In this document: piece by piece, positions 1-64,000 of the stretch
Layout: the number at the start of each line of letters is the position of its first letter
Position numbering within the stretch: the stretch's first letter is position 1
From: Nitrospinota bacterium
Lineage (GTDB): Bacteria > Nitrospinota > Nitrospinia > UBA9942
DNA: 64,000 nucleotides
Assembly: GCA_016194325.1 (NCBI GenBank)
Contig: JACQBS010000105.1
Coordinates: 9,419 to 73,418 of the forward strand
Direction: 5' to 3'
The notes under the pieces: generated by a model
Database searches by the model: none
Told to the model about the DNA's origin: nothing
Seen by the model: the letters and a program-made list of their open reading frames with translations, nothing else
Made by a program: the position numbers and the translations under genes

Positions 1-1208
1 TTATTGTCAATTCAAACAGAGATTCCGATGTCTTTGCAATACATCTCCTCGCTAAAAACCGCTCTCTAATGGAACCGGAAGGCAAAACAGGTGTTGTTGA
101 TTTTATCCATAGAATAATGGAAAGGGGTACGAGAGAAAAGGATTATAAAACATTTAAAAAAGAACTCTCTTCAATTGGTGCTATATTAAAAACGCGAGAT
201 TCTGAATTCATCCCCTATGATGATTTTTACACAACAAATGAATATTCTTATATACGGCTTGAGACAATAGACGAATACTTTGATAAGGGGATTGAGATAT
301 TATCAGACATTATCTCAAAACCACGCTTTGAGTCTGAAGATATTGAGTCTGTCAGATTAGAAATGCTCAATCTTATTAAAAAAGAGGATTCAAGACCTGA
401 TACCCTTTCAAAAAAGCTGCTTTTTGCCGAGGTCTTCAAAGGACTCCCGCAATCCAAACCAATTATCGGAAATGCCGAGACTATAAGCTCCATAACAAAG
501 GAGGATTTGGAGAATTTTCATAAGTTCTACTTCTCCCCTAATAACCTGATAATAACGGTCTCCACAGGTGTTGAAGCAGATAAGATAATAAAAGCCTTTA
601 ACAAAACTTTAGGAAATAAAATTAAGAGAAGGATAAATATTCCATCTATAGATTATTCCAAATCTCTATCTAATCCCTCCAAATCCATAAATATAGAATT
701 AAATAAATCTCAATCATACATAAGGCTTGCCAAACTTATAAAGATTGAGCCGAAGGATAAAATAGCCCTGAACCTCATCAGCTATATCCTTTCGGAGCGT
801 ATGGCATTTGAATTAAGAGAGAGACAGGGACTTGCATATTCCCTCGGTGCAGGTTTTTCATCTTATAATAGTCATGCCCTTTTCGGTGCATCTATAGGGA
901 CAACTATAGGGACAGTAGAAAAGGCAAAAGCAGGGATATTTAAAGAGATCGATGGTTTTAAAAAAACAGAAATAAAAGGAGAAGATTTAGAGAGGGCGGT
1001 TAATAAATATACATCATCAGAACTGATGAGGGGGCTCTCAAGGATAAACCAGTGTTATTATACAGGGCTTGCTGAATTTCACAAAAAAGGCATAGATTAC
1101 CAAAAGAGATTATTAGCTGATTTAAAGAAAGTAAAGTTAGATGAAATCAATAGGGCTAAGGAGAGGTATTTAAATATTGAAAATATGATTGAGGTGGTTG
1201 TTAAATAA
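1..1208 (+). CDS. M16-family (pitrilysin/insulinase-like) peptidase, C-terminal non-catalytic domain; 5' end outside the window. The frame is open from base 1.
   Basis: The ORF is open to the window start. Its size and layout fit M16B C-terminal halves; the call rests on pattern recall, not a database search. Confidence 0.45.
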   Translation, partial: IVNSNRDSDVFAIHLLAKNRSLMEPEGKTGVVDFIHRIMERGTREKDYKTFKKELSSIGAILKTRDSEFIPYDDFYTTNEYSYIRLETIDEYFDKGIEILSDIISKPRFESEDIESVRLEMLNLIKKEDSRPDTLSKKLLFAEVFKGLPQSKPIIGNAETISSITKEDLENFHKFYFSPNNLIITVSTGVEADKIIKAFNKTLGNKIKRRINIPSIDYSKSLSNPSKSINIELNKSQSYIRLAKLIKIEPKDKIALNLISYILSERMAFELRERQGLAYSLGAGFSSYNSHALFGASIGTTIGTVEKAKAGIFKEIDGFKKTEIKGEDLERAVNKYTSSELMRGLSRINQCYYTGLAEFHKKGIDYQKRLLADLKKVKLDEINRAKERYLNIENMIEVVVK

Positions 1209-1210
1209 TT

Positions 1211-1957
1211 ATGAAGCTATCTATTGTTATTCCGGCATGTAATGAAGAAGGACAGATTGAAGAAACCGTTAGAAACCTCCACTCTACGCTCACCATCTCA
1301 CAGATTAAGAATGAGATACTAATTATAAATGACAATAGTAAAGATGATACAGAAAATATACTCAAAAAGGTCTGCATAGAACTGCAGCATGTCCGTTACC
1401 TAAACAACAAAGGACCAAATGGCTTTGGTTTTGCAGTGAGATGCGGGCTTGAAAATTTTAATGGCGATGCTGTTGCAATCTTTATGGCTGACGGTTCAGA
1501 TTTGCCTGAGGATGTAGTCAGATTTTTCAAAAAACTTGAAGAGGGTTACGACTGTGTTTTCGGCTCAAGATTTATGAAAGGCGGCAAGATAATTGATTAT
1601 CCTATTATTAAATTGATTTTAAATCGTCTTGCAAATCTATTTATCAGCCTAATTTTTCAAATGCGTTATAACGATACTACAAATGCCTTTAAAATGTATA
1701 GAAGGCATGTTATACAGGGACTCAAGCCTTTTTTAAGCCATCACTTCAATCTTACAGTTGAACTTCCACTAAAGGCGATTGTGAGGGGATATTCGTTTGT
1801 TGTCCTTCCGAATAAATGGACTAATAGAAAAACAGGAGAGTCAAAACTTAAGATTAAAGAGATGGGAAGCAGGTATCTATTTATCGTCCTCTACTGTCTC
1901 CTTGAAAAATGGCTTTCCCGTGGAGATTACTTAGCAAGCAAAAAAATGAATCCTTGA
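1211..1957 (+). CDS. GT2 glycosyltransferase (Dpm1/polyprenyl-phosphate sugar transferase-like)
   Basis: N-terminal LSIVIPACNEE motif, an AD-GSD motif, about 250 aa, typical of GT-A/GT2. Confidence 0.7.
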   Translation: MKLSIVIPACNEEGQIEETVRNLHSTLTISQIKNEILIINDNSKDDTENILKKVCIELQHVRYLNNKGPNGFGFAVRCGLENFNGDAVAIFMADGSDLPEDVVRFFKKLEEGYDCVFGSRFMKGGKIIDYPIIKLILNRLANLFISLIFQMRYNDTTNAFKMYRRHVIQGLKPFLSHHFNLTVELPLKAIVRGYSFVVLPNKWTNRKTGESKLKIKEMGSRYLFIVLYCLLEKWLSRGDYLASKKMNP

Positions 1958-1964
1958 ACAATCC

Positions 1965-3284
1965 ATGAAAAAAAATAACTGGTTCTCTCAAATAGGTTTT
2001 CTTATTTTTATTATAATTGCCATTATTCACTTTTACTATATTGTTACAAATGTTGTTGATGTCCCCCATATGGATGAATGGAATTTTTTCTTTGCCAAAT
2101 ATCTCTCCACGGATTTTTCAATAAGATGGCTGTTCAGTCTTCATAACGAACATCGTATAGTTTTAACCAAGCTGTATACAATCCTTTTGTTTCATTTGAA
2201 CAGATGGGATATTTCTATTCAAATAATACTCAATTTTTTATTTTTTCTATGCCTTATAATTTCTCTTGTTTATGTACTAAGAAAGACAATTCAAATCCCC
2301 TTAAATATATTATGGATTATGTGTATTCCACTTTTAAGTCCTATAGTTTATGAAAATCACCTCTGGGGTTTTCAATCTCAATTTCACTTTTTTCTATTTG
2401 CACTAATTTGGTCTTCTTATCTATTTTTAAAATCATTAGAAGTTCGGCATGTAAATTATTTTTATCTTTCAGGTGCTGTTATCTCTGCTCTGGGCGTCTA
2501 TTCATTCAGCCTCGGTGTTATCTGTGCAATGGTAGTATTTGCAGTGTTCTTATATAAACAATATCTTACCAAAGTGCCGTTTAAAAAATTGTATATCAGG
2601 CTTACAATAGCTATGATTCCAATTGTGGCAATTCTACTCTGGCTTATAGGTTTTCACAAAAACCCGGGGCATCCTGATATTATTTTTCCATGGAATATTA
2701 GATTTTACACTTTCTATATAAATATAATGAGCCCCAGTTTTGGTATAACAGGTGTTTCTTTATTCAAAAGTCTTTTATCATCATTTTTTGTAATTGGAAT
2801 AACAATGCATGGCTTGAGAAAACTGAGAAATAGCTCGGAGCATAGACTATGGGTTCCACTAACAATAAATTTAAGTATATTGCTCTCACTTGCCTTTGTA
2901 ACAATAGGGCGGGCAGGTTTTGACATCGAGCAGGCAAAATCTTCAAGGTATGCAGGGATTTCCCTTTTTCTGTTTCCAACCAGTTTATCAATTCTATGGA
3001 TTTTATTAGAAGACAAATCTTTTTTAAAAATAAAATATCATTTTTTTCTCACAGCGCTCGTTATTTTATGTTTTGCAAATAATTTTAATTTTTCCATATA
3101 TAGAGAGATCAGGAGGATAAGGATTGATAATCTAAGATGTATTGCAGATTTTCTGGATGGAAGGATAGAGAGGGCTAACTGTCCAAATTCTTACATAGCA
3201 GATATAACAGAGCAGGTTAAGGTAGCCCGCGATATGGGAGTATCCTTTACAAAGAACTATAAAAGGATTATTGATTCAAACTAA
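1965..3284 (+). CDS. Polytopic integral membrane protein (possible GT-C-like glycosyltransferase or polymerase)
   Basis: More than 10 predicted hydrophobic helices; lies inside the glycosyltransferase cluster. Confidence 0.3.
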   Translation: MKKNNWFSQIGFLIFIIIAIIHFYYIVTNVVDVPHMDEWNFFFAKYLSTDFSIRWLFSLHNEHRIVLTKLYTILLFHLNRWDISIQIILNFLFFLCLIISLVYVLRKTIQIPLNILWIMCIPLLSPIVYENHLWGFQSQFHFFLFALIWSSYLFLKSLEVRHVNYFYLSGAVISALGVYSFSLGVICAMVVFAVFLYKQYLTKVPFKKLYIRLTIAMIPIVAILLWLIGFHKNPGHPDIIFPWNIRFYTFYINIMSPSFGITGVSLFKSLLSSFFVIGITMHGLRKLRNSSEHRLWVPLTINLSILLSLAFVTIGRAGFDIEQAKSSRYAGISLFLFPTSLSILWILLEDKSFLKIKYHFFLTALVILCFANNFNFSIYREIRRIRIDNLRCIADFLDGRIERANCPNSYIADITEQVKVARDMGVSFTKNYKRIIDSN

Positions 3285-4266
3285 TTATCTCATGTGAGCA
3301 TGAAACATACCAGCTTTCCATATATTTTCGATTGACTCTAATTTTTTTCATTATGAATGCCCTCTTTTTTAAAGTCGGCAGGATATAAGTACAAACTGCC
3401 TTTACACCTATAAGTGCATCCTTTTCTCTGAAAAAATACCGAAGGAATCTAATTGCTTCTATAAATAATATTCTAAGTATATGCTTTAAGAAAGATACAG
3501 TAAATTCATTTTTCAAATATAAAAGATAACGATTTTTAACAGCATGTATCCCTCCAGAATTTCCCTTCTCTGCTTTAAGATAGCTTCTATAGTGATATGC
3601 AACAGCAAAAGGCGTGTAATAACATTTCCATCCTAATAGCTGTGCCCTCCATGCAATGTCTACATCTTCATAATAGGCGAAAAAATCCTCATCAAAGTAT
3701 TCATTCCCTATTTTCACATCCTCAAGCATAGCCCTGCGATAAAAAGGTGCTGCACCGTTTACTCCAAAAATATATTCCTCTTTATCATATTGGCCATTAT
3801 CCCTCTGATTCTGTCCCCGGTCTAAAGGACGCCTTATGTCCTGACAAAGTATCAGTCCTGTTGAATCTATGAAATCATGGCTATCATCAGTTCTAAAACG
3901 CAACAGCTTTCCTGATACAGAACCGATTTTTTCATCTCTTTTAATAGCGGTTAAGCAGTTTTCAATAAATTTTAAATCCAAAATTACGTCAGGATTTAAA
4001 ATCAGAATATATTCCCCTTTTGATTTTAATATACCTGTATTTGCAGCCTTAGAATAGCCTTCATTATTACTATTAGCGATAATAGTTACATCTTCATGAT
4101 TTTCTTTAACAAAAGAGAGGGATTTATCTGTAGATACATTATCAATCAGAATTATTTCTATTTTATTATAAGATTGATTTTTAACCGATTCAATACACCC
4201 GCTTAAAAATCTCTCACCATTGCGATTGATTATAATGATGGAAACAGTTTCATCCTTAGTGGTCAT
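3268..4266 (-). CDS. GT2 glycosyltransferase (rhamnosyltransferase-like)
   Basis: N-terminal VSIIIINRNGERFL motif, DxD and GGAAPFYRRAM motifs typical of GT2. Confidence 0.7.
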   Translation of the reverse strand: MTTKDETVSIIIINRNGERFLSGCIESVKNQSYNKIEIILIDNVSTDKSLSFVKENHEDVTIIANSNNEGYSKAANTGILKSKGEYILILNPDVILDLKFIENCLTAIKRDEKIGSVSGKLLRFRTDDSHDFIDSTGLILCQDIRRPLDRGQNQRDNGQYDKEEYIFGVNGAAPFYRRAMLEDVKIGNEYFDEDFFAYYEDVDIAWRAQLLGWKCYYTPFAVAYHYRSYLKAEKGNSGGIHAVKNRYLLYLKNEFTVSFLKHILRILFIEAIRFLRYFFREKDALIGVKAVCTYILPTLKKRAFIMKKIRVNRKYMESWYVSCSHEIISLNQ

Positions 4267-4416
4267 TTTTAAGAGTGAAGCTAAATCTTCAGACTGAAAT
4301 CAAACCTATCCCGTGAAAGATTAGTATTATAGTAAGGATCATTTTCAATTATGCGTCCCCACCTTTTAAGGAACAGGGCTGGGTAAAAGCTACACCAGCC
4401 CTGCATTACATGGCTC

Positions 4417-5415
4417 TTAAGGCTTAAATCTTCCCCAATGTAGATCCCATATGCTTGGGTCACTCCACCCACAGCCAAATTGCACATACCTCCAGTCTGT
4501 ACCACTCTCAACATAGAGGTTTCCATTCGGAACACGAAGTAGCCCTGGGTTATGATTGTGTGTAGCGCCAGTATTAGTGCCATTGAAGAAACCTATCTCA
4601 GTCCACGAACCAAAGAGATTATCATCATTTGACCTGAGTAAGATTACATTTAGAAGGTCACCAGAACTCATCGCGGCATACCATCTATGCTCTATACCAC
4701 TGTAAGAGATATCTGGGCTCTGCAGTCCTCTACTCCCCTGTTTAAGTTGTGTTGTGCTCCAACCACCAAAATGAATAGCATCAGCAGATTCTCTAAAAAG
4801 AATCTCATTATTCATAGTTGAATCCAAATAAACAATCCATACATTTCTTCCATCAGGAGTCCACGCACTCGGTTGTCCTGCACCATATCCAGTTGAGGGT
4901 GGGTTGGCTACCCCTATAATAGGATTACCAGAATACTTTACCCAATTCTTTCCATCATTGGAGAGTGCAACTCCTATCATTGTATCATCTCCATTTGGTC
5001 CACCACCTAATCGTGCCCCTGTATAGTACATAGCATAGGAGTAGTTTGTACCATTATAAGTAAAACTCCCCTTGATTACACTTGGGTCACAGACATGGAG
5101 TGTTGCCCATGGCTCACCAGGAGTTAAAACAACCTCTGGGGTTGTCCATCCGGTAGGATACCATTCTGAATAATAAATATGGTCCCCTGCTGAACCCGGT
5201 TTTTGACCGCACCACCATGACTTTATATAAGGACCATCTCCATACATGAACGATGAGCCGTAGTCATAGCCTGCCTTTGAAATGGATGGACCAAGATATT
5301 CTGTTGTCCATGCATAAGCCATACTCACCCTACACATTAGGATAACTGCTACTAATAGATAGACACATGCTTTAGTTAATTTACTCATTATTTTTTCACC
5401 TCCTCTCTGTATCAA
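4417..5415 (-). CDS. Secreted protein, possibly a glycoside-hydrolase-like beta-propeller
   Basis: N-terminal signal peptide; Trp/Gly-rich repeats; context in a glycan cluster. Confidence 0.3.
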   Translation of the reverse strand: MIQRGGEKIMSKLTKACVYLLVAVILMCRVSMAYAWTTEYLGPSISKAGYDYGSSFMYGDGPYIKSWWCGQKPGSAGDHIYYSEWYPTGWTTPEVVLTPGEPWATLHVCDPSVIKGSFTYNGTNYSYAMYYTGARLGGGPNGDDTMIGVALSNDGKNWVKYSGNPIIGVANPPSTGYGAGQPSAWTPDGRNVWIVYLDSTMNNEILFRESADAIHFGGWSTTQLKQGSRGLQSPDISYSGIEHRWYAAMSSGDLLNVILLRSNDDNLFGSWTEIGFFNGTNTGATHNHNPGLLRVPNGNLYVESGTDWRYVQFGCGWSDPSIWDLHWGRFKP

Positions 5416-5436
5416 ATTAAGCTGCTGAAGGCAGTT

Positions 5437-8277
5437 TTACACATCTATTCTTATACTAAAGTCCTCTCTATATAATGTTAAGTTAACATTGTAATATGGG
5501 TCAGTATAAAGTATATGTTTCCATCTTTTTATCATATAGTCAGCCTCTGGATCGGGATCTATCCTATAGCCACGACTTGCAGATTCATAGTGATACAATA
5601 CGGCATATGGGGTATAGATAATCAGATAGCCTCTTTCTCTCAGCCTTAAGCATAAATCAATATCATTAAATGCTATCGGCAGATTTAATTCGTCAAAACC
5701 GCCAATCTCTTCAAAAACCTTTTTTCTTACCATCAAACAAGCCCCTGTTACTGCAGAATAATTTCTGATTGCATCGGCATGTCCAAAATAACTCTGATTT
5801 ATATTACTCTGCAAACCTTTAAACGCATGACCAGCAACACTCCCAATCCCAAGAATAACCCCTGCATGTTGAATGGAATCATTAGGAAAAAGGAGCTTAG
5901 ACCCAACAGCACCAACATCTTCTCTTTGAACATGCTCCACCATAGCAGAAAGCCACTCAGAAGATTTTACCTCCATGTCATTATTAAGAAAAAGTACAAT
6001 CTCCGAGTCAACTTTACTAACCGCATAATTATTAATAGCCGAAAAATTAAATTGCCTTGTATAATTCAATACTTTTATATTTTTGTTTTCAATCGCCAAC
6101 TTGTTTAGATATTCCATTGTATTTTTTTGAATGCTATTATTTTCTACAATTGCAATTTCGTAATTTTGATAGTCCGTTTTATTCAGAATGCTCTCAACAC
6201 AGTCCTTAAGCAACTCAACTTGGTCCTTTGTGGGTATTATGATACTAACTCGAGGGTTAGTTAATATTTCTCTTTTGACTCGAAATAGACTATTGTAAGT
6301 TCCTTTTTCTACGCTCCCCTTGATTGAGCGGCGTCTCAACGCATCTGTCAAGGCTTTTAAAGAAGCATTATCTGATGCCTTTGCTGTATATTCTGCAGCA
6401 GTAGAGCCTTTAATTACTCTCCAATGATAAAGTATCTTAGGGATGTGAAAAATATTATTTGTCTTTTCTGTTAATCTAAGAACCAGGTCGTAGTCCTGAC
6501 TACCATCAAACTCCTCTCTAAATCTACCTATTTCATCAATAATTTTTTTCCTATATACTCCGAAATGACATGAATACATCTGAGATAAAAAAAGGTCTGG
6601 GGACCAGTCGGGCTTAAAGAAGGGATTGTACCTTTTCCCTTCTGGAGTAATCTTGTCTTCATCACTGTAAATCATATCGGCATCTGGGTGTCCTTGTAAT
6701 AGATTTACAACCTCGTACAAGGCATTTGGAGCCAGTTCATCATCATTGTCAAGTAGTCCGATAAATTCACCATTGGCAAGAGAAATAGCTTCATTGGATG
6801 TTAATGATATCCCTTGATTCTGTAATAGATATTTTATCTTTATACGTGAGTCTTTATTTTTATAGCTCTCTAAAACCTCTTTCACATGACTTTTTGTCGA
6901 GCAATCATCTGCTATGCACAATTCCCAATTTAGATACATTTGATTCAATACAGAATCAATGGCTTTCTCAAGCCATATCTTTTCCACATTATAGACAGGC
7001 ATAATAATACTGATGGTGGGTTTGTATTTAAAACGTACAACCTTTTTTTGAACTTTCTTAATATCTTTAAGTGTCATAGAGTGCTTTTTAATCCATTGCT
7101 CATATTCATAAGCAACAAATTCTTTTGCGGTTTTATATCCGTGCTTGTATTTCAATTTAGCTTTTTTCAAAACAGCTCCAGGCCCTTCAGCAAGTAAAAG
7201 CTTTAACCCTTTGTTGCTCTTTCTCAAGATATTTAACACTCTCCATATTTTTGAATTTTGGATCTCGTCTAATATCTTGGTAAGGTTCTCAATATGAACC
7301 TCCTTTTCTTTTGCAGATTTTGTTAAATCTTGAATTTGAATCTGACTTCTCCTCTGAAATTCTTTCTCTCTTTCTTTTAATTCACTCAATTTTCTCTTTG
7401 TTTCCAGATTATCCAGATTAAAAAGTAGCTGCAGTTGAGAGAAATCAGCATTTTCCAGTGACAGATATTTATTTTTTTGGCTTCGTTCATGAAATATTGA
7501 ACCTATTCGATCTAAAGTATCATCTGACACATTTTTATCTATAACATAAACATAACGATAGGCTGGCTCTCTCTGGTCGCTTTCATAAAAGTTAAGATTA
7601 AAAAATCTATCAATCATGGCATGGAGGTTCAGGGACTCAGGAAGAGAGGCAATGTAAACCTTAATCAAATTCATAAGAAGCCAATTGTTTATGTAGCCAC
7701 TTGGTATTTTGCAATACTTCATTTGTTTAGTGGTAAGCCACGCTTCAATATCTTCAGACATGGGAAGACCATTATCCAGATGCTCCTTAAGCTGACGGTG
7801 AGCCCCTTTCATGATTTTGTATATATATTCAAAAAGTATTTTTTCAGCCAATACCGTATTCTCTGAATAAAGAGGCCCGCCCAGTACTACAAATCGACTA
7901 CTGATATTCAAAAGATTCTCAAGAAATATCTCTCTCATTTCTGATGGGATATGTTCCAGAACATCCTGGCAACTAATTATCTGAAAGGATCCTCCTTTGA
8001 AGGGGAGACTATCCCCGCTGCCTCTGATGTATTCAGACAGGAGGCATTTTGGAACATCTAACACCCATATTTTATCATCAGATAAAAAACTTTTAACAGG
8101 GAGCCATGGTTTTCCTTCCATAGTCATTGAGTGTCCTCCCACATCAAGAATTTTTAAAGTGTTATTGCCTATCTGGCTCTTTATAATTTCAATTATTTCT
8201 TTTAAAACACGATACCTTTGATATTGGTCAAATGGTATATTTAGCAATTCATCGCTATACATCAGACCCTCCTCCAT
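5437..8277 (-). CDS. Multidomain glycan-assembly protein: N-terminal class I SAM methyltransferase, coiled-coil segment, two tandem GT2 domains
   Basis: ILDVGGHS SAM-binding motif; a KELKEREKEFQRR coiled coil; two IIMPVYN/IIIPTKD GT2 N-terminal motifs each followed by DxD. Confidence 0.6.
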   Translation of the reverse strand: MEEGLMYSDELLNIPFDQYQRYRVLKEIIEIIKSQIGNNTLKILDVGGHSMTMEGKPWLPVKSFLSDDKIWVLDVPKCLLSEYIRGSGDSLPFKGGSFQIISCQDVLEHIPSEMREIFLENLLNISSRFVVLGGPLYSENTVLAEKILFEYIYKIMKGAHRQLKEHLDNGLPMSEDIEAWLTTKQMKYCKIPSGYINNWLLMNLIKVYIASLPESLNLHAMIDRFFNLNFYESDQREPAYRYVYVIDKNVSDDTLDRIGSIFHERSQKNKYLSLENADFSQLQLLFNLDNLETKRKLSELKEREKEFQRRSQIQIQDLTKSAKEKEVHIENLTKILDEIQNSKIWRVLNILRKSNKGLKLLLAEGPGAVLKKAKLKYKHGYKTAKEFVAYEYEQWIKKHSMTLKDIKKVQKKVVRFKYKPTISIIMPVYNVEKIWLEKAIDSVLNQMYLNWELCIADDCSTKSHVKEVLESYKNKDSRIKIKYLLQNQGISLTSNEAISLANGEFIGLLDNDDELAPNALYEVVNLLQGHPDADMIYSDEDKITPEGKRYNPFFKPDWSPDLFLSQMYSCHFGVYRKKIIDEIGRFREEFDGSQDYDLVLRLTEKTNNIFHIPKILYHWRVIKGSTAAEYTAKASDNASLKALTDALRRRSIKGSVEKGTYNSLFRVKREILTNPRVSIIIPTKDQVELLKDCVESILNKTDYQNYEIAIVENNSIQKNTMEYLNKLAIENKNIKVLNYTRQFNFSAINNYAVSKVDSEIVLFLNNDMEVKSSEWLSAMVEHVQREDVGAVGSKLLFPNDSIQHAGVILGIGSVAGHAFKGLQSNINQSYFGHADAIRNYSAVTGACLMVRKKVFEEIGGFDELNLPIAFNDIDLCLRLRERGYLIIYTPYAVLYHYESASRGYRIDPDPEADYMIKRWKHILYTDPYYNVNLTLYREDFSIRIDV

Positions 8278-9464
8278 TCTGACGGCATATAAAAAAGACC
8301 ATATTTTTCATTAATGCTGCCATTTGATACATAAAAGTGACGGCATCTATCCCAGTAATCGTATGGCTGAGTGCAGGTGTAATCAAAAATAGCAGCAGCA
8401 AAATAATAACTACCCTCCATGAGGGAAAGTGATTTAATTATATATTCCAGTGCACCTTCTCCTTCAATAAAATCAATTTCAAATCCGCTCAACTTAGTAT
8501 TAGGTCCATTAATGTGAACTCCATTCTCAGAGTGTATAGCCACACCGAAGACAGGTTTATCTATTCTCTTTGATGCATGATATTCAATTCTTACTTTTAG
8601 GGTATCACCTGTATTAAAGTAATCTGTCACAACTCCAGAAGAGTTATAAAATCTGACCTCTTTTATTCTAACCTCGCCACCACCCAGTCTATTTGGAATA
8701 TTTGAAATTTCTATCTCCCCTCTTGAAATCAGATTGCGATAGAAACTTATCACCTCTTTAGGATGCCCTTCAGAAATCAACTTTCCTTCTTTTATCAGAT
8801 AGGCTTTATTGCACATCCTTTCTATGGAATTCAAATCGTGGGATACAATAATAATTGTTTTCCCCTTTTGTTTAAACTCGTTTAGTTTTTTAAAACACTT
8901 CTTTTGAAATGATTCATCTCCAACTGCGAGTATTTCATCAATAATCAGTATATCAGGGTCAACGGCTGTTGAAAGGGCAAATCCAAGACGCATATACATT
9001 CCAGAAGAATAATTTTTAACCGGAATATCAATAAATTTTTCCAGTTCTGCAAATTCAACAATCTCATCAAATTTTTTATGAATATCAGTTTTTGATAGTC
9101 CCAGTATTGCCCCGTTTAAATATATGTTCTCCTCACCTGTCAATTCCGCACTAAAACCAGCACCAAGTTCTATCATGGCGGACAATTTTCCATTATACTG
9201 GATTTTGCCTTCTGAGGGTTCCAAAATCTTTGCAATTACCTTTAGTAGTGTGCTCTTTCCTGATCCATTTTGACCTATAATTCCTACAGTCTCCCCTTTT
9301 TTAATTGATATATTTATTCCCTTTAGAGCCCAGAGATATTCATATTTGTCTCTCTTTCCTTTAAGAAAATTAATAGCAGTTTCTTTTAAGGTAAGTGACC
9401 TCTCATGAAAGAGTTTATATTTTACAGATACATTATTAATAGAAATGGCTAAATTATCTGTCAT
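8262..9464 (-). CDS. wzt: ABC transporter ATP-binding protein Wzt-type with C-terminal carbohydrate-binding extension
   Basis: Walker A GQNGSGKST, LSGG-like signature, Walker B DEILAVGD; an extra C-terminal domain of about 150 aa; adjacent to the ABC-2 permease. Confidence 0.75.
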   Translation of the reverse strand: MTDNLAISINNVSVKYKLFHERSLTLKETAINFLKGKRDKYEYLWALKGINISIKKGETVGIIGQNGSGKSTLLKVIAKILEPSEGKIQYNGKLSAMIELGAGFSAELTGEENIYLNGAILGLSKTDIHKKFDEIVEFAELEKFIDIPVKNYSSGMYMRLGFALSTAVDPDILIIDEILAVGDESFQKKCFKKLNEFKQKGKTIIIVSHDLNSIERMCNKAYLIKEGKLISEGHPKEVISFYRNLISRGEIEISNIPNRLGGGEVRIKEVRFYNSSGVVTDYFNTGDTLKVRIEYHASKRIDKPVFGVAIHSENGVHINGPNTKLSGFEIDFIEGEGALEYIIKSLSLMEGSYYFAAAIFDYTCTQPYDYWDRCRHFYVSNGSINEKYGLFYMPSEWRRV

Positions 9465-9466
9465 TT

Positions 9467-10243
9467 TTAAATATAATAAATAACCTGTTTTTCATTCCTG
9501 TAAAAATACCAATACCCTATAAAAAACGATACAAAAGCTACAACTATAGAATTTATCATAAAAGAAAAACTTGGAACCCTCCCGTAAAATATGACTTCTC
9601 TAAAGCTACCTATAATATATACAAGTGGGTTGAGTTTAAATAGCATTTCATATTTTGCAGGAATCATATCCATAGGATATATAATCGGAGTCAGGTAAAA
9701 CCACGCCGTGACAATAATTTCTATCATATGTGTAAAATCCCTGAAGAAGACATTAAGGCATGATATAAACAGGGATATACCTGCTGTAAATAGTATAAGA
9801 TTCAAAAGTAGAATCGGGATTAACATAACAGATGATTGAATCTCAATACGCATAAATACCATTAATATAAAAAGTGGAATTAAAGAAAGAATCATATTAA
9901 CCATATTTGAGAAAATAATAGATAATGGGAAAACTGCCTTTGGAATATATACCTTATTTATAAGATTGGCATTAGATATAAGACTCATAGTTGACATGCT
10001 GAGGGAGTGAGAAAAATAATTCCATGGCAATAAACCGCATAATAAAAATATAGCAAAGTTCTTCATATCAAATCTCATCATATGGGAAAAAACAATAGTT
10101 AATATAATCATCATCATGAGGGGATTCAGCATTGTCCATAAAAAACCCAGAACTGATCTTTTATAGCGGAGCTTTAGCTCCTTAATTACAAGGTTTTTTA
10201 ATAACTCTCTAAATTGATACAGTTCCCTGAGATTTCTTATCAT
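9467..10243 (-). CDS. wzm: ABC-2 type polysaccharide exporter permease Wzm
   Basis: About 260 aa, 6 hydrophobic helices, immediately upstream of wzt. Confidence 0.7.
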   Translation of the reverse strand: MIRNLRELYQFRELLKNLVIKELKLRYKRSVLGFLWTMLNPLMMMIILTIVFSHMMRFDMKNFAIFLLCGLLPWNYFSHSLSMSTMSLISNANLINKVYIPKAVFPLSIIFSNMVNMILSLIPLFILMVFMRIEIQSSVMLIPILLLNLILFTAGISLFISCLNVFFRDFTHMIEIIVTAWFYLTPIIYPMDMIPAKYEMLFKLNPLVYIIGSFREVIFYGRVPSFSFMINSIVVAFVSFFIGYWYFYRNEKQVIYYI

Positions 10244-10244
10244 C

Positions 10245-11870
10245 TTATTTTACCTGCAATACCGTAATCCTCTCAATTTCGTTATTAGAAAATGAAATAG
10301 GAAGAAAACCCCATCCTGTTGAATAAAATCCAGCATGAGATGCTTTATCTAAAATTCTTATTGGCAGTCTATTTGTTTGGGGATATTCTCTTAATAATAT
10401 ACTTCTGTTAAGTATATCAGGTCTAATGGGATAAAATGTTGTATTTTTAGAATAAATGATTAAATCATTTTCTTTTATCATGCTGTAGTCAATCGGCAAA
10501 ATGTTTTTTTCAGTTAAATAGTAGTCAAATTCCCATGCACTTAAATGCCATTTTTTTAATTCAGGGATATAATCTGCTATTTTGTTAGAAATATTTTTAT
10601 AAGAGCTTGCAAACTTATAATCTGCGACAGCAATTATAATTGAAATAAGGGTAATTACCGGGATAATTATTTTGAATCGGTGTAAAAATTTTGAGTTTTT
10701 CATCCCTTCTATCTGGCTAAATAACAATAAAATTAATGGAGGGATTAACGGTAAATTGTATCTTGCACAACTAAATGGCAATATAAAAATATTAAACAAC
10801 ACTACAATTGAAAACCAGATAAAAAGAAAGGTCTGCTTTTTGGTTTTTATAATTGCCGATAAAAATAAATAGATTCCAGTGCCAAAAAATATAATAAACA
10901 AAATTTTATACTGTATTGCATATGATGATGTATAAAATACAGAAATAAAAATAGCGAAAAAGAAGGTAGCTATTAACATATAAATGTGTTTTTTGGCAGA
11001 AGAACATAGAAATGGAATGAGAAATAAAAACATTGTTGAGCCGCTTAAATGCGATATCAAACCTATAAAATTATTAATCCATCCATAATAGCTGAAACCT
11101 ATCCATAACGGCAAAACAGAATCATTCTTGATAATCTTAAATATGTGAAGCTCGCCATGTGTCATAAGATTTAAAATAGACCAAAATAAAAGTAATATTA
11201 TGGTGAATGAAAGCATCTTAATTGTTTTCTGAATTGAAATTTTCTCAATTAGAGAATATGAAAATAGCAGTGGAATGATAAGTAGTCCTAAATAGCGAGT
11301 AATAATCAAAAAATTGGAAGATATAATTGATAAAGCAAGTAGATATTTATTTTTGTATTTTATGCCGTAGATATATGTTGCAATTGAAAATAATAACAAT
11401 GCAAGAAAAGGCATGTCTGAAGTGACTTGACTGCTCTCAACAAGAAAAACAGGTGTTATTAATAGCAAAACAGTAGGGATTAAAGGATTTTCTGTTACAG
11501 TTTTTGAAATAAAATACATTGAAATAACAGCAATGAGAGGGAATAGGAAGAAAAATGTATGAATGATTATTTCTGATGTTCCGCCAGAAAAATAGATTAT
11601 CATAGATATAAAATAGGATATAAAGGGAGGGTGAGGCATATTTTTAAAGAAATCCACTTGTTGCCCCTGAAATGATTCAGAAAATCCATATGGGTTAAAA
11701 GGGGTTTTAAATATGGTTTTATATGGTGCTATAAATGCTGGGCCGTCAATATGGAAGGGCTTATTTACAAAAGGAATTATTAATATTAGCGTAAAAATAA
11801 TCAGAAATAGGAGGTCTCTTTTTATTTTATTTGTCTTTGGAGTGTAGCTATTTTCTGAAATCACTTCCAT
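10245..11870 (-). CDS. Polytopic membrane glycosyltransferase-like protein (GT-C / ArnT-PMT-like)
   Basis: About 12 hydrophobic helices followed by a soluble C-terminal domain; glycan-cluster context. Confidence 0.35.
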   Translation of the reverse strand: MEVISENSYTPKTNKIKRDLLFLIIFTLILIIPFVNKPFHIDGPAFIAPYKTIFKTPFNPYGFSESFQGQQVDFFKNMPHPPFISYFISMIIYFSGGTSEIIIHTFFFLFPLIAVISMYFISKTVTENPLIPTVLLLITPVFLVESSQVTSDMPFLALLLFSIATYIYGIKYKNKYLLALSIISSNFLIITRYLGLLIIPLLFSYSLIEKISIQKTIKMLSFTIILLLFWSILNLMTHGELHIFKIIKNDSVLPLWIGFSYYGWINNFIGLISHLSGSTMFLFLIPFLCSSAKKHIYMLIATFFFAIFISVFYTSSYAIQYKILFIIFFGTGIYLFLSAIIKTKKQTFLFIWFSIVVLFNIFILPFSCARYNLPLIPPLILLLFSQIEGMKNSKFLHRFKIIIPVITLISIIIAVADYKFASSYKNISNKIADYIPELKKWHLSAWEFDYYLTEKNILPIDYSMIKENDLIIYSKNTTFYPIRPDILNRSILLREYPQTNRLPIRILDKASHAGFYSTGWGFLPISFSNNEIERITVLQVK

Positions 11871-13685
11871 CTAATTTGTTGCTACCTCTTCCATGATGCC
11901 TCGTATTATAACAGGGAGGGTTCTTATATTGAGATTTGCTTTTTTACATTTATTTAGAATCCTATCCATTGTCTCCCTTGATGCAGAAGGAATGGCAATG
12001 ATTGCATCTTCAATATTATATTTTTGCTTTATTTCTTTTAAATTCTCCGTATCCCCCACTACAGGTATTCCATGAATTCTGTATTTCTGTTTTGCCGGGT
12101 CATCGTCTATAAAACCCACCACATTAAAATTAATATCATTGTTGTTCCTTATCTCTCTTAATATCAACTCCCCGGCATCTCCGGCACCAATAATTATTAT
12201 TCTCCTGCCATCACTTTTTCTATGGTCTATCAGATATTCCTTTAAAGACCTTAAGGCAAGCCTGCTTCCACCTATCATTACTACGGTAAGCAGCCAGTCT
12301 GCAATAAAAACTGCCCTTGAATAGTCCTTAAATCTGGCCGTCATTACGATTCCAACCATGATAATAAGAGTGCTCAATGTTGCACCTTTTACTATTGCCG
12401 TCATATCCCTGATACCCACATATCTCCATATACTTTGATAGACACCAAAGTAATAGAAGACTATAAGTTTTACAATTACAACCCATGGAAGTGTATTTAC
12501 AAAAAATGTCAGGTTAGGATTTATCAATCTTCCTTCAAACCTGAGCAGGTATGCAGAGAAATATGCTACAGAGATTAATATCAAATCCATAATAATCTCG
12601 GCAATCCTCCTCCTGCTTAAGTTTATTCCTGATTTACGATACTGCCTCTTTGCAATTATTACCTCAATTTCTTTGTTAGAGCTTGAGTACATTTTCTCAT
12701 CACCGAGAAAAATCCCGAAGAGATAAAGTCCGATTGCCGATAGAACAGCAACAGTCATTATTACAAATGGATTTATACTGAAATAGAGTGCAAGAAGGGC
12801 AAAGAGTATTGAGAACCCATAAAGGGATAATACTACCTGCCTTTCGCTCAAACCTAAGGCTACAAGCCTGTGGGATATATGGTCTTTCCCGCCCTCAGAT
12901 ATGGCTTTTCCCCGCAGTTTCCTTGTAAGTGTTACAAATGTTGTATCAAATATTGGAATACCGAGGACCAGAAGTGGGACTATCATTGTAGCAATAAGAT
13001 TTGATGCCTCTCTCCATGTGCCGATTATTGCTGTAGATGATAATAGGAACCCAAGGAACATGCTGCCGCAGTCGCCCATGAATATCTTTGCCGGGTTAAA
13101 ATTATAAACAAGAAAACCAAGTGATGCCCCCATCAATATAAAAGCCAGCGGGGCAATACTATAGCTGCCTGATTGGACTAAGAATATTCCCAGTGAAGCG
13201 GATGCAATAGCAGCAATACCTGCCGATAGGCCATCCATATTATCAAGAAGATTAAATGAATTTGTTATCCCAACAAGCCATAGAATTGTAAAGGGGATGC
13301 TTATTACAGGATAGGGTATAATTTCTATAACAATACCTGACAATGTAAGTGATGAGGCAATGATAATCTGCCCTACAAGTTTTACCTGTGGATTAAGTTT
13401 TACAATATCATCAATTAAGCCAAGGATAAAGATTGCAGTGGCACTCAATAGGATGGGCAATTTGTAATTAAATTGAGGGGTAAAAAATGTAGTTACAATC
13501 ACCCACGAAGCCCATATAGCAATACCACCCAAAAGTGCCGTAGGCTTTTTATGCCATCTGTCTTCTCTAACCTCTGCAACCTTTCCAAACTTTGAAGACA
13601 AAACCTTTACAAGGGGTGTCAGGATTAATGAGCCTATAAATGATGCAGCCAAAATTAACAGGTATCTTGATATATCTACATTCAT
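11871..13685 (-). CDS. WecA/MraY-family polyprenyl-phosphate HexNAc-1-phosphate transferase fused to a C-terminal Rossmann (NAD/CoA-binding-like) domain
   Basis: DDIVKL, NSFNLLDNMDGLSAG and FMGDCGS motifs of the MraY/WecA family; C-terminal IIIGAGDAGE Rossmann motif. Confidence 0.6.
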   Translation of the reverse strand: MNVDISRYLLILAASFIGSLILTPLVKVLSSKFGKVAEVREDRWHKKPTALLGGIAIWASWVIVTTFFTPQFNYKLPILLSATAIFILGLIDDIVKLNPQVKLVGQIIIASSLTLSGIVIEIIPYPVISIPFTILWLVGITNSFNLLDNMDGLSAGIAAIASASLGIFLVQSGSYSIAPLAFILMGASLGFLVYNFNPAKIFMGDCGSMFLGFLLSSTAIIGTWREASNLIATMIVPLLVLGIPIFDTTFVTLTRKLRGKAISEGGKDHISHRLVALGLSERQVVLSLYGFSILFALLALYFSINPFVIMTVAVLSAIGLYLFGIFLGDEKMYSSSNKEIEVIIAKRQYRKSGINLSRRRIAEIIMDLILISVAYFSAYLLRFEGRLINPNLTFFVNTLPWVVIVKLIVFYYFGVYQSIWRYVGIRDMTAIVKGATLSTLIIMVGIVMTARFKDYSRAVFIADWLLTVVMIGGSRLALRSLKEYLIDHRKSDGRRIIIIGAGDAGELILREIRNNNDINFNVVGFIDDDPAKQKYRIHGIPVVGDTENLKEIKQKYNIEDAIIAIPSASRETMDRILNKCKKANLNIRTLPVIIRGIMEEVATN

Positions 13686-13725
13686 AAATTTTTCCGAATC
13701 CTGAATTCTACTGAATAATTATAAA

Positions 13726-14919
13726 TCACATTATCCCCCTGTTCAATTGAAATATAGGAATAAGAATAGCAAGCACTATAAAACCGACAATAATTCCCAT
13801 AATAAGAATCAAGACAGGCTCTAAAAGGATTAATCCCCTTTTCACCTCTGCCTCAAGCTCCTGTCCATATGTCTCAGAAACCTTTAAAAGCACATCGCCA
13901 AGATTCCCCCCCTTTTCTCCAACAGTAATTGTATGGGCAACTATTGGAGGTATGCTGTCCGCCTTCTTGATACTCATGGAAAGAGAGTCGCCTCCTACAA
14001 CATCCTGAATAGCACTATCTATCACCTTATTGAAAACTGCATGGCTTAAAACTCCTTTTGTCATCTCTAATGCCTTTAGCATTGGTACGCCTTCTTTCAA
14101 AAGGCTTCCGAGTGTCCTGGTCAGATTAGTGATATAAAAGTGACTGACAAGTCTGCCAATCCATGGTATTTTTAGGAATAGGTTATCTATCACTTCTTTC
14201 CCGGATGGTATTCTGATATAAAATCTTACCGCCAAGCCAACAGCAATCATGCCAATAATTACTACAAACCAGTAGTATCTGATAAAATTTGTAACCCATA
14301 TAAGTATGAGTGTAATCCAGGGGAGGGTGCTTTTTGTGTCTTCAAAAATCCTCGTTATCTTCGGTATGACAAATATAAATAGAAAGGAGAGGACACAAAT
14401 ACCAACTAAGGTCATGAAAAATGGATATATAATGGCGGAACGGATATCCCTTATAATCTTTGCCCTGCCTTCAAGATATTCTGAGAGCCGTAGCAGGACT
14501 TTATCAAGAGAGCCGCTTGCCTCCCCTGCCGCAACCATCCCCCTATAAATTCCTGAGAATATTCTCGGATAATCACTAAGGGCATTTGAAAGGGAGATGC
14601 CCTCGGCGACCTTATTCTTGATGCCGAAAAGGATTGACTTGAACCTTACATTCTTTTCACCATCTGCCAATACAGAGAGGGCATCGGAAAGGGTTGAACC
14701 TGCCGTTAGGAGTGTGGCTAACTGTCTTGTTGTAAAGGCAATTTCTTGAATTGATATACCTTTGCGGATATACCCCTCAATCCCTATTTCAGATACCTCT
14801 CTCGGATAAAGCCCATCCTTCTTTAATCTTTGAATTGCATCCCTGATACTATCGGCACTTAGATTACCATCAACCTCAATACCGCTTCCGTTATATGCTT
14901 TATATCTGAATGTTGCCAT
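13726..14919 (-). CDS. gspF: Type II secretion / type IV pilus platform protein GspF/PilC
   Basis: About 400 aa with duplicated GspF-type domains and 3 transmembrane segments; adjacent to gspE. Confidence 0.75.
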   Translation of the reverse strand: MATFRYKAYNGSGIEVDGNLSADSIRDAIQRLKKDGLYPREVSEIGIEGYIRKGISIQEIAFTTRQLATLLTAGSTLSDALSVLADGEKNVRFKSILFGIKNKVAEGISLSNALSDYPRIFSGIYRGMVAAGEASGSLDKVLLRLSEYLEGRAKIIRDIRSAIIYPFFMTLVGICVLSFLFIFVIPKITRIFEDTKSTLPWITLILIWVTNFIRYYWFVVIIGMIAVGLAVRFYIRIPSGKEVIDNLFLKIPWIGRLVSHFYITNLTRTLGSLLKEGVPMLKALEMTKGVLSHAVFNKVIDSAIQDVVGGDSLSMSIKKADSIPPIVAHTITVGEKGGNLGDVLLKVSETYGQELEAEVKRGLILLEPVLILIMGIIVGFIVLAILIPIFQLNRGIM

Positions 14920-14924
14920 AAAAT

Positions 14925-14998
14925 AGTGTCAGAGAGTCATAGTGTCAAAGAGTCAAAGATTTTAACTCTGACACCCTGACACTTTGACTCTTTGATAC
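14925..14998. repeat. Intergenic inverted repeat (AGTGTCAAAGAGTCAAAG ... CTTTGACTCTTTGATACT) between gspF and gspE
   Basis: Read directly: about 30 nt arms with an internal duplicated unit. Confidence 0.5.
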
Positions 14999-14999
14999 T

Positions 15000-16547
15000 T
15001 TAATTGATTTGTGTTACCCTTATAATCTCTTCAAGACTTGTAACCCCTGCGGCTGCCTTTTCAAGACCGTCATCCTTAAGTGTCTTCATCCCCTTTGAAA
15101 GGGCATATTCCTTAAGGCTTGCTGAGTCAGGATTCTTTAAAATCACAGAATGCATATTCTGGTCCATAATAAGAAACTCAAATATCCCTGTCCTGCCATG
15201 ATAACCGCTCTTAAAGCATCTTTCACATCCGACAGGTTTCCATAATCTTCGCACATTATATTGTTTAAAGGTAGACATCTCATCTGATTGCGGCGTATAC
15301 TCCTCTTTGCAGTATTGGCACAAGACACGGACAAGCCTCTGTGCAATTACTGCAGAGAGGGATGATGCGACAAGGAATCTCTCAATCCCCATATCAACAA
15401 GCCGTGTGATTGCTGTAGGAGCATCATTTGTATGAAGGGTTGAGATTACGAGATGTCCTGTCAATGAGGCATGGATGGCAATCTCGGCAGTCTCCATATC
15501 CCTGATTTCTCCAACCATAATAACATCAGGGTCTTGTCTTAAGATAGAGCGGAGCCCATGGGCAAAAGTCAGTCCAATTTTTGGATTTACATTGAGCTGT
15601 CCTATCCCCTTTAACTGATATTCAACAGGGTCTTCTACAGTTATAATATTTCTTTTGGCAAAGTTTATACGATTTAAAGCTGAGTAAAGGGTTGTGGTCT
15701 TTCCAGAGCCGGTTGGTCCTGTGACAAGGATAATCCCGCTATTCCTTGAAAGGAGTGAATCCATCATTTCAACCTGCCCTATATTAAACCCTAACCCTTC
15801 AAATTCTATAATCCCCCCCTTACGATCAAGGAGTCTCAATACTACCCTCTCTCCAAATGATGTAGGGATAACCGATACCCTCACATCAATATCCTTCCCT
15901 GCTATAAGGAGTCTGATCCTGCCATCCTGCGGGAGCCTCTTCTCTGCTATATCAAGTCCCGCCATGACCTTCACCCTTGAGATGGTCGCCTCCTGAATAG
16001 TCTTTGGCGGGGAGAGGACAGGATATAAGACACCATCAACCCTGAATCTAACCTCAACTACCTTTTCATAAGGCTCAATATGAATATCACTTGCCCTCTC
16101 TTTCACAGCCTGAAAGAGGAGTGAATTTAGAAGCTTTATAATGGGGGCTTCATCTACAAGCTCAAGGAGGTCCTTCGGCTCTTCCCACTCTGTGGCAAGG
16201 GTATCAAGACTCTCACTGCTGAGCCCGTCTATTACCTCCTGTGCAGAGCCTGAGAGCCTGTCATAGAACCTGTGAATGGCATTTAAGATATTCTCCTGCC
16301 GTGTAAAGACAGGGGTTACAGGGTTAAATAGGAATTTCTCTACATCATTTAGGGCAAAAATCCCCTTTGGGTCTGCCAATGCCACCAGCACCTTTCCATT
16401 CTCTTTTCTTAAAGGTATGATGAGATTCCCCTTTGCAAATGAGAGGGGTATTCTTTCAATAAAGGCAGGGTCAATATCTTCACTATTAATTTCATCTATG
16501 TAGGGGAAACCGTGGGCTTTAATTATGCTAAATAATTCATCATTCAT
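15000..16547 (-). CDS. gspE: Type II secretion ATPase GspE (PilB/GspE family)
   Basis: Walker A GPTGSGKTTT, Asp and His boxes, tetracysteine CxxC...CxxC zinc motif. Confidence 0.85.
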   Translation of the reverse strand: MNDELFSIIKAHGFPYIDEINSEDIDPAFIERIPLSFAKGNLIIPLRKENGKVLVALADPKGIFALNDVEKFLFNPVTPVFTRQENILNAIHRFYDRLSGSAQEVIDGLSSESLDTLATEWEEPKDLLELVDEAPIIKLLNSLLFQAVKERASDIHIEPYEKVVEVRFRVDGVLYPVLSPPKTIQEATISRVKVMAGLDIAEKRLPQDGRIRLLIAGKDIDVRVSVIPTSFGERVVLRLLDRKGGIIEFEGLGFNIGQVEMMDSLLSRNSGIILVTGPTGSGKTTTLYSALNRINFAKRNIITVEDPVEYQLKGIGQLNVNPKIGLTFAHGLRSILRQDPDVIMVGEIRDMETAEIAIHASLTGHLVISTLHTNDAPTAITRLVDMGIERFLVASSLSAVIAQRLVRVLCQYCKEEYTPQSDEMSTFKQYNVRRLWKPVGCERCFKSGYHGRTGIFEFLIMDQNMHSVILKNPDSASLKEYALSKGMKTLKDDGLEKAAAGVTSLEEIIRVTQIN

Positions 16548-16565
16548 AAAAAATTATAAAAATTT

Positions 16566-16675
16566 GCCACAGAGGCACGGAGACACGGAGAATTTAAAAT
16601 TCCAAATAACAAATCCCAAATAACAAATAAATTCCAATTTTTCAATTTCTAAATTACAAACTGCGTCTCTGTGGC
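16566..16675. repeat. Intergenic hairpin element (GCCACAGAG ... CTCTGTGGC) with an internal AATTCCAATTTTTCAATTTCTAAATT heptad-like tract
   Basis: Read directly. Confidence 0.45.
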
Positions 16676-18681
16676 TAATCAGGTTTTTGTCCCTCCTTCT
16701 CTGAAACACCACCCTTAAATTTCTCCTCAGTCTTAATTTTAAGGGTGTCAAGGTCACTAAAATCTTTTACTATTGATGGAGTGAGATAAATGAGAAGGTT
16801 TATCTTTTGTCTCTGTGTTGAGGAGTATTTAAAGAGCCATCCTAAGAGCGGGATGTCTCCGAGGAGCGGAACCTTTGTTACATTCTTTATCTCTTTATCC
16901 TGTATCAATCCACCAATGACTATTGTCTGCTCATTCTTTACAACGACTGATGTCTTTGCAGAACGTTTTGTAGTAATAATATCCTTTGCCTGTCCCCCTG
17001 CCTGAGAAGTAGGGGCAACAGCAGAAATCTCCTGATATATATCAAGCTTTACATAATCCCCCTCGCTTATCTGGGGCTTTATCTTTAAAGTGATGCCAAC
17101 ATCCTTTCTCTCAATGGATTGAAGTATCGGCTGGTTAGTAGTGGTTGTCTCTCTCTCAAACTTACTCAAGAAAGGGACATTCTCACCAACAATAATCTCA
17201 GCCTCTTTATTATCGCTGGTAAGAATATGGGGAGTGGAAAGGACATTTATAGCATCCCTAAATTGTTTAAGGCTGAAGAGGGCTGCAAAACCAGGGGCAG
17301 TCAGATTGTATGATGTTCCATCCCCTCTTGTTACAGGGACAGTCACAAAATTGCCCATCCCTCCCACAGTTAACCCTGCCATACCGCCGATTATATTCTG
17401 AACCTGCGTTGAATCAACAGTCCCGACACCTCCAATCGCTACAGGCTCACCTCTATCATTTTTTGCAGAAGCCCTCCATCTTGTCCCCATATCAAGTGCC
17501 TTATCAATAAAGACCTCTGTTATCATTGCCTCCACAAAAACCTGCCTTGGCCTTCTGTCAAGTTTTTTGATTACCTGTAAAAGCGTCTGGTAATCTTCAG
17601 GGGACGACATGACAATCAGGGAATTAGTCGCCTTATCAGGAGTTATAGCAATCCTACCTGTAAATTCAGCCGTCGTTTGTGACGGTGGTACGCCTGGCGG
17701 CGGAGGTGAAGACCGTGTCAATCCCTCAAGAACCTTTGAAATCTCGGCAGCCTCCGCATTCTCAAGATAATAGACATTTATTCTGGCAGAGGTCTCCGGC
17801 GGCGGGACATCCAATATGGCAATGAGCCTTTTATACTCCTCTCTCTCGGTAGAAGAACCAAAAAGGATAATTGCATTTAGTCTCGTATCAGGAATTATCC
17901 TCCCCTCAACAGGTCGGGGGGGCTGTCCCTGCGTTATCCCGCCTTTTCTGTACTGCCCTCTTTCCCTTAATACTTTGCTGATATTCTCCGCCTGGGCATA
18001 TTTAATATAAACAATCTCGGATTCACGTTGTTCGTCCTCTTTGTCTATGCCTTTTAAAATCTCCAGTATCTTTTCTATATTGAGGGCAGTATCTACCACC
18101 AATAGGGCATTCCCTGGGCCAAAGGCTGAGGCATAACCATCTTTTGAAACAAGAGGCTGGATAAATGTAACAGCATCCTGACCTGCTATGAAATTTAATG
18201 GAATGAGCCGGACAATATAGGTATCATTCACCTTTATCTTCTCTGTCTCTCTTACTATTTCAGTTCCGCTCTGTCTCGCCATTGCCGATGGAATTATCTT
18301 ATAGGCATTCCCGGTAGTAATAAGAGTAAATCCCTTTAGCTCCAATAAAGATGTAAACAGATTAAACGCCTCATCAGCAGAAAGTTTTGATGGTGCGATT
18401 ACTGTAATCTTTCCCTTCAGCCTTTCGTCATAGATAAAGTTTTTCCCTGTTAGCTCGCTTATAAATTTGACGAGTGTAGAGATATCCACATCAACAAGAT
18501 TTATTGTAATCTTATTATCCTTCTTAAGAATTTCCTGAGATTTTTCCCTTGATGTAATATTCTTTGGAGTCTCTTCAGCAAATGGAGTCTCTGCCATAGA
18601 GACAAAAAAGAGGATTATGAATATCTTAAAAACCATTTTATTTGTAATCTGTTTCATTGAAAATTCCCTTTTATAAAACAC
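16675..18681 (-). CDS. gspD: Secretin GspD/PilQ family
   Basis: Signal peptide, N0/N1-type repeats, C-terminal secretin motif VPLLGDIPLLGWLFKYSS...LLIYLTPSIV. Confidence 0.8.
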   Translation of the reverse strand: MFYKREFSMKQITNKMVFKIFIILFFVSMAETPFAEETPKNITSREKSQEILKKDNKITINLVDVDISTLVKFISELTGKNFIYDERLKGKITVIAPSKLSADEAFNLFTSLLELKGFTLITTGNAYKIIPSAMARQSGTEIVRETEKIKVNDTYIVRLIPLNFIAGQDAVTFIQPLVSKDGYASAFGPGNALLVVDTALNIEKILEILKGIDKEDEQRESEIVYIKYAQAENISKVLRERGQYRKGGITQGQPPRPVEGRIIPDTRLNAIILFGSSTEREEYKRLIAILDVPPPETSARINVYYLENAEAAEISKVLEGLTRSSPPPPGVPPSQTTAEFTGRIAITPDKATNSLIVMSSPEDYQTLLQVIKKLDRRPRQVFVEAMITEVFIDKALDMGTRWRASAKNDRGEPVAIGGVGTVDSTQVQNIIGGMAGLTVGGMGNFVTVPVTRGDGTSYNLTAPGFAALFSLKQFRDAINVLSTPHILTSDNKEAEIIVGENVPFLSKFERETTTTNQPILQSIERKDVGITLKIKPQISEGDYVKLDIYQEISAVAPTSQAGGQAKDIITTKRSAKTSVVVKNEQTIVIGGLIQDKEIKNVTKVPLLGDIPLLGWLFKYSSTQRQKINLLIYLTPSIVKDFSDLDTLKIKTEEKFKGGVSEKEGQKPD

Positions 18682-18690
18682 AAAGACTTT

Positions 18691-18785
18691 AACACGAATG
18701 ACACGAATAGGCTAATTCCACGAATCATTATTACCAGAAAATTTATATTATTTGTGAGATTTGTATATTCGTGCAATTCGTGTTC
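18691..18785. repeat. MITE/REP-like element with terminal inverted repeats AACACGAATGACACGAATA / TATTCGTGCAATTCGTGTT
   Basis: Read directly; a related copy lies at 21892-22047. Confidence 0.5.
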
Positions 18786-18826
18786 AATAAGGTTTTATGT
18801 TTTCTTGGTGAATTTTAATCTTCCTT

Positions 18827-19717
18827 TTACCTAATCTGATAATTAAAACTTACCCTCTGTCCATCCCTCATAAGGTCAAGATTTACCCTCGTCTCACCTT
18901 TGATCCCTGAGATAACCTGAATAGCCTTCTCAGGAGTATCTATATCGTAATTGTTAACCTTGATAAGGACATCACCATTCTTAAGTCCTATTGCATCAAA
19001 GATGCCTCTATGTTTTATCTCAGTAATCCTGAATCCCTCTACCTTTCCTTCCGCTACATTTGGGGTAAGCCTCGCATCAGTCAATACCTGACTCATATCC
19101 TCCAATGCCTTAAAGATAGCACGTTGGTCAATTACCCATTCTTTCTCTCCTACCTTTTTAGATAGCGGAGATAAATCTGCATATTTTTGAGGAGGCTGCT
19201 TATTTGGAGACGGAAATATATGTATATTCTCTGTATCTATATCAAAGGATAATTCCTTTGAGCCGCGAAGGAGTAAAGCCTTATCCTTAACCACATTCCT
19301 TAAAACACCTGTCTCAAAAACCGACTCACCCACTTTAAATATCCCTTCTTTTCTGTCACCTTTGGTCTCAAATATGGCATAATTCTTCTGCCCGATTATA
19401 GTCCCCCTGAGATACAGGTTATCTGAGATAGGCAGATTAACATCCTTTCCATTATCAACCGCCTCTCCTGAAATATCTTTATTTAAGTCTATTGGAGTAA
19501 GTCTGCTATGTGAAGTAGGAAATACTGCGTTTTCTATAATAGGTGCATACCTCTGAATATCATTTTGAACAGGCTTATAAACCGCAACTGAACTTTTTAT
19601 CACTTCTTTTTCTTGAGGGTTATATTTATAGATAAGATAATTCCTGACTATTAAAGAAGAGACAGGAAAGATGAGGAGCATTAATAAAATATTCAGGAAC
19701 TTAAGTGCCTTTATCAT
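18827..19717 (-). CDS. gspC: GspC-like secretion protein with N-terminal membrane anchor and C-terminal PDZ domain
   Basis: N-terminal transmembrane segment; PDZ-like GLKNGDVLIKVNN motif at the C-terminus; lies upstream of gspD. Confidence 0.5.
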   Translation of the reverse strand: MIKALKFLNILLMLLIFPVSSLIVRNYLIYKYNPQEKEVIKSSVAVYKPVQNDIQRYAPIIENAVFPTSHSRLTPIDLNKDISGEAVDNGKDVNLPISDNLYLRGTIIGQKNYAIFETKGDRKEGIFKVGESVFETGVLRNVVKDKALLLRGSKELSFDIDTENIHIFPSPNKQPPQKYADLSPLSKKVGEKEWVIDQRAIFKALEDMSQVLTDARLTPNVAEGKVEGFRITEIKHRGIFDAIGLKNGDVLIKVNNYDIDTPEKAIQVISGIKGETRVNLDLMRDGQRVSFNYQIR

Positions 19718-19746
19718 TTAATAATCTAAAACCCTCTATTACTTGA

Positions 19747-19786
19747 ACCGTTTAAACTGTTTAAACCGTTTAAACCGCTTTTAAAA
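19747..19786. repeat. Tandem CCGTTTAAA(C/A) repeats (about 4 copies) in a divergent intergenic region
   Basis: Read directly. Confidence 0.5.
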
Positions 19787-19939
19787 TCTCTGTGTCTTCG
19801 TTATTATAATCAAATTCCTGACGATTCTTCAAGGGGATAGTGTTGATTCTTCCTTTAATTGTGGTATAGTAACAGCCATAATGAGGAAGGTAAAGGGGGA
19901 AATGGGACTATAAGACTTTAATAGGAACAAAAACTTAAC

Positions 19940-20012
19940 AGTGTCAGTGTAAGTGTCAGTGTAAGTTAAAGGAATTGATTATTTGCTGACACTAATCACT
20001 GTCACTGACACT
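19940..20012. promoter_or_regulatory. Candidate operator: direct repeat GTGTCAGTGTAAG x2 and inverted copy CACTGTCACTGACAC, 30 bp upstream of the oxidoreductase start
   Basis: Read directly; dyad symmetry adjacent to the start codon at 20041. Confidence 0.4.
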
Positions 20013-20040
20013 TCTTTATAATTTCCTTACATTAAAAAAG

Positions 20041-21885
20041 TTGGGAGGATTTATGGAAAAGAGGATTAGAGTTCTTGCAAGGATTAAGGAGAGTCAGGCA
20101 GAATCTAAGGAGTTAGTGAAAACGAGATGCAAATCAAAAGAGATGTTTTATTCATCTGACCCCGATGCTGAATGGTATAAAAAGAATATACCATGTATGG
20201 ACGCATGCCCAGCAAATACCCGCGTCCCTGAATATCTTGATTCCATATCCCGTGGAGATTTTGATAAGACCTATCTTATAAACAGGATTGACAATGTCTT
20301 CCCGCATACCCTCGGAAGGGTATGTTCCCATCCATGTGAGACAGCATGCAGGCACGGTTTTGAGGGGCTTGGAGACCCTGTATCAATCTGCTGGCTAAAG
20401 AGGGTTGGCGGAGACTATAAGAGTAAAGAGAAGATAAAACTACAGACTGTAAAGAAAAAGACTGGTAAAAAGGTTGCAGTTATTGGTGCAGGTCCGGCAG
20501 GGCTTGCATTGGCAAACGATTTAGCCCTTCTGGGACACAATGTAACTGTATATGAGGCACTTCCAATTGCAGGGGGTATGTTATACAGCGGCATTCCTGC
20601 CTTCAGGCTCCCAAGGACTTTAATACAACAGGAAATAAAAGACATTACAGATTTAGGTGTAGAGCTTAAATTGAATACAAGAATCGGCAAGGAGATAACC
20701 CTTCAACAGTTAAAAGAGGGGAATGATGCAGTTTGTATAACAACAGGATGTATGGTGCCTGTAAAGCTGAATGTGCCGGGGGAGGATTATCATGGTCTAA
20801 TACCAGGGCTTGATTTTATGATACAGGTCAATACAGGAAAACTTAAGGGTTTGAGAGGAACAGTAGTTGTAATCGGCGGAGGGTTTACTGCAATGGACTG
20901 TTCAAGGACTGCCTTGAGACTCGGTGCAGAAAAATCAATCGTAATATACAGAAGGACGAGAAATGAGATGCTTGTTGATGAGAGGGAATTAAAGGAGACA
21001 TCCCTTGAAGGTGTAGAATTTCAGTTTCTTGTTGCACCTGTAAAAATAATTTCAAAAGATGGAGAAAGGGTATCGGAGATAGAGTGTATAAAAAATAAAT
21101 TGGGCGAACCGGGGGCGGATGGAAGAAAGAAACCTGTTCCAATAGAAGACTCAAACTTTAAAATCAAGGCAGACTGGATTATACCTGCAGTCAGCCAGCA
21201 ATCAGACCCATCACTCCTCCCTTCAAAATTAAATATAAAAACTGAAAAGGGGATGGCAGCAGTGGACAGGAAGACATATATGACTTCTGAAAAGGGAATA
21301 TTTGCATGCGGTGATTTTATATCAGGGCCAAGAAACATAATAAGTGTAATAGGCGAGGCGCATAATGTTGCCAAAGCCATAGACCTCTATCTGATGGAAA
21401 GGGAGAGGACAAGAGAAAAGGTTACACGGACAGTCTATAAACAGAGTGGAATGCGAAGTATTACACAATGGAAGGTGAATAATCAGGATATTTATGATGT
21501 AATACCGAGAAAGGAGATACCATCCCTCAAGAAGGAGCAGAGGACAGGCTTGGAAAAAGAGGTGGATTTAGGATACAGGATGGAGACAGGGGAGATGCAG
21601 GCGGACAGGTGTTACCTATGCAATCATAATATCCAGATAAATGGGGATGAATGTATACTCTGTGCAAATTGCGTAGATGTATGTCCGCTTGACTGTATAA
21701 AGATGGCAAGAAAAGATAAGGTCATGGTTAAAAATGGCGGGGATTATAAAAGCGAGAACCTTGATGTCTTCTATATGCTTATTGACGAGGAGAAGTGTAT
21801 CAGATGCGGACTCTGTCTTGATGTATGCCCGACCGCATGCCTCTATATGGAAAAGTTTCAATTTGAAAAAGAATTTGTTGAATAA
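20041..21885 (+). CDS. GltD-family NAD(P)H-dependent FAD oxidoreductase (glutamate synthase small-subunit / sulfide dehydrogenase-like) with C-terminal 2x[4Fe-4S] ferredoxin domain
   Basis: VAVIGAGPAGLA dinucleotide motif, a second GGG Rossmann motif, N-terminal Cys cluster, C-terminal CxxCxxCxxxCP x2. Confidence 0.7.
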   Translation: MGGFMEKRIRVLARIKESQAESKELVKTRCKSKEMFYSSDPDAEWYKKNIPCMDACPANTRVPEYLDSISRGDFDKTYLINRIDNVFPHTLGRVCSHPCETACRHGFEGLGDPVSICWLKRVGGDYKSKEKIKLQTVKKKTGKKVAVIGAGPAGLALANDLALLGHNVTVYEALPIAGGMLYSGIPAFRLPRTLIQQEIKDITDLGVELKLNTRIGKEITLQQLKEGNDAVCITTGCMVPVKLNVPGEDYHGLIPGLDFMIQVNTGKLKGLRGTVVVIGGGFTAMDCSRTALRLGAEKSIVIYRRTRNEMLVDERELKETSLEGVEFQFLVAPVKIISKDGERVSEIECIKNKLGEPGADGRKKPVPIEDSNFKIKADWIIPAVSQQSDPSLLPSKLNIKTEKGMAAVDRKTYMTSEKGIFACGDFISGPRNIISVIGEAHNVAKAIDLYLMERERTREKVTRTVYKQSGMRSITQWKVNNQDIYDVIPRKEIPSLKKEQRTGLEKEVDLGYRMETGEMQADRCYLCNHNIQINGDECILCANCVDVCPLDCIKMARKDKVMVKNGGDYKSENLDVFYMLIDEEKCIRCGLCLDVCPTACLYMEKFQFEKEFVE

Positions 21886-21891
21886 AAATAG

Positions 21892-22047
21892 GAACACGAA
21901 TTACACTAATATACGAATGGCACGAATAAAAAAAGTCAAAGGTCAAAATGCAAAAATCAAATAGAGGTATTTATTGTTAAAATAATTCCATAATTTTAAT
22001 CTTTGATTTCCATTTGTGTAATTTGTCCATTCGTGTTATTCGTGTTC
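21892..22047. repeat. MITE/REP-like element (GAACACGAAT ... ATTCGTGTTC terminal inverted repeats) followed by a T-run; likely doubles as the terminator of the upstream gene
   Basis: Read directly; related to the 18691-18785 element. Confidence 0.5.
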
Positions 22048-22067
22048 AAGTTTTTTGTTTTTTTATT

Positions 22068-22580
22068 ATGTCACTACTTGATATTATTAAGGGCAGGAGA
22101 AGCATAAGGGAGTTTAAGAAGAAAGAAATCCCGGAGGATGTAATTGAGAAATTGATAGATGCAATAATCTGGGCTCCGAGTGCTGGAAATCTGCAATCAA
22201 GATTCTTTTATTTTGTATTTAATCCGGAAATAAAGAAAAAACTCGTAAGGGCTGCATTTGACCAGGAGTTTATAGCATTCGCCCCTCTTTCAATAATCGG
22301 CTGCTGTGATTACCGCATCAGCCAGAGATATGGAAATAGAGGGAAGGAATTATACACAATACAGGATGTTGCAGTAAGCATACAAAACCTCATGCTCACA
22401 GCTTATGAGCAGGGGCTTGGGAGTGTATGGGTCGGTGCATTCAGGGAAGAAGATGTAAGAGAGATTCTCAACATGCCACCGCACTTAAGGCCTGTTGCCA
22501 TTGTCCCAATCGGTTATCCTGACGAAGAACCTCTCCCGCCGGAAAGGGTATCAAGAGACAAGGCAATAAAGATTGTTTAA
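22068..22580 (+). CDS. Nitroreductase family protein
   Basis: RRSIREF and APSAGNLQ motifs; start moved to the Met at 22068 because the upstream part of the tracked ORF overlaps the repeat element. Confidence 0.75.
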   Translation: MSLLDIIKGRRSIREFKKKEIPEDVIEKLIDAIIWAPSAGNLQSRFFYFVFNPEIKKKLVRAAFDQEFIAFAPLSIIGCCDYRISQRYGNRGKELYTIQDVAVSIQNLMLTAYEQGLGSVWVGAFREEDVREILNMPPHLRPVAIVPIGYPDEEPLPPERVSRDKAIKIV

Positions 22581-22942
22581 GATGATGTGAGGTGAACTTT
22601 AACTATGGTTTCCGTTTAAGAAAAGAGGGATAAAAAGCAGCCTGTCTCCTTTTTTTAGATGCTAAAGGGTTATGGAAAAAGACATACAGAGAATATGTCA
22701 GAAATTGAGCAGACTTTTGACCTCTTTAGTTCCTTTGGGATATTGAGTATGAACACTTATCCTCTTTTCTGTCTATCACTCAAAAAGTAATGATAGTTGT
22801 TCATTACAAAAAAAAACCAGACAAATTCCAGAATAGCATTAGACAAATTACAGGATAACCCTTTACAATTTTACAAGCGTGTTTTACTCTGCCTTGGCGT
22901 GTTTTAGCGTGTTTTTTGTCATATTATTGACATCAAAAGGCT

Positions 22943-23710
22943 TCAAAAGTTCATTATGAGTAATTCTGTAACTTTTTGTTTTTTATCTACCCCTCCAATA
23001 TTATACATTGTTTCAACTTTTTTGATATTAAAATCCTTATATAGTTCTCTTATCTCTTTCGTATTATTAATAGACATTATAAATTTACCTGAGATTGACT
23101 TCAAGATGTCTCTTATCTTAACGAAGTCATCCTTATAGAATATGCCTTTTCCATAATATCCTTCACAGTCATAATAGGGAGGATCGAGGTAAAAAAATGT
23201 GTGAGCCTTATCGTATCGTTCTATCAATTTTTCATAATGCATATTCTCAATAAATACCCTTACAAGTCTGAGATGGGCAGCAGAAAGTTCCTCCTCTATT
23301 CTTAATAAATTAAGTCTTGATGGTCTAACTGTTGAGCTTGTAAATGTTGGATTATCTACTCTGCTGGCATATCCTGTCTTCAAGAGATAATAGAACCTTA
23401 CTGCCCTCTGTATGTCTGTCAGTGTGCTGGGATTTTCATCTTTAAATCTTTGAAACTCATCTCTTGCAACCAGTATCCACCTAAAAAATCTTATAAATTC
23501 GTCTAAGTGGTGTTTTACTACCCGATAAAGAGTCACAAGGTTTTTATTGATGTCATTTAGAACTTCAACATCAGACTCGTCTTTTTTAAACAGTAGCCAT
23601 GCTGCACCTGCGAATACTTCACAGTAACAGGTATGTTTTGGAATTAGCGGAATAATCTTATTTGAAATGATAGATTTCCCTCCTAAATACGATAAAAAAC
23701 TTTTTCTCAT
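22943..23710 (-). CDS. Dam-family (D12 class) N6-adenine DNA methyltransferase
   Basis: N-terminal FLSYLGGK, motif I EVFAGAAW, C-terminal DPPY catalytic motif. Start set at MRKSF (23710), which avoids overlap with the RT. Confidence 0.75.
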   Translation of the reverse strand: MRKSFLSYLGGKSIISNKIIPLIPKHTCYCEVFAGAAWLLFKKDESDVEVLNDINKNLVTLYRVVKHHLDEFIRFFRWILVARDEFQRFKDENPSTLTDIQRAVRFYYLLKTGYASRVDNPTFTSSTVRPSRLNLLRIEEELSAAHLRLVRVFIENMHYEKLIERYDKAHTFFYLDPPYYDCEGYYGKGIFYKDDFVKIRDILKSISGKFIMSINNTKEIRELYKDFNIKKVETMYNIGGVDKKQKVTELLIMNF

Positions 23711-23723
23711 TGTATCTCCCTCC

Positions 23724-24746
23724 CTAATTTTTGCTAAATGTAATACCACCAAAAACTCTTTTCACTACATTATAGCTATTAGAATGTTTTACATGCCCAA
23801 GCCATGAGGTTATAGATTGTTTAATCTTTTCGAGTGTTATTTTATTGTGTTTATATAACTCCACAAACTTTTTGAGTTTTCTCCGCATTCTTATGAAGCT
23901 CCTTTTTCTTAAGAGCCTATGAGTTGGCCATGTGCGATATCCTACAAAGTCAACCCCATGAGAAATAGGAAAAACAGAGGTTTTATAATTTAGCTGAAGC
24001 CGTAATGTGTGCATTAAAAAGTCACCTATTTCTACTTTCCATAAGTGCAGTTGCTTTTTATTGCTGTGTAACAACACAAAGTCGTCCATATACCTGATAT
24101 AAAATTTAACCTGCAGTTTCTCCTTTACGAAATGGTCAAGCTCATTCAGATACACATTTGCAAATAACTGACTTGTCAGATTTCCTATTGGGAGTCCCTT
24201 ATCTCCATCCGCACTATCTACAATCTCATCAATAAGCATTAGTGTCCTTTTGCATCTTATTGTCCTTCTAATTATGTTCTTCAATGCCTCATGATCTACG
24301 GAGGGAAAGAATTTCGATATATCGGCTTTCAGACAATAAACGGTATTCCATTTTCGTTGCGCCCTCCTTAGAAACTCTACAAGCCTATTAGATGATGCAT
24401 GTGTACCTTTTTTACTTCTACACGCATAAGAGTCATTAATAAACTTCTTTTCAAGAAGTGGCTCTATAACAGTGCATAAGGCATGGTGGATAACTCTATC
24501 CCTAAATGGTAATGCCGAAATCACTCTTCTCTTTGGTTCATGTATAACGAACTTCCTGTATTGCCCTGTTTTGTAACCACCATTCATCAATTCACTCTGT
24601 AAAACAAACAATTCCTCCTCTATATTGCTACTGAATTCTAACACCTCCTTCTTATATCGCTTACAGCGTCTCGCTTTGAGGTATGCATTATAGAGATTGT
24701 CAAAGGTATATATCTTTTCAAACAAGGCATTATATGTTTTAGGCAT
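23724..24746 (-). CDS. Diversity-generating retroelement (DGR) reverse transcriptase
   Basis: RT motifs 1-7 including YMDD (YIRYMDDFVLL) and the DGR-specific motif 4 LPIGNLTSQLFANVYL. 340 aa, no maturase or endonuclease domain; lies next to the TR. Confidence 0.85.
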   Translation of the reverse strand: MPKTYNALFEKIYTFDNLYNAYLKARRCKRYKKEVLEFSSNIEEELFVLQSELMNGGYKTGQYRKFVIHEPKRRVISALPFRDRVIHHALCTVIEPLLEKKFINDSYACRSKKGTHASSNRLVEFLRRAQRKWNTVYCLKADISKFFPSVDHEALKNIIRRTIRCKRTLMLIDEIVDSADGDKGLPIGNLTSQLFANVYLNELDHFVKEKLQVKFYIRYMDDFVLLHSNKKQLHLWKVEIGDFLMHTLRLQLNYKTSVFPISHGVDFVGYRTWPTHRLLRKRSFIRMRRKLKKFVELYKHNKITLEKIKQSITSWLGHVKHSNSYNVVKRVFGGITFSKN

Positions 24747-24758
24747 ACAATCTCCTTG

Positions 24759-24950
24759 TCATTTAAATTTTCTTTTGATTGATACATCTAAATCAGTAAC
24801 TCCTCCCTGATTCAAATTAATCTCCAAGATCAATTTGCCTGTGAAATTTTTAACATCCTCTTTTATAACTTTATATTTATTCATATCCTCAATACATCTA
24901 ATCAAAGTTTTCTTCCATTCTTTTTCTTTACCCTCCATTGTGTCCTCCAA
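24759..24950 (-). CDS. Small hypothetical protein between the TR spacer and the RT
   Basis: 63-aa ORF only; no recognizable motif. Confidence 0.2.
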   Translation of the reverse strand: MEDTMEGKEKEWKKTLIRCIEDMNKYKVIKEDVKNFTGKLILEINLNQGGVTDLDVSIKRKFK

Positions 24951-24959
24951 AAATAAAAA

Positions 24960-25255
24960 AACCCAAACTAAAGCCGAAAACGGCTTTTGGGGTCTGATAG
25001 CTCTCCGATAGAAGTTATCAGCTAACCAACCGTTAACAGCTTTACTTTGGGTTTAATAGCTCTCCACAATGGAGTTATTAACTAACCAACTAAATTATGC
25101 GGCCAGTGCAATTTTATGGACTTCCCCTACTCATTGCACATAGCCTCTACAATTTTTGCCTCTGGCTTTCGCCTCGGCAGGGATTAAGAGCCTGACTGTA
25201 TTGCTGTCACTGGTGATAACTCCGTAGAGTCATCATCTCTTAAAAGTTTTAACAC
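24960..25255 (-). ncRNA. Putative structured DGR RNA segment downstream of the TR (duplicated about 47-nt hairpin units plus an AAAGCCGAAAACGGCTTT hairpin)
   Basis: Two about 80 percent identical units at 24989-25036 and 25049-25095, each internally palindromic; hairpin at 24971-24988. Confidence 0.35.
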
Positions 25256-25367
25256 AGTCACAGGCGAAGCGAGCGCCAATATTCGTATTCACATTCCACG
25301 GATAGTTGTTCAGATTGACGCACCGAGAACCAGCGATTACGCCATTATTCCAGTTGCCGCCAGCAAT
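25256..25367 (-). repeat. DGR template repeat (TR), 112 bp
   Basis: Matches 25767-25878 at 104 of 112 positions. All 8 mismatches lie at adenines of this copy on the minus/coding strand. It is non-coding and sits directly after the avd stop. Confidence 0.85.
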
Positions 25368-25371
25368 GCTC

Positions 25372-25704
25372 TTAACCCACACTTTTAATCCATCCTCCCA
25401 ATAACCTCCCTATTTCCGCTATAAGCTTACCGCTATGCTCATAACTCTTATGTGATAAATGTTTCCTGTCATGAGCAAACCTTATCAAAAACTTTAATTC
25501 CTCTAATTTTACATCAATGTCATACATCAGGGGCTTTTTATTCCTACTTTTATTAGTTCTGATAATTCCCCTTGCAATATCAAGCACACAGTTTTTAATA
25601 TGTGTGCATAGGACAAACTTTTCATACTTTGGAAATTTATCAACGATAGGGAAAAAATATAATGCAAAGTCATAAACCTTCTGATATATAATCAAATTTT
25701 CCAT
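25372..25704 (-). CDS. avd: Accessory variability determinant (Avd-like) small basic helical protein
   Basis: 110 aa, basic, predicted helical bundle; canonical position between the target gene and the TR. Confidence 0.6.
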   Translation of the reverse strand: MENLIIYQKVYDFALYFFPIVDKFPKYEKFVLCTHIKNCVLDIARGIIRTNKSRNKKPLMYDIDVKLEELKFLIRFAHDRKHLSHKSYEHSGKLIAEIGRLLGGWIKSVG

Positions 25705-25758
25705 GTAATCATTATAGTATATCCCCCCCTATATTCAAAAAATATTTCAGAGAACAGA

Positions 25759-26841
25759 TTACAGAGAGTCACAGGCGAAGCGAGCGCCAATAGTCGTATT
25801 CACATTCCACGGATAGTAGTACAGATTGACGCACCGAGAACCAGCGATAACGCCACTACTCCAGTCGCCGCCAGCAAGCAACATAACCAACTCAATGTTC
25901 GAATACATATATAGCTGACCCGCATTCATGCCCGGCATTACATCATAATAATTCCACCCGACAGTACCATCTGGTCTTATTATGAAGCAGTCAATCCACT
26001 CCCACACATTACCAACGCAGTCTACAACATTGAGAAGACTAATTGCATTAGCTACATAACCTGTGTTTTGTCTACCCGTGTTAGTTGTTGCAGACCACGC
26101 ATTTACATTATCTCCATTATTACCCTGTGGTGAGCCGTGGGCTATCTGCAGCCATTCTGCATGGGTCGGAAGCCTTTTTCCCGACCTGCGGGCCATTTCA
26201 ATAAAATTGTAACCAGACAATCCTTCTGTCCCTGTCAGTGGTATAGCATTATAGATACTTTTAGCTGTGCCGGTAAGTATGGGAGAACCGCTTCCTGCTG
26301 CGAAAGTAATCGCCTCATCAACTGAGGAGAGGTAAATATCCACCCATACACCGTTACCCAAATATACCATACCCTCCGGGCTGCAGCGTGGTTTATGGCA
26401 TAAATCCCAGACAGAATTTGGAACCACTACGCCGCTTGTTACATCTGCGACTGTAATACTATTTCTTTTCCTCCCATAGTGGAATCCGCCGATTCTACGG
26501 GAGTTCGTGGTGGTATATCCACTCGGAGCAGTAGAGTTTGCTGATATGAGCAATAATCCGTTGTCAGTGCCATTATCACAGAGATATATATAGTAGTTTA
26601 TGCCGAGGGTTAATACACCTGTATCAAGTGTCGTTACTTCGGTGTCTGTTGCAAACAGATATGCTTTCCGTGTAGAGCCACTTATTAATGAGAGGATAGT
26701 GTCTGCTTTGACTACGACCCCATTCCCTGTTGCGTTTGCCTCAAGATATTTATTTGAGATTCCCGGTCTTATATCAAGCGGGCGCATTAAAAAGACATCA
26801 TTTATTGGATATGCTGGATCATTTTTCCATATTAGTGACAT
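25759..26841 (-). CDS. DGR target protein: phage receptor-binding / tail-fiber-associated protein with C-terminal C-type-lectin (FGE-like) fold carrying the VR
   Basis: C-terminal HAEW...GNVWEWI...GGDW...RCVNLYYYPWNVNTTIGARFACD matches the FGE/CLec DGR-VR scaffold. The VR occupies the last 40 codons. Confidence 0.8.
   Translation of the reverse strand: MSLIWKNDPAYPINDVFLMRPLDIRPGISNKYLEANATGNGVVVKADTILSLISGSTRKAYLFATDTEVTTLDTGVLTLGINYYIYLCDNGTDNGLLLISANSTAPSGYTTTNSRRIGGFHYGRKRNSITVADVTSGVVVPNSVWDLCHKPRCSPEGMVYLGNGVWVDIYLSSVDEAITFAAGSGSPILTGTAKSIYNAIPLTGTEGLSGYNFIEMARRSGKRLPTHAEWLQIAHGSPQGNNGDNVNAWSATTNTGRQNTGYVANAISLLNVVDCVGNVWEWIDCFIIRPDGTVGWNYYDVMPGMNAGQLYMYSNIELVMLLAGGDWSSGVIAGSRCVNLYYYPWNVNTTIGARFACDSL
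25767..25878 (-). repeat. DGR variable repeat (VR) with GC-rich IMH at its 3' end
   Basis: Partner of the TR. The substitutions convert TR AAC/AAT (Asn) codons to TAC and similar. The GGCGCTCGCTTCGCC segment is conserved in both copies; the flanking 3' sequences differ (IMH vs IMH*). Confidence 0.85.
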
Positions 26842-26853
26842 GGTTTCCTCCTT

Positions 26854-27171
26854 TTATAATTGGTTAATAAGGTTTTCGAGTTCTGCTTTTGTAAATCCCA
26901 TTTGCAGAAATCTTGCATTTGGATTATCCACAAACTCAAAACAGATATATTTTGTCTGCCCTGCAGTATCTATTTCTGTTATAACCTTTTCATTCGAGAG
27001 TGGTATGTATGTAGATGCCACCTCCGATTTAAAACTCCAGATTTTCTCATCCGAAAACAAATCCTGCAGCTTCTTTTTAAGCTCTGCACTGTCAATCTCT
27101 CCAGTAAGTGCAAGGGCATGACAGGTCTCAACATCTACCCTTGTGTTTAAAACGCTTGGTATTCCTCTCAT
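26854..27171 (-). CDS. Hypothetical phage protein between the tail fiber and the DGR target
   Basis: ORF only. Confidence 0.3.
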   Translation of the reverse strand: MRGIPSVLNTRVDVETCHALALTGEIDSAELKKKLQDLFSDEKIWSFKSEVASTYIPLSNEKVITEIDTAGQTKYICFEFVDNPNARFLQMGFTKAELENLINQL

Positions 27172-27184
27172 AGTTTTACCTCCT

Positions 27185-28111
27185 TTAAATTAAAATTACT
27201 GCCTTGCCTGTTTGAGGCGTGGCAAAATATATTTTAAGATTATTGCTGTCAACTTTTCTTGTTTTTGTATATGAAATTTCTGTGTAATCTAACACAGTCC
27301 CCGATATTATTCCGTCTCCGCAGTAACTCCCATCTCCACAGTAACTCCCGTCTCCGCAAAAACCACTTGCGTAATATGTCTCTGCTGCGGATTCTGAGAA
27401 GACTTTTACTACCGGGATATTCGGAGTATTGAGGTTGTGTATTATGCTCCATTTGTCTAATGCTGTATCTTGAATATATTCTATCCGTTTTGAAATTCCT
27501 GAATGAGCATTGGGATCACCGTTGTGGACATTAATAGCTGAGCCTATTTGAGCAGGGATATTATGCTCGGTTGTATTTTGTTTATGAGAGTCAAGGGAGT
27601 TCCTTATGTCCTGGTGAGATGCAGCCGATACATCATGATTCTGAATATCCTTTTTAGTTGCAATCACAACTGTATCTGATATAACGGCAGTTACATTCTG
27701 TGTATTCGCTACAACAGTGAAAATATCGGTAACATTCTCAATAAGGGTTACGCCGGCAACAGGTATGTAATCAGCCTTATTCCCTGCGGAGGTCACGGCA
27801 TAGAGGATTTCTCCTAAATCAGGGTCATTTGCAAATATCCCTATTTCACGAATGAAAAAGCCTGCGGTCAGCCCTGTATTCGTCAGGACAAATCTGAGTT
27901 TTGATGTCCCGTCACCAGCAACTTCCAGAGATTGAATTGCCAGACTCTTTTTCTCGCTTATAAGTGCGGTTAAAATTGTTGGATCCTGTCCAGTGGTCCA
28001 CGCTCCATCTCCTATTCCAATCCGTGTGAATTGCAGTGTAACACCTGTCTGTGCCTTTGCCAACAGGTTTCTCCCTCTATTTGTTAATATGGTGCCGCTG
28101 AAATCACCCAT
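27185..28111 (-). CDS. Phage tail fiber protein (putative) with an internal (GDGSYC)3 repeat
   Basis: Position after the baseplate gpI/gpJ genes; Gly/Thr-rich; tandem repeat. Confidence 0.45.
   Translation of the reverse strand: MGDFSGTILTNRGRNLLAKAQTGVTLQFTRIGIGDGAWTTGQDPTILTALISEKKSLAIQSLEVAGDGTSKLRFVLTNTGLTAGFFIREIGIFANDPDLGEILYAVTSAGNKADYIPVAGVTLIENVTDIFTVVANTQNVTAVISDTVVIATKKDIQNHDVSAASHQDIRNSLDSHKQNTTEHNIPAQIGSAINVHNGDPNAHSGISKRIEYIQDTALDKWSIIHNLNTPNIPVVKVFSESAAETYYASGFCGDGSYCGDGSYCGDGIISGTVLDYTEISYTKTRKVDSNNLKIYFATPQTGKAVILI
27313..27360. repeat. 18-bp tandem repeat (about 2.7 copies) inside the tail fiber gene encoding GDGSYC units
   Basis: Read directly: CGTCTCCGCAGTAACTCC / CATCTCCACAGTAACTCC / CGTCTCCGCAAAAACC. 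Confidence 0.7.
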
Positions 28112-28797
28112 GATTTTGCCTCCCTAACGACCCCTGCCATAGAATAGGCAGATTGACTCACATTTACTATTGGATTATGAACACCGATTGAATTTGTCAT
28201 TGCAATCCTCTGAGCTAATGCTGTATAGATATTTATACCTTCTACATCAGTTCTTAGATGCAGACCTATTGTGCAATACTTTCCGTCCTTAGCAGCAATG
28301 CCGCAGTAAACCGAAGCCGTATACTCTCTATGGATACCAATCGCCTCCAACCATGACCGAACATTTTTATATTCGCCAATGAGGTCTACTAATTTTTTAT
28401 ATGTCTCTTCATCTTGAATAACGGATTTTAGTAATACTTTAAATTTGTATGCGGTTCCTGAATACTGAAACCACTCCTCTATTTCAGCATTGAGATTCAA
28501 TATCTCAAAAACTTTTTTAATTGCCCACGGAGTTCCTTTGTATCGATGCAGCTCGATAGCGCCTTTTATTAAACCCCTCTTTTCAGCTTCTGTCTTTGCA
28601 AGCTTCCATCCCTCAACATGAAATTGCCAGGCAAGGAAGGGGAGAATATTCGCAGGCACATTATCAATGAGATAAACAAGGACTGCATTAAGTTCAGATT
28701 CTACTGAAAAGACCTTATCCGCAGCCTCGCACAGCCCTTCAAGGTTTTTATCTCCCTGTAAGTTTACAGGCAGTAAATCTTTTGTTTTGTTAGCCAT
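28084..28797 (-). CDS. Phage tail protein I (P2 gpI-like baseplate protein)
   Basis: LPFLAWQFHVEGW and HRYKGTPWA resemble Tail_P2_I conserved blocks; synteny with gpJ. Confidence 0.5.
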   Translation of the reverse strand: MANKTKDLLPVNLQGDKNLEGLCEAADKVFSVESELNAVLVYLIDNVPANILPFLAWQFHVEGWKLAKTEAEKRGLIKGAIELHRYKGTPWAIKKVFEILNLNAEIEEWFQYSGTAYKFKVLLKSVIQDEETYKKLVDLIGEYKNVRSWLEAIGIHREYTASVYCGIAAKDGKYCTIGLHLRTDVEGINIYTALAQRIAMTNSIGVHNPIVNVSQSAYSMAGVVREAKSWVISAAPY

Positions 28798-29917
28798 CTA
28801 CACTCCCTGCAACAGTTACATTTATACCGGAGCATATCGCTACTTCATTATGTGCAATCAAAATATATGCAGGCTGATTAACCACTGCCTTATAGACACC
28901 TGCTATCTTCTGGAGTATCCCTACTATTTGCTCTGGAACCACATCAGTCCCAAGTTTTTCCTTTACAGATTTTGTATAGCTCTCAAGGCTTTCATTTGCC
29001 TTTGAGAGAATTACATCTGAAAGCATCGATGACGATTTATAGATATAAAGCTGGACATCTATGGTGTAATTAACAGTCACAGGTGATTCAATAATCACGG
29101 AATCAGTTAAGGGTCTTACCTTCTCGTCACTCAATTTTTCAGAGACAAGATTGAGCATGTTTGTATCTGGCAACTGCCCATTTTTTAGTAGTAGTGCAAC
29201 CTTCACCGTGCCAGGCTGTGGACTCCACACGGAAACATCAACGATATCTTGATGTGCTGTCTTTGCCCAATACTCATAAGCACCAGATGACCCCGCATTA
29301 CTGAACATCTCAGGTGCAATCTGTATACGCATCCGCAAGTGGTCATTACTTTCAATATCAACTCCGCCATAAGTCAGGCTTGCATTTTCAACCTTCTGCA
29401 CATAGGGGAGAGGATTAATAAGCTGATTTATATCTCCAGCAAGATAACCGCTGCCTATTTCACCAGCATCAACGGATGTAGCCGGGACATCAATATAAGT
29501 GCTGCCAACATTCGCAGTGACATCCTCTGATGTTGCAAAAGCAGCCTTATTGTCTTTACTCATAACTTTTGTTCCTGTGGGAATAAGCAGAGGAGATGTT
29601 AAAGCGGCTTCAAAAGTAAAGCGAAGGGTTGTAATTGCTGCTGCTACAGGAAGTCTTGTTACTCCAAGCAAAGCCCCCAGATGATCCAGCATTTCTCCAT
29701 TTGCATAAACAAGGAGATTCTGCTTTGCAACCTCATTGATGTTTATCCTTAAGAGATTCTCTCGATAGGCAAAGGTGGCGAGGAGAAGGGACTCAATCTG
29801 CCCTTTTGAAAGGGGAATTCCAACGATCCCTTCATAGGACTTTACAATCTCCCTGTATTGTTGATTCCAGTTTACAGGTATAAATTCTGGCTCTGGCAAT
29901 GTCTTTAAATCTATCAT
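28790..29917 (-). CDS. Baseplate J-like protein (P2 gpJ / gp47 family)
   Basis: Size and position between the gpW-like and gpI-like genes. Confidence 0.5.
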   Translation of the reverse strand: MIDLKTLPEPEFIPVNWNQQYREIVKSYEGIVGIPLSKGQIESLLLATFAYRENLLRININEVAKQNLLVYANGEMLDHLGALLGVTRLPVAAAITTLRFTFEAALTSPLLIPTGTKVMSKDNKAAFATSEDVTANVGSTYIDVPATSVDAGEIGSGYLAGDINQLINPLPYVQKVENASLTYGGVDIESNDHLRMRIQIAPEMFSNAGSSGAYEYWAKTAHQDIVDVSVWSPQPGTVKVALLLKNGQLPDTNMLNLVSEKLSDEKVRPLTDSVIIESPVTVNYTIDVQLYIYKSSSMLSDVILSKANESLESYTKSVKEKLGTDVVPEQIVGILQKIAGVYKAVVNQPAYILIAHNEVAICSGINVTVAGSVDG

Positions 29918-29944
29918 ATTTTATTTGTAGCAGACTTAAAGATA

Positions 29945-30307
29945 TTATGATGTAAAATCTGCTAAAACACTTAAAACAACTTCCTGATCGGTTTGTGAGT
30001 CTGTAATCATGCCTGTAATCTTAAAGACTATCTTCCCGGATGCTGAGGCACTCATGAGTTTTATTTTAGATGGCTTGAATCTTTCTGAATTTATCTTTAT
30101 TGCCCTGTATGCCTCAGCAATTATCAACGGTCTTGCTACATTCTGTGGTTTATCGAGATACTCTGGAATCCTGCTGCCAAATTCAGGGCGATGGGGAATA
30201 GAGCCAAGAGGAGTCGCCAGAATAAGACCTATCTCCTGATTTATATCCTCTATACCTGTAAGCGTCTTACCTACTGAGCCAAGTTTAATTTGCATATCTT
30301 CTAACAA
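29945..30307 (-). CDS. Baseplate wedge protein GPW/gp25-like
   Basis: 120 aa; the conserved block GLILATPLGSIPHRPEFGSRIPEYL matches the GPW_gp25 pattern. Confidence 0.65.
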   Translation of the reverse strand: MLEDMQIKLGSVGKTLTGIEDINQEIGLILATPLGSIPHRPEFGSRIPEYLDKPQNVARPLIIAEAYRAIKINSERFKPSKIKLMSASASGKIVFKITGMITDSQTDQEVVLSVLADFTS

Positions 30308-30346
30308 CCCCCTTTCTCCCCCTTTAGTAAGGGGGATTAAAGAGGA

Positions 30347-30727
30347 TTATAAAATTGGTGTGGTCAATGTGTCGTATATCTTTTGATACTTATCGGCAAT
30401 ACTCATTGCATCGGGACCTGTAACAACCATAAGCACCCCTGCACTGTAACCATCATTAGGTGGTGCGCCTGATTCACTTTGTGCCCTCGATGCCCAGCCC
30501 CCCTGACCAGGCTGAAGATAAAGGACATAGATACCACTTGCAGACAGCTTATCTGCAAGACTCGTATTGTTCGACATAAGGGAGTTCATTGCATCGAGCC
30601 TGCCCTGAAGGTTGCCCAGCACAAGATTCCCTTTTTTCAGCAGCTTATTCACCTCTGTCTTCTGTGCATCGAGGGAGAGCTTAAGTCCCCCGAAAATACT
30701 GTCTAATGTAAGTGACTGCCAAGGCAT
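30347..30727 (-). CDS. Hypothetical phage baseplate-region protein
   Basis: ORF only. Confidence 0.3.
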   Translation of the reverse strand: MPWQSLTLDSIFGGLKLSLDAQKTEVNKLLKKGNLVLGNLQGRLDAMNSLMSNNTSLADKLSASGIYVLYLQPGQGGWASRAQSESGAPPNDGYSAGVLMVVTGPDAMSIADKYQKIYDTLTTPIL

Positions 30728-30744
30728 AAATTATCTCCTATAAA

Positions 30745-30850
30745 AACAGGTTAAGGTTTAGGTTGAGGTTAAGGAAAGAATTTGTAAAACCAATTCCTTA
30801 ATTGGAAATTGGAAATTAGAAATTCTCCTCGACCTTAACCTTAACCTGTT
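30745..30850. repeat. Intergenic long hairpin (AACAGGTTAAGGTTTAGGTTGAGGTTAAGG / CCTCGACCTTAACCTTAACCTGTT) enclosing an AATTCCTTAATTGGAAATTGGAAATTAGAAATT element
   Basis: Read directly; the element recurs at 44937-44976 and, degenerate, at 16630-16655. Confidence 0.55.
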
Positions 30851-30852
30851 TT

Positions 30853-31047
30853 TTATTGATGTGATGAACTCGGCGGACTTCCCGCTGTGTCCGATAAGTT
30901 TTGCAACTCATCATAAACCCCTTCTGCAATTCCCTCGATAAACTCCTCCATCTCTTGATGAAGATCATCTGCGATATGTGTCCAGTGCGGCTTTGCCTTA
31001 AGCCTGTTTAATATCGCCGTCTTAATTGCTGTTCCGCTTGTTGCCAT
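30853..31047 (-). CDS. Small hypothetical phage protein
   Basis: ORF only. Confidence 0.25.
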   Translation of the reverse strand: MATSGTAIKTAILNRLKAKPHWTHIADDLHQEMEEFIEGIAEGVYDELQNLSDTAGSPPSSSHQ

Positions 31048-31058
31048 TTACCCCCCCA

Positions 31059-31592
31059 TTACGGATGGTCAGGCATCCCTGTAAAAGGACATCTGAGTCC
31101 GAGTATAGTGCATGAATCCGTCTTTATAAATGTGTTATCCCACATTGCATTAAACTCTTCCAGTTCTTCATCGAGAGATTTTCCATTTATCTCTGACGAA
31201 TCAAATCGTATTAATTCTTTTCCTGCAACGATTATTTCACAGTCCCCTTTCAGATCGAGGGAAAGTTTCTTTGCCTTGCGGTCATACTCAATTACTGTTC
31301 CATCTTCAAATTGTTTGTGCCATTTATCATTACTGCTTACCGGTACTTTGTCAGATTCGCTGTATATCGCCCCTAATACAAACCCTTGCTCAAGTCCCTG
31401 TCCAGAAAACAGACACACCACATGCTCATCAATATCAGGCATCCAGTAGTCTTTGTCTTTAAGGGTCTTTCTAAAAACAACAGGCAGTTCATAACTTACG
31501 GTATCATCCACATCTATTAGCTTCACCTTTACTGTGCATCTTTCAGGATACCTCTGAGTAATAACACCGACTTTTACAAGTTCGTTTATCAT
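31059..31592 (-). CDS. Baseplate assembly protein V (gpV spike-like)
   Basis: N-terminal GVITQRYPERCTVKVKLIDVDDTVSYELPVVF and CLFSGQGLEQGFVLGAIYS match the Phage_base_V pattern. Confidence 0.6.
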   Translation of the reverse strand: MINELVKVGVITQRYPERCTVKVKLIDVDDTVSYELPVVFRKTLKDKDYWMPDIDEHVVCLFSGQGLEQGFVLGAIYSESDKVPVSSNDKWHKQFEDGTVIEYDRKAKKLSLDLKGDCEIIVAGKELIRFDSSEINGKSLDEELEEFNAMWDNTFIKTDSCTILGLRCPFTGMPDHP

Positions 31593-32584
31593 GTTCTTCT
31601 CACCTTGCAGATAGTTACATATCCTCCACCTCGATCAAATGAGTGTTGTGCCTCCTCAATAAGATACTGATTATCCAGTGTTCCAAATCCCTCTATGTTA
31701 ACAGTTGCACCTGCCGTAAAGTGTGGTTCGCCCATGTAGGTAAATTCTGATTCGCACTCCCATTTGTTTTTATTTTTAAGCTCTGCTTTTGCCCTCTCAA
31801 TTGCCTGTTGTTTGTTCTCACACCTTTCAGAGATTTTTAATACATTCCCTGATACAATCTTTTCTGCCTTTTCAGTATGTGCTATCTCTTTCTTGGCGGC
31901 GGGATTCCAGTATCTTATCTCACAGGTTTTATATATTTCATGTGTCTTATTAGAAAACCTGTAGGATATGAGATTTTTGATGCCTCTCCGTATCGTCATT
32001 ACAGGTGAAGCCTTCTCAAGTTCCTCTGGTTTTATGCAGATAAGCCTTTCAGCATCAACCTTTACATTGTATCCATATTTCTCACAGGTATTTTTTAAGA
32101 AACTCAAATCACTTTCATCTTTCTGGTCTATTCGTTTGAACTTGATATCAGGCTCTATTTTTATTTGAGGATTTAGATTATTGCGTTTTGCAATTTCCTT
32201 TAATACGGTTGATAAATTTACATTCTCCCATGAGTGAGTCCTTTTTTGTCTGAAGCTCTCCGTAATATATGTTGAGAGCCCTTTTACATTAATTACATCG
32301 GGGGGACCGCTAAACTCTATCTCATCTATCTGAAAAGTCCCTGCCTGAAGCCATCTTTCAGACTTCTCTTTTATACCTATCACTATCTTTACAACATCGC
32401 CCTTTGATGGATACCATGAGGACTTCCATTTATCGTCTCTATCTTCAAAAGTAAGTTGTATCTCGTCGCTTTTACCATGTAGATGGTCTGTATAAGTAAG
32501 ATTCAAAAGATACGGAGATACATCCTTACTCACATCCTTACCTGCCCAAACGATTTTATATAGAGGCTCTCTTATCTTTTCCAT
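31589..32584 (-). CDS. Phage late control gene D protein (gpD-like)
   Basis: About 330 aa, positioned between the gpX-like and gpV-like genes. Confidence 0.5.
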   Translation of the reverse strand: MEKIREPLYKIVWAGKDVSKDVSPYLLNLTYTDHLHGKSDEIQLTFEDRDDKWKSSWYPSKGDVVKIVIGIKEKSERWLQAGTFQIDEIEFSGPPDVINVKGLSTYITESFRQKRTHSWENVNLSTVLKEIAKRNNLNPQIKIEPDIKFKRIDQKDESDLSFLKNTCEKYGYNVKVDAERLICIKPEELEKASPVMTIRRGIKNLISYRFSNKTHEIYKTCEIRYWNPAAKKEIAHTEKAEKIVSGNVLKISERCENKQQAIERAKAELKNKNKWECESEFTYMGEPHFTAGATVNIEGFGTLDNQYLIEEAQHSFDRGGGYVTICKVRRT

Positions 32585-32787
32585 GGCGGCAGCTCCTCTG
32601 GATATATGGAGCTGACCTCTAATTGAGGTATTTCAAGCTCAATCCCTGCCGGCAGCAGAGGACTTCTTTTTATCACATCAGACAAATATGAATTTGCCTT
32701 TATGATTTCTTTATAGTAATCGGGATGTCCATAAAACTTAAAAGAAATTTGATCCCATCTATCGTTTTGAATTGTTCTGTATTTCAT
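32572..32787 (-). CDS. Phage tail protein X (gpX, LysM-like)
   Basis: 71 aa; DRWDQISFKFYG...LPAGIELEIP matches the Phage_tail_X pattern. Confidence 0.65.
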   Translation of the reverse strand: MKYRTIQNDRWDQISFKFYGHPDYYKEIIKANSYLSDVIKRSPLLPAGIELEIPQLEVSSIYPEELPPWKR

Positions 32788-32969
32788 AAAAAGGTTATCT
32801 CTCCAGCTACACGGTGAGCCGCCCTGTTTATGCTGTCAGCGATTCGCTCCAGCCAACAGAATGTCCCTTCGCAAAAATCCCGAAGAAATATTATTCCAAT
32901 TGCGACAATCAAAACCATGATTCCCAACAGTTCAATAGCAGACCCTATGATATAGCGGATTGTTTTCAT
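32784..32969 (-). CDS. Small membrane protein
   Basis: One hydrophobic helix; ORF only. Confidence 0.25.
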   Translation of the reverse strand: MKTIRYIIGSAIELLGIMVLIVAIGIIFLRDFCEGTFCWLERIADSINRAAHRVAGEITFL

Positions 32970-33352
32970 CAGTTATATTCCTTCAGACTCACCTCAAACT
33001 CAATCACTTTGGGATTCCCCAGACCATCCGTTTCTCTCCATGTTTCCGAAACACTCTCAATAACAAACTCTCCAAATATCTCGTCACCAAACACAAATAC
33101 AAGGGATTCTCCCTTTTCTGCCTCTTTCTCGAGTTTGTGTATCTCCTCTAATGGATTACAAAAATAATCACCAAATCTGCCACTGAAAGAGACTGTATCA
33201 AGTTGCCTCCCCATAGACTGAAGTCTTGACTTGCCTTTTAATATTTCATGCTCTGCATATTTCCATGTACGCGAACGCTTTAGTTCGTTAATGTTATTTA
33301 TATGATCTTCCGAAATCTCAAAGGCTATGTCTCCAAGCACACCGATATTCAC
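32969..33352 (-). CDS. Phage tail protein U-like (gpU)
   Basis: 127 aa located between the tape measure and gpX genes. Confidence 0.4.
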   Translation of the reverse strand: MNIGVLGDIAFEISEDHINNINELKRSRTWKYAEHEILKGKSRLQSMGRQLDTVSFSGRFGDYFCNPLEEIHKLEKEAEKGESLVFVFGDEIFGEFVIESVSETWRETDGLGNPKVIEFEVSLKEYN

Positions 33353-35775
33353 CAGCCAATCCTCCCTTCTCTTTTGAAATACTGTTCAATCACCCTTTTA
33401 ATAGCATCTTCAGTGGCTGAGGCAGTTTGTAACGCAACCTCCTTCACAACAGTTCTGTCAACATTACCGCCGAATGTAAGATGCTGGGTAATATTGATTG
33501 GAGGTATAGAGCGTGCAGCAGCCGTTCTTTCTGGCATTGCCCCTTTTCCTGTCATTCCTGCGAAGGCAGGAATCCATGTCGGCTGCGCCATTGCCTTCAC
33601 AGGCTCGAGCATTTGTCTGACAGGCTGTGTAATTGGCTGTAGAACCTGCCTTGTGGCATTTATTACCTTTGACATTGCAGTTATTGCCGGTGCTGGCTTC
33701 ATTGTCTCTGCAATGGTTTCTATAATCCTTATCTTATGCAAATCTTTGAAAGGTCCCTCTCTGGCAGGACTGAAAGGTAGGAAATTGCGTATTTTCTGAG
33801 TTATGTTTTTTACTGCCTCAACTGGCTTATTTACCATAGACATCATCCCTTCATGCAGTGTCTGGATTACTTTCTTACCTGCATCAAAGAGATTCATACC
33901 TGTAATAAACTTTAAAAGCTTATTCAATGCCATTATGGGTGCTGTGATGGGGTTCACCCAGAGAAAGACACTCAAAACCTTCTGCCAGTTCCCCTTCATC
34001 CAGAGCCATGCAACTGAAATCCCCTTGCCTACCTTATCCCAATGTTTCCATAATAGATAGCCACTGGCTATAAGTGCAGTGATGCCGAGTATAATCCATC
34101 CGATTGGTGTTGTAACGAGTGCAATACTCATAGCCCTGATACCTGATATTGCAGTAATACTGAAAACCCTTATACCTATTGCAGCAGCCCTAAGACCAGA
34201 GAGGAGTCCCGAAAACGATGTCCTCGCCATTGTTGCAATCCACGTCCTCATGGCCCCGATGTTTTCAAGCATCCTGTATCTTGTCGTCATAAGCCAATAT
34301 TGCATCGCCTTATAGAATCCACCATGATACTGAATATAATTCATAAGTTTCTGCATCCCTATAAGTCGCCATATCTCGGCTCTCTTCAGTCTTATCCAGG
34401 GGATTGCAATTTTAATATAGTTTGTAAACATCCTCACAGAGCCAATACCATTAGAGAGTAATTTCGTTGCCATCCCTAAAAGCAGCAGTCCACCTCCAAA
34501 GACTGTCAATACACCACCTGTCACGGCAACTGTTACACCAATTGCTCCGGCAAGCCTCTGGTGATTCTTCACCCATATATCTATCCTTCCAAATAGGTTA
34601 TTGAGCCGTTCAAATACACTGCCAAGCCTTAAGCTCTGGCTTGTAACAGCCCCTATACTTGCAACTGCATTTTGCACTGTCCCTGTCAATGTATCCCACC
34701 GCATCTTCGTGGTTCCCATTATTGCGTCAATCTTTTTCTGCATATCTGCCTGCTGCTGCATCCGTTTAAGCATCTCGTTATAACCTGTAAGTCCTTTATC
34801 CACAAGCAATGAAAGTGGTCTCGCAGCCTCAACACTGAAAAGCTTTTCAAGGACAATCAGCTTTTCCTGTGGATTGAGTGCCTTTAATTTTTCCAACTCC
34901 TTTATCATTCCCTCGATCCCAACAAATGCACCTTTATCTGTAAAGAAATTCAGTTTAATCCCTTTAGGATCAAGTATCGGTGCAACCAGTTTATGTATCG
35001 CCTTTCTATCCATTTTACTGGTCAGCAGTGCCATCTTTGAAAGTGCATTGGCAAAGTTAGTCCCTGCTGTGCTTCCCTCAATAGAATTTGATGCCATAAC
35101 GCCAATAACAGCAGATATTTTTTTAGCATCCTCCAGTCCTTGAATATTAAGTGACTTTAAAGAACTCCCCATATATTTGAATGAATAGGCAAGGTCTCCA
35201 ATTTCAACACCTGAGGCGAATTTCAATCTTTGTAAAGTATCCATGAAGGAAACTGCCTCTTTATCTGCAACACCCATTGATTCCTGAAACTTTGCCACAT
35301 GGGTTGCAGCCTCTGCAAAGGGAAGTTTCATAAGCACTGCAAATTTAGCAGCCGCCTCACCAACCCCGCCAAGGATATACTTTGTCTGGACACCCTGTTC
35401 TCTTAAGGCAATGAACATCTCGACCATATCCTTTGTTGAGCCTGGCAAAGCAGTGCCGAGTCTATCTGCAAGACGATACATCTCCTCAAGGTCTTTGCCT
35501 GTCTTGCCTGAAGTATCCATCATGGTGGTTTTCAAACGCGTCTGAGCTTCCTCAAGGTCGGCAAATACAGAAATCGTCTTCTGGACAGGACCCAGCATCA
35601 TCAATCCTGCGGCCGTTGACTGTCTGCCCAACCGAACCATATTTTCCGATACCTGCTGCAATTTCGCCTGCATCCTTCCAAAATCGGTGATGGCATTATT
35701 GGTCATGCGATTGAACACGCCCGAGGCATGATCAACAGCAGAGAGCATCATTCCTATAGTAAAAGCATTAGCCAT
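33349..35775 (-). CDS. Tail tape measure protein
   Basis: 808 aa, largely helical with central hydrophobic segments; lies downstream of the tube and chaperone genes. Confidence 0.7.
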   Translation of the reverse strand: MANAFTIGMMLSAVDHASGVFNRMTNNAITDFGRMQAKLQQVSENMVRLGRQSTAAGLMMLGPVQKTISVFADLEEAQTRLKTTMMDTSGKTGKDLEEMYRLADRLGTALPGSTKDMVEMFIALREQGVQTKYILGGVGEAAAKFAVLMKLPFAEAATHVAKFQESMGVADKEAVSFMDTLQRLKFASGVEIGDLAYSFKYMGSSLKSLNIQGLEDAKKISAVIGVMASNSIEGSTAGTNFANALSKMALLTSKMDRKAIHKLVAPILDPKGIKLNFFTDKGAFVGIEGMIKELEKLKALNPQEKLIVLEKLFSVEAARPLSLLVDKGLTGYNEMLKRMQQQADMQKKIDAIMGTTKMRWDTLTGTVQNAVASIGAVTSQSLRLGSVFERLNNLFGRIDIWVKNHQRLAGAIGVTVAVTGGVLTVFGGGLLLLGMATKLLSNGIGSVRMFTNYIKIAIPWIRLKRAEIWRLIGMQKLMNYIQYHGGFYKAMQYWLMTTRYRMLENIGAMRTWIATMARTSFSGLLSGLRAAAIGIRVFSITAISGIRAMSIALVTTPIGWIILGITALIASGYLLWKHWDKVGKGISVAWLWMKGNWQKVLSVFLWVNPITAPIMALNKLLKFITGMNLFDAGKKVIQTLHEGMMSMVNKPVEAVKNITQKIRNFLPFSPAREGPFKDLHKIRIIETIAETMKPAPAITAMSKVINATRQVLQPITQPVRQMLEPVKAMAQPTWIPAFAGMTGKGAMPERTAAARSIPPINITQHLTFGGNVDRTVVKEVALQTASATEDAIKRVIEQYFKREGRIGW

Positions 35776-36069
35776 TTTTTATTCCCTCTCGATCAGATTC
35801 ATGTTATATTTATAATATGAGTTGGTTGCCTTTTATCTTTTTGCTGCCATGATGGGTATAACCATTGTCTTATCTTTCACAATAGGTCTTGCACTTTTGA
35901 TTATGTATATGGGAATTCTGTCTATTAGGTATATCAGACAGAAAAGAAGTTATATTCACAGGGTAAACAGACAATATTTAAAGAAGAGGCTCTCTCACCT
36001 CTAATGAGCCTTTTACAGCCTCGCTATATTTAACACTCTCCTCAACCCAAAAGTTAATCTCTTCGATGC

Positions 36070-36393
36070 TCATTTCTGAGATTTCTTTGAATGTCCAGCC
36101 AGTAGTCCTTGCGAGGTGGATGATATGCTGGATTGAGGGAAGGACAAATTTTCAAGACCTCCTGCTATCTCGATATTAAGCATGTAAACATCAGGCAGAT
36201 CCATCTCCAGCAGGTCTTCAAACACAACCTTTTTGCCATCAATCTCCACGAGCTCAGACAATAAAGCCCATTGCATCTCTGCTGGGTCCTTTGCCTTCCT
36301 TTGTGCATTAAAAAGGTCTCTCCCTTTGCCCTTTCTTAAAGTCGCCTTTTTGCCAGATGGTAAAACTATTTCCTTACTTTCATTACTCTCCAT
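36070..36393 (-). CDS. Tail assembly chaperone (gpE-like)
   Basis: 107 aa between the tube and tape measure genes; the -1 frame after its stop stays open for about 37 codons. Confidence 0.4.
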   Translation of the reverse strand: MESNESKEIVLPSGKKATLRKGKGRDLFNAQRKAKDPAEMQWALLSELVEIDGKKVVFEDLLEMDLPDVYMLNIEIAGGLENLSFPQSSISSTSQGLLAGHSKKSQK

Positions 36394-36426
36394 ATTAATA
36401 CCTCCCTGTGTTAAAATGTCTTGGCA

Positions 36427-36948
36427 TTACATTCCCAGTGTTTCTCTCACACTTGCAAGAAGGTCTTTGCCATTGACCTTATAGATGTAACTGAATTTGT
36501 CAATCTCCAGTATCTCCTCTCCGTTTATCTCAAGCTTGTAATAGTGTGCCTCGTAATCTGCCTGTGATTCCGCATCTGTGCCTTGTTTAAAATCACCGAG
36601 CTTAACCTTTTTAAAGAATGCCCTCATCGTAACCTTAACAGGGTAGACATCCATATTGCCTGTCTGCACATTATAGCTTTGCACTGCTGCACGGATATCG
36701 AGGATAGGGGCGTGTGATGCGTTATAAAGCACCTTGGCAGCATCAGGAGTCATGGATTTGAATTTGATGTTACCCGAAAGCTTATCAATATGTCCTATAA
36801 GCGGGGTCTCCATACCACCCGCAATTCCAAAGGCATTCACATCCACAACCTTATGCGACACCTCTGGCAGCTCAACAGATGCCTTCCCAAGCCAGTTGGC
36901 TCCATCCACATATACATTTGCATCATTCAAGATATTTGGTATCTCCAT
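36427..36948 (-). CDS. Major tail tube protein
   Basis: 173 aa immediately downstream of the sheath gene. Confidence 0.6.
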   Translation of the reverse strand: MEIPNILNDANVYVDGANWLGKASVELPEVSHKVVDVNAFGIAGGMETPLIGHIDKLSGNIKFKSMTPDAAKVLYNASHAPILDIRAAVQSYNVQTGNMDVYPVKVTMRAFFKKVKLGDFKQGTDAESQADYEAHYYKLEINGEEILEIDKFSYIYKVNGKDLLASVRETLGM

Positions 36949-36950
36949 AT

Positions 36951-38174
36951 TTATTCACCTCCAAAAAGATTTTTAAAGTAGTTGGCATCCACCTCGAGGA
37001 TATGCTCGATGGTCTCTGCAGGCGGCGGTGCAAGATAGGTGATGTAGAATCTGATTATCCCATTCAGCAAGTCTGTGGTGGGATTGTCCTCTTTCCTGAA
37101 ATATACCTTTGCACCGATTAAAAAACTCCTGCCCACAAGCCCATTGAGCCAGATATTCACTGTGCTGACGACTGTCTCTATGAGCCTCTTATTCATAGGG
37201 TCATCAACCTTCTGCCATGAGAGAAGGACAAGGTTATTCTCAATCCAGTTAGCCATCCTTCTGCATGGGATAAATGTATCCTTTATGTCAGTAACCTCGG
37301 GGAATGCAGCAGTCCTGTTACCCCAGAGCTTCCAGCCTGTAGAGAATCTGAATATCGTTGCAATACCCTGCTCATTAAGATAATTTGCCTCCTGAATGGT
37401 GAGAATCTTTACAGGGCCGTCAATCCGTAATTCCTTGTTTGACGGAGACTCATAAGGAACACCTGTGTTCTTCTCGTCCACCTTTGCAGTAAGTCCTGCT
37501 GCATGAGCTGATAGCCAATGCGTATCAGAACCGTATTTCGCCTGTGGCCAGAATATGGCAGCATGTGCAGAGCCAAAGGTTGCCTTGAATGTCAGGGCAT
37601 CCGCAGGCTTCTCCACAGTAGAGGGGACATCAATATAAGCAATCGCCTTGAAGTGGTTACTGATCTTTTCTGCTTTTGCAATCATGGCATTGGCAACGGA
37701 GGTGTTATGAGAGTATCCAGGCGCAAGAACTAATCCAATCACCTTTCCGAAACTTGTGAAGGATTCTTCAATAAGCTCCAGTCCTGTCCTTTTCCCTGTT
37801 GTAGCATCCACACCGCCGATGATGTCCGTTGCCGTCACAAGTGACGGATCTGGATTATCCTGAGTATCCTTATGCACCGCAGGGTCAAAGACATTCACAA
37901 AGATTACAGGACTCATACCGTAGAGCGTGAAATAAACCTTTGCGAATTGTGAGAGTGAGTAATTGCCCTCACTCTGCCCCTGTGGAACCTCTCCGAAGGT
38001 TATGACAAATTCCTTATAATTAAATATAATCTTTGCCTGATTAACAGGCTTATCACCTGTAAGACTCTGCACAGGTGCAGCGCCAACGATAAATGGCAAT
38101 GCACTGTCGCATGTCCTTACACCTAAAACCTTTGTATCCAGCTCCTGAATATATACACCATGTTGAAATGCCAT
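36951..38174 (-). CDS. Contractile tail sheath protein
   Basis: 407 aa; sheath-tube order as in P2/Mu. Confidence 0.7.
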   Translation of the reverse strand: MAFQHGVYIQELDTKVLGVRTCDSALPFIVGAAPVQSLTGDKPVNQAKIIFNYKEFVITFGEVPQGQSEGNYSLSQFAKVYFTLYGMSPVIFVNVFDPAVHKDTQDNPDPSLVTATDIIGGVDATTGKRTGLELIEESFTSFGKVIGLVLAPGYSHNTSVANAMIAKAEKISNHFKAIAYIDVPSTVEKPADALTFKATFGSAHAAIFWPQAKYGSDTHWLSAHAAGLTAKVDEKNTGVPYESPSNKELRIDGPVKILTIQEANYLNEQGIATIFRFSTGWKLWGNRTAAFPEVTDIKDTFIPCRRMANWIENNLVLLSWQKVDDPMNKRLIETVVSTVNIWLNGLVGRSFLIGAKVYFRKEDNPTTDLLNGIIRFYITYLAPPPAETIEHILEVDANYFKNLFGGE

Positions 38175-38175
38175 A

Positions 38176-38442
38176 TTAAACCTCCTTTAGCTCGCCTGCT
38201 GCAATGAGTCTTTTGACCTGCTCACAGTCAGGCAGATTGAGATATACACTATTGGGCATGAGTTGATATGTCTTGCCATCATGCTCAAAATGTTTGATAG
38301 TCTTGCCTACATACCTTAAATTCGGGATTCGGGGTTCGGGATTCGGGGTATCCTGAATTGGCTCCTGACTGACAGGCGGGACGCCTGTCCTACTCTCGAC
38401 TCCCGACTCCTGACTCTCGACTGTCCTATTTTTCTTTGCCAT
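38176..38442 (-). CDS. Small hypothetical phage protein with N-terminal ESQESGVESRTGV and PNPEPRIPN repeat peptides
   Basis: ORF; overlies GACTCC and ATTCGGG DNA heptad repeats. Confidence 0.3.
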   Translation of the reverse strand: MAKKNRTVESQESGVESRTGVPPVSQEPIQDTPNPEPRIPNLRYVGKTIKHFEHDGKTYQLMPNSVYLNLPDCEQVKRLIAAGELKEV

Positions 38443-38470
38443 AAAATACCTCCCTCTTACCCCCTTTATT

Positions 38471-38488
38471 CCCCCTTAATAAAGGGGG
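38471..38488. terminator. GC hairpin CCCCCTT-AATA-AAGGGGG between the head and tail modules (bidirectional intrinsic-terminator candidate)
   Basis: Perfect 7-bp stem read directly, with AT-rich flanks. Confidence 0.35.
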
Positions 38489-38527
38489 GTAGGGGGTTGT
38501 TGAATTTACTTTATAACTTTATGAACT

Positions 38528-39019
38528 TTATGAACTTTCTTCTTCCGCATACGGAAAATAAATGCTCGCCTCAAAGCTCTCCTCATACAGATAAGGCTTT
38601 TCGCCTTCTTTTTCATTTTTAAAAAACTGCCCCCCTGGTTTTCTTTTACCATTAATTGAGATATATCCTGTGCTTAAAAGAATTGAAAAGGGCTTATAAA
38701 AAAACTTATTAACCTTAAAAGAAGCCTCGATACACTTATTCAAAAACAGATCGGGTCCATCACCAGAGGCAGCAAGTGTTACAAGGGCATCCATCCTAAC
38801 CGTATATAGTCTTCCCAGCTCATAATACCTGTCATCCTCAAAGTTAAACTCAAATCCAGTTGGTGCAAGTATCCTCAGGTGCGGCTCTTTAAGCTCTACC
38901 GGCTGCGGCTCAACGAGAGTCTGGATACCTGTTTTCTTTTCCATCTCCTCTGCAAAGAGCCTTAAGATTTCGCTGTAGCTCCACTCTGTTACACTGCCCG
39001 GATGTTTTGGTTCAGCCAT
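38528..39019 (-). CDS. Hypothetical phage head-tail joining region protein
   Basis: ORF only. Confidence 0.3.
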   Translation of the reverse strand: MAEPKHPGSVTEWSYSEILRLFAEEMEKKTGIQTLVEPQPVELKEPHLRILAPTGFEFNFEDDRYYELGRLYTVRMDALVTLAASGDGPDLFLNKCIEASFKVNKFFYKPFSILLSTGYISINGKRKPGGQFFKNEKEGEKPYLYEESFEASIYFPYAEEESS

Positions 39020-39609
39020 GAATCCACCTTTTGTGAGATTACTTTCCTGTCAAGCGAATCAATATTCAAAAACCGCCTTTTCGGTATCTCAACGGAGTTC
39101 TTCAGTATAAATAAGACAAAGGGCTTTCCCTTTTTGCCTTTCTCTGCAGCCATCATTGCCTTACCACTCTTTGACCTCCAGACACCGTATCCCGCCTTCT
39201 TCATTCCTTCTATGCACTTACCCGGTGTCAATCCGAATTTTCGCATCATCTGTCTTGTCTTCCATCCAGCAGGGATGTAGAGCTTATTTGCTTTTTTAGG
39301 CACGATTTTTCCACCAAGCTGCTGTAGCCTTCCGTATAGAACATTCGTGCCGATAGTAACACTTTGTGCATCCGCTTTATGGTCAATAGAAGACATGAGT
39401 CTTCCAGTATCTCTCAATGCAAGCCCGCCTTTTTTCCATGCCCTTGTAAGTGGTGAGTTTTCGGGTTGAATGCCTTCCTTAATCTTCCTCTGTGTAGAGG
39501 AGACCATGTATTCACCAATCTCATCCATCAAAGGCTTCATATTAGAGAGCCTCTTTGGAATCTCTTTGAGTCTTGCAAGGTCTTTTAGGTCAATCTTTAT
39601 TGATACCAT
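38989..39609 (-). CDS. Phage virion morphogenesis protein (Mu gpG-like)
   Basis: The RKIKEGIQPENSPLTRAWKKG ... VTIGTNVLYGRLQQLGG pattern resembles the Mu G / virion morphogenesis family. Confidence 0.5.
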   Translation of the reverse strand: MVSIKIDLKDLARLKEIPKRLSNMKPLMDEIGEYMVSSTQRKIKEGIQPENSPLTRAWKKGGLALRDTGRLMSSIDHKADAQSVTIGTNVLYGRLQQLGGKIVPKKANKLYIPAGWKTRQMMRKFGLTPGKCIEGMKKAGYGVWRSKSGKAMMAAEKGKKGKPFVLFILKNSVEIPKRRFLNIDSLDRKVISQKVDSWLNQNIRAV

Positions 39610-39641
39610 CCTCGTCCCTTCCTGCTGCCTACTGCCTACTT

Positions 39642-40040
39642 TTATTTATATCCCTTCCAGTTATCACTCCCCGGTTCTACATGCACCACAGGATCACCTA
39701 ACTCCCGACCCCCGATAGAAACATTCGGGGGCAGGCTTATGCCTTTCCCGACACAGTTGCCATATTTACCCCTCAGTAAGTCAAAGGCATCCTTTTTCTT
39801 ATCTGCTGCAATCGCTTCATTCTCCGCATAGCTGTATAACTCGTAGAGGGAAAGCTTTATCAGAGCCGCCCTGTCAATATCATCCGTCCAATCCGGCTCC
39901 ACCCCGCAGCTCCTCAAAGCTGCCTTTATCGCTAATGCAGCATTTTGGATACATCTCTCTGCAACCGCATCATCCCCGTTGACAAGGGTTTGATAATTGT
40001 ATTCTTTTATCTCCAGCTTTAAATCCGCAACGGTCACCAT
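39642..40040 (-). CDS. Hypothetical head completion protein (Mu gp36/DUF1320-like?)
   Basis: Size and position after the capsid gene. Confidence 0.3.
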   Translation of the reverse strand: MVTVADLKLEIKEYNYQTLVNGDDAVAERCIQNAALAIKAALRSCGVEPDWTDDIDRAALIKLSLYELYSYAENEAIAADKKKDAFDLLRGKYGNCVGKGISLPPNVSIGGRELGDPVVHVEPGSDNWKGYK

Positions 40041-40162
40041 AAAGCGGTTGGCAATGACATCTTAAAATCGTTTTAAATGCCTTTATAAAGCTTTATAAAC
40101 TATGTAAAAGTTTTAAAAGGCTACTCCCCCCCCCTCAATAAAAGGAGAGGGAGAGATAAAGG

Positions 40163-41149
40163 CTATATTACCTGGCTCCAGCATATTCCCTTTGGAATTG
40201 ACACGGGTAAAGGTTTGCTCTTACCCACAACCTCTATACCTGATGGATTCTTCTTTCTTTCAGGCGATGCATAGAATGGCATGGGGAGCAGCCCTGCATC
40301 TATATCATCCAATGCACAATAGTAGAGTGAGAATGGCGCATCGAGGGCAACCGCACAGAGCTTGTTTGATGGAATCACATTGCTAATTGTCCCATCAGAT
40401 GGGTTCTCATATACCCCTGCAAAAAGCTCGATGGTGAATCCTGCTATAGTTATACCCTTCTCTGTAATCTGTGCATTGATGGTTCCCCTGTCAGAAAGGG
40501 TAATTACCTTATTTGCAACTGCTACAAATACATCTGATCCGACAAGATAGGCTATGTCCGAGCCATATCCGTTCTGGTTTAAGAGCTTGTTTATCTCAAT
40601 AATGTCCTTCAATATCTCTCCGAGTGTCTTATCCGCTGCATTCCAGAGTTTTGTCGGGACAAATTCAAGGGTTGCACCGAAATCAACCGAATATATGTCA
40701 TAGCCGCCCGATGTTTTCATTGGATATGAGATAGAGCCTGCAAGACTCTGACCTGCTATTGCCTCTGTGGTCTTTCTTATAGACTGTCTTAAGTCATCAA
40801 TCTTGCCTGCGACGTACTGCTCGATACCTTTATCATCGAGGAGCTTCAAATTGTTAAGCTCCACCCCGCCAATAAAGGTAGAAACCTCAACAGGCTGAGG
40901 CTCGAGATAGGTTATCTGCCTCTCCCCTGTGTTAATGGAAACTGCAGGACTCCCACGCCGCACAACAGGGACATTCTTGATAACCTTACTGATTACATCT
41001 ATCCCCAGCACAGGCAGCGGATGCTGCCTCCTCTTGCTCTCAGGGTATATCCTATCAAGCACAGGGGATGTAAGCAGTGGAAGCTGCTGTAGGCTCTCTG
41101 CTACTGCCTTTGGTGTGAAATACTTTCTTAAATCAATTTCAAACGGCAT
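40163..41149 (-). CDS. Major capsid protein (Mu gpT-like)
   Basis: 328 aa; follows the protease/scaffold gene as in the Mu head module. Confidence 0.55.
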   Translation of the reverse strand: MPFEIDLRKYFTPKAVAESLQQLPLLTSPVLDRIYPESKRRQHPLPVLGIDVISKVIKNVPVVRRGSPAVSINTGERQITYLEPQPVEVSTFIGGVELNNLKLLDDKGIEQYVAGKIDDLRQSIRKTTEAIAGQSLAGSISYPMKTSGGYDIYSVDFGATLEFVPTKLWNAADKTLGEILKDIIEINKLLNQNGYGSDIAYLVGSDVFVAVANKVITLSDRGTINAQITEKGITIAGFTIELFAGVYENPSDGTISNVIPSNKLCAVALDAPFSLYYCALDDIDAGLLPMPFYASPERKKNPSGIEVVGKSKPLPVSIPKGICWSQVI

Positions 41150-41163
41150 AATTTATCCCTCCT

Positions 41164-41517
41164 TTAAATGGCAAAAATGCCTGCATCTTCAAGTTTTGTC
41201 AGGTCGGATGCAGATGGTGCAGCAGTACCGACCAGCAGGCTGCTCTTTACTGTAGTTCCATGCCTTAACACATTGCCTACCGTCTCCTTTGTGGAATCCA
41301 CCTTCATAGTCAATACACCAACAGGTGTATTAAGTGGAGATGCGCCTGCAGAGTCATAGGAAACAATATCCCCATTACCATCCTTTGCCACAATCAAACC
41401 TACTGCAAGCTCACCCTGGTTTGCCTTCACCTTCATGGTGAGAATTACTGCTGGATGTGTGGCATCCACAACCTGTTTTTCTGTAAAACTCTGTGCCCCT
41501 AATTTTGCATCAAACAT
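41164..41517 (-). CDS. Head decoration / scaffold-associated protein (putative)
   Basis: 117 aa between the protease and capsid genes. Confidence 0.3.
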   Translation of the reverse strand: MFDAKLGAQSFTEKQVVDATHPAVILTMKVKANQGELAVGLIVAKDGNGDIVSYDSAGASPLNTPVGVLTMKVDSTKETVGNVLRHGTTVKSSLLVGTAAPSASDLTKLEDAGIFAI

Positions 41518-41559
41518 CTTAAACCTCCTTTACCCCTCGCATATAATTTATGTGAGGAG

Positions 41560-42369
41560 TTATACATTTTTCACAAGGCTTGCGTAGTTAATCTCTTTCC
41601 CCTTATCAGCATCACCCATCTCCATTTCACCGGGTTTTACCGGCAGCGGGATTGACTTGAATATTTCTGTGAGCAAATCAATTGCAGAAACCTTTTTCTT
41701 GCTGCCGGTGTCATCGCTGAGCTCAATGGAATCCTCAACTGGAAGATTATCTGCAAGCTCCATCACAAGACTGCGTTTTGCCTCCGGGACTTTTCCTGTA
41801 ATTGCAGACTTCAGGGCTTCTTTTTTAATCTCTCTCATCCTCTCCGCCATTGCAGTTAGCTTATCTTCATAAGGCTTTATTGCATCAGCAAGCTCCTGTG
41901 AATCCTTTTTTTCAGGCATATTCTTCACCTCCTTTTTATCTTTATCTGTATCCTGCTCTCCAAATGTCCATATCTCCTTAACATCTGACATATTAATGAT
42001 TTTACTATCCATGATTTTCAGGTCTTTAATCTTAGGCGGGGTAGCTCCAAGGAATGCTAAATGATGAAGGTATCTTTTATTATCCGATGCCCTTCTTTCA
42101 ATGCCTACAGACCATTTCTTGTAGAATCCCTGCTCATAGGCATCTTTGAGTAAATCTGAAAGCTCCACATTGCCGTAGAGGATTTTTTCAGGCACAGAAT
42201 ATTCGACCGATTTCACCCACCCAAAGGCAGGCATAAAATCGGCGAGATTGTGTCCAAGTGTTACCGGGACATCTCCTTCGAAGGTCTCTACTGCATCCGT
42301 GAGATCCTTTTCTGTTACAATTGTCCCGTCTATTCCAAACTTACCCGTCTTTGCGAGTTGAAGCTTCAT
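41560..42369 (-). CDS. Mu gpI-like head maturation protease/scaffold
   Basis: N-terminal VPVTLGHNLADFMPAFGWVKSVEY block typical of Mu I-type proteases; acidic C-terminal tail. Confidence 0.5.
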   Translation of the reverse strand: MKLQLAKTGKFGIDGTIVTEKDLTDAVETFEGDVPVTLGHNLADFMPAFGWVKSVEYSVPEKILYGNVELSDLLKDAYEQGFYKKWSVGIERRASDNKRYLHHLAFLGATPPKIKDLKIMDSKIINMSDVKEIWTFGEQDTDKDKKEVKNMPEKKDSQELADAIKPYEDKLTAMAERMREIKKEALKSAITGKVPEAKRSLVMELADNLPVEDSIELSDDTGSKKKVSAIDLLTEIFKSIPLPVKPGEMEMGDADKGKEINYASLVKNV

Positions 42370-42372
42370 AAA

Positions 42373-42612
42373 TCACCTCATATTAAATTCAAAGGTTTTT
42401 ATCTCTGCATCGAGGTTATCGTGTCTCTCTTTAATCCCGACGAGAGATTCGATCTCTTTTTGGAGCTGAAGGATTCTCATTTTGTCTTCACTCCAACCCT
42501 GTGTAGAAACCATTGCGGTTATTATCTCCTCTACCTTTCTAAGAGAATCCGAGAGAGAGAAAAGGAGTTCTTTCTTTTTCTCGATAAATCCTTTCTGTTC
42601 AAGTTTATTCAT
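42373..42612 (-). CDS. Small coiled-coil phage protein
   Basis: ORF only. Confidence 0.3.
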   Translation of the reverse strand: MNKLEQKGFIEKKKELLFSLSDSLRKVEEIITAMVSTQGWSEDKMRILQLQKEIESLVGIKERHDNLDAEIKTFEFNMR

Positions 42613-42673
42613 GTGAAGAATTTATCAGAAATTTTAAAAGGGTGTTGTAAATACAGCTAAAATGTAAAATTTA

Positions 42674-43522
42674 TTAATTCAATGAGAAATCTTTTAATTT
42701 TAATTTTTTTGCCAGTCTTTCTATCTCGTCAATCACTCCAAATTCTCTTGCCCTCTTTTTCATCTCAGGCGTCAGTTTGTAAAAAGAGCCTGTATCAATG
42801 GGATTCCCGCCAAAGCCCTTTTGAGCCTTGTATTTTCTGGTATCTTTTAAATCTTCTGTCACCTTCAGTCCTGATATTTCAAACTCCTCCTTATGAACTC
42901 CCCTTATTGTTGAGCGACATGCAAAATGTAACGGAGGCCAGTTTGAAGACCAGAATGGATCATCCGACGGCTTTATTATCCCTGACCTTGCCTGACAGAT
43001 TTGAGTCTGACGACTATCGGTAATGCCTATAAACTCATAGTATGGCGGGGGATTCTCCTTAAACTGCATTGCCCTGCCGGCGTTGTATGATGTCTGAATA
43101 TTTGTTCTGAAGACCGTTTCCCAGTACCACGGATTCGATTTATGGAATCCTGACTTTTGCAGCAGCTCATCTTTTCCGCCCTCATCCCAGAATTGACTAA
43201 GTGTCTTACCTTCTTTAAGCACATCCGCAAGCCTTTCACGGATATTGTCTATTGCATCGAGTTGTGTAAGTCTTGCGACTGTGAATGCCCTGAAACGCAG
43301 CTTACTCTCAAGGTCATAGAATATTATTGCCGATAATGTAATATGACCCTTCATAAAGTTAATTGCCTCTTCAAAGGCAAGAGGCTCAGGTAAAATCTCT
43401 GCAAGCTGAATCTTCGATTCCGCATGATCCATCCCAAGAAGAAATGAAAATAAAATGGCATCTCTTGTCTTTTTTACAAGGGCCTCTGATGCTGGAATTT
43501 GTAAAGCCTTATCCTGTAACAA
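42674..43522 (-). CDS. Mu F-like head morphogenesis protein (minor head protein)
   Basis: 282 aa directly downstream of the portal gene, as in the Mu gp29-gp30 pair. Confidence 0.6.
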   Translation of the reverse strand: MLQDKALQIPASEALVKKTRDAILFSFLLGMDHAESKIQLAEILPEPLAFEEAINFMKGHITLSAIIFYDLESKLRFRAFTVARLTQLDAIDNIRERLADVLKEGKTLSQFWDEGGKDELLQKSGFHKSNPWYWETVFRTNIQTSYNAGRAMQFKENPPPYYEFIGITDSRQTQICQARSGIIKPSDDPFWSSNWPPLHFACRSTIRGVHKEEFEISGLKVTEDLKDTRKYKAQKGFGGNPIDTGSFYKLTPEMKKRAREFGVIDEIERLAKKLKLKDFSLN

Positions 43523-43617
43523 CCTCCTTATTGTATCGAGATTAAAAATCTCATCTTCTATTTTTAAAAGTATCTCTTTATAAAACTCATCTACTGCACT
43601 ATCAAGCTCCTCTGCCT

Positions 43618-44934
43618 TTATGATTTCTTGTTTGAGATGCGGAGGGGTCTGCGAATCGGCAAAAAAAAACCGTCAGACATATTAAGGTTGGCGGCTGGTG
43701 GCTGGCGGCTTCCGCCCTTAATAAAATCAGAAGATAAGACAAACACATCCTTATCATCCGCCGGCTTCGGAATATTGTATTTTGTATAGAGGGCGCTCTT
43801 TGAAACCTCTACACCTCTATCTATTGCATCTTTCACTATCTCCCATGAGGCATATTCATCGAGGTCATACTCTAAGATAGGCTTTGGCACATCGCTGCCA
43901 AAGTTAAGCTCGGTTATCCATGCAATCAGGGTTTTATTGAGGGTATAGTTAATCTGCCGTGCATCTCCGACAGTAATACTTCTAAGTATATTCTCATGAA
44001 CCTGCCCCTGTGCCCTTGTGCCATATTTAGATTCTGCTGTGGCAAGGCTCTGCCCTGTGATTCCGTAGGATATTTGTGTATCACATGCCTCTATTAAAAC
44101 TTTGAACGCCGATAGGTCTCCTTTTATCTCGAGGGTTGTAACCTCTTTTACATTTGCCAGTGCCACTGCTGCATCGCTCTGAATACCTGAGAGCGACTCT
44201 GCTAAGTTCTTAGCCCTCTCCTTTGCCTTTTGTTCGTCATCTGTTTCAAAGATAACAAGGACAGTGGGGACTCCGAATTTCTCGGCAGCAGTAAGCCAGA
44301 ACCTCCATCCTGCCTTTTTAAACATCCAGGGCCAATAGCATTGCTTTAAGACTGAATTGCCATAGGGGTTTTCAGCCTGCGGGTTATGGCGGTGAACAAT
44401 AAATTTGTATGGCTCTTTGAGCTCCTGCCTTCCGGATGGAGTTATCAGTATCGGTGTCCCATCTGTCTTAAAATTAAACCGCTCATTTTTTCTACTCTTG
44501 AGCGATAAAGGGATCCATTTGCCATTACGAAGCTCCCAGACAACCTCCGATAGACTAAAACCAAACTCAAGTGCTGATAGTAATTCCTTCAGTTCCTGAT
44601 AGAGATTGAGACTTTTTATTGTCTTACTTACAAAATTGGCAATCTCTTTATCTCTCGGAGTCTCTCCGCCAGGCAGGACGTAAAATGGGAAATTAAGCAC
44701 CTCTGATTTTCTTATTTCGAGAAGTGAAAATATGCGGGCATCGAGGAGCATCTTCTGATAAATCTCAAGGCTCTCCCCTGTATCCTTCAGCAATTCATCA
44801 GGGTTAGGCATGAAGTCAAGAAACCTGTCCAGCTTAGCAAGAAATGGACTTATCACCTCCGCTGTCAGTATTGCTCTGTCCTTACTTACACTATTATTCC
44901 CGTCTGCCATTGTCATAGAATTTTCGATTTTCAA
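43618..44934 (-). CDS. Portal protein (Mu gp29/DUF935-like)
   Basis: 438 aa between terminase large subunit and the Mu F-like gene. Confidence 0.65.
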   Translation of the reverse strand: MKIENSMTMADGNNSVSKDRAILTAEVISPFLAKLDRFLDFMPNPDELLKDTGESLEIYQKMLLDARIFSLLEIRKSEVLNFPFYVLPGGETPRDKEIANFVSKTIKSLNLYQELKELLSALEFGFSLSEVVWELRNGKWIPLSLKSRKNERFNFKTDGTPILITPSGRQELKEPYKFIVHRHNPQAENPYGNSVLKQCYWPWMFKKAGWRFWLTAAEKFGVPTVLVIFETDDEQKAKERAKNLAESLSGIQSDAAVALANVKEVTTLEIKGDLSAFKVLIEACDTQISYGITGQSLATAESKYGTRAQGQVHENILRSITVGDARQINYTLNKTLIAWITELNFGSDVPKPILEYDLDEYASWEIVKDAIDRGVEVSKSALYTKYNIPKPADDKDVFVLSSDFIKGGSRQPPAANLNMSDGFFLPIRRPLRISNKKS

Positions 44935-44936
44935 TA

Positions 44937-44976
44937 AAATTCCTTAATTGAAAATTAGAAATTGGAAATTGGAAAT
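44937..44976. repeat. AATTCCTTAATTGAAAATTAGAAATTGGAAATTGGAAATT element in the terL-portal junction
   Basis: Shares an exact 13-mer and the GAAATT heptad run with 30793-30825. Confidence 0.55.
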
Positions 44977-46502
44977 TCCCTTCCATATCCCTTAAATATT
45001 GTCTTTGTATCCCTGTGAACACCGAGTGGTAAAACAATCGGCTCTGGTTTCTTATCGACAATTAATTCTGACACACACATCTCGATTGCATCCGGTATGT
45101 CATCATGTCCCTTCGGAAAGCTCTCGAATTGTTCAAGGCATAGCGTAAGCCCTTCCCTGAATAGCAGTATTCCAGCCTCCACAAGGGGAGAGAGCTTGCT
45201 TATTCTGAACTGCTTATTTAAGGTCTGTTTAACACAGACTATAGGCAATATAATTCCTTCTCTGAGCGCCTCCCTTAAAACCTGATTTTTGTATATCTCC
45301 TGAAATACCTGAATCTCAAAGACAATCTTTTCAGGTTTCCAGATTCTAAATTTTTCGATGATGAGCCTTATTAACTGCATATCCGAAATTTTCTCGCCGA
45401 CTGCATCGAGGACAGAAAGCATATTGCTTTCGCTTCGCCCTACCACTGCAATGGCTGAATAATCACCGGCAGCCTTGCCTGTTGCAGGCTCCACAGACAT
45501 AATCCTTTTAAATTTGCTCCAGTCAATATCAGTAAGCTTGAAAGTTTTGAACCATTCCTTTCTAAACTTCTTTTCCTCATCAGGCATTGGCTTATTTCGC
45601 CACTCTGTGGCAAAGTTCGCAGAGCCAATATCAATCTCCTTTTCCTTGAGTTCTTCAAGTGTCCATTTCTCGGACCACAACGGATTTCCATCAGGTAGAT
45701 ATACATCAAACTTGAGGGCTGCCCATTTCTGTAATTTCTCTCCAGTTGCAATTTCTTTAAGCAAGCTGCTGGGCAAATCATCTGGATGCATTATCGTATT
45801 GACTATAATAATGAGGGCATTTTTTCCCAAGTTCATTATGACCCTCTTAAACCAGCGATACAGTTTTTCTCGTGATATCTTGCTTTCAACCTCATCCTCT
45901 TTGAGAAGATCATCACACACGATATGCGTGGGTCTACGATACTTATCTTTAATCCCCCTGATTCCCTCTCTTGCACCTAATGCAGCAATAGCATTACCAT
46001 TTTTAAGGACGACCTTATTTGCTCCCCATTTTTTACCCCTTTCCTTTTGAAAACCAAAGTCAGAAAGTATTCGTTCGTTGTTTTCAAGCTCAAGTTTTAT
46101 AGATGCAAGGAATTCGGTAGCCCTTGTCCTGTTTACCCCGACAATTACAGGGAATACATCTTCTTTTGTCAGGGCAAGCCACAGCGGAAAGGCTTGCGAC
46201 ATCCTTGTTGATTTACCGTGCTCACGAGGCTCAATATCGAGGAGACCTTCAAGTGTTTCGACTTCCTTGATATACACATGGTCTTCAGGGTAAATAAACC
46301 TTTGTAGTTTTTTGATGATGACTGAGGTGATGCTTCGAGAGTTTATGACATCTACAATTGCCCTCTGATATTCCCCAAATTCAGTAGTAAACGCCTCTGA
46401 CAAATAATAGGAACAGAAAAAGGCAAAATCTTTCTCCGCCCTCTTTTTCCTTTTCTCCTTTTCTATATCAACATCTCCAATAAGCTCTTTCAGTATGTTC
46501 AT
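44955..46502 (-). CDS. Terminase large subunit
   Basis: 515 aa with an N-terminal ATPase and a C-terminal nuclease-type domain; upstream of the portal gene. Confidence 0.7.
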   Translation of the reverse strand: MNILKELIGDVDIEKEKRKKRAEKDFAFFCSYYLSEAFTTEFGEYQRAIVDVINSRSITSVIIKKLQRFIYPEDHVYIKEVETLEGLLDIEPREHGKSTRMSQAFPLWLALTKEDVFPVIVGVNRTRATEFLASIKLELENNERILSDFGFQKERGKKWGANKVVLKNGNAIAALGAREGIRGIKDKYRRPTHIVCDDLLKEDEVESKISREKLYRWFKRVIMNLGKNALIIIVNTIMHPDDLPSSLLKEIATGEKLQKWAALKFDVYLPDGNPLWSEKWTLEELKEKEIDIGSANFATEWRNKPMPDEEKKFRKEWFKTFKLTDIDWSKFKRIMSVEPATGKAAGDYSAIAVVGRSESNMLSVLDAVGEKISDMQLIRLIIEKFRIWKPEKIVFEIQVFQEIYKNQVLREALREGIILPIVCVKQTLNKQFRISKLSPLVEAGILLFREGLTLCLEQFESFPKGHDDIPDAIEMCVSELIVDKKPEPIVLPLGVHRDTKTIFKGYGREFPISNF

Positions 46503-47017
46503 TGTTCAACCTTTAACCTTTCGATAATATCCACAAGTCTCTGCTTTAAATCAGGCTGTTTTGAAAGCTCTAAAGAGAGCGACTGCATAATCTCCTTCTT
46601 TGCAGCCTCAAATCCTTTCTGAAAATCGAGCCTCAGTTTTGCCACCTTCACCTGTGCATCTGATAACTGCCTTACTGCCAAAACAAACTCATTCGGATTC
46701 TCAAAATTAAGCTCCTCAACAGACTTTGCAAACTCAAAGAGTTTATGTGCAAGGAGTGAGTTTGTAACTTCTATCACATCAGTATTGGGATTATCCCTCA
46801 CTGCCTCAAGCAAGACCTTCGCCTCATCGAGGCTCTTACGATATAGCTCTGCTACTTCCCTGCTGCTCTTTAATTTCCTGCGAATAGACTCTCTACTTAT
46901 GTCATACCCTTCACCCTTGAGTATAGCTTCTATCTCAATGATTGTTTTACCCTCATTGTAAAGACCGAGAATCCTCTCCACCAGTCCGTGAATATCAACC
47001 TTGCTCCGCCTTGCCAT
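46499..47017 (-). CDS. Terminase small subunit-like DNA-binding protein (Mu gp27-like)
   Basis: 172 aa with an N-terminal HTH-like segment, immediately upstream of terL; 4-nt overlap with terL. Confidence 0.45.
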   Translation of the reverse strand: MARRSKVDIHGLVERILGLYNEGKTIIEIEAILKGEGYDISRESIRRKLKSSREVAELYRKSLDEAKVLLEAVRDNPNTDVIEVTNSLLAHKLFEFAKSVEELNFENPNEFVLAVRQLSDAQVKVAKLRLDFQKGFEAAKKEIMQSLSLELSKQPDLKQRLVDIIERLKVEQ

Positions 47018-47331
47018 TATTCCTTATCCTCCAGCAATATTCCGTTGTCATTTTCAGTCCCATCAAGTAAGTCAATCCCCTTTGGTGTGATTTTATAAAA
47101 GACCTGTTCTTCATACCTGCGAACAGGGTGAGACCTCTTTATAGCCTCTACATAGCCTTTATCAGTAAGATATGAGAGTGCCTTGAGAATATATTTATCC
47201 CTATAGTCTCGATAGAATACTCCTATAATGTCAAATTCAACTACCATATTTGGATATATCTTATTTAAAAATTCAAGTATCATACCCCTCAGTGATTTAA
47301 GATGCATTTTTTTCCTCCCGGAGTTCATCAT
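47017..47331 (-). CDS. Hypothetical phage protein
   Basis: ORF only. Confidence 0.3.
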   Translation of the reverse strand: MMNSGRKKMHLKSLRGMILEFLNKIYPNMVVEFDIIGVFYRDYRDKYILKALSYLTDKGYVEAIKRSHPVRRYEEQVFYKITPKGIDLLDGTENDNGILLEDKE

Positions 47332-47596
47332 ATCTACCTTTTAGATAGAAAAACTCTTCTCTCAACTTATCTACCTTTTCAGTTAAAATCCTCAAATCTC
47401 CCCGCCACCCTGAAATATCGCTATAAAGCTCACCTTTTTGCGTATACTTCTCTGCCAGTTCGCTTTGAGTTGCGTCTATCCGTTCATGGAGCTTTGCTAT
47501 CGACTTTTCAAGCCTGATAAACAATATTGAGAGCAAAGCCACAAGGGCTATCGCTCCACCATGTTCGATAAATTTAAGGGCATGCATGATTTCCAT
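47297..47596 (-). CDS. Membrane-anchored coiled-coil protein (lysis accessory?)
   Basis: N-terminal transmembrane segment plus coiled coil. Confidence 0.3.
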   Translation of the reverse strand: MEIMHALKFIEHGGAIALVALLSILFIRLEKSIAKLHERIDATQSELAEKYTQKGELYSDISGWRGDLRILTEKVDKLREEFFYLKGRYDELREEKNAS

Positions 47597-47598
47597 TG

Positions 47599-47865
47599 TT
47601 ACCTCAATCCCTCCATGATTAGCATCATCTCCTCCTGATAACCTTTCATTAATTCAATATTCTTCAGGAGATTTTTTGCATTATCCGCATCTATGCAATA
47701 TAATCCGTCCTTTCCTATCCATCTAACTTCGTAATACTCCGGCTCTGCCGGCAGCTCAGGTATCTGAGGGTATATGTATTCAGTCCTGATCACCTGCGGT
47801 GTCGAACATCCGATTGAGCTCAAACAGAATAGGATCGTCAGCAATATCGCTATCTTTTTCACCAT
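47599..47865 (-). CDS. Outer-membrane spanin subunit candidate (lipoprotein, Rz1-like)
   Basis: Lipobox LSSIGC after a signal peptide; Pro-rich; overlaps the 3' end of the upstream i-spanin-like gene. Confidence 0.5.
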   Translation of the reverse strand: MVKKIAILLTILFCLSSIGCSTPQVIRTEYIYPQIPELPAEPEYYEVRWIGKDGLYCIDADNAKNLLKNIELMKGYQEEMMLIMEGLR

Positions 47866-48313
47866 CTATCTCCTGATTCACTTCCTCAAATTCTTTTGAT
47901 ATAACCTCCCCTCCCTTGATGGGAGGGGATTGAGGGGAGGGTGATGATTTCCCCTTTTTTACATTTTCAGTTGATTTCTGACTCTCAACGCTTTCCCTTA
48001 AACTGTCTATTTTCCTGAGTCTCTTAATAACCTTCTCTTTTTCTTTCAGCCTTGAGCTGCAAAGGCTTTGAGCATTTTTAATCTCATTCTGTAAATTTTT
48101 AATTGTCGTCAGGTTTGTGGTATTGGCTTCTCCGCATCCCTTCAAATCAGCTTCCAATTTTTCAATTTTAACTTCAAGTCTTGAGCTATGAGCTTTACCA
48201 TATTCAATCCTTATGCCCTGTATATGCCATGCAATGACAAAGCCGACAAATAGGGCAGCCACAGATGAAACAATGTATCTCCAGTATTTGAAAACAAAAT
48301 ATAGCCCTGTCAT
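47780..48313 (-). CDS. Inner-membrane spanin subunit candidate (Rz-like)
   Basis: N-terminal transmembrane segment, long coiled coil, Pro-rich C-terminus; overlaps the o-spanin gene. Confidence 0.5.
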   Translation of the reverse strand: MTGLYFVFKYWRYIVSSVAALFVGFVIAWHIQGIRIEYGKAHSSRLEVKIEKLEADLKGCGEANTTNLTTIKNLQNEIKNAQSLCSSRLKEKEKVIKRLRKIDSLRESVESQKSTENVKKGKSSPSPQSPPIKGGEVISKEFEEVNQEIDGEKDSDIADDPILFELNRMFDTAGDQD

Positions 48314-48318
48314 TTTTC

Positions 48319-48696
48319 TTAAAATTCCCCTCTTTTAATCTCGTTCCCATGCTCTGCGTGGGAACGCATCTCCTGATTTGACTCCCGACTCCCGACTCCT
48401 GACTGCTCTTTTATATAAGCTTCATAACACCTAATACACTCATCTCTATCCCTCTCTGGCTTCCCTATTTCACAATTTGGACAACTGTGTCTTTTACTGC
48501 ATTCAGCAAATTCAGACCAGGTGAGAACAGGACTGTTCGGGGAACACTTCTTACCAGTATTCATAACTTCCGACTCCTGACTCCCGACTCCTGTATTGTC
48601 TTCCAATTTCAAAAATTTCTTTTGAATACTCGTAATTAATCTCGCAGGCAGGACGACTCTTTCTTGTTCCCACGCTCTGCGTTGGAACAAAGACAA
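48319..48696 (-). CDS. Small Zn-ribbon protein (CPNC...CIRC) flanked by repeat elements; the coding status is uncertain
   Basis: ORF overlaps the endolysin 3' end by 146 nt. Both of its ends lie in 23-bp palindromes and GACTCC heptads. Confidence 0.3.
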   Translation of the reverse strand: MSLFQRRAWEQERVVLPARLITSIQKKFLKLEDNTGVGSQESEVMNTGKKCSPNSPVLTWSEFAECSKRHSCPNCEIGKPERDRDECIRCYEAYIKEQSGVGSRESNQEMRSHAEHGNEIKRGEF

Positions 48697-49246
48697 TATC
48701 CCTTCTTTTACAGGCTTTGTATGCCTTTGCCCAATCGCAAGAGCCAGCCCTCTTAATCTCTATATTCACAAGTGTCCCGCCGTTGTATATCTGATACATC
48801 ACCCATAGCTTTTTGCAGATTGCCTGCTCATAGCATTGTTTATTGATATAAGCCTGTGCCCTCAGGTGATTTGAAATTGTCTTAATTTCAGGGATGCCCT
48901 CCCTTTCTAACTCCCTTTTCCAGATTCTGAAGGTAATCTGTGCAACCCCTTCAGAGCCAATGCCATCTGAGCTTAAAATATTTTCCCTGCAAAGGCTTTC
49001 TTTATGCAGTTGTGCAACTGAATATTCATAAGGGAAGTCTATTCCAAAATAGAAATTGTGAAATCGTTTCACATCATGGGCATATTGTTTACACAGCTGA
49101 AACGCCAGAGCATCAGAGCAGTAGAACTGCAGAGCAACAGCCAGCAATGTCATTCCTGCGAAACTTGTCCCTGCATGCTTTAAGCGGGGAGCAGGAATCC
49201 AGCTTCTTCTGTCTTCTTGCCTCTTGCCTCTTGCATCTTCTGCCAT
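48551..49246 (-). CDS. Endolysin, lytic transglycosylase (SLT domain)
   Basis: The AQLHKESLCRENILSSDGIGSEGVAQI block resembles the SLT catalytic E-S...G-Q motif region. The true start is probably an internal Met. Confidence 0.55.
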   Translation of the reverse strand: MAEDARGKRQEDRRSWIPAPRLKHAGTSFAGMTLLAVALQFYCSDALAFQLCKQYAHDVKRFHNFYFGIDFPYEYSVAQLHKESLCRENILSSDGIGSEGVAQITFRIWKRELEREGIPEIKTISNHLRAQAYINKQCYEQAICKKLWVMYQIYNGGTLVNIEIKRAGSCDWAKAYKACKRRDIVFVPTQSVGTRKSRPACEINYEYSKEIFEIGRQYRSRESGVGSYEYW

Positions 49247-49537
49247 TTATCCTCCGATACTATACGCATATATAAAAATCACATATAGGGCAATTACCAA
49301 TAGCTTCTTCATCCTGTCATCATCGGGGTCTTCCCAGTCTACGCTGGGGAATGCAAGCTTTCTCGTTATATGTGCATGTATAAAACCTGTGCTGACGAGA
49401 AGCATCTTTGAAATTAACACTTGAGCCGGTGCAGATAGGATTTTGTAAAAATCTGTGAACAGCAGAAACACAAGTATGATAAGAAGTATGCTGTCAGGCA
49501 ATACCCTTTTGATTGCAGATATATAACTATTTTTCAT
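49247..49537 (-). CDS. Holin candidate
   Basis: 96 aa with 2-3 transmembrane segments immediately upstream of the endolysin. Confidence 0.4.
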   Translation of the reverse strand: MKNSYISAIKRVLPDSILLIILVFLLFTDFYKILSAPAQVLISKMLLVSTGFIHAHITRKLAFPSVDWEDPDDDRMKKLLVIALYVIFIYAYSIGG

Positions 49538-49681
49538 AAATCCTCCTTGTATGTGAATGTAGGGCAGCAGGGCTTTAAGTCCTGCTTATGTAGAGGCAAG
49601 AATATCAGAAGTGGTTTTGAGGGATTGTAAATCCTGCTAAAAAGTATTATAATTTTAAAAACTCATTAGGGGAGGTGCAAC

Positions 49682-50563
49682 ATGGTTAAAAGAATCTTAT
49701 TTTTATTATTATTCTTTTTGAGTGTTTCTTCGTTCCCTACATTAGCGATGCCCGAAGAACAACTGCTTTATAACACATTAGAGGCATGGGATAAGAATAG
49801 TAAAAATGACCAGAAGAATCTGATCGAAGTTTTAAAATTGTATGATATTGACACAGGTTTCATGACATCTCGCAAACCAAAGGATGATGTCATAAAAGAG
49901 GAACTTCTACAAATTATGCGGTCGTATAAATATGGCAATTATCGTGATACCGGGAGATTAAAGAAATTTACTGATAACGATGAAATATATGCAAAATTTG
50001 CCAACCTTTTTAATGATGTAAAAAGTATATTAGAGAAACATCCAACTCTTTCTGTGGCAGAGCGTGGAAATTTGAAAAAAAAACAGGCTGTAGAAGCTTT
50101 TAAAGAAAAGAAACGGCAGGAAGAATTAGCCCGCCAAAAAGAAGAGGAGGACTTAAATAAAGTTGCGGAGGAGGAAGCTAAAGAAACACAGGAGATATAT
50201 GAAAAGATGAGCAAAAAAGCAAAGCAGCTTGGATATTCACTCGGAGTTTGTAAGGGTATTTACGATACCATAGTTAATATCTCTGACGGAACTCAATCAT
50301 TTGAATCTGCCAAAAAATGTTTAATCAGCCCTGGTGGATATGATATTTTTAGAGTTCAAAGTTTGGCAGGAAATTTTATAATTTATATGCATGAAAGACG
50401 GGGACAGCAATTTGCATTAATCAAAGAGCAAGGTAAATTTTATGGTGATAGCTCGCTTTTAGAAAATGGGTTTTTCAAAATTATAGACACCCAACGATTT
50501 ACAACCATATTAGGCTCGGAGAAAGAATTGCTTGTTTTTAAAAGGGTGAATTTTGAATACTGA
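49682..50563 (+). CDS. Secreted protein encoded opposite to the phage genes (moron candidate)
   Basis: Signal peptide MVKRILFLLLFFLSVSSFPTLA; charged coiled-coil centre. Confidence 0.4.
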   Translation: MVKRILFLLLFFLSVSSFPTLAMPEEQLLYNTLEAWDKNSKNDQKNLIEVLKLYDIDTGFMTSRKPKDDVIKEELLQIMRSYKYGNYRDTGRLKKFTDNDEIYAKFANLFNDVKSILEKHPTLSVAERGNLKKKQAVEAFKEKKRQEELARQKEEEDLNKVAEEEAKETQEIYEKMSKKAKQLGYSLGVCKGIYDTIVNISDGTQSFESAKKCLISPGGYDIFRVQSLAGNFIIYMHERRGQQFALIKEQGKFYGDSSLLENGFFKIIDTQRFTTILGSEKELLVFKRVNFEY

Positions 50564-50577
50564 AGGTAAGAGTTGTT

Positions 50578-51297
50578 CTACAGATATATTGACAGGTCTT
50601 TTTTGATATAAAATTTCTTTCTATAACTTTTAAGCGCTCTTACAACTTCCTTTGTAAATCGCCTCCAATCAATTCTATCCGCCTCTGTACTGTGATTCCA
50701 TTTGCCAACTCGGTACTCATTTACAAAACTGTGCGTCATGCGGATCAATTCAATCGTTTGTGCTGGATCAATTACCGGCTCCAGAGATACCCATGTATCA
50801 ATCCCCAGTGCATAAGCTGATTTGAGTGCATATATGCGGTCATTTGTCAATGCAGCCATGGGTTCATATTTTTTACTATCCTCTATCTCTACAAAGGTAA
50901 GAGTGCATCCATATTTACTGAGATTCCTTTTATAGATGAGTATACAGAAGTCGCACATACTGTTGTGACCGCCCTTCGTCAGAATATTTACTTTGACTCC
51001 TGCGCTGTGCAACACCTCAATAGCCTGCTTTGTAAGTTGTTCAGTCAACTCTATTAACTGATAAGGGTCTGTTGTAAAGCACAGCAGCACCTCCCTGCCA
51101 GTATAGAGATTCGCTTCTTTCTTTATGGCTTCTATAATTCCTATGCGGGGAGAGGGGCTTAAAAAGTTTTCCCTTGTTTTATGTAATATTGTTGGAGCAT
51201 AACAGTAAATACATCCGTGTGAGCAGCCATTATAGAGATTCACTGCCAGCGCACAGTATTCCTTAGCCCGACCATTTGTCTCGTAAATCGCTTTCAT
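50578..51297 (-). CDS. Radical SAM protein (SplB/DNA photolyase-like family)
   Basis: CSHGCIYC (Cx3Cx2C) motif near the N-terminus; 239 aa. Confidence 0.6.
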   Translation of the reverse strand: MKAIYETNGRAKEYCALAVNLYNGCSHGCIYCYAPTILHKTRENFLSPSPRIGIIEAIKKEANLYTGREVLLCFTTDPYQLIELTEQLTKQAIEVLHSAGVKVNILTKGGHNSMCDFCILIYKRNLSKYGCTLTFVEIEDSKKYEPMAALTNDRIYALKSAYALGIDTWVSLEPVIDPAQTIELIRMTHSFVNEYRVGKWNHSTEADRIDWRRFTKEVVRALKSYRKKFYIKKDLSIYL

Positions 51298-51536
51298 CTA
51301 TCCTCCATATTAAACGGATGCCTCCGCTCGAGATAATCAATTAAAGCATTTGCAGGTATCCGCCATGTGCCGCCAATCTTTGAGCCGTCTATCTCTCCGA
51401 AAGTTATCAATCTCCATAAAGTTATATAATTCACTTTCAAAATATCGGCAGCATCCTTTACCGTGTAAAAACAAGGTCCTTTACTCATTTCCTTCTTTAT
51501 CGTTTCTATCTCAAATAACTCAGACTGCCTTGCCAT
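51294..51536 (-). CDS. Excisionase/MerR-type HTH DNA-binding protein
   Basis: 80 aa with an HTH_17-like VKDAADILKVNYITLWRLI segment. Confidence 0.5.
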   Translation of the reverse strand: MARQSELFEIETIKKEMSKGPCFYTVKDAADILKVNYITLWRLITFGEIDGSKIGGTWRIPANALIDYLERRHPFNMEDR

Positions 51537-51558
51537 GTTTAATACCCCTCAAAAAGCT

Positions 51559-51834
51559 TCAGTTGTTCTGGCCATCTATAAGCCCCCCCCCCAGATGGAT
51601 AGCAAAGCATTGAGGGGTTTGGATTATTGCTTTTACAGCATCAGGCGTTTCAATAGTCTCAATCTTTATAACTCTAAAAGCATTGCATTTTCTGCCACAT
51701 AAAAACATAATAATGCTATGAAATTTTCCATTTACCCTTTTCTGCCAAAAAGCACTATTAGCACGATACTCTATCGTCTTTGTTCCAGCCTTAATTTGCT
51801 CAAGATATTCTCTTTTAATGGTGGTTGCTATCAT
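51559..51834 (-). CDS. ASCH-like domain protein (putative)
   Basis: 91 aa; a KAGTKTIEYR block resembling ASCH. Confidence 0.3.
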   Translation of the reverse strand: MIATTIKREYLEQIKAGTKTIEYRANSAFWQKRVNGKFHSIIMFLCGRKCNAFRVIKIETIETPDAVKAIIQTPQCFAIHLGGGLIDGQNN

Positions 51835-51849
51835 TCCATTTAATCGGCA

Positions 51850-52053
51850 TTATATTGAAATCCTGTTCAAAGTTATTAATTTGTGCTTTTTCAGATTTAG
51901 CATAATAATGCCATTGGCTTCATCAAAAGTAATGCCAACTTCATCAGCTGCTTGACCAATAGTTTTGCCTTGCCATATCAGATCAAGGAATTTATGTCTC
52001 CTGTCTATCTCAAGCCGTTGGGCCTTATACTTACATTCCTGCCGCCAATTCAT
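51850..52053 (-). CDS. Small hypothetical protein
   Basis: ORF only. Confidence 0.25.
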   Translation of the reverse strand: MNWRQECKYKAQRLEIDRRHKFLDLIWQGKTIGQAADEVGITFDEANGIIMLNLKKHKLITLNRISI

Positions 52054-52065
52054 TGCCGTATGTCC

Positions 52066-52443
52066 TCATTTTTGATCAAGTGCATTTTGAAACTCCAGCC
52101 TTGATTGATAAAATATATCTTCAAGGCTTATTTTTTGCAGCTTTGCAGCCCTTTCAAGAATTGATATTCCCCTATGCCTCAATGACCTTGTAGCCTCTCT
52201 GACTTCGCCCTCTGTCTCTGCAATATAAAAGCCTGGAGGATTCCCCACTGAGCTTGCTATTAAGGCTTCATGCTCCATGATGAGATGCCGTATCATCTGC
52301 CTGACTTCAACCTCTTTGAAACTGGTCATACCTGCCAGATACCGCACAGACAGGGCATTTGCCCGCCCCTTCCGTATAAGACATAAAATCTGCCTCTCCT
52401 CGTGGGTTAAGCTACTCTCAAAATCTAAACTTAATTGGCTCAT
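52066..52443 (-). CDS. Hypothetical phage early-region protein
   Basis: ORF only. Confidence 0.3.
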   Translation of the reverse strand: MSQLSLDFESSLTHEERQILCLIRKGRANALSVRYLAGMTSFKEVEVRQMIRHLIMEHEALIASSVGNPPGFYIAETEGEVREATRSLRHRGISILERAAKLQKISLEDIFYQSRLEFQNALDQK

Positions 52444-52655
52444 ACCTCTGGTGGTATTCCTAACATTTCATACCAATGATTTGCAGCTTCTTCCAGGTTG
52501 GACACCGGATAGCCACATGCTACACAAGAACCATGACGCAGAGTCTTTAGTATCATCACTACACCCATTCCGTGACATTTTAAATAATGTCCTTCTTTTC
52601 CCTCAAGATATACTTTAATAGGTTCAGTAAACGCTATCTCAAGCTGCTCCACCAT
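52440..52655 (-). CDS. Small hypothetical protein
   Basis: ORF only. Confidence 0.25.
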   Translation of the reverse strand: MVEQLEIAFTEPIKVYLEGKEGHYLKCHGMGVVMILKTLRHGSCVACGYPVSNLEEAANHWYEMLGIPPEV

Positions 52656-52763
52656 CTCTTAACCCTCTCCCACCACGATACTTTTTTGTTATCTATCTTT
52701 CTTAAATGCCTCTCTCTTATCAGGGCATCAATGGCTTTTCCATTCGGCAGAATAAGTTTGATT

Positions 52764-53033
52764 TTAATCATGTTCCCTCTCAACCTTCTGTGTCGTCAAA
52801 ACCCTTGCGGGATTAAGCTCCGCAAGCGTTGCGATAACAGCCGCACTGCTCTCGTTATCGCTAATAACACAATGCAGCTCACCATCCAGATATATATAGA
52901 TTTCCTTAATCACGCCGCCTCCTTCATTAATCCACTCGACAGGACAACCACACCTTTCGTGTGTTTCTTCGTAGGTCACCTGCCTTTCATTTATTTCACT
53001 TTCACAATTATTGCAATACCAGTATCCTGACAT
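52764..53033 (-). CDS. Small Zn-ribbon protein
   Basis: CNNC...CGC cysteine pairs. Confidence 0.3.
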   Translation of the reverse strand: MSGYWYCNNCESEINERQVTYEETHERCGCPVEWINEGGGVIKEIYIYLDGELHCVISDNESSAAVIATLAELNPARVLTTQKVEREHD

Positions 53034-53044
53034 AATTTTTAAAA

Positions 53045-53092
53045 TCCCCTCACCTTTCTCCTCTCCCCAGAGGGGGGAGGCAGGGTGAGGGG
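53045..53092. terminator. GC-rich imperfect palindrome CCCCTCACC...GGTGAGGGG (hairpin, terminator candidate)
   Basis: Read directly; intergenic. Confidence 0.3.
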
Positions 53093-53611
53093 CTATGCTG
53101 CCTCCTTTTTAATCTCCTCAAATTCAAATCTTACACTTGGAGATTTTTCTTTTACTATTAGATGCTTTGCAATCTCCTTGCCTCTATCCCCATCAGCAGC
53201 AAGCTCTATGAGCTTCATTGTTCCCTCATACTTAATCTTTGTCCGAACCAAATCGGGAAACCTATCTCCGAGCAGCCTTTTAACCTCATCAATATGCTCC
53301 TCGTCAATTACACACTCATTACCAAAAGTTACGCTGCATATTATTCCGTCAACGGCGAATCTCAGTGTCCCGTTTTCTTCAAGATAGTTTCTTGCAGCAT
53401 CTTCTATGTAATCCTTGAGTTCGTCATACTGATGTTTCATCTCCTTCAAATCTGTGTTCAGATTCCACGCCTCATTGATAACCTCCGCCAGCTTTACATC
53501 CTCTATTTTCCACTGCTCTCTGCCTTTCTTGATGATTACTTCTTTCCACTTTTCACCGACTCCCGACTCTTGACTCCCGACTCCCGATAACATCTCTTTA
53601 ATTAACCCCAT
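53093..53611 (-). CDS. Gam-like host-nuclease inhibitor (putative)
   Basis: 172 aa (Mu Gam is 174); N-terminal coiled coil; a C-terminal LVRTKIKYEGTMKLI block loosely resembles Mu Gam FIRTKQEINKEAI. The match is weak. Confidence 0.3.
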   Translation of the reverse strand: MGLIKEMLSGVGSQESGVGEKWKEVIIKKGREQWKIEDVKLAEVINEAWNLNTDLKEMKHQYDELKDYIEDAARNYLEENGTLRFAVDGIICSVTFGNECVIDEEHIDEVKRLLGDRFPDLVRTKIKYEGTMKLIELAADGDRGKEIAKHLIVKEKSPSVRFEFEEIKKEAA

Positions 53612-53617
53612 ATTTAT

Positions 53618-53866
53618 TCACCCCCTTTTTTTATTTTCCCTCTCAACTGCCTTAATACACATATCAAGCATCTTATGAAGCTCGGTCTTTGAGTAATCTT
53701 TACAAACCCTCGCCTCAAAAACAAACCAATAAAGGCTCAACATTATGCTGCGAAGCACTGTATTTGTCTTATTAAATTCGAGGACTTGTTTAAACTCTTT
53801 TCTCTCTTTGTTAAGCCTTCTTACCACTTCCGCCTTACCCTTTAACTTCGCTGACATCGTCGCCAT
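53618..53866 (-). CDS. Small hypothetical protein
   Basis: ORF only. Confidence 0.25.
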   Translation of the reverse strand: MATMSAKLKGKAEVVRRLNKERKEFKQVLEFNKTNTVLRSIMLSLYWFVFEARVCKDYSKTELHKMLDMCIKAVERENKKRG

Positions 53867-53869
53867 TTC

Positions 53870-54259
53870 TCATCCCTCCTTTTTTTCAAAATACAGTTCT
53901 ACCGTCTGGTGATGTAATTTGTAGAGCACTTTAGGATTAAGCCAGTCAGAGTCTCTTACATCATCAGGCACAAGTCCTACTGCATCACCAACAAAAAATA
54001 CTTTCCCCTCACCGAGCGTAAATTTCTGCCCCACTTTCGGTGTTGACGGGAAAAAACCCCTTACCAAATCGCCTATATGCATTGACTTTCTTGTTTTTAT
54101 AACTTTTGCCGTAAGCTTGCCATGCTGATTATTAATTGATTTATCTAAAAAACGACAATATTTGTCGCACCACTCATCAAAAAAGAGAAAAACGGTTCCG
54201 TATCTATCACTTATCCTTTCTTTTCTGTCCCAATTTAAAACACCTTTACCAATGTACAT
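53870..54259 (-). CDS. Hypothetical protein
   Basis: ORF only. Confidence 0.3.
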   Translation of the reverse strand: MYIGKGVLNWDRKERISDRYGTVFLFFDEWCDKYCRFLDKSINNQHGKLTAKVIKTRKSMHIGDLVRGFFPSTPKVGQKFTLGEGKVFFVGDAVGLVPDDVRDSDWLNPKVLYKLHHQTVELYFEKKEG

Positions 54260-54262
54260 CCT

Positions 54263-54790
54263 TCATCCCTCCTTTCTCTGTGGGGCTGCAAATGTTACTA
54301 TCACAACCCTTTTTCCAAATCCCTTTGCCTTTTTGTAATTCCCCATGAAGATGTCTATCCTGTTGCCCTTGATTTTTCCTCCTGTGTCCTCTGCCTTGAA
54401 CCACCCCATCCCCTCAATATAAACTTCGCTGCCAAGCGGAATCACAGCAGGGTCAACCGCTACTACTCCGATTCTTGCAACCGTCCCTGTCGCAGTTCTT
54501 CCATCCTGCCACTTTGAAACATTGATGCAAATGTGCGAGTTGCAATAGGCAGTCGCAATAAAGGTTTTAGTCATAAATTTCTTATTGAGCCTTTCGTTTT
54601 CCTCTCTTAATTCTTTTAGCGAGTCAGCCGCCTCTTGCATCTCTGCCTTAATCTGCATCCTTAAATTTTCCGTCTGCTTAAAGTGCCAGAAATATCCTGC
54701 AGCTATCCCTGTAACCAGCAGTATCATCGCTACTGCTATTTTGTTTATTTCTATTCTTTCAAACCGCAAATCCGTCATATCCCCCATCAC
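54263..54790 (-). CDS. Membrane-anchored 3D-domain protein (MltA/YuiC-like cell-wall-binding or lytic domain)
   Basis: N-terminal transmembrane segment; the C-terminal YCNSHIC...GTATGT...IAVDPAVIPLGS...DTGG pattern is typical of the 3D domain. Confidence 0.5.
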   Translation of the reverse strand: MMGDMTDLRFERIEINKIAVAMILLVTGIAAGYFWHFKQTENLRMQIKAEMQEAADSLKELREENERLNKKFMTKTFIATAYCNSHICINVSKWQDGRTATGTVARIGVVAVDPAVIPLGSEVYIEGMGWFKAEDTGGKIKGNRIDIFMGNYKKAKGFGKRVVIVTFAAPQRKEG

Positions 54791-54965
54791 CTCCCTTTTT
54801 GTAATCGCTCTCTTCAGCCATGAGCATTATCCCCACAGCCCCAATCACTACCCCGATAATTATCCCCACTGCCAGCCATGTTAAAAACATCTCCTCACCC
54901 CCCATATCTCCTGCATCCGTAGCACTCATGCGGATGCCTGATTTGATAGATAATACAAACTGCAA
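54759..54965 (-). CDS. Small membrane protein
   Basis: ORF with one transmembrane helix. Confidence 0.25.
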   Translation of the reverse strand: MQFVLSIKSGIRMSATDAGDMGGEEMFLTWLAVGIIIGVVIGAVGIMLMAEESDYKKGGDGGYDGFAV

Positions 54966-55040
54966 AGTCTGTGTATCCCTGACAATTCTGGCTGTTTCCA
55001 GAACAGCCCCTCCGCCCTTTTTTCCTTAATCTCCTCTGCT

Positions 55041-55664
55041 TCATATCCCCTCCCTTTCCCCGCTTAATGACTGCGGGGACATGCCTTTTTCAACCTTCCT
55101 TAAAAATCCAAAACATACCTTCAGCTCCTTTATACTGCAAAGCCCTACATCCCATTTATCGAACGCCTTTCGGCAAAACCCTTTTAGCCTGTTCTCCCAG
55201 TATTCCCCTAAAATCTTTTCCGCCTCCCTCTTTAATGCCTCTGCCATCCTTCTCCTCACATTATTCACAGCGCCCTTTAATGAAACCCTTTTTGAGGCTT
55301 GGAATCCTACGGTTTTAAAAGCTTCCAGCACCCTGCGAAGCTCCTTCCCTGTCATATCCTTACAGGATATTTTTTTTGTGAGCCTGAACAATGCGCGCCT
55401 GTAATCAAGGTCTTCCACCTGCCTTAAGTCTTCGCCATGACATTTCTGGCACATGACATAAAAGGTGTAGGTATTGCAGCTCTTACAAATCTTCATATCT
55501 TTTTTTGCAATATGTATCTTTGCAATCATCTCCCTGCGATATTTAAAATCTTTAACTACGCTTTTCTTCCTCTGGTGACTGCCGGCTACTGACTGCTGAC
55601 TACTGACTACTGACTGCCGACTGCTGATTGCTATCACCTTACCCATATTCATCACCTCACTCAT
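55041..55664 (-). CDS. GemA-like regulatory protein (Mu gp16 / DUF1018 family)
   Basis: Duplicated YRREMIAKIHIAKKDM ... YRRALFRLTKKISCKDMTGKELRRVLEAFKTVGF blocks match the GemA pattern. Confidence 0.55.
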   Translation of the reverse strand: MSEVMNMGKVIAISSRQSVVSSQQSVAGSHQRKKSVVKDFKYRREMIAKIHIAKKDMKICKSCNTYTFYVMCQKCHGEDLRQVEDLDYRRALFRLTKKISCKDMTGKELRRVLEAFKTVGFQASKRVSLKGAVNNVRRRMAEALKREAEKILGEYWENRLKGFCRKAFDKWDVGLCSIKELKVCFGFLRKVEKGMSPQSLSGEREGI

Positions 55665-55665
55665 T

Positions 55666-55747
55666 ATTAGCGTATAGCGATTAGCGGTTAGCGGTTAGCG
55701 GTTAGTTACTATACGCTATACGCTATACGCTATACGCTATACGCTAT
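55666..55747. repeat. Heptamer tandem arrays (TAGCGGT)x3 and (ATACGCT)x5 in inverted orientation
   Basis: Read directly; intergenic. Confidence 0.6.
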
Positions 55748-55980
55748 TTAAGTATTCTCGGCCGCTCCCTTAGCTCCCTATCTATAAGGCAGTAAAGTGG
55801 GCTCCTTCCTCTTTTCCCAATCTGTTTAATGAACCCTTCCTTCTTATAAATACACATAATCAGCTTTACATAGAGCCTCTTAATCCCTGTAACCTGTGCA
55901 ATTTCATTGACTGTCCAGATTGGGGAATACCTCCACGCCCTCCATATCCTGTCTGCTTTTTCACCATATTTCTCCCTCAT
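55744..55980 (-). CDS. Small winged-HTH-like protein
   Basis: 78 aa, basic. Confidence 0.3.
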   Translation of the reverse strand: MREKYGEKADRIWRAWRYSPIWTVNEIAQVTGIKRLYVKLIMCIYKKEGFIKQIGKRGRSPLYCLIDRELRERPRILK

Positions 55981-56852
55981 AACACCCTCACTATGTCCAT
56001 CGTTACTACATGCTGATTAGAGGTATTCATTATTCTTACAATTGAATGTGCGTCCCTTACCACATATCTAAAATCCCCTCCCGACCTCTTCCATATTGCC
56101 TTTGCACATTCGGCATCGAGGTCAATCCCTGCTGCAAGCCTGAAATACGCCGAGACATCCGATAGTGTTATCTCCTCAAAGGCGACTGTCTGACGAACAC
56201 GACTCTTTAATCTTCTTTCTCTATCCATATACCTCACAACAGCCTCCTCACCTATGAGGACAATCGGGCATAAACACCGTTCATTAAGCCCCCGCAGCAT
56301 CTCTACAGATTGCAGGTGCATCTTATCTGCCTCATCTATAAGTATTATCTTCCTCTTACTCCTTGTCGCCTTTTCAATCTCCATCAGACAATCACGGAAT
56401 CTAAAAGGGCGGATTCCGTTCAGCTCATAGGCTATCTCTCTGGACACATCTGTGAGGGAAAATCCTGTGATGAATTGGACATACACTGCATCGGGGTTAT
56501 TCACCGCATAATGCACCGCAGCCTTTGTCTTCCCCCTGCCTGCTGTCCCTACAACAACACCAAAAGATGAGGTCAAATCCCCCTCCGATAGCTCATCACA
56601 GAGGGAATTGAATTTTCTGACATTGCTTGTCTGAATAAAGACATCTGCCCTCACCCTGAAATTTTTTTCTTGCAATCTGTATCCATGTTCTGATAGTTTA
56701 TTGACAATATCTGCCTCAATCTCAGAGGTATTACCACTGTATTTGCCCCTGATAATGAGGCTTATGGTGGACTCATCATAGCCTGTGAGCTTGGCGACTC
56801 TGGCATTGATGAGTTCACCTTTATACTGCTCCATTAACTTCTTTAATTGCAT
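55977..56852 (-). CDS. MuB-like AAA+ transposition target-DNA activator
   Basis: Walker A GTAGRGKTKAA and Walker B ILIDEAD; N-terminal HTH; follows the transposase gene. Confidence 0.7.
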   Translation of the reverse strand: MQLKKLMEQYKGELINARVAKLTGYDESTISLIIRGKYSGNTSEIEADIVNKLSEHGYRLQEKNFRVRADVFIQTSNVRKFNSLCDELSEGDLTSSFGVVVGTAGRGKTKAAVHYAVNNPDAVYVQFITGFSLTDVSREIAYELNGIRPFRFRDCLMEIEKATRSKRKIILIDEADKMHLQSVEMLRGLNERCLCPIVLIGEEAVVRYMDRERRLKSRVRQTVAFEEITLSDVSAYFRLAAGIDLDAECAKAIWKRSGGDFRYVVRDAHSIVRIMNTSNQHVVTMDIVRVL

Positions 56853-56910
56853 ATCTCACTCTCCTTTTTTTTAAGTTTTTACTCGTCCCTCATCCCTCGT
56901 CCCTCGTCTT

Positions 56911-57180
56911 TCACCCCCTTTCATTCATGGATTTGTAAAGCCTCTCAAACTCCTCAAATCTTACCTTCTCTGTCTCGTCCATCCCTGCCTCATACCGCCT
57001 CATAAACTCCTCATCTGCCTCAGTGAGATGGAATCCACCAAGATGATCCTCAAGCAGCGACTGATAGCGGTCAACCTCATATTTATATGTCCCCCTCTTT
57101 GCCCTGAGTTTTATGGGTCTTTGTTCTGTTGACTCTGCCACAATTCTTTCAGTTTCTTTTTTTAACTCCTCATCCGTCAT
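56911..57180 (-). CDS. Small acidic hypothetical protein
   Basis: ORF only. Confidence 0.25.
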   Translation of the reverse strand: MTDEELKKETERIVAESTEQRPIKLRAKRGTYKYEVDRYQSLLEDHLGGFHLTEADEEFMRRYEAGMDETEKVRFEEFERLYKSMNERG

Positions 57181-59234
57181 CTGTCTTCTGTCTTCTGGCT
57201 TCTGACTATCTTCTGGCTGCTATATTCAATGACTCCAGGTACCGGTGCGGTAAGTTTTTTGTAATGCTCTCTGACCTTTTCCATCATCTCCTTTTTCCAC
57301 TTCATAAGCTCCGTTACAAGCTCATTGTCCTTCATTGAGCTTTCAGGAACCTTGCGGAGTGTAATTGCCTCTCCGCCGGGCTTTACTGCAAAGGCTTTTT
57401 CAAAATCGTAAGGGTCATACCTTACCTCAACCCTCGTGCCATCCGCTAAATCCCATAGACCACATTCAAGGTTCAAACCCTCATAAAGTTTCTTCTCTAT
57501 CCATATCCGCCCACGATTAACAGTCCTCTCCTCCCTTTTTAAGAGGACAAAATCAAGCTCATGCTCCGGCATATACACCGGCTTAAACCCTTCATTCTTA
57601 ACCGCATACAAAAGCTCCTCCATCGGAGTTCTCCCTAATGCTGAGTGTCGGCGATTTGAATAAACCCCCACTCCCTCTATCGCCTTTAAAATAAACTCCT
57701 CCGGGGTGAGGAGCTTGTTTTCTTTAATGAGGTTTTTAAGCCTTCTATCTGATAATGCCTTCTCCTCAGATGTCCCTTTAAGCTCTCTGATATGTCCTGG
57801 AACGCCGAGGTCTAAAAGTATTCGCTCAAAACTCCCAAAAAACCTTTCAATTAGTTTTGCCTTAGCATTATAAGGTCTTGCATATCGATGCCATACCTCT
57901 GGAGTATCTACCGTCTCTATAATCTTTCCTTCGTCTTCCCCCTCGATGGCATATTTGTTATCCTTTGTCCTGTATAACTCCACAATATCTTTACTCTGTA
58001 TCCCATAAGCCTGCAGGTCATTCCCCACAAGATTGAAAAACCTTGAAGTCTCAGGCTTTCCATTATCCGTATATGCCTTTTGAAATTTTCCAAAATGTCC
58101 TATCCCCATTCTCATGGAAAGCCCTATCATGTATGAGTTGTAACGGTCAGCAAGACTGCATCCGTAGATATTTCTTGTGCGGAGGTCAAGCCAGAAATAT
58201 CCCTCCATCCTGAATATTTTGTCTATCTCCCTGTCATGCACCCAGAAATCAAACCTGTGCTGGTCTCCAACGATACATTCAAAGGGTGCAAGGTCTTTGT
58301 ATTGCCTGATAATATAGAAGATATTGTCAAGGGCACGGCTGCCGCCACGGGCATACTTTTCAAGGAGAGGATTGAGTCGGGTGAAATGCTCATAAGCGGA
58401 AGATTCAGAGCCGATTTTCCAGCTCTCCTTTTCTGCCTTTGATGCCACAGCCTGATAGACAAACCGTTTTGAAGCATCACCGGCTTCACGGATAGCCTTG
58501 AGATATACACCCTGCATATATAAGAGCGCCTCTGGATCCCATGCTGTCGTCCCTTTCTGCTTTCTCTCCTTATTAAAATATTGCGAGCCTTGCTCCTTAT
58601 ACCCTTTAATATCACCGCAAAGTGTCTGGTATGTTATGCCTGCCTCTACCGCACATTTCCTTTTCCACTTACCTTTTTTATACCCCTGCGGCACGGAGAG
58701 CGCCTTTTGCACCAGCTCCATCCTCTCATAATCAATCTTGCATACCGTTATCTGCCCCTCACAATTTCCCCCTTTATCTACCTTCATCTTTTCAATCTCC
58801 CACTGTGCCTGTGATGAGAGCCTTTCTTTAATATGTTCTGAGAGTAGCTTTGCAGTTTCTTGATTTTTCTGAATCCACTTCAACTGGGCATCGGGAGGGA
58901 GAGAGGATAGGGCAATTCGGTATTGCTTACCACCGTTGCCATTAACTTTGATTGCCTTATATTTACCTTCTTTACAGCCCTTCAGTACTGCTTGAAGTGT
59001 AATACCTAAAAATTCTTCTACTTCTTTCCGTGTCAAATATATGTCATCATTTTGAGCATGATTTTGGTTGTAACCTTTGGTCAAAATTGCCTGATTTTCG
59101 GTTGTAACCTTACCATTTTGGTTGTAACCTTGGTTGTAACCTTCAGCTAAAAGGTTACAACCTTCTTTTTCCCCTATCCCGTCATTAATTTGACTTTTCA
59201 TAACCCCCCTCTTTACTGTCAGGGATAATGCCAT
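57177..59234 (-). CDS. Mu-type DDE transposase (MuA-like)
   Basis: rve-type core with CIVGDQHRFD, YTDNGKPE and IERFFGS blocks (DDE); N-terminal DNA-binding region; 685 aa. The 5' end overlaps a decamer repeat array, so the true start may lie downstream. Confidence 0.75.
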   Translation of the reverse strand: MALSLTVKRGVMKSQINDGIGEKEGCNLLAEGYNQGYNQNGKVTTENQAILTKGYNQNHAQNDDIYLTRKEVEEFLGITLQAVLKGCKEGKYKAIKVNGNGGKQYRIALSSLPPDAQLKWIQKNQETAKLLSEHIKERLSSQAQWEIEKMKVDKGGNCEGQITVCKIDYERMELVQKALSVPQGYKKGKWKRKCAVEAGITYQTLCGDIKGYKEQGSQYFNKERKQKGTTAWDPEALLYMQGVYLKAIREAGDASKRFVYQAVASKAEKESWKIGSESSAYEHFTRLNPLLEKYARGGSRALDNIFYIIRQYKDLAPFECIVGDQHRFDFWVHDREIDKIFRMEGYFWLDLRTRNIYGCSLADRYNSYMIGLSMRMGIGHFGKFQKAYTDNGKPETSRFFNLVGNDLQAYGIQSKDIVELYRTKDNKYAIEGEDEGKIIETVDTPEVWHRYARPYNAKAKLIERFFGSFERILLDLGVPGHIRELKGTSEEKALSDRRLKNLIKENKLLTPEEFILKAIEGVGVYSNRRHSALGRTPMEELLYAVKNEGFKPVYMPEHELDFVLLKREERTVNRGRIWIEKKLYEGLNLECGLWDLADGTRVEVRYDPYDFEKAFAVKPGGEAITLRKVPESSMKDNELVTELMKWKKEMMEKVREHYKKLTAPVPGVIEYSSQKIVRSQKTEDR
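59066..59162. repeat. Five copies of the decamer GGTTGTAACC/GGTTACAACC (dyad-symmetric) within 100 bp
   Basis: Read directly at 59066, 59100, 59120, 59132 and 59153. Confidence 0.7.
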
Positions 59235-59344
59235 TGGCTATTGCGATATTTTTAGCCTCTCTCAACGATAAATATCTGCCCGTCCTCTTGGTTATAATTT
59301 TTCTTACTTTCTTTATAATTTTAAGGTTTTTGTCTTTCACCTTT

Positions 59345-59776
59345 TTAACCCTCCTTCCTTATCTTTTCTATTTCCTTATCTATCTCTGCTTTTTGGGCTT
59401 CCAGCTTGGCTATCTTCATATACTTGCTCTCTTCAGAAGTCGCCACATCACATCCGATAGAGTTAAGAAGAATCCTGAACGGCTCAACTATCCCAAGCAC
59501 AAAACAAAGAGCATGTAGCACCACCGCTGGAATCCTATACTCAGCCTTTGTAGATGTATACTGGTCAAGCATCTCCTTACTCACGGTTCTCCCTAATAAC
59601 TCCGAAACCCTTGCAGCTATTTGGTATCGGGACATCTTACAGCTACGCATCGCATCTGACAGGCATTCCCGGAGCCGCCTGTCAACATCCAGACTCCCCT
59701 CTATATCAGTGGAGAACAGATTCATTGATACCACCCCTATCGAATCTTTTTTACTATTTGACATTGACGCCCCCAT
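59345..59776 (-). CDS. Hypothetical early protein (possible DNA-binding)
   Basis: ORF between ner and the transposase. Confidence 0.3.
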   Translation of the reverse strand: MGASMSNSKKDSIGVVSMNLFSTDIEGSLDVDRRLRECLSDAMRSCKMSRYQIAARVSELLGRTVSKEMLDQYTSTKAEYRIPAVVLHALCFVLGIVEPFRILLNSIGCDVATSEESKYMKIAKLEAQKAEIDKEIEKIRKEG

Positions 59777-59822
59777 TATTAATGTTTAAAATAGATGTCA
59801 TGATTTGGATTGGAAATATTAT

Positions 59823-59999
59823 CTACGCCACCTTCCCCTCCTCGGGCCACAACTCCGCAATCGGCAGTCCAATCTCATCCGCTATAGCTTTGCGGAGCTT
59901 GTGGGATTTAATCCTCCCAGTGATGGTTTTATTAATAGCAGACCGACAAACCCCGATTCTACGGGCAATTGCCGCACCCTTTATTCCCTTTTTAACCAT
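59823..59999 (-). CDS. ner: Ner-like HTH transcriptional regulator
   Basis: 58 aa; KGAAIARRIGVCRSAINK...IAELWPEEG resembles Mu Ner/Nlp; divergent from the repressor gene. Confidence 0.55.
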   Translation of the reverse strand: MVKKGIKGAAIARRIGVCRSAINKTITGRIKSHKLRKAIADEIGLPIAELWPEEGKVA

Positions 60000-60083
60000 C
60001 TCAATCCGTATTTTTTTGTCTATTGTTATCAACATGGAGATAAATATAATCGTATTACAAGTATTTGTCAAGTAAAAAATGCT

Positions 60084-60710
60084 ATGCAAGTAAAAAAAAA
60101 TATAGGTGATAGGATTAAACAAGTGCGAAAGGCTCAACACCTTACACAGCAGGCATTCGCAAGGATTCTGGGAATAACACAGGGTTTTTATACCGGCATA
60201 GAGACAGGTAAATATAGTACAAGCAATGAAATTTTAACTTGCATAACAAGTAATTTTAATATCAATCTTAATTGGCTTCTCACTGGCGAGGGTGAGATGT
60301 ATAAAAGACTCCCGATACCTAAAGCAAAGCCAACAGTGCTTGTCCCTGTTCTTGGTAGAGTCCCGGCAGGCTTTCCAAATGAGATTCCTGAGAATGAAAT
60401 AACTGAATATGTTCATTTACCAGATGCACCACCAGGTTCCTTTGTCCTTATAGTAAAAGGCGACAGTATGAGTCCCAAAATAAAAGACGGAGATTATGTC
60501 ATCTTTAAACCAAATGGAGAGATTAAAAGCGGAGATGTGATAGTAGTAAATAATGAATATGGTGAAACTATGCTAAAAAAATACTATGTGGATAAAAATG
60601 GAGATGTGTTGTTGGTCAGCGAAAATCCTGAATATCCCGCTTTTAAACCAAACGAACACTATAGTATAATAGGTAAGGTTATAGATGGGTGGAGAAAAGT
60701 AAAATTTTAG
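60084..60710 (+). CDS. Phage repressor, HTH-XRE plus S24 (LexA-like) peptidase
   Basis: N-terminal IKQVRKAQHLTQQAFARILGITQ HTH; C-terminal GDSMSP ... KK S24 signature. Start set at the Met at 60084. Confidence 0.7.
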   Translation: MQVKKNIGDRIKQVRKAQHLTQQAFARILGITQGFYTGIETGKYSTSNEILTCITSNFNINLNWLLTGEGEMYKRLPIPKAKPTVLVPVLGRVPAGFPNEIPENEITEYVHLPDAPPGSFVLIVKGDSMSPKIKDGDYVIFKPNGEIKSGDVIVVNNEYGETMLKKYYVDKNGDVLLVSENPEYPAFKPNEHYSIIGKVIDGWRKVKF

Positions 60711-60724
60711 GAGGAGGTAGCTGT

Positions 60725-61363
60725 ATGAAAAGATGTTTGCTTATATCTTTATGTATATTGGCTTTCGTTATAGGTATCTCACACGCTGAGCAAATAGTTG
60801 CAAAAAAGGCAGGAGTTGGGGACACATTTACCACTATAGAATCGGTGTGGAATAGGGGATATAAAAAAGAAGTACCTATGGGAGACGGTTCAAAAACAGT
60901 AACGATTGGTTTTGATAAAGGAAGTGCTTTCTCTTATACAACTGGATTACTGGGTTATGCTTTTGGTAACTCTGAAAGAGCAGGTCGATTGGAAGGAAAT
61001 GCTAAAGGACTTTTCGGAGCAGTAATTGGAGTTAATCCAACCAAGCAACAATTCTTTCAAGGTATTAAAGATTTGATGCCTACGGATTTTGCTTTAATAG
61101 GAGCTTATGTTAATAAAAATGACCCTTTACGGCATTGGAAGAAAGAAATCTATACCTTTAAATCTAAAAAGTTATCTCAGTTACAAGGAATATCAGAAGC
61201 TTTCCCTTATAAGCAATATAAATACACTTTGGGGAATTTTACTCTAATTATCAACTATGATATTGATAATGAAGATAAGGTTGCTAACTTCCTTCTTTTT
61301 TTAGGTCTTAGTGATTCTAATATTGAGGATATGAAAAAGATAGACGCAAATCCTTTTAAATAG
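60725..61363 (+). CDS. Secreted or lipoprotein-like protein of unknown function
   Basis: Signal peptide MKRCLLISLCILAFVIGISHA. Confidence 0.4.
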   Translation: MKRCLLISLCILAFVIGISHAEQIVAKKAGVGDTFTTIESVWNRGYKKEVPMGDGSKTVTIGFDKGSAFSYTTGLLGYAFGNSERAGRLEGNAKGLFGAVIGVNPTKQQFFQGIKDLMPTDFALIGAYVNKNDPLRHWKKEIYTFKSKKLSQLQGISEAFPYKQYKYTLGNFTLIINYDIDNEDKVANFLLFLGLSDSNIEDMKKIDANPFK

Positions 61364-61365
61364 TT

Positions 61366-61587
61366 ATGAAGCACCTTATTATAATCTCGGTAATTTTCTT
61401 TTGCTTTTCTATAGCTTCTGCCCACTCTGGAAGATTGGACTCCAGTGGTGGACATTATAATAGAAAGACTGGAGAGTATCATTATCATAAGATAAAACCA
61501 CTATCAGAAAATTTTAAAAAAGAGCCCAAACAGTCCTCAAAGCCCTCCAAATCAAAGACTAAAAGCTCTAAATCCAAAAGAAAATAA
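61366..61587 (+). CDS. Small secreted YHYH-motif protein with Lys/Ser-rich tail
   Basis: Signal peptide; GGHYNRKTGEYHYH motif. Confidence 0.35.
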   Translation: MKHLIIISVIFFCFSIASAHSGRLDSSGGHYNRKTGEYHYHKIKPLSENFKKEPKQSSKPSKSKTKSSKSKRK

Positions 61588-62058
61588 AAAAGATAATGTC
61601 ATAAGTTTGTCACTTTAAGCTTTATAAACCTTTATAAAGAAATTTGCGATTTGTAAAATTATAAAGCATTATTCTGTAATTTTCACCCAAAACCTCACTT
61701 TCTACCAAAAATTACAAAACCAACCTTACAAAAAACTCTTTGTTTTCATTAAGGTTATGCTATATCCTATAATTAAGTTTATCTAATGTTATATTGTAAT
61801 TAACAATAGTCGGAAATAATATATATAGTTTTATGGTTTTTATTAATAATTTTATTGTTTGTTTTAAAAGACAGAAACCGTATAATAACTTGTTATGTGT
61901 AAAAAGCATGCTTATAATATATAGTATCCGCCTTTATGTTTAAGCCTCTAAGTCCTTTATAAATTTTTCATCAGGTATCACAGCCTTTAATCTTGAACTT
62001 ACTGCTTCTATTCCAATTCCACTAAAATTTTCCATTAGATTTTAGAACTGAGAAATAG

Positions 62059-62087
62059 TTGACAATAGGTATAACAAAAGCATAAAT
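62059..62087 (+). promoter_or_regulatory. Sigma70-like promoter TTGACA-17-ATAAAT upstream of the brnT remnant and brnA
   Basis: Read directly. Confidence 0.45.
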
Positions 62088-62095
62088 TGCATATT

Positions 62096-62137
62096 ATGGA
62101 GTTTGAGTTCGGATTATTTCTGTACGACGATTCATAA
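62096..62137 (+). pseudogene. Truncated brnT-like toxin remnant (MEFEFGLFLYDDS-stop)
   Basis: 13-codon ORF with a BrnT-like MEFE start directly upstream of the brnA-like gene. Confidence 0.3.
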
Positions 62138-62155
62138 AAGAGGAGGTTGATATAT

Positions 62156-62383
62156 ATGAAGGCTCGTGATTTTGATAAGAAATTTGATGAGGGCAAGGAT
62201 ATTTCCAAATACCTTGATGTGTCAAAAGCAAGAAGACCAGAGCAGGAGCAAAAAAGAGTAAATGTTGATTTTCCTGTGTGGATGATCCAGTTGTTGGACA
62301 AAGAGGCAAAACGTCTGGGGGTGCCTCGGCAATCTATTATCAAGGTTTGGGTAGCAGAGCGGCTTGAAAAGATATTAAGTTAG
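62156..62383 (+). CDS. brnA: BrnA-like (CopG/RHH) antitoxin
   Basis: DFDKKFDEG ... VNVDFPVWMIQLLDKEAKRLGV ... IKVWVAERL matches BrnA family conservation. Confidence 0.55.
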   Translation: MKARDFDKKFDEGKDISKYLDVSKARRPEQEQKRVNVDFPVWMIQLLDKEAKRLGVPRQSIIKVWVAERLEKILS

Positions 62384-62385
62384 AA

Positions 62386-62934
62386 TTAAATCCTTGCGAG
62401 CACTCCTTTATTCACTTCTGTAACCTTTTCTTTTCCCAATAAAAGTTCTACAAGTTTGAAGGCAAATTCAATGGCAGTGCCGGGACCCTGGCTTGTGACA
62501 ATATTGCCATCAACAACAACCCTTTCATCTGAGACTTTTTCTTTGGTGAGCTTATCCCTTACACTCGGGTGGCTTGTAATATTTTTTCCTGTGGTGATGC
62601 CTATAGATGAAAGGACTGTAGGTGCGGCACAGATGGCTGTTGTAAATTTCCCTTTTTTGTATAGCCTTTCAACTATCTCTTTTATGCGTGGGTCTTTTTT
62701 GAGATTTTCAGTTCCGACTGCACCACCGGGGAGGACTATCATATCAAAGTCCTGATTCTTCACAGAATCCAAAGATGTGTCTGTTAGGACTTTAATCTTA
62801 TTTCTCCCCTCTATTGGTCCATCCACTGTCCCTGCCATTATCACTTCTATTCCTGCCCTTCTTAGAATATCAACAACTGATAGAGCCTCTACCTCTTCAA
62901 AACCCGGTGCTATTGGTATCAAAACCCTTTTCAT
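62386..62934 (-). CDS. DJ-1/PfpI family protein
   Basis: 182 aa, a nucleophile-elbow AICAAP Cys motif, an N-terminal VLIPIAPGFEEVE block. Confidence 0.75.
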   Translation of the reverse strand: MKRVLIPIAPGFEEVEALSVVDILRRAGIEVIMAGTVDGPIEGRNKIKVLTDTSLDSVKNQDFDMIVLPGGAVGTENLKKDPRIKEIVERLYKKGKFTTAICAAPTVLSSIGITTGKNITSHPSVRDKLTKEKVSDERVVVDGNIVTSQGPGTAIEFAFKLVELLLGKEKVTEVNKGVLARI

Positions 62935-62944
62935 AAATCACCAT

Positions 62945-64000
62945 TTAAACAAGGAGAGGTGCCAGAATGAGAGATACAATTGCCATCAATTTAATTAATA
63001 TATTCATAGCAGGACCCGAGGTATCTTTAAACGGGTCGCCGACAGTATCACCTACTACTGCAGCCTTGTGTGCATCCGAGCCCTTACCTCCAAGATTTCC
63101 CTTTTCTATATATTTTTTTGCATTGTCCCATGCACCGCCTGCATTTGCCATCATGATTGCAAGGAGGACGCCGGCAACTGTTGCACCTGCAAGCATTCCG
63201 CCAAGTGCTTCAGGACCGAGTATAAAGCCGACAAGGACAGGGGCTGCAACAGCCGTAATACCAGGGAGTATCATCTCTGTCAGGGCTGCCTTAGTGCTTA
63301 TATCAATACACTTTTTAACATCTGGTTTTACGCCTGGTTTGCCTTCAAGGAGTCCTGGAATCTCTCTGAACTGTCTCCTTATCTCATTGACCATCTTGAA
63401 GGCTGCCTTGCCGACTGATGTCATTGTCAATGCACCAATAAAGAATGGAATAATGCCCCCTATCAATAATCCGATAACGACATAGGGGTCTGTTATAAGT
63501 ATGTCAAAACTTTTGCCTAATTTTACACTTATTGCCTGAGTATATGCAGAGAAGAGTGCGAGTGCAGTCAGGGCAGCAGAGCCTATGGCGAAGCCTTTGC
63601 CAATGGCTGCTGTTGTATTGCCGAGGGCATCAAGGCTGTCTGTTATTGCCCGGACATCCTTACCCATGTGGCTCATCTCAGAGATACCGCCTGCATTATC
63701 CGCAATTGGTCCGTATGCATCAACACTCATGACTATACCTACTGTTGCAAGCATGCCTACCGCTGATATGCCTATACCATATAAACCACTCGTATAGTTT
63801 GCTACAAATATTGCTGCACATATTGCAAGGACGGGGAGGGCACAGCTCTCAAGTCCAACAGCAATACCTGCTATAATATTTGTTGCTGCACCTGTCTGGC
63901 TTGCCTCTGCAATCCTTTCAACCGGTTTGGCAGATGTGTAATGTTCTGTAATGAGTCCTATCGCAATCCCGCCTACACAGCCTGAGAATACTGCCCAATA
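62945..64000 (-). CDS. hppA: H+-translocating pyrophosphatase (V-PPase), C-terminal part; the N-terminus lies beyond the window
   Basis: [34 protein letters not shown] and [12 protein letters not shown] conserved blocks; the frame is open to the window end. Confidence 0.85.

Follow-up and report, generated by a model that had tools for sequence, protein, structure and literature searches.

Organisation and termini of the prophage

The window, a stretch of 64,000 nucleotides from a Nitrospinota MAG, holds a prophage inserted at an intergenic site. The element and its boundaries (window positions) are as follows.

22798..61805, minus strand: whole prophage, 39,008 bp, delimited by its termini and target-site duplication
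22793..22797, unstranded: target-site duplication copy 1 (ATAGT)
22798..22888, plus strand: S end, terminal TG and contiguous ~21-nt repeats (sites 22824 and 22846), putative transposase-binding sites
61651..61805, minus strand: c end, terminal repeats 61801-61781 and 61774-61754, a spacer, and inner site 61681-61661
61806..61810, unstranded: target-site duplication copy 2 (ATAGT)

The repressor ("c") end lies at 61805 and the fibre, DGR and Dam ("S") end at 22798. The sequence-only reading had placed the element at 22867-61660; the true ends are 69 bp and 145 bp further out. It had also proposed a check for a 5-bp target-site duplication, and a perfect one is present. The termini are 5'-TG...CA-3', form an inverted repeat matching at 11/12 positions, and are joined to the flanks as ATAGT-TGTTCATTACAA...TTGTAATTAACA-ATAGT. 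The c-end repeat layout is similar to that of Mu attL (L1, gap, L2/L3). A 24-nt end repeat is present in 3 copies, where chance predicts 0.00. The end repeat also has one internal copy.

The S-end terminus, ...AATGAACA, is exactly common to 3 related phages. Similarity to these relatives breaks off precisely at this terminus, and their flanks are unrelated. Together with the duplication and the D-D-E triad described below, this result bears out the proposal of a Mu-like transposable prophage. The only other copies of the phage were found in Logan contigs of SRR12113409 and SRR12113410, which are 100% identical across the S end and have the same flank. A 30-mer spanning the empty site had no match in either of two contig collections.

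Transposition, virion and lysis genes

The minus-strand gene order is as first read, and nearly all gene calls were upheld by profile searches (Pfam, PHROGs, NCBIfam). From the c end inward, the regulatory, early and lysis regions comprise:

60689..61587, plus strand: two small ORFs, secreted or lipoprotein-like, that follow the repressor gene within the c end
60084..60710, plus strand: LexA/CI-type repressor (HTH_3 and Peptidase_S24) with GDSMSP and A-G cleavage motifs
59823..60035, minus strand: Ner-like HTH protein (HTH_35, 23 bits, below cut-off)
59345..59776, minus strand: 143-aa transcriptional regulator
57177..59234, minus strand: MuA-family DDE transposase (D324, D390, E463)
55977..56852, minus strand: MuB-like AAA+ transposition ATPase (AAA_22 and TniB in Pfam; phrog_296, 167 bits; Mu B, 45 bits by phmmer)
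50578..55664, minus strand: semi-essential early region with GemA, a membrane 3D-domain protein, ASCH, HTH_17, a radical SAM protein and several others
55041..55664, minus strand: GemA (38.5 bits)
54263..54790, minus strand: membrane 3D-domain protein
50578..51297, minus strand: radical SAM protein
49682..50563, plus strand (opposite to its neighbours): 293-aa secreted protein (moron)
47599..49537, minus strand: putative lysis cassette with a 96-aa membrane protein, a secreted 200-aa protein, a small Cys-rich ORF, and an i-spanin with an overlapping lipoprotein o-spanin

Transposase, ATPase and GemA had all been called correctly. The transposase matches phrog_310 (193 bits) and Mu-transpos_C (Pfam, 33 bits), and across 10 homologues its D-D-E residues align with MuA D269/D336/E392. 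Direct matches to MuA are weak, both to structure 4FCY in a PDB profile search and to the E. coli Mu protein (21 bits, phmmer); the closest cultured-phage transposase, from BalMu-1, is 25% identical. In the proposed mechanism, the transposase, with the ATPase as partner, would bind the repeated ~21-nt sites at both ends, cut at the terminal CA-3' and link the two ends to the target at points separated by 5 bp. Such joining would account for the ATAGT duplication.

An alternative is a Tn7/Tn552-like cellular transposon that enclosed phage genes by chance, with no phage replicating by transposition. Tn7 also gives 5-bp duplications, the TnsB score of the transposase C-terminal domain is about as good as the MuA score of the core (PDB), and the ATPase also matches TniB. 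However, the genes between the ends make up a whole phage genome in the usual Mu order, with GemA and Mu gp27, portal and F among them, the PHROG families hit at 193 and 167 bits are those of phage transposases and transposition proteins, and no TnsA, TnsC, TnsD or resolvase gene is found in the prophage. Relatives of equal length also exist as viral contigs. A chance enclosure is therefore extremely improbable.

The repressor gene is divergent from the Ner-like gene, as had been described, and the Ner-like match is weak. The Ner-like gene and the 143-aa regulator lie in a region (59345..60035) matched by phrog_769 and phrog_2345. Lysogeny would be maintained by this autocleavable repressor; induction is therefore probably SOS-linked, unlike that of Mu. 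Homologues of Gam, Mor and C, which Mu has, were not detected in the prophage by Pfam, PHROGs or profile searches. The two ORFs at 60689..61587 have no Pfam family match, are not present in relatives, and are probable lysogenic-conversion cargo. The 293-aa moron protein likewise has no family match in Pfam or PHROGs.

The lysis cassette had been read as holin, SLT and spanins. The spanins have a weak match to the Rz-like spanin phrog_739. The 200-aa protein is at most a candidate endolysin, as neither Pfam, PHROGs and NCBIfam, nor PDB profiles, nor a structure model backed the SLT call. The 96-aa membrane protein, which has no family match in Pfam or PHROGs, is a putative holin from its position and hydrophobicity only.

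The virion genes follow.

38176..47017, minus strand: head and head-tail joining module (Pfam, PHROGs, phmmer)
33349..38174, minus strand: sheath, tube, chaperone and tape-measure protein (Pfam; sheath and tube match P2 FI/FII by phmmer)
28084..33352, minus strand: P2-type baseplate and tail genes gpU, a 61-aa ORF, gpX, gpD, gpV, two small ORFs, gpW, gpJ and gpI
27185..28111, minus strand: tail fibre with a tail-collar fibre N-terminal domain (PF12571, 46 bits; phrog_7037, 170 bits)
26854..27171, minus strand: 105-aa protein immediately upstream of mtd

The head module encodes a Mu gp27-like small terminase (Mu Gp27 Pfam profile), TerL (phrog_38, 289 bits), Mu portal (294 bits), Mu F, a protease/scaffold, a decoration-like protein, the capsid, and a virion morphogenesis protein of the P2 S/Mu G family. 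Thus gp27, terminase, portal, F and protease agree with the Mu-like head first described, but a gpT does not: the major capsid protein is of the lambda gpE family (PF03864, 158 bits, Pfam) and has no phmmer match to any Mu protein. The tail fibre and the P2-like baseplate were confirmed, and the P2 type extends to the entire tail, as sheath and tube also match P2 and not Mu. By phmmer the tail and baseplate proteins match P2 X, D, V, W, J and I, and the sole Mu match is a weak one of gpJ to gp47; gpJ scores 196 bits in a profile search. The genome is a mosaic in which the transposition module, gp27, portal and F are of Mu type, the capsid is of lambda-gpE type, and the contractile tail and baseplate are of P2 type.

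The sole homologue found for the 105-aa protein is the same-position gene of YPCBV-1, and it is possibly a fibre-Mtd adaptor or chaperone. The whole receptor-binding module is swapped between close relatives. Heptanucleotide tandem arrays (n=12) lie at gene junctions and a REP-like palindrome lies inside the tape-measure ORF; both are lineage-specific insertions.

The DGR and the terminal methylase

Between the fibre genes and the S end lie a complete DGR and a methylase gene.

25759..26841, minus strand: Mtd-like DGR target, Mtd second domain (85 bits) and C-type-lectin/FGE-sulfatase fold (29 bits)
25767..25877, minus strand: VR, the final 37 codons of the target gene
25372..25704, minus strand: Avd (bAvd, 109 bits; NF033474 equivalog, 121 bits)
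25256..25366, minus strand: TR, 111 nt with 24 adenines
24759..24950, minus strand: small ORF of 63 aa between TR and RT, 53-59% conserved in two relatives
23724..24746, minus strand: DGR reverse transcriptase with IGNLTSQ and YMDD motifs (RVT_1, 72 bits)
22943..23710, minus strand: Dam-family D12 N6-adenine DNA methyltransferase, last gene (PF02086, 115 bits; TIGR00571, 117.6 bits, above cut-off; NCBI MBI3584177.1)

The DGR lies beyond the tail fibre, in the place taken in Mu by S/U/G-segment/gin, which is the slot assigned to it originally. The target is 30% identical to BPP-1 Mtd and 42% to YPCBV-1 ORF53, and the RT scores 243 bits against BPP-1 Brt and 271 bits against YPCBV-1 RT (phmmer). 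A terminator-like hairpin and T-run precede the 63-aa ORF. DGR mutagenesis targets adenines of the template RNA. All mismatches in the 111-nt TR/VR pair fall at TR adenines (7/7), and the relatives and phage Bise have A-biased VR/TR pairs of their own (9/10, 11/11 and 9/9). The Mtd homologue is a putative receptor-binding tail tip and would be the distal receptor-binding protein. The RT would copy the avd-TR transcript, inserting bases at random opposite TR adenines, and the mutagenised cDNA would take the place of VR, rewriting the last 37 codons as in BPP-1. The repeat has 9 AAY codons and stop codons cannot arise. VR has 14 variable codons and about 4e13 possible peptides, which would allow tropism switching, the same biological end as Mu's Gin inversion of the G segment.

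Could the element instead be fixed and non-mobile, either cryptic or put to use by the host as a tailocin-like or DGR-bearing asset? A single insertion site is seen in the two samples that contain it, no second VR allele is recorded (the Mtd cluster is a singleton), the heptamer arrays and palindrome are lineage-specific insertions, and there is no recognisable endolysin family. However, none of its ~60 ORFs is broken, the two ends are preserved together with the duplication and the DDE triad, the repressor retains its S24 catalytic motifs, and the head, packaging and tail gene sets are complete. The VR-TR differences at adenines only are what past homing predicts. A fixed element is thus quite unlikely, and the prophage may still be active. 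Very probably this is an apparently intact temperate transposable (Mu-like, "Saltoviridae") myovirus with a DGR-varied Mtd and a terminal Dam, resident in a Nitrospinota MAG.

The methylase gene starts 13 nt past the RT stop and ends 145 nt short of the terminus; with the alternative TTG start, at 23752, it would overlap RT. It closes the gene order at the position that com/mom occupies in Mu, so the position first proposed for it holds. Its most likely role is protection of phage DNA from host restriction, which would make this positional counterpart of Mu Mom plausibly a functional one. Alternatively, Dam may act with the DGR, or may regulate phage genes or transposition epigenetically, rather than being an anti-restriction Mom analogue. 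Besides the 13-nt spacing, RT-then-Dam adjacency is retained in a relative (Dam 74% identical) and recurs in Pseudomonas phage Bise (identities of 46% for Dam and 40% for RT). It occurs in only 1/50,697 phage records, so the linkage is both rare and conserved. Against this, Dam-family orphan methylases are common in DGR-less phages (502 records), the majority of DGR phages are without Dam, and GATC is absent from TR, VR, the prophage ends and the operator region. Moreover, by the established DGR mechanism, mutagenesis works on adenines of the template RNA, and a DNA methylase leaves these untouched. Since the tail genes are also common to Bise, the adjacency could reflect a single right-arm block inherited together. 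A DGR-linked or regulatory role is therefore unlikely, and protection from restriction is the reading we prefer.

Relation to known phages

The genome had been said to mirror Escherichia phage Mu. This is true of gene order (repressor/ner, A, B, GemA, lysis, gp27, terminase, portal, F, protease, capsid, tail and fibre, ending with a gene for DNA modification) and of the TG...CA ends with 5-bp duplication, but not of many proteins. The protein-level comparison that had been suggested, made by phmmer against Mu, P2, BPP-1 and YPCBV-1, showed direct homology to Mu for A, B, GemA, portal and F, besides the weak gpJ-to-gp47 match. Mu has its own repressor type without S24, a gpT capsid, a Mu-type tail and baseplate, Gin with an invertible G segment, and com/mom, whereas the prophage has a LexA/CI-type repressor, a lambda-E-type capsid, a P2-type tail, a DGR and Dam. 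The tail matches P2 FI, FII, X, D, V, W, J and I, but P2 has an integrase and cos ends. BcepMu also combines a Mu-like genome with P2-like tail proteins (PMC10612066), where a DGR is not reported for it.

The DGR cassette order mtd-avd-TR-brt is identical to that of Bordetella phage BPP-1, with Mtd 30% and Brt about 40% identical, Avd homologous, VR at the C-terminus of a C-type-lectin fold, and adenine-specific mutagenesis. BPP-1, in contrast, is short-tailed, integrates at a tRNA-His attachment site, and has neither a transposition module nor Dam after brt. Hankyphage, Mushu and BalMu-1, from gut bacteria and Firmicutes, are transposable phages that carry a DGR (Toussaint 2013, cited by PMC5883640). 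All have a transposase like that of Mu, insert at random sites flanked by 5-bp direct repeats, and direct the DGR at a tail protein. They are mostly siphoviruses or have other tail modules, and lack Dam after RT. BalMu-1 has "transposase A" plus an RT close to the right end. In sequence these phages are only distantly related to the prophage (BalMu-1 transposase 25% identical).

The architecture of the prophage is kept in 3 IMG/VR relatives, Chromohalobacter phage YPCBV-1 and Pseudomonas phage Bise. YPCBV-1 (OP380511.1) is a published Mu-like myovirus (PMC9769972) whose last genes, at the right end, are mtd-avd-TR-RT, and it has the nearest relatives of Mtd (42%) and of the 105-aa gene, as well as the 271-bit RT. 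It differs in its Mu-type baseplate (DNA-circularisation N, gp46, gp47, DUF2313) where the prophage has a P2-type one, in lacking Dam after RT, and in its 67% G+C. Bise (GenBank OR683401.1) is transposable, with transposase, Ner-like, CI-like repressor, Gam and Mor annotated. Its right arm, sheath-tube-TMP-U-X-D-V-W-J-I, is 32-42% identical to that of the prophage and is followed by fibre genes, a DGR target with A-biased VR/TR, Avd, RT (40%), then directly Dam (46%). On the other hand, its transposase and ATPase have no detectable BLASTP similarity to those of the prophage, its DGR target and capsid are unrelated, two further small ORFs lie beyond Dam, and its host is a gammaproteobacterium. 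The novelty implied in the sequence-only reading is thus not sustained, as Firmicute Mu-likes, Hankyphage, Mushu, YPCBV-1 and Bise have the same architecture. Because phages of this design, a Mu-like phage with a right-end DGR, have already been sequenced, deposited and published, the prophage is a further example rather than a new kind.

Termini and insertion of the prophage

Roughly 22.9 to 60.1 kb of the 64-kb window is filled by about 60 co-oriented minus-strand ORFs, with three plus-strand ORFs at the high-coordinate end and one within the minus-strand block. The termini were located by ungapped motif comparison, gapped alignment of the ends being uninformative in AT-rich DNA.

Prophage ends
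22798: fibre-end junction, ATAGT followed by TGTTCATTACAA...
61805: repressor-end junction, ...TTGTAATTAACA followed by ATAGT
22845-22876 and 61651-61682: paired halves of a 32-nt inverted repeat

The prophage extends from 22798 to 61805 (39,008 bp), as defined by 5'-TG/CA-3' termini, by a perfect 5-bp direct repeat, ATAGT, on both flanks, and by three related viral contigs in which similarity stops exactly at ...AATGAACA, the fibre-end terminus. Beyond AATGAACA the flanks of these three contigs are unrelated. The terminal inverted repeat matches at 11 of 12 positions, and we estimate that ATAGT would match by chance with a probability of about 0.001 at this base composition. A sequence-only reading had placed a prophage at 22867-61660 and had named a 5-bp target-site duplication as a check. 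The prophage and the duplication were both found, but the true termini lie 69 and 145 bp further out.

A motif of about 21 nt, AATTACAGRATAAYNCTTTAY, is present as two tandem copies at the fibre end and as two outer copies, a spacer and one inner copy at the repressor end, a layout that resembles attR and attL of Mu. A stricter 24-nt form of the end repeat has three matches in the window versus 0.00 expected by chance. These repeated, inverted end sites are putative transposase-binding sites.

An identical phage is present in the Logan assemblies of SRR12113409 and SRR12113410. The Logan contigs that carry the Dam-family methylase gene continue into the flank that adjoins the prophage in the window, giving one lysogenic junction only, and a search of them for alternative insertion junctions yielded none. 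An empty-site 30-mer, in which the flanks are joined over one ATAGT, was not found in the genome or metagenome contig collections, nor were repressor-end termini found in the IMG/VR relatives.

An internal copy of the 24-nt end repeat occurs on the minus strand at 43496-43519 (2 mismatches, 0.00 expected by chance). It covers the initial codons of the Mu-F-like gene and lies close to the middle of the genome, with about 18.3 kb to one prophage end and 20.7 kb to the other. A relative whose F protein is 60% identical lacks it at the corresponding junction.

Gene order and origin of the modules

Pfam, PHROGs and NCBIfam profile searches of all these ORFs bore out the minus-strand gene order that had been read from the sequence.

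Gene order from the repressor end to the fibre end
Plus strand: LexA/CI-type repressor (HTH_3 and Peptidase_S24), divergent from the Ner-like HTH gene
Minus strand: Ner-like HTH protein (weak match)
Minus strand, between Ner-like HTH and transposase: regulator, 143 aa
Minus strand: transposase, 685 aa (Mu-transpos_C, 33 bits; phrog_310, 193 bits)
Adjacent to transposase: MuB-like AAA+ ATPase (AAA_22, TniB; phrog_296, 167 bits; 45 bits to Mu B)
After MuB-like ATPase: GemA, then small early genes, among them 3D-domain membrane protein, ASCH, HTH_17, radical SAM protein
Minus strand, between early and head genes: putative lysis cassette
Head genes: Mu gp27, large terminase, Mu portal, Mu F, head protease, decoration-like, major capsid, virion-morphogenesis protein
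Tail genes: sheath, tube, chaperone, tape measure, P2 GpU, tail X, gpD, gpV, gpW, J, P2 I, tail-collar fibre
Right end: 105-aa ORF, Mtd-like, Avd, TR, 63-aa ORF, RT, Dam-family methylase

Transposase residues D324, D390 and E463 align with D269, D336 and E392 of MuA, and this D-D-E triad is invariant in ten homologues. The termini, the 5-bp repeat and the triad are hallmarks of Mu-type transposition. These features, the MuB-like ATPase and the Mu-type gp27, portal and F genes are those of Mu-like transposable phages ('Saltoviridae'). Homologues of Gam, Mor and C were not detected in the prophage. Two proteins are unusual in a Mu-like early region. One is the radical SAM protein (50578-51297, minus strand), which is PA0069/Rv2578c-like and scores far under the family cut-offs. 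The other is the membrane-anchored 3D-domain protein (54263-54790, minus strand), which matches phage peptidase PHROGs.

Module origins were examined with phmmer, in which every window protein was compared with ORFs from six-frame translation of Mu, P2, BPP-1 and YPCBV-1. Matches to Mu were obtained for MuA, MuB, GemA, the portal and F, together with a weak match of gpJ to Mu gp47 (23 bits), and Mu-type morphogenesis is also seen in the profile scores of gp27 (PF11985, 47 bits), portal (PF06074, 294 bits) and F (PF04233, 48 bits). No window protein matches Mu gp1, T, L, M, S, U, Gin, Com or Mom. The proteins that matched P2 and not Mu, with scores of 16-93 bits, were sheath, tube, X, D, V, W, J and I. 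Pfam and phmmer thus describe a P2-type contractile tail module, in which the FI/FII sheath and tube are followed by U, X, D, V, W, J and I. The capsid belongs to PF03864, the lambda gpE family, and is without a Mu or YPCBV-1 match. The proposal that the phage mirrors Mu therefore holds for gene order and not for every module, since its S24 repressor, PF03864 capsid and P2-type tail come from other families and set it apart from Muvirus sensu stricto. A passage in PMC10612066 notes that BcepMu likewise has a Mu-like genome with a P2-like tail.

The putative endolysin of the lysis cassette had been labelled 'SLT'. This label found no family or structure support, as searches of Pfam (at E<=1), PHROGs, NCBIfam and PDB profiles gave no match for the protein; its single-sequence AlphaFold model was unusable (pLDDT 35.6). 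Alignment with relatives identified the 31 codons 5' of an internal ATG as a lineage-specific insertion. On the basis of this alignment the internal ATG is probably the true start, which would give a signal-peptide-like N-terminus. The putative holin was assigned by position only. The i-spanin has a weak PHROG match, and an overlapping lipoprotein ORF beside it fits an o-spanin.

Three plus-strand ORFs encode secreted/lipoprotein-like products. Two of them, of 224 aa and 73 aa with a YHYH motif, lie downstream of the repressor (60689-61587) and have no counterpart in relatives; the third, of 293 aa (49682-50563), lies between the lysis and early regions. They had no family match and are probably lysogenic-conversion cargo. 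Rfam and tRNA scans of the window gave no matches.

Twelve period-7 tandem arrays of 3.6-8.7 copies are found in the prophage, at the boundaries between genes or within the opening or closing codons of phage genes. They are built from about nine units, certain of which recur at several loci.

Period-7 arrays in the prophage
30800-30824, 38320-38349, 38392-38422, 44946-44977, 48380-48404, 48566-48593, 49215-49239
53556-53587, 55572-55632, 55667-55705, 55709-55747, 56882-56908, 57176-57204

There is one such array in the 22.8-kb left host flank, and at most one in each of the relatives, Mu, P2 and YPCBV-1. The arrays are lineage-specific insertions, as alignment with relatives shows. Slippage in copy number would shift the reading frame, 7 not being divisible by 3. 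A literature search for heptanucleotide arrays in prophages found nothing relevant. A 27-nt inverted repeat at 30742-30853 (93% complementary, 58-nt loop, with units AGGTTA and AATTGGA) occupies the gap between two small baseplate-region ORFs. A REP-like palindrome, GTCATTCCTGCGAAGGCAGGAATCC, forms an in-frame insert at 33551-33576, towards the C-terminus of the tape-measure ORF, where it reads IPAFAGMT. A nested longer version lies at 49149-49203, immediately upstream of the putative endolysin. The window's host flanks contain no copy of the palindrome.

The diversity-generating retroelement and the adjacent methylase

The cassette of the diversity-generating retroelement (DGR) has the order mtd-avd-TR-RT, as in BPP-1. 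The template repeat (TR, 25256-25366) and the variable repeat (VR, 25767-25877) are 111 nt each, and 7/7 mismatches between them fall at TR adenines. With 24 adenines and nine AAY codons in TR, VR has fourteen variable codons from which about 4e13 peptides are reachable and stop codons are impossible. An invariant G+C-rich stretch is present at the 3' end of VR, where the IMH of a BPP-1-type DGR would lie, and the hairpin 3' of VR was not significant (z = -1.2). The target protein combines an mtd_2nd domain with a C-type-lectin/FGE-sulfatase fold and has VR at its C-terminus; its identity is 30% to BPP-1 Mtd and 42% to YPCBV-1 ORF53. The RT scores 243 bits to BPP-1 Brt, and Avd scores 121 bits to the NF033474 equivalog (cut-off 80). 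By phmmer Mtd, Avd and RT match BPP-1, with higher scores to YPCBV-1.

Downstream of TR, the interval 24950-25255 contains two tandem hairpin-like units of about 55 nt and a terminator-like hairpin, a stem with a T-run, before the 63-aa ORF (24759-24950, minus strand), which is situated between TR and RT and is 53-59% identical in two relatives. The hairpin units and terminator-like stem may delimit the DGR RNA. No VR alleles are on record, as the Mtd cluster has one member, and the other recorded copies of this phage are all identical.

The last gene of the prophage, within the element, begins 13 nt past the RT stop, and 145 nt separate its end from the terminus. It encodes a D12/Dam methylase (PF02086, 115 bits; TIGR00571, 117.6 bits against a cut-off of 114.85) with a visible DPPY catalytic motif. 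This gene had been described as occupying the mom slot. The position is correct, but the resemblance ends there, as phmmer gave no match to Mu Mom or Com and a Mom-family enzyme under Com control was not found in the phage. Orphan Dam-type methylases are common in phages (502 records), and protection from restriction is the default reading of its putative role. GATC sites are scattered in the prophage and absent from its ends, the operator and TR/VR; GATC is scarce in phage and host alike (O/E 0.28 and 0.18, respectively), so its placement is not informative on the methylase. GTAC (O/E 0.19 in the host flank, 0.11 in the prophage) and TCGA are also strongly under-represented in both. The scarcity of these three palindromes hints at restriction pressure on them in the host lineage.

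A Dam gene immediately 3' of a DGR RT was found in 1 of 50,697 phage records, that of Pseudomonas phage Bise (35606-37825), and in one IMG/VR relative. The RT-then-Dam pair (22943-24746 in the window) is common to different phyla, along with the tail module. We consider it very improbable that this pair reflects a coupling of the DGR to adenine methylation, which would, for example, control when or where homing or transposition occurs, or that, separately or additionally, the heptanucleotide arrays and the internal end repeat give the transposable phage a second means of variation, driven by slippage or recombination.

Relatives and comparison with known phages

To our knowledge few phages of Nitrospinota have been described. 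The protein records of this phage (MBI3584177/78/82) belong to an 83-kb contig of a MAG labelled Nitrospinae/Nitrospinota bacterium. Megablast of 22 kb against INPHARED returned no near relative, and exact look-ups of the nitroreductase and transposase with chosen start codons returned no record. Three IMG/VR contigs have MuA proteins 54-70% and J proteins 66-76% identical to those of the window phage. They keep the order J, I, fibre genes, target, Avd, 63-aa ORF and RT, and Dam follows RT wherever the contig extends that far. MAGs labelled Nitrospirota, Desulfofervidaceae and candidate division CPR3 contain MuA homologues of 55-59% identity, and remoter ones are found in Treponema and in Deltaproteobacteria/Thermodesulfobacteriota MAGs.

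The receptor-binding module (25759-28111) was compared with those of two close relatives (L089:11650-15000 and L091:11900-15340). Their RT and Avd are 51-71% and 41-83% identical to those in the window, respectively. Their fibre, small-ORF/adaptor and target genes match in size and have no detectable similarity. Each close relative has its own A-biased TR/VR pair, and the nearest counterparts of the window Mtd and of the 105-aa ORF preceding it are in Chromohalobacter phage YPCBV-1. Since these modules lack detectable similarity and each has its own TR/VR, fibre, adaptor, target and TR appear to have been replaced together, which suggests that the receptor-binding unit moves with its cognate TR as a cassette. 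This comparative result is modestly useful.

Taken together, the ends, duplication, D-D-E triad and TR/VR pair confirm the observation of a Mu-like transposable prophage with a DGR and support its interpretation. Nitrospinota thereby gains a DGR-bearing transposable phage that is well delimited and apparently intact, and the current understanding of Mu-like phages or DGRs is left unchanged. DGRs in Mu-like phages are already in the literature, where this phage is an added example; a passage in PMC5883640 cites Toussaint 2013 (Res Microbiol 164:281) for them. Hankyphage combines a Mu-like transposase and a DGR with insertion at random sites and 5-bp repeats, Mushu shows Mu-like packaging and a 5-bp repeat, and Desulfovibrio piger prophages are a further case of a DGR in a Mu-like phage. 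In YPCBV-1, a Mu-like myovirus already published, the final three genes are mtd, avd and RT, and BalMu-1 combines a Mu-type transposase with an RT close to its right end. Bise, a transposable phage, shares with the window phage a P2-type tail module, a DGR and Dam straight after RT. The layout of a Mu-type transposition module followed by a contractile tail and a right-end DGR spans very distant hosts.

Follow-up and report, generated by a model that had tools for sequence, protein, structure and literature searches.

A canonical DGR at one end of a Mu-like prophage from an uncultured bacterium of Nitrospinae/Nitrospirota type, with a long spacer domain, a 59-aa ORF and a lost VR hairpin

The DGR of the podovirus-like Rauchvirus BPP-1 is a cassette in which mtd, carrying the variable repeat (VR), is followed by avd (bbp7), the template repeat (TR) and the reverse transcriptase (RT) gene brt. 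DGR RTs read [I/V/L]GxxxSQ where other RTs read QGxxxSP, and two residues of the BPP-1 enzyme bRT, R74 and I181 (the latter being part of IGxxxSQ), promote misincorporation at template adenines (PMC7826257). Efficient homing in BPP-1 needs a GC-rich hairpin/cruciform with a stem of 7–10 bp and a 4-nt loop, which is found ~4–34 bp downstream of VR, and mutants of this stem retain residual homing activity (PMC3240598). At the RNA level, a stem-loop combined with A-minor adenosines forms the BPP-1 ‘cPRT Stop’ (bioRxiv 10.1101/2023.10.23.563531), and the structured RNAs known as RT motifs have been proposed to serve DGRs (Weinberg et al., PMC5737381). The 64-kb stretch of DNA analysed here (the window), which, by NCBI's name for the identical protein, belongs to a Nitrospinae/Nitrospirota-type MAG, carries a canonical DGR at the end of a Mu-like prophage, and its gene order and strand arrangement are identical to those of BPP-1. 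The carrier is a Mu-like transposable myovirus, in contrast to the podovirus-like carrier of BPP-1, and the prophage genes around the cassette include Mu portal, Mu F, GemA, transposase, sheath, tape measure, baseplate and tail fibre genes. The closest RTs from deposited phages are those of the Vibrio phage VP58.5/VHML-type DGRs and of Mu-like phage DGRs (for example Vibrio vB-Vv-ZX4290, Pseudoalteromonas ACA1 and Bacillus BalMu-1), with 41–48% identity over 95–99% of the length. These DGRs likewise lie beside tail-fibre genes, at the extreme genome end in the Mu-like phages, but their hosts are Proteobacteria and Bacillota.

The RT gene is an intact ORF of 340 aa that runs from ATG to stop at exactly 23724..24746 and is preceded by a strong AAGGAG Shine–Dalgarno sequence. 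It lies on the minus strand, as do all features located below; the preliminary description of the gene had not given its strand. The protein matches Pfam RVT_1 (8e-20) and carries YMDD at residue 219 within YIRYMDDFVLL, which bears out the earlier account of a 340-aa RT with this motif. The motif 4 stretch, LPIGNLTSQLFANVYL, contains IGNLTSQ at residue 187, which aligns with IGSLTSQ in bRT and with QGGxxSP in LtrA, so that motif 4 is indeed of the DGR type, as had been proposed; the form QGxxSP then given for other RTs should, however, read QGxxxSP, with three x (PMC7826257), and the four LtrA sequences compared here read PQGGxxSP. Alongside I181 of IGxxxSQ, the RT conserves the second bRT misincorporation residue, the equivalent of R74, within EPKRRVISAL at residue 70. 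Over its full length it is 39–40% identical to the BPP-1 RT, with IGxLTSQ, YMDD and R74 in common. The claim that there is no maturase or endonuclease domain holds in part: the Pfam search detected neither a GIIM maturase nor an endonuclease domain, the protein stops at residue 340 and there is no D/En extension, but a thumb (X-like) region is present, where residues ~272–331 align with the thumb/X part of both bRT and group II RTs. More than 7,990 homologues at E<=1e-10, together with the Shine–Dalgarno sequence, argue that the RT is not a chance observation, and the protein itself is known from one contig only.

The remaining parts of the cassette lie upstream of the RT gene. The target is a Mtd-like receptor-binding protein of 360 aa (25759..26841) that combines mtd_2nd with a C-terminal FGE-sulfatase/C-type-lectin-like domain, matches Mtd 1yu4 over residues 37–360 (E=3.6e-27) and has a variable domain that is predicted from its sequence to be C-type-lectin-like. 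The VR (25767..25877) forms the 3′ end of the target gene and ends 5 nt before the stop codon; no additional VR was found in the 64-kb window when the full TR and both of its halves were used with adenines masked, leaving one known VR only. The TR (25256..25366) has a 111-nt core with 24 adenines and a GC-rich 3′ part, GGCGCUCGCUUCGCCUGUGACU (25277..25256); the BPP-1 TR is longer, at 134 nt, and both are AAY-rich and provide for about 1e13 variants. All seven TR/VR mismatches fall at TR adenines (7/7, with 24 A in 111 nt; P=1.0e-5), and the computed capacity of the VR is 14 variable codons, nine of them AAY, with no possible stops and 3.9e13 protein variants. TR and VR have GGCGCTCGCTTCGCCTGTGACT in common, after which they diverge (GTGTT vs CTCTG), a pattern that would be compatible with IMH/IMH*. 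Between the target gene and TR lies avd, the accessory variability determinant (25372..25704), which encodes a homologue of BPP-1 Avd of 110 aa and pI 9.6 with matches to bAvd (1.4e-32), Bbp7 (1.8e-6) and NCBIfam NF033474 DivGenRetAVD (121.4 bits, cutoff 80). A promoter-like TTGAAT-16-TATAAT (25711..25738), identified as a consensus match only, ends 6 nt before the avd ATG, and its −10 box is kept in 7/9 loci. The TR end lies 509–510 nt from the RT start codon, as the preliminary description had stated (510 bp, same strand), whereas the corresponding distance in BPP-1 is 144 nt.

The spacer RNA folds like the BPP-1 DGR RNA, a structure that was established by covariation. An explicit BPP-1-style RNA model gave 86% paired cells over nine loci, vs 31–48% when the model was slid, and none of 500 shuffles reached the observed value; per-locus folds agree with it. 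The equivalents of the BPP-1 elements comprise a stem-loop after TR, a primer strand ending in UCAG, an 11-bp avd:Sp duplex and a stem-loop with an A-run. The long-range avd:Sp duplex (helix 1) pairs GGGUUAAGAGC (25368..25378), which covers the avd stop codon and borders on the TR 5′ end, with the spacer strand GCUCUUAAUCC (25181..25191); all 11 bp are 100% paired in the nine loci, 5/11 pairs show compensatory changes, and the duplex, identified by pair counts, was recovered independently by RNAalifold. In the primer duplex (helix 2), the spacer strand AAUACAGUCA (25193..25202) pairs with the 3′ bases of TR at 25260..25251, with 87% paired and two covarying pairs. Its adenosine 25193, followed by G, is the candidate priming adenosine by analogy with Sp A56-G57 of BPP-1 in GGUCAGCC and with the Phage_DGR consensus GUGGUCAGC. 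The place of the Avd-binding stem-loop, directly 3′ of TR, is taken by a 9-bp stem with a UACG tetraloop (25214..25235; helix 3); indels hold it at 60% when pairs are counted by column, and the hairpin forms in 8/9 loci when sequences are folded one by one. Helix 4 (25150..25179; 100% paired) is a stem-loop UGCC...GGCA with an inner GGC-GAAA-GCC, followed by AAAAA, and matches the ‘cPRT Stop’ of BPP-1. A further covarying hairpin (25101..25145; alignment columns 287–334) occupies the position of the BPP-1 bRT-binding stem-loop, and by position these stem-loops may bind protein as their counterparts do. An alternative RNAalifold pairing of ACUGG at the TR 5′ end with CCAGU in the spacer (columns 71–75/214–218) was not adopted: apart from a single pair, where C-G becomes U-G on one side only, it is invariant, so that covariation speaks neither for it nor against it.

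The Rfam families RT-10/Phage_DGR (RF03022) and RT-14 (RF02921) likewise lie between TR and RT, and the Phage_DGR consensus has in common with the spacer a GUCAG primer motif followed by a GC stem-loop and an A-rich segment. All spacer scores for RF03022 and RF02921 nevertheless lie below the gathering thresholds, at which Rfam gave no match in the window or in the relatives of the lineage. The best sub-threshold spacer match was to RT-14 (38.5 bits vs 48.1; 25257..25101), with a full-length alignment (1–144), whereas BPP-1, the positive control for Phage_DGR, scores 104.7 bits; the relatives gave no match at E<=0.1. The spacer RNA is thus analogous to the Rfam DGR/RT families rather than a demonstrated member of them. 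A fluoride-riboswitch match in a permissive Rfam scan (E=0.94) was dismissed as meaningless.

Database names for the RT and its relatives point elsewhere. NCBI calls the product a ‘group II intron reverse transcriptase domain-containing protein’, its best NCBIfam match is the group II model TIGR04416 group_II_RT_mat (E=2.9e-38), and group II intron RTs are the sister group of DGR RTs; the TIGR04416 score of 131.9 bits is, however, far from the cutoff of 300. A group II intron RT/maturase would also be expected to read QGxxxSP rather than IGxxxSQ in motif 4, the GIIM and endonuclease domains are missing, and a search of the window at Rfam gathering thresholds gave no group II intron RNA domains. 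The best PDB match is BPP-1 bRT (8ub7; 245.7 bits, E=7e-72, residues 2–327), ~170 bits stronger than the best group II intron RT (74 bits, 1e-19), and a neighbour-joining tree separates the RT, its close relatives and the BPP-1, VP58.5, ANMV-1 and crAss DGR RTs from four group II LtrA sequences with a bootstrap of 100/100. Identity is 39–48% to phage DGR RTs established by experiment or from genomes, and 23–25% to LtrA. The reading implied by the NCBI name was rejected on these grounds and has next to no probability. A retron or defence-associated RT (DRT/UG/Abi) lying by chance beside a phage tail gene is just as hard to credit: JGI names relatives of the protein ‘retron-type reverse transcriptase’ and the generic RT and UG models of PADLOC match at 1e-49 to 1e-14, but those matches span the shared RT fold only and are weaker than that to bRT. 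The references of the tree were DGR RTs and the four LtrA, so that the exclusion of retrons rests on HMM cutoffs; the NCBIfam retron model NF038233 reaches 54.5 bits against a cutoff of 235 and the Drt models fall far below theirs. No msr/msd or other Rfam RNA was found in the window at gathering thresholds, and the context of Avd, TR/VR and Mtd accounts fully for the gene. The assignment to the DGR RTs made in the preliminary description is therefore upheld by the tree, by the PDB ranking and by the sub-cutoff group II and retron scores, with which Avd, the Mtd homologue, the adenine-specific TR/VR differences and the conserved DGR RNA elements agree. We consider it very probable that the gene encodes a BPP-1-type DGR RT in the order target/VR, avd, TR, spacer and RT at the tail-fibre end of a Mu-like prophage, operating by the mechanism set out below.

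A different doubt concerns activity and leaves this identity untouched, namely that a genuine DGR RT sits here in a relic or strongly attenuated copy whose homing has fallen below a useful rate through loss of the VR hairpin. The 54-nt mtd–avd spacer of the window contains no GC stem downstream of VR, unlike BPP-1, and alignment against the seven relatives that have one shows that a ~50-nt deletion has removed it. The hairpin is present in 7/9 lineage members (L003, L005, L006, L007, L008, L016 and L018; the L003 type reads GGGCGGGC-GAAA-GCCCGCC). It bears on efficiency and is not family-defining, and since it has been deleted the homing efficiency of the window copy is uncertain. In keeping with attenuation, the stem is critical for BPP-1 homing efficiency (PMC3240598) and the window VR has seven substitutions vs 9–15 in most relatives. 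On the other hand, the RT, Avd, TR, spacer elements and target ORF are all intact, and VR has diverged from TR at adenines only, which indicates that homing has occurred. In addition, the BPP-1 stem mutants are not devoid of activity (PMC3240598), and L015, which has lost half of the hairpin, still shows 13 adenine substitutions. An attenuated copy is consequently a minority reading, deserving to be kept in mind but rather unlikely. The lineage itself is probably active, on indirect evidence: L003 and L004 have the same RT and an identical TR yet different VRs, which differ at TR-A sites only, and of the ~120 TR/VR mismatches counted over 11 related loci a single one lies outside TR adenines. 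For the window copy, mutagenic retrohoming is predicted from the TR and VR sequences.

For the BPP-1-type DGR proposed here, the mechanism would begin with an RNA covering the avd 3′ end, TR and spacer, which might start at the promoter-like site upstream of avd and possibly ends at a terminator-like domain at ~24990-24951. In this RNA, as the covariation shows, a stem-loop follows TR, the TR 3′ end pairs with the spacer strand ending in ...GUCA-G, and the avd stop-codon region pairs with the next 11 spacer bases, which the stem-loop and A-run then follow. By analogy with BPP-1, RT and Avd would prime cDNA in cis from a spacer adenosine (candidate 25193) and copy TR from G25261 towards the TR 5′ end. 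Synthesis would presumably end on meeting the avd:Sp duplex, which borders on the 5′ limit of the homology between TR and VR, and the geometry fits this course from start to stop. Misincorporation by the RT at template adenines is suggested by the conserved R74 and I181 and by the adenine-confined TR/VR differences. The cDNA would replace VR at the 3′ end of the Mtd-like gene, with a computed 14 codons varied and about 4e13 variants, and the expected outcome is altered phage receptor specificity, or tropism switching.

The extra length between TR and RT is taken up by two elements that BPP-1 does not have. One is a structured RNA domain of ~140 nt (24951..25090), a covarying multi-hairpin with hairpin 1 at ~25082..25052, hairpin 2 at ~25022..24992, a small GC hairpin at 24987..24970 and a closing stem of CCCAAAGU (~25052..25044) with AGUUUGGG (~24969..24961); a U-run (24960..24951) after this long closing stem gives a terminator-like element. 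This structure separates the RT gene from the DGR RNA and, where RT expression is concerned, counts against the proposed system. The other is a conserved orphan small ORF (24759..24938) of 59 aa and pI 9.3, counted from an ATG that is preceded by GGAGG; the mechanical call had placed its start at TTG 24950, giving 63 aa. A helix and a β-hairpin are predicted (AF2, pLDDT 77), and the model had no significant PDB neighbour (best E=0.46); the sequence had no match in Pfam, NCBIfam or PHROG, and in PADLOC only an insignificant one to NsnC (E=0.0079). All members of the RT sub-clade have the small ORF directly upstream of the RT, and an exhaustive profile search gave just two representative clusters below 1e-10. 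It is absent from the VP58.5, BPP-1, ANMV-1 and crAss cr53 loci; a 64-aa ORF upstream of the ANMV-1 RT was rejected as a homologue, being translated TR (N-rich). Strict linkage of the small ORF to DGRs is weakened, because weak homologues in L023 and L024 precede ParB-N6/N4 methylase genes where there is no RT and because none of the 23 genomic loci with RT identity <=52% contains it. That the RNA domain and the 59-aa basic ORF together form an undescribed regulatory or accessory DGR module of the RT sub-clade is a tentative suggestion, more likely wrong than right; such a module might bind the DGR RNA or, through read-through of the terminator, gate RT expression.

The sister DGRs, from prophage contigs of Nitrospirota and other uncultured bacteria (P0002–P0018; loci L003–L008 and L015–L022), have RTs of 63–73% identity and the same cassette: a 360-aa Mtd-like target, a 110-aa Avd, the long spacer, the small ORF and usually a Dam methylase. 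They share the RNA structure of the window but mostly keep the GC-rich hairpin after VR; their phage backbones vary (Mu-like, P2-like baseplate, integrase-bearing), and in L018 and L019 the RT is truncated. In the window, unlike in BPP-1, a Dam-family N6-adenine DNA methyltransferase gene (22943..23710) directly follows the RT gene, with a likely start at ATG 23710 after GGGAGGGAG and a mechanical ORF start at TTG 23752. It stands in this place in most sister loci and is treated here as a neighbour, its membership of the DGR being only putative.

The first consequence is one of annotation, in that NCBI files under a group II intron RT domain name what is the RT of a complete DGR, an element that diversifies the receptor-binding protein of a phage. 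The hosts of BPP-1-type DGRs now include a Mu-like prophage from an uncultured bacterium of Nitrospinae/Nitrospirota type, and the RNA architecture lately resolved for BPP-1 (avd:Sp ‘stop’ duplex, primer duplex and stem-loop with adenosines) persists, supported by covarying pairs, in a distant lineage. Current understanding of DGRs is not overturned: the system is well understood in kind and has small lineage-specific twists, namely the long spacer domain, the 59-aa ORF and the lost VR hairpin. Should the suggested module prove real, it would be a fifth DGR accessory class beside Avd, HRDC, MSL and CH1. The spacer domain, the small ORF and the natural loss of the VR hairpin provide natural variants that bear on the control of RT expression and on whether the hairpin is essential.

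The reverse transcriptase (RT) gene is an ORF of 340 aa that runs from ATG to stop at 23724..24746 and is preceded by a strong AAGGAG ribosome-binding site. Its strand has been corrected to minus; the plus-strand frame of the same interval contains many stops. The encoded protein carries the motifs YIRYMDDFVLL (YMDD at residue 219) and LPIGNLTSQLFANVYL (IGNLTSQ at residue 187), and RVT_1 is its sole Pfam match (8e-20), so that the preliminary description of a 340-aa RT with YMDD and IGxxxSQ at this position is borne out. The same description held that no maturase or endonuclease domain is present. This stands for the D/En extension and for a recognisable GIIM, both of which are absent, but the C-terminal ~60 residues do align with the thumb/X region of bRT (the RT of Bordetella phage BPP-1) and of group II RTs.

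Several comparisons place the protein among the RTs of diversity-generating retroelements (DGRs). In a search of all PDB sequences, the best match was the BPP-1 DGR RT 8ub7 (245.7 bits, E=7e-72, residues 2-327 of 340), whereas the best group II intron RTs reached 66-74 bits and the defence RTs Drt2 and Drt3a stayed below 25 bits. Two NCBIfam models fell short of their cutoffs, group II with 131.9 bits (cutoff 300) and retron with 54.5 (cutoff 235), and PADLOC returned generic RT-fold matches only. A tree was built from the query, seven close relatives, four phage DGR RTs (BPP-1, Vibrio VP58.5, the archaeal virus ANMV-1 and one crAss-like phage) and four plasmid-borne LtrA proteins: the query lies inside the DGR group, which is split from group II with 100/100 bootstrap support, and it is 39-48% identical to the DGR references versus 23-25% to LtrA. 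Placement within retron or group II clades, the outcome that would have counted against the original reading, was thus not found, and motif 4 keeps its SQ under careful alignment, with DGR proteins reading [ILV]-G-N/S-L/Y-T-S-Q and LtrA Q-G-G-x-x-S-P. The pattern [I/V/L]GxxxSQ is the signature of DGR RTs, and adenine misincorporation is promoted by bRT R74 and I181, the latter being the first residue of that signature (PMC7826257); the equivalents of both are kept here (EPKRRVISAL, IGNLTSQ). It is nearly certain that the RT and its cassette are a BPP-1-type DGR. The RT is mis-annotated in the public record: the NCBI name of the identical protein, ‘group II intron reverse transcriptase domain-containing protein’, and the JGI name of its relatives, ‘retron-type reverse transcriptase’, are both misleading for a DGR RT. 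The RT of the crAss-like phage cr53_1 (L014 1198-2220) shows, under table 11, an in-frame stop exactly at the Q position of IGxxxSQ, which is consistent with stop-codon reassignment in that phage.

All parts of a BPP-1-type DGR, namely an Mtd-like target, Avd, a duplicated repeat and the RT, are found on one strand and in the BPP-1 order. The target is a 360-aa homolog of Mtd, the major tropism determinant of BPP-1 (PDB 1yu4, E=3.6e-27, residues 37-360), with Pfam mtd_2nd and FGE-sulfatase/CLec-like domains, whilst Avd (110 aa, pI 9.6) is recognised by NCBIfam DivGenRetAVD (121 bits, cutoff 80), bAvd (1.4e-32) and Bbp7 (1.8e-6). A 111-nt repeat occurs in two copies 511 nt apart: the variable repeat (VR, 25877..25767, minus strand) ends 5 nt before the stop codon of the target, and the template repeat (TR, 25366..25256, minus strand) starts 3 nt from the avd stop codon. 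The two differ at seven positions, each a TR adenine (three A-to-G, three A-to-T and one A-to-C), for which the chance probability is 1.0e-5 given 24 A in 111 nt. Read in the target frame, TR has nine AAY codons plus five further codons that can vary; no stop is reachable, and the computed coding capacity is ~3.9e13 protein variants. No second VR was found in the 64-kb window. A promoter-like TTGAAT-16-TATAAT (25738..25711, minus strand), whose -10 box is kept in 7/9 loci, leaves 6 nt to the avd ATG, and no convincing Shine-Dalgarno is seen at a suitable distance from that ATG; together these would make the transcript for avd and the DGR RNA leaderless.

The functional DGR RNA of BPP-1 is made up of the final avd bases, TR and a 140-nt spacer (Sp), and a spacer adenosine primes the cDNA in cis. 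According to the cryo-EM preprint, G57 is required, Avd binds a stem-loop that directly follows TR, TR and Sp form a primer duplex, avd and Sp form an 11-bp ‘cPRT Stop’ duplex, and the RNA further contains a short stem-loop with A-minor adenosines and a stem-loop bound by bRT (bioRxiv 10.1101/2023.10.23.563531). Counted from the annotated TR end, the BPP-1 priming adenosine falls at Sp 56, in GGUCAGCC. The region from the avd end to a small ORF upstream of the RT was aligned for the window and eight independent sister loci (RT 63-73% identical). Unguided RNAalifold recovered an 11-bp duplex of GGGUUAAGAGC (25378..25368, across the avd stop codon) with GCUCUUAAUCC (25191..25181), paired in 9/9 sequences with compensatory double changes at five positions. 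An explicit BPP-1-style model adds three elements to this duplex: pairing of the TR 3' end UGACUGUGUU (25260..25251) with spacer AAUACAGUCA (25202..25193), a stem-loop after TR, and a stem-loop UGCC...GGCA followed by AAAAA. Standard pairs make up 86% in this model and 31-48% when the register is slid, 11 pairs show double changes, and 0/500 shuffles equalled these values. When loci were folded individually, 8/9 showed an 8-10-bp stem, at times bulged, with a 4-nt loop directly after TR (UACG in the window; UACG, CACG, CAAG or UACU elsewhere), and 9/9 showed the stem-loop with A5. The geometry of this RNA, a structure observed through covariation, fits cis-primed reverse transcription, the chemistry of which we infer: synthesis would begin from A 25193, the candidate priming base, which like its BPP-1 counterpart precedes a G; G25261, six bases short of the point of TR/VR divergence, would be copied first, and the cDNA would stop at the avd:Sp duplex, abutting the 5' limit of TR/VR homology. 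Rfam Phage_DGR scores the BPP-1 spacer at 104.7 bits and does not recognise the window or the lineage loci. Rfam RT-14 aligns to the window over its full length below threshold (38.5 bits vs 48.1); RT-n motifs have been proposed to serve DGRs (PMC5737381).

TR and RT are separated by ~510 nt, as originally noted along with their shared strand, whereas the distance in BPP-1 is 144 nt. Beyond the BPP-1-like spacer elements (~25255..25101, minus strand) lies an extra RNA domain of ~140 nt (25090..24951, minus strand), conserved with covariation in 9/9 loci. It contains a pair of similar hairpins, both with GGUUAG in front, together with a small GC hairpin. Hairpin 2 and the GC hairpin are enclosed by a long stem (CCCGAAAUCU/AGAUUUCGGG in relatives, CCCAAAGU/AGUUUGGG in the window, with a compensatory G-C to A-U change), and hairpin 1 lies just 5' of that stem. 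Because a U-run follows the long stem, the domain resembles a large intrinsic terminator, situated upstream of the RT gene.

Directly after this domain lies the small ORF (24759..24938, minus strand), encoding 59 aa with pI 9.3 from a likely ATG at 24938 after GGAGG. Basic ORFs of 59-63 aa occupy the same slot in 15/15 lineage loci scanned (including L003 5805-5990, L005 4814-4999, L006/L007 4800-4985, L008 4813-5001, L015 2731-2919 and L016/L018 4001-4189), with third-codon-position variation in the DNA alignment and invariant W, C, TG, N, GG and D in the protein alignment. Pfam, NCBIfam and other profile searches gave no family assignment, no structural neighbour was found, and the family is very narrow (only two 50%-identity clusters among 1.84 billion representatives). 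The ORF does not correspond to the described DGR accessory genes (Avd, HRDC, MSL, CH1; PMC5758913), and is absent from BPP-1, VP58.5, ANMV-1, crAss and 23 genomic loci with RTs 26-52% identical. Weak homologs with an FTGK...N.xQGGITD core occur in two phage contigs that are unrelated and have no RT (L023 and L024), where they lie upstream of ParB-N6/N4 DNA methylase genes. Given these homologs and the Dam methylase after the RT, the small ORF, which we treat as a lead and not as an established result, may be a phage gene travelling with the region instead of a DGR component. The Dam-family adenine methyltransferase itself (22943..23752, minus strand) follows the RT in the window and most sister loci, and its translation probably begins at ATG 23710, after GGGAGGGAG, instead of at the overlapping TTG 23752.

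The DGR cassette forms the last module of a Mu-like transposable prophage (~22.9-60.7 kb) that appears complete: it encodes an S24/HTH repressor (59805-60710, plus strand), a transposase (57177-59234) and its AAA+ partner (55977-56852), GemA, terminase, Mu portal, Mu F, major head, sheath, tape measure, baseplate J/I-like proteins and a tail-collar fibre. Nitroreductase, Fe-S flavoprotein and secretin genes of the host flank it on one side and an H+-pyrophosphatase gene on the other. By record coordinates, several deposited Mu-like phages carry a DGR at the same genome end. In NCBI, the identical RT protein is encoded on an 83-kb contig that belongs to a ‘Nitrospinae bacterium’ MAG, and the nearest RT relatives come from Nitrospirota MAGs. 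Close to the C-terminus of the tail-collar fibre protein (27185..28111, minus strand) is a tandem peptide repeat of three units, CGDGSY-CGDGSY-CGDG; between the fibre gene and the Mtd-like gene is a 105-aa ORF without family match (26854..27171, minus strand), and sister loci have an ORF of 94-118 aa in the equivalent slot.

For the window copy the signal of activity is a historical one, a VR that differs from TR at adenines only. The evidence is stronger for the lineage: across 11 related loci all but one of ~120 TR/VR mismatches fall at TR adenines. Two assemblies of a sister element, L003 (VR from 4829) and L004 (VR from 2547), share the same RT and an identical TR yet have different VRs, with 10 and 12 substitutions at different TR-adenine sites, which is direct evidence that this sister element is still diversifying. 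Another sister element (L018/L019) is read as a decaying DGR, since its RT gene (4201-4497) is truncated to 98 aa and followed by host genes, and its VR has 14 adenine substitutions and one non-adenine mismatch. Downstream of VR, a GC-rich hairpin with a 4-nt loop is found in 7/9 lineage members (GGGCGGGC-GAAA-GCCCGCC in L003) and in BPP-1, where efficient homing depends critically on it, although mutants of the stem retain some activity (PMC3240598). The window mtd-avd spacer (25704..25766, minus strand; aligned against L003 4945-5036 and others) has lost this hairpin through a ~50-nt deletion and is left with 54 nt and no GC stem; half of the hairpin is also lost in the sister locus L015. 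The loss in the window argues against full activity of this copy. The DGR is a new example of a thoroughly characterised system, with three minor peculiarities specific to the lineage or to this copy.

Follow-up and report, generated by a model that had tools for sequence, protein, structure and literature searches.

Organization of the locus

The window analysed here is a stretch of 64,000 nucleotides from a Nitrospinota MAG, and it carries a Mu-like myovirus prophage whose right end is occupied by the DGR locus. The prophage genes encode a Mu-transpos_C transposase and a MuB-like ATPase (AAA_22/TniB), with an HTH and S24 repressor at one end, and the virion genes include Portal_Mu, capsid E, sheath, tape measure, baseplate J, and tail fibre. 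All of the elements by which a Mu-like phage is recognized, namely a transposase, a MuB-like ATPase, a repressor, portal and head genes, and a contractile tail, were found, and a 32-nt inverted repeat is located near both prophage ends. The genes and repeats of the DGR, and the gene that adjoins it, are the following:

25759..26841, minus strand: DGR target gene, an Mtd homologue of 360 aa, with VR in its last 38 codons
25767..25878, minus strand: variable repeat (VR), codons 322-359 of the target, identical to TR at 104/112 positions
25372..25704, minus strand: avd (accessory variability determinant), 110 aa, Pfam bAvd 1e-32
25256..25367, minus strand: template repeat (TR), with 25 adenines, 18 of them within 9 AAY codons
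23724..24746, minus strand: DGR reverse transcriptase (RT), 340 aa, Pfam RVT_1
22943..23752, minus strand: Dam-family N6-adenine DNA methyltransferase gene, overlapping the 3' end of the RT gene

Immediately upstream of the target gene are the genes for tail fibre, P2_I, and baseplate J. Its product is matched by Pfam mtd_2nd (3e-24) and FGE-sulfatase/CLec (4e-7, with FGE-sulfatase at residues 214-356), and belongs to the tail proteins of PHROG 11262 (1e-63). The Mtd structures 1yu4, 1yu0, and 2iou of the PDB align with residues 37-360 at an E value of 4e-27, VR included. VR is located within the C-terminal C-type-lectin/FGE-sulfatase fold of the protein, as in a DGR target.

Avd, which is found in about 74% of DGRs (PMC5758913), is recognized here as an equivalog of the NCBIfam family DivGenRetAVD (121.4 bits for a cut-off of 80) and has 4dwl and 8ub7_B as PDB matches. 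The RT harbors the motifs IGNLTSQ at residue 187 and YMDD at residue 219, and the equivalent of R74 is conserved. RTs of the DGR clade are characterized by [I/V/L]GxxxSQ in place of QGxxxSP (PMC7826257), along with a catalytic YxDD motif. The best solved homologue is the BPP-1-type 8ub7_A (E 7e-72), with group II intron RTs at 1e-19. The methyltransferase carries the domains MethyltransfD12 (Pfam) and TIGR00571. Such a gene follows RT in every related locus that reaches past RT (L024 and L056-L063), and the Dam methyltransferase is a conserved neighbour of the DGR. A promoter scan returned one TTGAAT-16-TATAAT match upstream of avd, which is not used as evidence because such matches are fewer in the region than in its shuffles.

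Adenine-confined differences between the two repeats

The initial annotation had described an intergenic and an in-ORF copy of a repeat, identical at 104 of 112 positions at an offset of 511, as the TR and VR of a DGR, with every mismatch at a template adenine. Realignment of 25256-25367 with 25767-25878 bears this out, including the assignment of the two copies. The mismatches stand at plus-strand positions 25282, 25307, 25310, 25338, 25345, 25348, 25355, and 25367, and at all eight the plus-strand base of the 25256-25367 copy is T, that is, A on the minus, coding strand. Tabulated by template base, the minus strand of TR comprises 25 adenines, eight of which differ, and 87 other positions (the roughly 90 said to be unchanged), none of which does. 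The chance that eight random mismatches would all fall on TR adenines is C(25,8)/C(112,8) = 2.3e-6. The substitutions include all three types that had been claimed, A>C (two), A>G (three), and A>T (three). Six of them are in AAY codons (AAC>GAC, AAT>AGT twice, AAC>TAC twice, and AAT>ACT), and the two outside such codons are ATT>CTT and a silent GTA>GTT. With 18 of the 25 TR adenines in nine AAY codons, about 1.6e14 peptides are possible, and no A>N change in TR can lead to a stop codon.

TR starts 4 nt past the avd stop codon. Position 25367 is the last of the repeat, and since the divergence that begins immediately past it also affects non-adenine positions, its inclusion in the repeat is arbitrary; without it, 7/7 mismatches are at adenines over 111 positions (P = 1e-5). 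Weak similarity between TR and VR extends a few bases beyond each end (139 nt at 86%). Such a fuzzy 5' border, together with an IMH/IMH* border at the 3' side, is usual for a TR/VR pair. A search of the window for the TR core, its adenines replaced by N and up to 3 mismatches permitted, matched TR and VR alone, and no second VR was found.

The 3' border involves a GC-rich segment, GGCGCTCGCTTCGCC, common to TR and VR, and a conserved flank that is specific to VR:

25748..25766, minus strand: 3' flank of VR, CTCTGTAATCTGTTCTCTG, which includes the target stop codon and is unlike the TR flank

A TCTGTAATCTG-like motif is found again after VR in the related loci L024, L056, and L064, and the TR-side flank differs in each. 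By analogy with BPP-1, the flank 25748..25766 is a candidate for the distal part of the IMH. In DGRs of the BPP-1 type, a GC-rich inverted repeat follows the IMH. A stable GC-rich hairpin is present downstream of VR in L024, L056, and L064; none was detected in the window, where the 71 nt after VR fold no more stably than their shuffles (z = -0.9).

A repeat pair of this kind could in principle have arisen if the 3' end of a tail gene had simply been duplicated and had then diverged at random, the adenine pattern being due to chance. Only eight mismatches are involved, one of which falls on the repeat border, but the probabilities given above apply with or without that position, and the intergenic copy has an Avd gene on one side and a DGR-type RT on the other. 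Moreover, homologous loci exhibit the same adenine bias with 9-26 mismatches each. The duplication scenario is thus effectively refuted already, its residual probability being negligible.

Variation at related loci

Among the relatives of the RT that were examined (L001-L053), 45 loci harbor a TR/VR-like pair in which at least 85% of the mismatches are at TR adenines, and in 26 of these 45 the mismatches are found exclusively there. In a sister lineage, L056, L058, and L063 come from different metagenomes and share one identical TR, and their VRs differ at 19 columns, all of which are TR adenines (P ~2e-17). A partial fourth VR, from L062, differs further at four TR adenines and also at a single TR thymine. 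VR diversity in the sister lineage is thus restricted to adenines, apart from this single thymine.

For the Nitrospinota copy itself, variants were sought in several collections. The target, RT, and Avd are singletons in the protein clusters of a 15-billion-protein collection, which yielded no VR variants. The TR core with N at adenines has no further copy in viral contigs or in JGI metagenome contigs, and the conserved block of the spacer matched the contig of L024 alone. The cassette (23700-26900) shows no DNA similarity to any of 50,697 deposited phage genomes.

The VR of a MAG might also be a consensus or chimera of co-existing variants, in which case the eight substitutions would not stem from one phage. 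Hypervariable sites do collapse in MAG assemblies, and the Logan assembly from the same run (L054, 2329 nt) breaks about 100 nt upstream of the start of a small ORF described below. The NCBI and Logan assemblies nevertheless give an identical target protein sequence, and a chimeric VR would itself count as evidence of DGR activity. An assembly artefact is considered very improbable.

A spacer RNA with two predicted duplexes

The region directly 3' of TR on the minus strand encodes a structured RNA, whose relevant segments are:

25101..25257, minus strand: spacer (Sp) RNA, directly 3' of TR, a divergent relative of Rfam RT-14
25252..25265, minus strand: TR 3' end / IMH*, GCCTGTGACTGTGT, template strand of the predicted TR:Sp duplex, pairing with Sp 25201..25190
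25368..25378, minus strand: 3' end of avd, GGGTTAAGAGC, stop codon included, one strand of an 11-bp avd:Sp duplex
25181..25201, minus strand: Sp strand ATACAGTCAGGCTCTTAATCC, pairing through its 5' part with the 3' end of TR and through its 3' part with that of avd

Sp aligns with RT-14 (RF02921) over model positions 1-144 of 144 at 38.5 bits (E 0.001), a score below the gathering score of 48.1. Scores below this value are also obtained in L024 (31.5) and L056 (30.8), and true matches to RT-14 occur right after TR in the relatives L005 (63.4 bits) and L001 (59.6 bits). Three RT-14 helices are backed by an independent consensus built from 4 lineages, and the element adjoins the RT gene. This consensus structure comprises 38 pairs, of which 97% are paired and 8 display compensatory changes. 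Two other Rfam hits, a fluoride riboswitch at 25002-25070 (13.6 bits for a threshold of 34) and SgrS at 26302-26397 (18.2 bits for 37), are chance matches.

The block 25181..25201 is the most conserved of the spacer and is drawn unpaired in the Rfam RT-14 consensus. Its two predicted partners differ in their mode of conservation. The 3' end of avd (25368..25378) pairs with 25191..25181; across 6 lineages 98.5% of cells are paired, and compensatory changes are seen at 8/11 pairs. The predicted spacer structure and the predicted avd:spacer duplex are hence both supported by covariation. The TR:Sp duplex, which corresponds to helices 1-2 of the consensus fold and to helix P1 of the RT-14 model, is 100% paired in 4 lineages and almost invariant, as 8/10 pairs never vary and one pair is changed on both sides. 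Both TR:Sp and avd:Sp duplexes are present in the cryo-EM structure of the BPP-1 DGR (bioRxiv 10.1101/2023.10.23.563531). The avd:Sp duplex is the counterpart of the BPP-1 'cPRT Stop' duplex, and the analogy with BPP-1 suggests that TR:Sp would be the template:primer duplex.

An additional module between the spacer and the RT gene

Further elements are located between the spacer RNA and the RT gene:

25049..25087, minus strand: hairpin A (GGTTAG-stem-CTCC-loop-GGAG-stem-ACCC), 58.2 bits with model R1
24990..25027, minus strand: hairpin B, in tandem with hairpin A, 51.9 bits with model R1
24949..24993, minus strand: terminator-like hairpin with a T run after it, located between the tandem hairpins and the 59-aa ORF
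24759..24938, minus strand: conserved 59-aa ORF, a candidate accessory or regulatory gene

Across 8 copies, hairpins A and B show 13 pairs, 98% paired, with compensatory changes at 4, and model R1 found out-of-sample matches in L069 and L070. The break in the Logan assembly L054 falls within this hairpin region, downstream of TR and the spacer. The terminator, which a consensus scan places at 24987..24970, retains its outer stem RCCC...GGGY and T run in 4 lineages, with A-T/G-C covariation at the first pair. Its base and that of hairpin B have the RCC(C) bases in common.

The 59-aa ORF is 54-73% identical to its counterparts in other lineages, with pN values of 0.15-0.28 versus pS values of 0.66-0.84. 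It is found between avd/TR and RT in every close relative, and in the sister lineage it abuts or overlaps the RT start. Domain searches gave no match in Pfam, NCBIfam, or PHROG, and an exhaustive profile search of 1.84 billion proteins returned 4 representatives. One distant representative (P0011) lies between a weak portal-like match and capsid genes, without a DGR link, and so carries no information on the function of the ORF. The AlphaFold2 model consists of one helix and a beta hairpin and is of low confidence (pLDDT 64.5, pTM 0.30), thus too weak for a fold search. Com, encoded at the right end of Mu, is a four-cysteine zinc finger; a Com/Mom-like identity was rejected for the 59-aa protein, which has one conserved cysteine.

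In each of the six lineages found, which form one DGR subclade, the hairpins are accompanied by the ORF, and they were detected neither elsewhere in the window nor in the other DGR loci examined. In L024 they stay with avd-TR-RT despite a different target gene. Judging from this co-occurrence, the tandem hairpins, the terminator, and the 59-aa ORF may constitute an undescribed accessory or regulatory module of DGRs, a tentative proposal that we regard as possible rather than probable. The 59-aa protein might bind the hairpins and set read-through into RT, as in an attenuator-type switch, or it might join the RT-Avd-RNA particle.

Activity and proposed mechanism

The defining components of a DGR are all present and intact at this locus, in the canonical minus-strand order (target with VR, bAvd, TR, spacer RNA, and DGR-type RT), which supports the reading initially given to the repeats. 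The locus is very probably a complete BPP-1-type DGR in a Nitrospinota Mu-like prophage, diversifying the receptor-binding tip of an Mtd-like tail-fibre protein.

By analogy with the Bordetella phage, a transcript of the avd 3' end, TR, and spacer would fold, with the spacer forming the template:primer duplex with the 3' end of TR and the stop duplex with that of avd. The RT-Avd complex would then self-prime from the spacer and copy TR into cDNA, with misincorporation opposite the 25 template adenines, and the cDNA would take the place of VR in the 3' end of the target gene, the GC-rich 3' segment common to TR and VR and the flank specific to VR serving as guides. The priming site and the integration of the cDNA are thus modelled on that system. 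In vitro, bRT is reported to misincorporate at a rate of roughly 50% (PMC7826257). The 8/25 TR adenines substituted here (32%) are somewhat below this rate, and selection on the tip could be the cause.

This copy of the DGR is putatively active. It could instead have been active once and be silent or crippled at present, the VR differences being fossils of earlier retrohoming. In line with such a loss, the window lacks the stable hairpin that follows VR in sister lineages, a terminator-like hairpin is interposed between TR/spacer and RT, the protein, viral, and metagenome collections searched yielded no variant VRs, and the share of substituted adenines is low. However, the target, avd, small ORF, and RT are all intact, with catalytic and signature motifs, every spacer RNA duplex is intact as well, and the terminator is also kept in lineages that demonstrably diversify. 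In addition, the absence of differences at the 87 non-adenine positions implies that the last retrohoming was recent relative to the background mutation rate. A silent DGR is judged unlikely.

Comparison with known systems

To our knowledge, no natural system other than DGRs carries out targeted hypermutation of proteins in prokaryotes or in the viruses that infect them. Tens of thousands of them have already been catalogued, and the present DGR is a complete, textbook example of a well-known kind of system, with an extra module that is small and rare. One more Mtd-type phage DGR adds little by itself. Its likeness to the DGR of BPP-1 (mtd-avd-TR-brt) extends to the gene order, the location of VR at the 3' end of the target, an AAY-codon-rich TR, and a spacer that pairs with the 3' ends of TR and avd, the latter through an 11-bp duplex in both. 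The proteins are also related: sequence homology links the target directly to Mtd (E 4e-27), Avd to Bbp7/Avd, and the RT, which has R74 and [I/V/L]GxxxSQ, to the solved bRT (E 7e-72).

A number of differences from BPP-1 can be noted. First, the spacer is RT-14-like, whereas the spacer of BPP-1 is covered by RT-10 (PMC5737381). Second, TR and RT are 509 nt apart, compared with about 140 nt in BPP-1, the extra length being due to the inserted pair of hairpins, terminator-like hairpin, and 59-aa ORF. Third, no stable hairpin follows VR, and a Dam methyltransferase gene follows RT. Finally, the phage that carries the DGR is a Nitrospinota prophage, Mu-like and with a contractile tail.

Among deposited phage genomes, the closest RTs (45-48% identity) are those of vB-Vv-ZX4290, VP585, ACA1, and phiARM81mr, which are cultured phages of Vibrio, Pseudoalteromonas, and Aeromonas. 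In vB-Vv-ZX4290 (L065), the locus examined among these four, target, Avd, and RT likewise follow one another, in that order, at the very right end of the genome, which is roughly 37 kb in size. By contrast, no small ORF is annotated there between Avd and RT, and model R1 found no hairpin match. The avd-TR-RT core with the target upstream corresponds to architecture B1 of Wu et al. 2018 (PMC5758913). The 59-aa ORF was compared with HRDC, MSL, and CH1 of the same paper: it is far smaller than MSL (112-283 aa) and CH1 (160-169 aa), CH1 is confined to DGRs without avd (PMC5758913), and neither HRDC nor another Pfam domain was detected in it. Rare and conserved, the small ORF with its tandem hairpins and terminator could represent a new layer of accessory functions or regulation, a candidate role that lends itself to testing.

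The RT-14 family (RF02921) was published without an assigned function (Weinberg et al. 2017, PMC5737381). The spacer described here is matched over the full length of the model and in the same location, from the last bases of TR onward, although its score remains below the gathering threshold (38.5 versus 48.1). The block that the model shows as conserved and 'unpaired' corresponds to the strand predicted to pair with the avd 3' end. Position and covariation indicate that RT-14 is a DGR spacer RNA, and RT-18, at other loci, is placed as such by position. Two unassigned RNA families thereby gain a place as spacer RNAs of a DGR clade. Since the avd:Sp duplex covaries and the TR:Sp duplex keeps its pairing in a spacer that is not of the RT-10 family, these observations support a general mechanism of priming and stopping.

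The repeat pair

The initial annotation had proposed a diversity-generating retroelement (DGR) from a 112-bp repeat present in two copies. With the window read at 25100-26100 and aligned at an offset of 511, 25256-25367 and 25767-25878 are indeed identical at 104 of 112 positions. Realignment recovered all eight claimed mismatches at exactly the same coordinates, each a plus-strand T (minus-strand A) in the 25256-25367 copy. The tabulation by template base that had been suggested as a check gave a clear result: the minus strand of this copy holds 25 A and 87 other bases, and eight of the former but none of the latter differ. Eight mismatches placed at random would all land on A with a probability of 2.3e-6, or 1e-5 without 25367, the last base of the repeat, whose inclusion is arbitrary. 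On the minus strand the substitutions are A>C (two), A>G (three) and A>T (three); seven of the eight alter the amino acid, and six lie within AAY codons.

The adenines of the template repeat (TR) are placed mainly in such codons, with 18 of the 25 in nine AAY codons and the rest in ATT, GTA, ATC, TAT, ACG, ATT and GAC codons. No stop codon is reachable by A>N substitution, and about 1.6e14 peptides are. Only 32% of the TR adenines are substituted in the variable repeat (VR), which may count against the DGR reading. When every adenine is replaced by N and as many as three mismatches are tolerated, the TR core still occurs only twice in the window, and the same pattern had no match in shuffled sequence. 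GATC is absent from both TR and VR.

Gene content and prophage context

The intergenic copy had been called the TR and the copy within the target ORF the VR. This assignment is right, because a homologue of Mtd (major tropism determinant), the target protein of the Bordetella phage BPP-1 DGR, is followed in order on the minus strand by Avd (accessory variability determinant), the TR and a DGR-type reverse transcriptase (RT).

Features of the DGR and of the surrounding prophage
59805-60710, divergent: HTH and S24 repressor
59234..57177, minus: MuA-type transposase
56852..55977, minus: MuB-like ATPase
26841..25759, minus: DGR target, 360 aa, Pfam mtd_2nd and FGE-sulfatase/C-type-lectin domain
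25704..25372, minus: avd, 110 aa
25367..25256, minus: TR, beginning four bases past the avd stop codon
25087..25049 (A) and 25027..24990 (B), minus: tandem hairpins, 38-39 nt each, consensus GGTTAG/stem/CTCC-loop-GGAG/stem/ACCC
24993..24949, minus: terminator-like hairpin and T run, basal stem RCCC/GGGY
24938..24759, minus: 59-aa ORF between spacer RNA and RT
24746..23724, minus: RT, 340 aa
22943-23752, minus: Dam-family N6-adenine methyltransferase
22845-22876 and 61651-61682: 32-nt inverted repeat, 88% identical, near both prophage ends
22014-22580: host nitroreductase, flank
62945-63754: host H+-pyrophosphatase, flank

The target is a direct sequence homologue of BPP-1 Mtd (PDB 1yu4, 1yu0, 2iou; E 4e-27, residues 37-360), and the VR forms its codons 322-359, the last 38. 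The avd product scores 121 bits against a cut-off of 80 for the NCBIfam Avd equivalog and also matches solved Avd chains. The sole ORF across the TR is a 49-aa GTG reading (25233-25382) with the TR in the VR frame, and probably accounts for one of two NCBI protein records placed between RT and Avd. The best solved homologue of the RT is chain 8ub7_A (E 7e-72), whereas group II intron RTs score only 1e-19. This chain is taken to be the BPP-1 RT (bRT), as its numbering agrees with the bRT residues given in PMC7826257 and it was co-deposited with Avd. The window RT carries IGNLTSQ, matching the DGR signature [I/V/L]GxxxSQ, a catalytic YMDD, and the equivalent of R74, which in bRT promotes adenine mutagenesis (PMC7826257). 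The Dam-family methyltransferase gene shares about 29 nt with the RT 3' end, and one lies next after the RT in all related loci that reach past it (fetched loci L024 and L056-L063); it may be linked to the DGR, or simply be a right-end phage gene.

Upstream of the target lie a tail-collar fibre gene, a P2 gpI-like gene and baseplate J, and beyond these the tape measure, sheath, capsid E, Mu-type portal and terminase genes. Since these phage genes, the flanking host genes and the inverted repeat are so placed, the DGR sits at the right-hand end of a transposable, Mu-like prophage with a contractile tail, about 39 kb long (22800-61700). The DGR reading stands, with Mtd-like target, Avd, TR, spacer RNA and DGR-type RT; the locus is almost certainly a complete DGR of the BPP-1 type, which would diversify the Mtd-like tip of a tail fibre of a Mu-like prophage in a Nitrospinota metagenome-assembled genome (MAG).

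Exact records of the proteins of the locus come from a Nitrospinae/Nitrospinota MAG (MBI3584178, MBI3584181, MBI3584182; 83-kb contig) and from run SRR12113410. The host flank at 13726-18681 encodes a secretin (GspD-like), a T2SS/T4P ATPase (GspE/MshE-like) and a platform protein (GspF-like), and is adjoined by a large glycosyltransferase cluster (5437-13685); these genes possibly specify surface structures. Upstream of avd, a promoter scan gave a single sigma-70-like match (25738..25711), not above chance. A run of seven C (25723-25729; G on the coding strand) between the target stop and the avd start falls in the spacer of this match, and a homopolymer there could vary in length.

Relatives and natural variation

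None of 50,697 deposited phage genomes is similar to the DGR cassette (23700-26900) at the DNA level. At the protein level, the RT shares 45-48% identity with its counterparts in cultured Vibrio, Pseudoalteromonas and Aeromonas phages, with Bordetella phages also among the hits. The order target-Avd-RT likewise occupies the far right end of the Vibrio phage vB-Vv-ZX4290 genome. Among 53 loci fetched by RT similarity, with adenine bias counted on the copy nearer the RT, 45 have a TR/VR-like pair in which adenines account for at least 85% of the mismatches, and in 26 of these for all of them; the RT's clade is therefore a DGR clade. In one of these loci, from a Saprospiraceae MAG (L016), a single TR has two VRs, one to each side, at distances of about 1.7 kb and 4 kb (repeats at 5292-5418, 6988-7114 and 11151-11277). 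Nearly all mismatches of either VR lie at TR adenines, which makes the locus a two-target DGR. In species-representative genomes, the RT has its nearest relatives (49-52% identity) in bins assigned to DPANN archaea, Gracilinema and Calditrichota, among them the fetched loci L001, L002 and L004 from Woesearchaeota and uncultured archaeon MAGs. This suggests either that the RT clade has spread widely by horizontal transfer or that phage contigs were mis-binned into MAGs.

The target, RT and Avd proteins of the window are singletons in a collection of 15 billion proteins, and neither IMG/VR nor the JGI metagenomes gave a further match to the TR core with free adenine positions. In principle, a sister lineage found through the 59-aa ORF makes up for this. 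Three of its contigs, from different metagenomes (L056, L058, L063), share one identical TR, which aligns to the window TR without gaps (80/104 identical, most adenines co-positioned). Their VRs differ from the TR and from each other at 19 columns, all of them TR adenines (19 of 23; P about 2e-17). The VR of a fourth contig (L062) is present only in its final 56 nt, and contributes four further differences where the TR has adenine and one where it has thymine. Because the VRs of the three contigs vary at TR adenines beside an identical TR, this clade's machinery does generate diversity in nature; the result speaks for the clade, and not for present activity of the window copy.

A small-ORF, tandem-hairpin and terminator-like module

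The TR-RT gap spans 509 nt in the window, as against spacers of 130-163 nt in the closest RT relatives that lack the inserted module (L025, L002, L003, L005). The tandem hairpins, over eight copies, have 13 pairs, 98% paired, four with compensatory changes, and their model found no match elsewhere in the window or in the other DGR loci examined. The basal stem of the terminator-like hairpin covaries between A-T and G-C, R tracking Y over four lineages. Hairpin B has GGU:RCC as its basal helix, and the RCC(C) bases serve both this helix and the terminator-like stem (RCCC:GGGY); such a layout, at 24949-25087 just upstream of the small ORF and RT, is typical of attenuators.

Judged by its sequence conservation, the 59-aa ORF is a real gene, because it is kept in other lineages (54-73% identical) with non-synonymous differences (0.15-0.28) far below synonymous ones (0.66-0.84). 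It matches nothing in Pfam, NCBIfam or PHROGs, and its predicted structure is of low confidence. An exhaustive profile search gave four hits among 1.84 billion representative proteins. The two distant hits were uninformative; the two close ones (L069, L070) lie downstream of Avd/TR, just before a gene cut by the contig end that is presumably the RT, and both loci carry the two hairpins, as found by a hairpin model trained on neither. In the sister lineage there is no gap between ORF and RT, the stop codon of the one overlapping or abutting the start of the other. The order avd-TR-spacer-hairpins-ORF-RT-Dam is retained in L024 despite a different target. This locus has the closest RT (71% identity), and its target (3852-4940) is a C-type-lectin/FGE-sulfatase protein without the second Mtd domain and only marginally similar to that of the window. 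The tie of the hairpins, terminator-like hairpin and ORF to the DGR is one of co-occurrence.

Spacer RNA and comparison with BPP-1

Immediately 3' of the TR, 25257..25101 gives a full-length match to the Rfam motif RT-14 (38.5 bits, below the gathering score of 48.1). RT-14 is among the RT-associated motifs described by Weinberg et al. (2017), where RT-10 was linked to the BPP-1 spacer and other RT motifs were speculated to serve other DGRs (PMC5737381). True RT-14 matches start at the last TR bases in L005 (63.4 bits) and L001 (59.6 bits), weak ones occupy the same position in L024 and L056, and RT-18 fills the TR-RT spacer in L033 (2724-2801) and L035 (2778-2855). At least three RT motifs (RT-10, RT-14, RT-18) thus appear to be DGR spacer RNAs. 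The consensus fold of the spacer over four lineages has 38 pairs, with 97% of cells paired and eight pairs with compensatory changes; sliding the 3' partners by 1-3 columns left only 36-42% pairing.

Past the VR, a GC-rich hairpin stands at about 45 nt in sister lineages, e.g. CCCCGCGAAGCGGGG (L056 4230-4245; L024 4975-4997; L064 about 240-255), as it does after the VR of BPP-1. None follows the window's VR, where there is only an AT-rich, insignificant fold (71 nt no better than shuffles), and this, too, may count against the DGR reading.

Two long-range duplexes involve the spacer. The TR 3' end (25265..25252) pairs with 25201..25190 in two helices, 100% paired in four lineages, which correspond to helix P1 of the RT-14 model and are almost invariant, with a two-sided change in only one pair. 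The last 11 nt before the TR, including the avd stop (25378..25368), pair with 25191..25181, the spacer's most conserved block, unpaired in the Rfam model. Over six lineages, pairing holds in 98.5% of cells and compensatory changes occur in 8 of the 11 pairs, for segments chosen by eye and positionally homologous in every locus. The BPP-1 ribonucleoprotein contains a template:primer duplex and an 11-bp avd:Sp 'cPRT Stop' duplex (bioRxiv 10.1101/2023.10.23.563531; summary PMC12875486). The former corresponds to the TR:spacer duplex of the window, and the latter to its avd:spacer duplex, likewise of 11 bp. On the BPP-1 model, the priming site would be near 25190 and the first base to be templated near 25266, 3' of all observed adenine substitutions.

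This kind of DGR is already well known, and the added interest is modest. It lies in a rare small-ORF/tandem-hairpin/terminator module, in the placing of RT-14-type RNAs as DGR spacers, and in the recovery by covariation of the BPP-1 avd:spacer duplex, beside a TR:spacer duplex that keeps its pairing.
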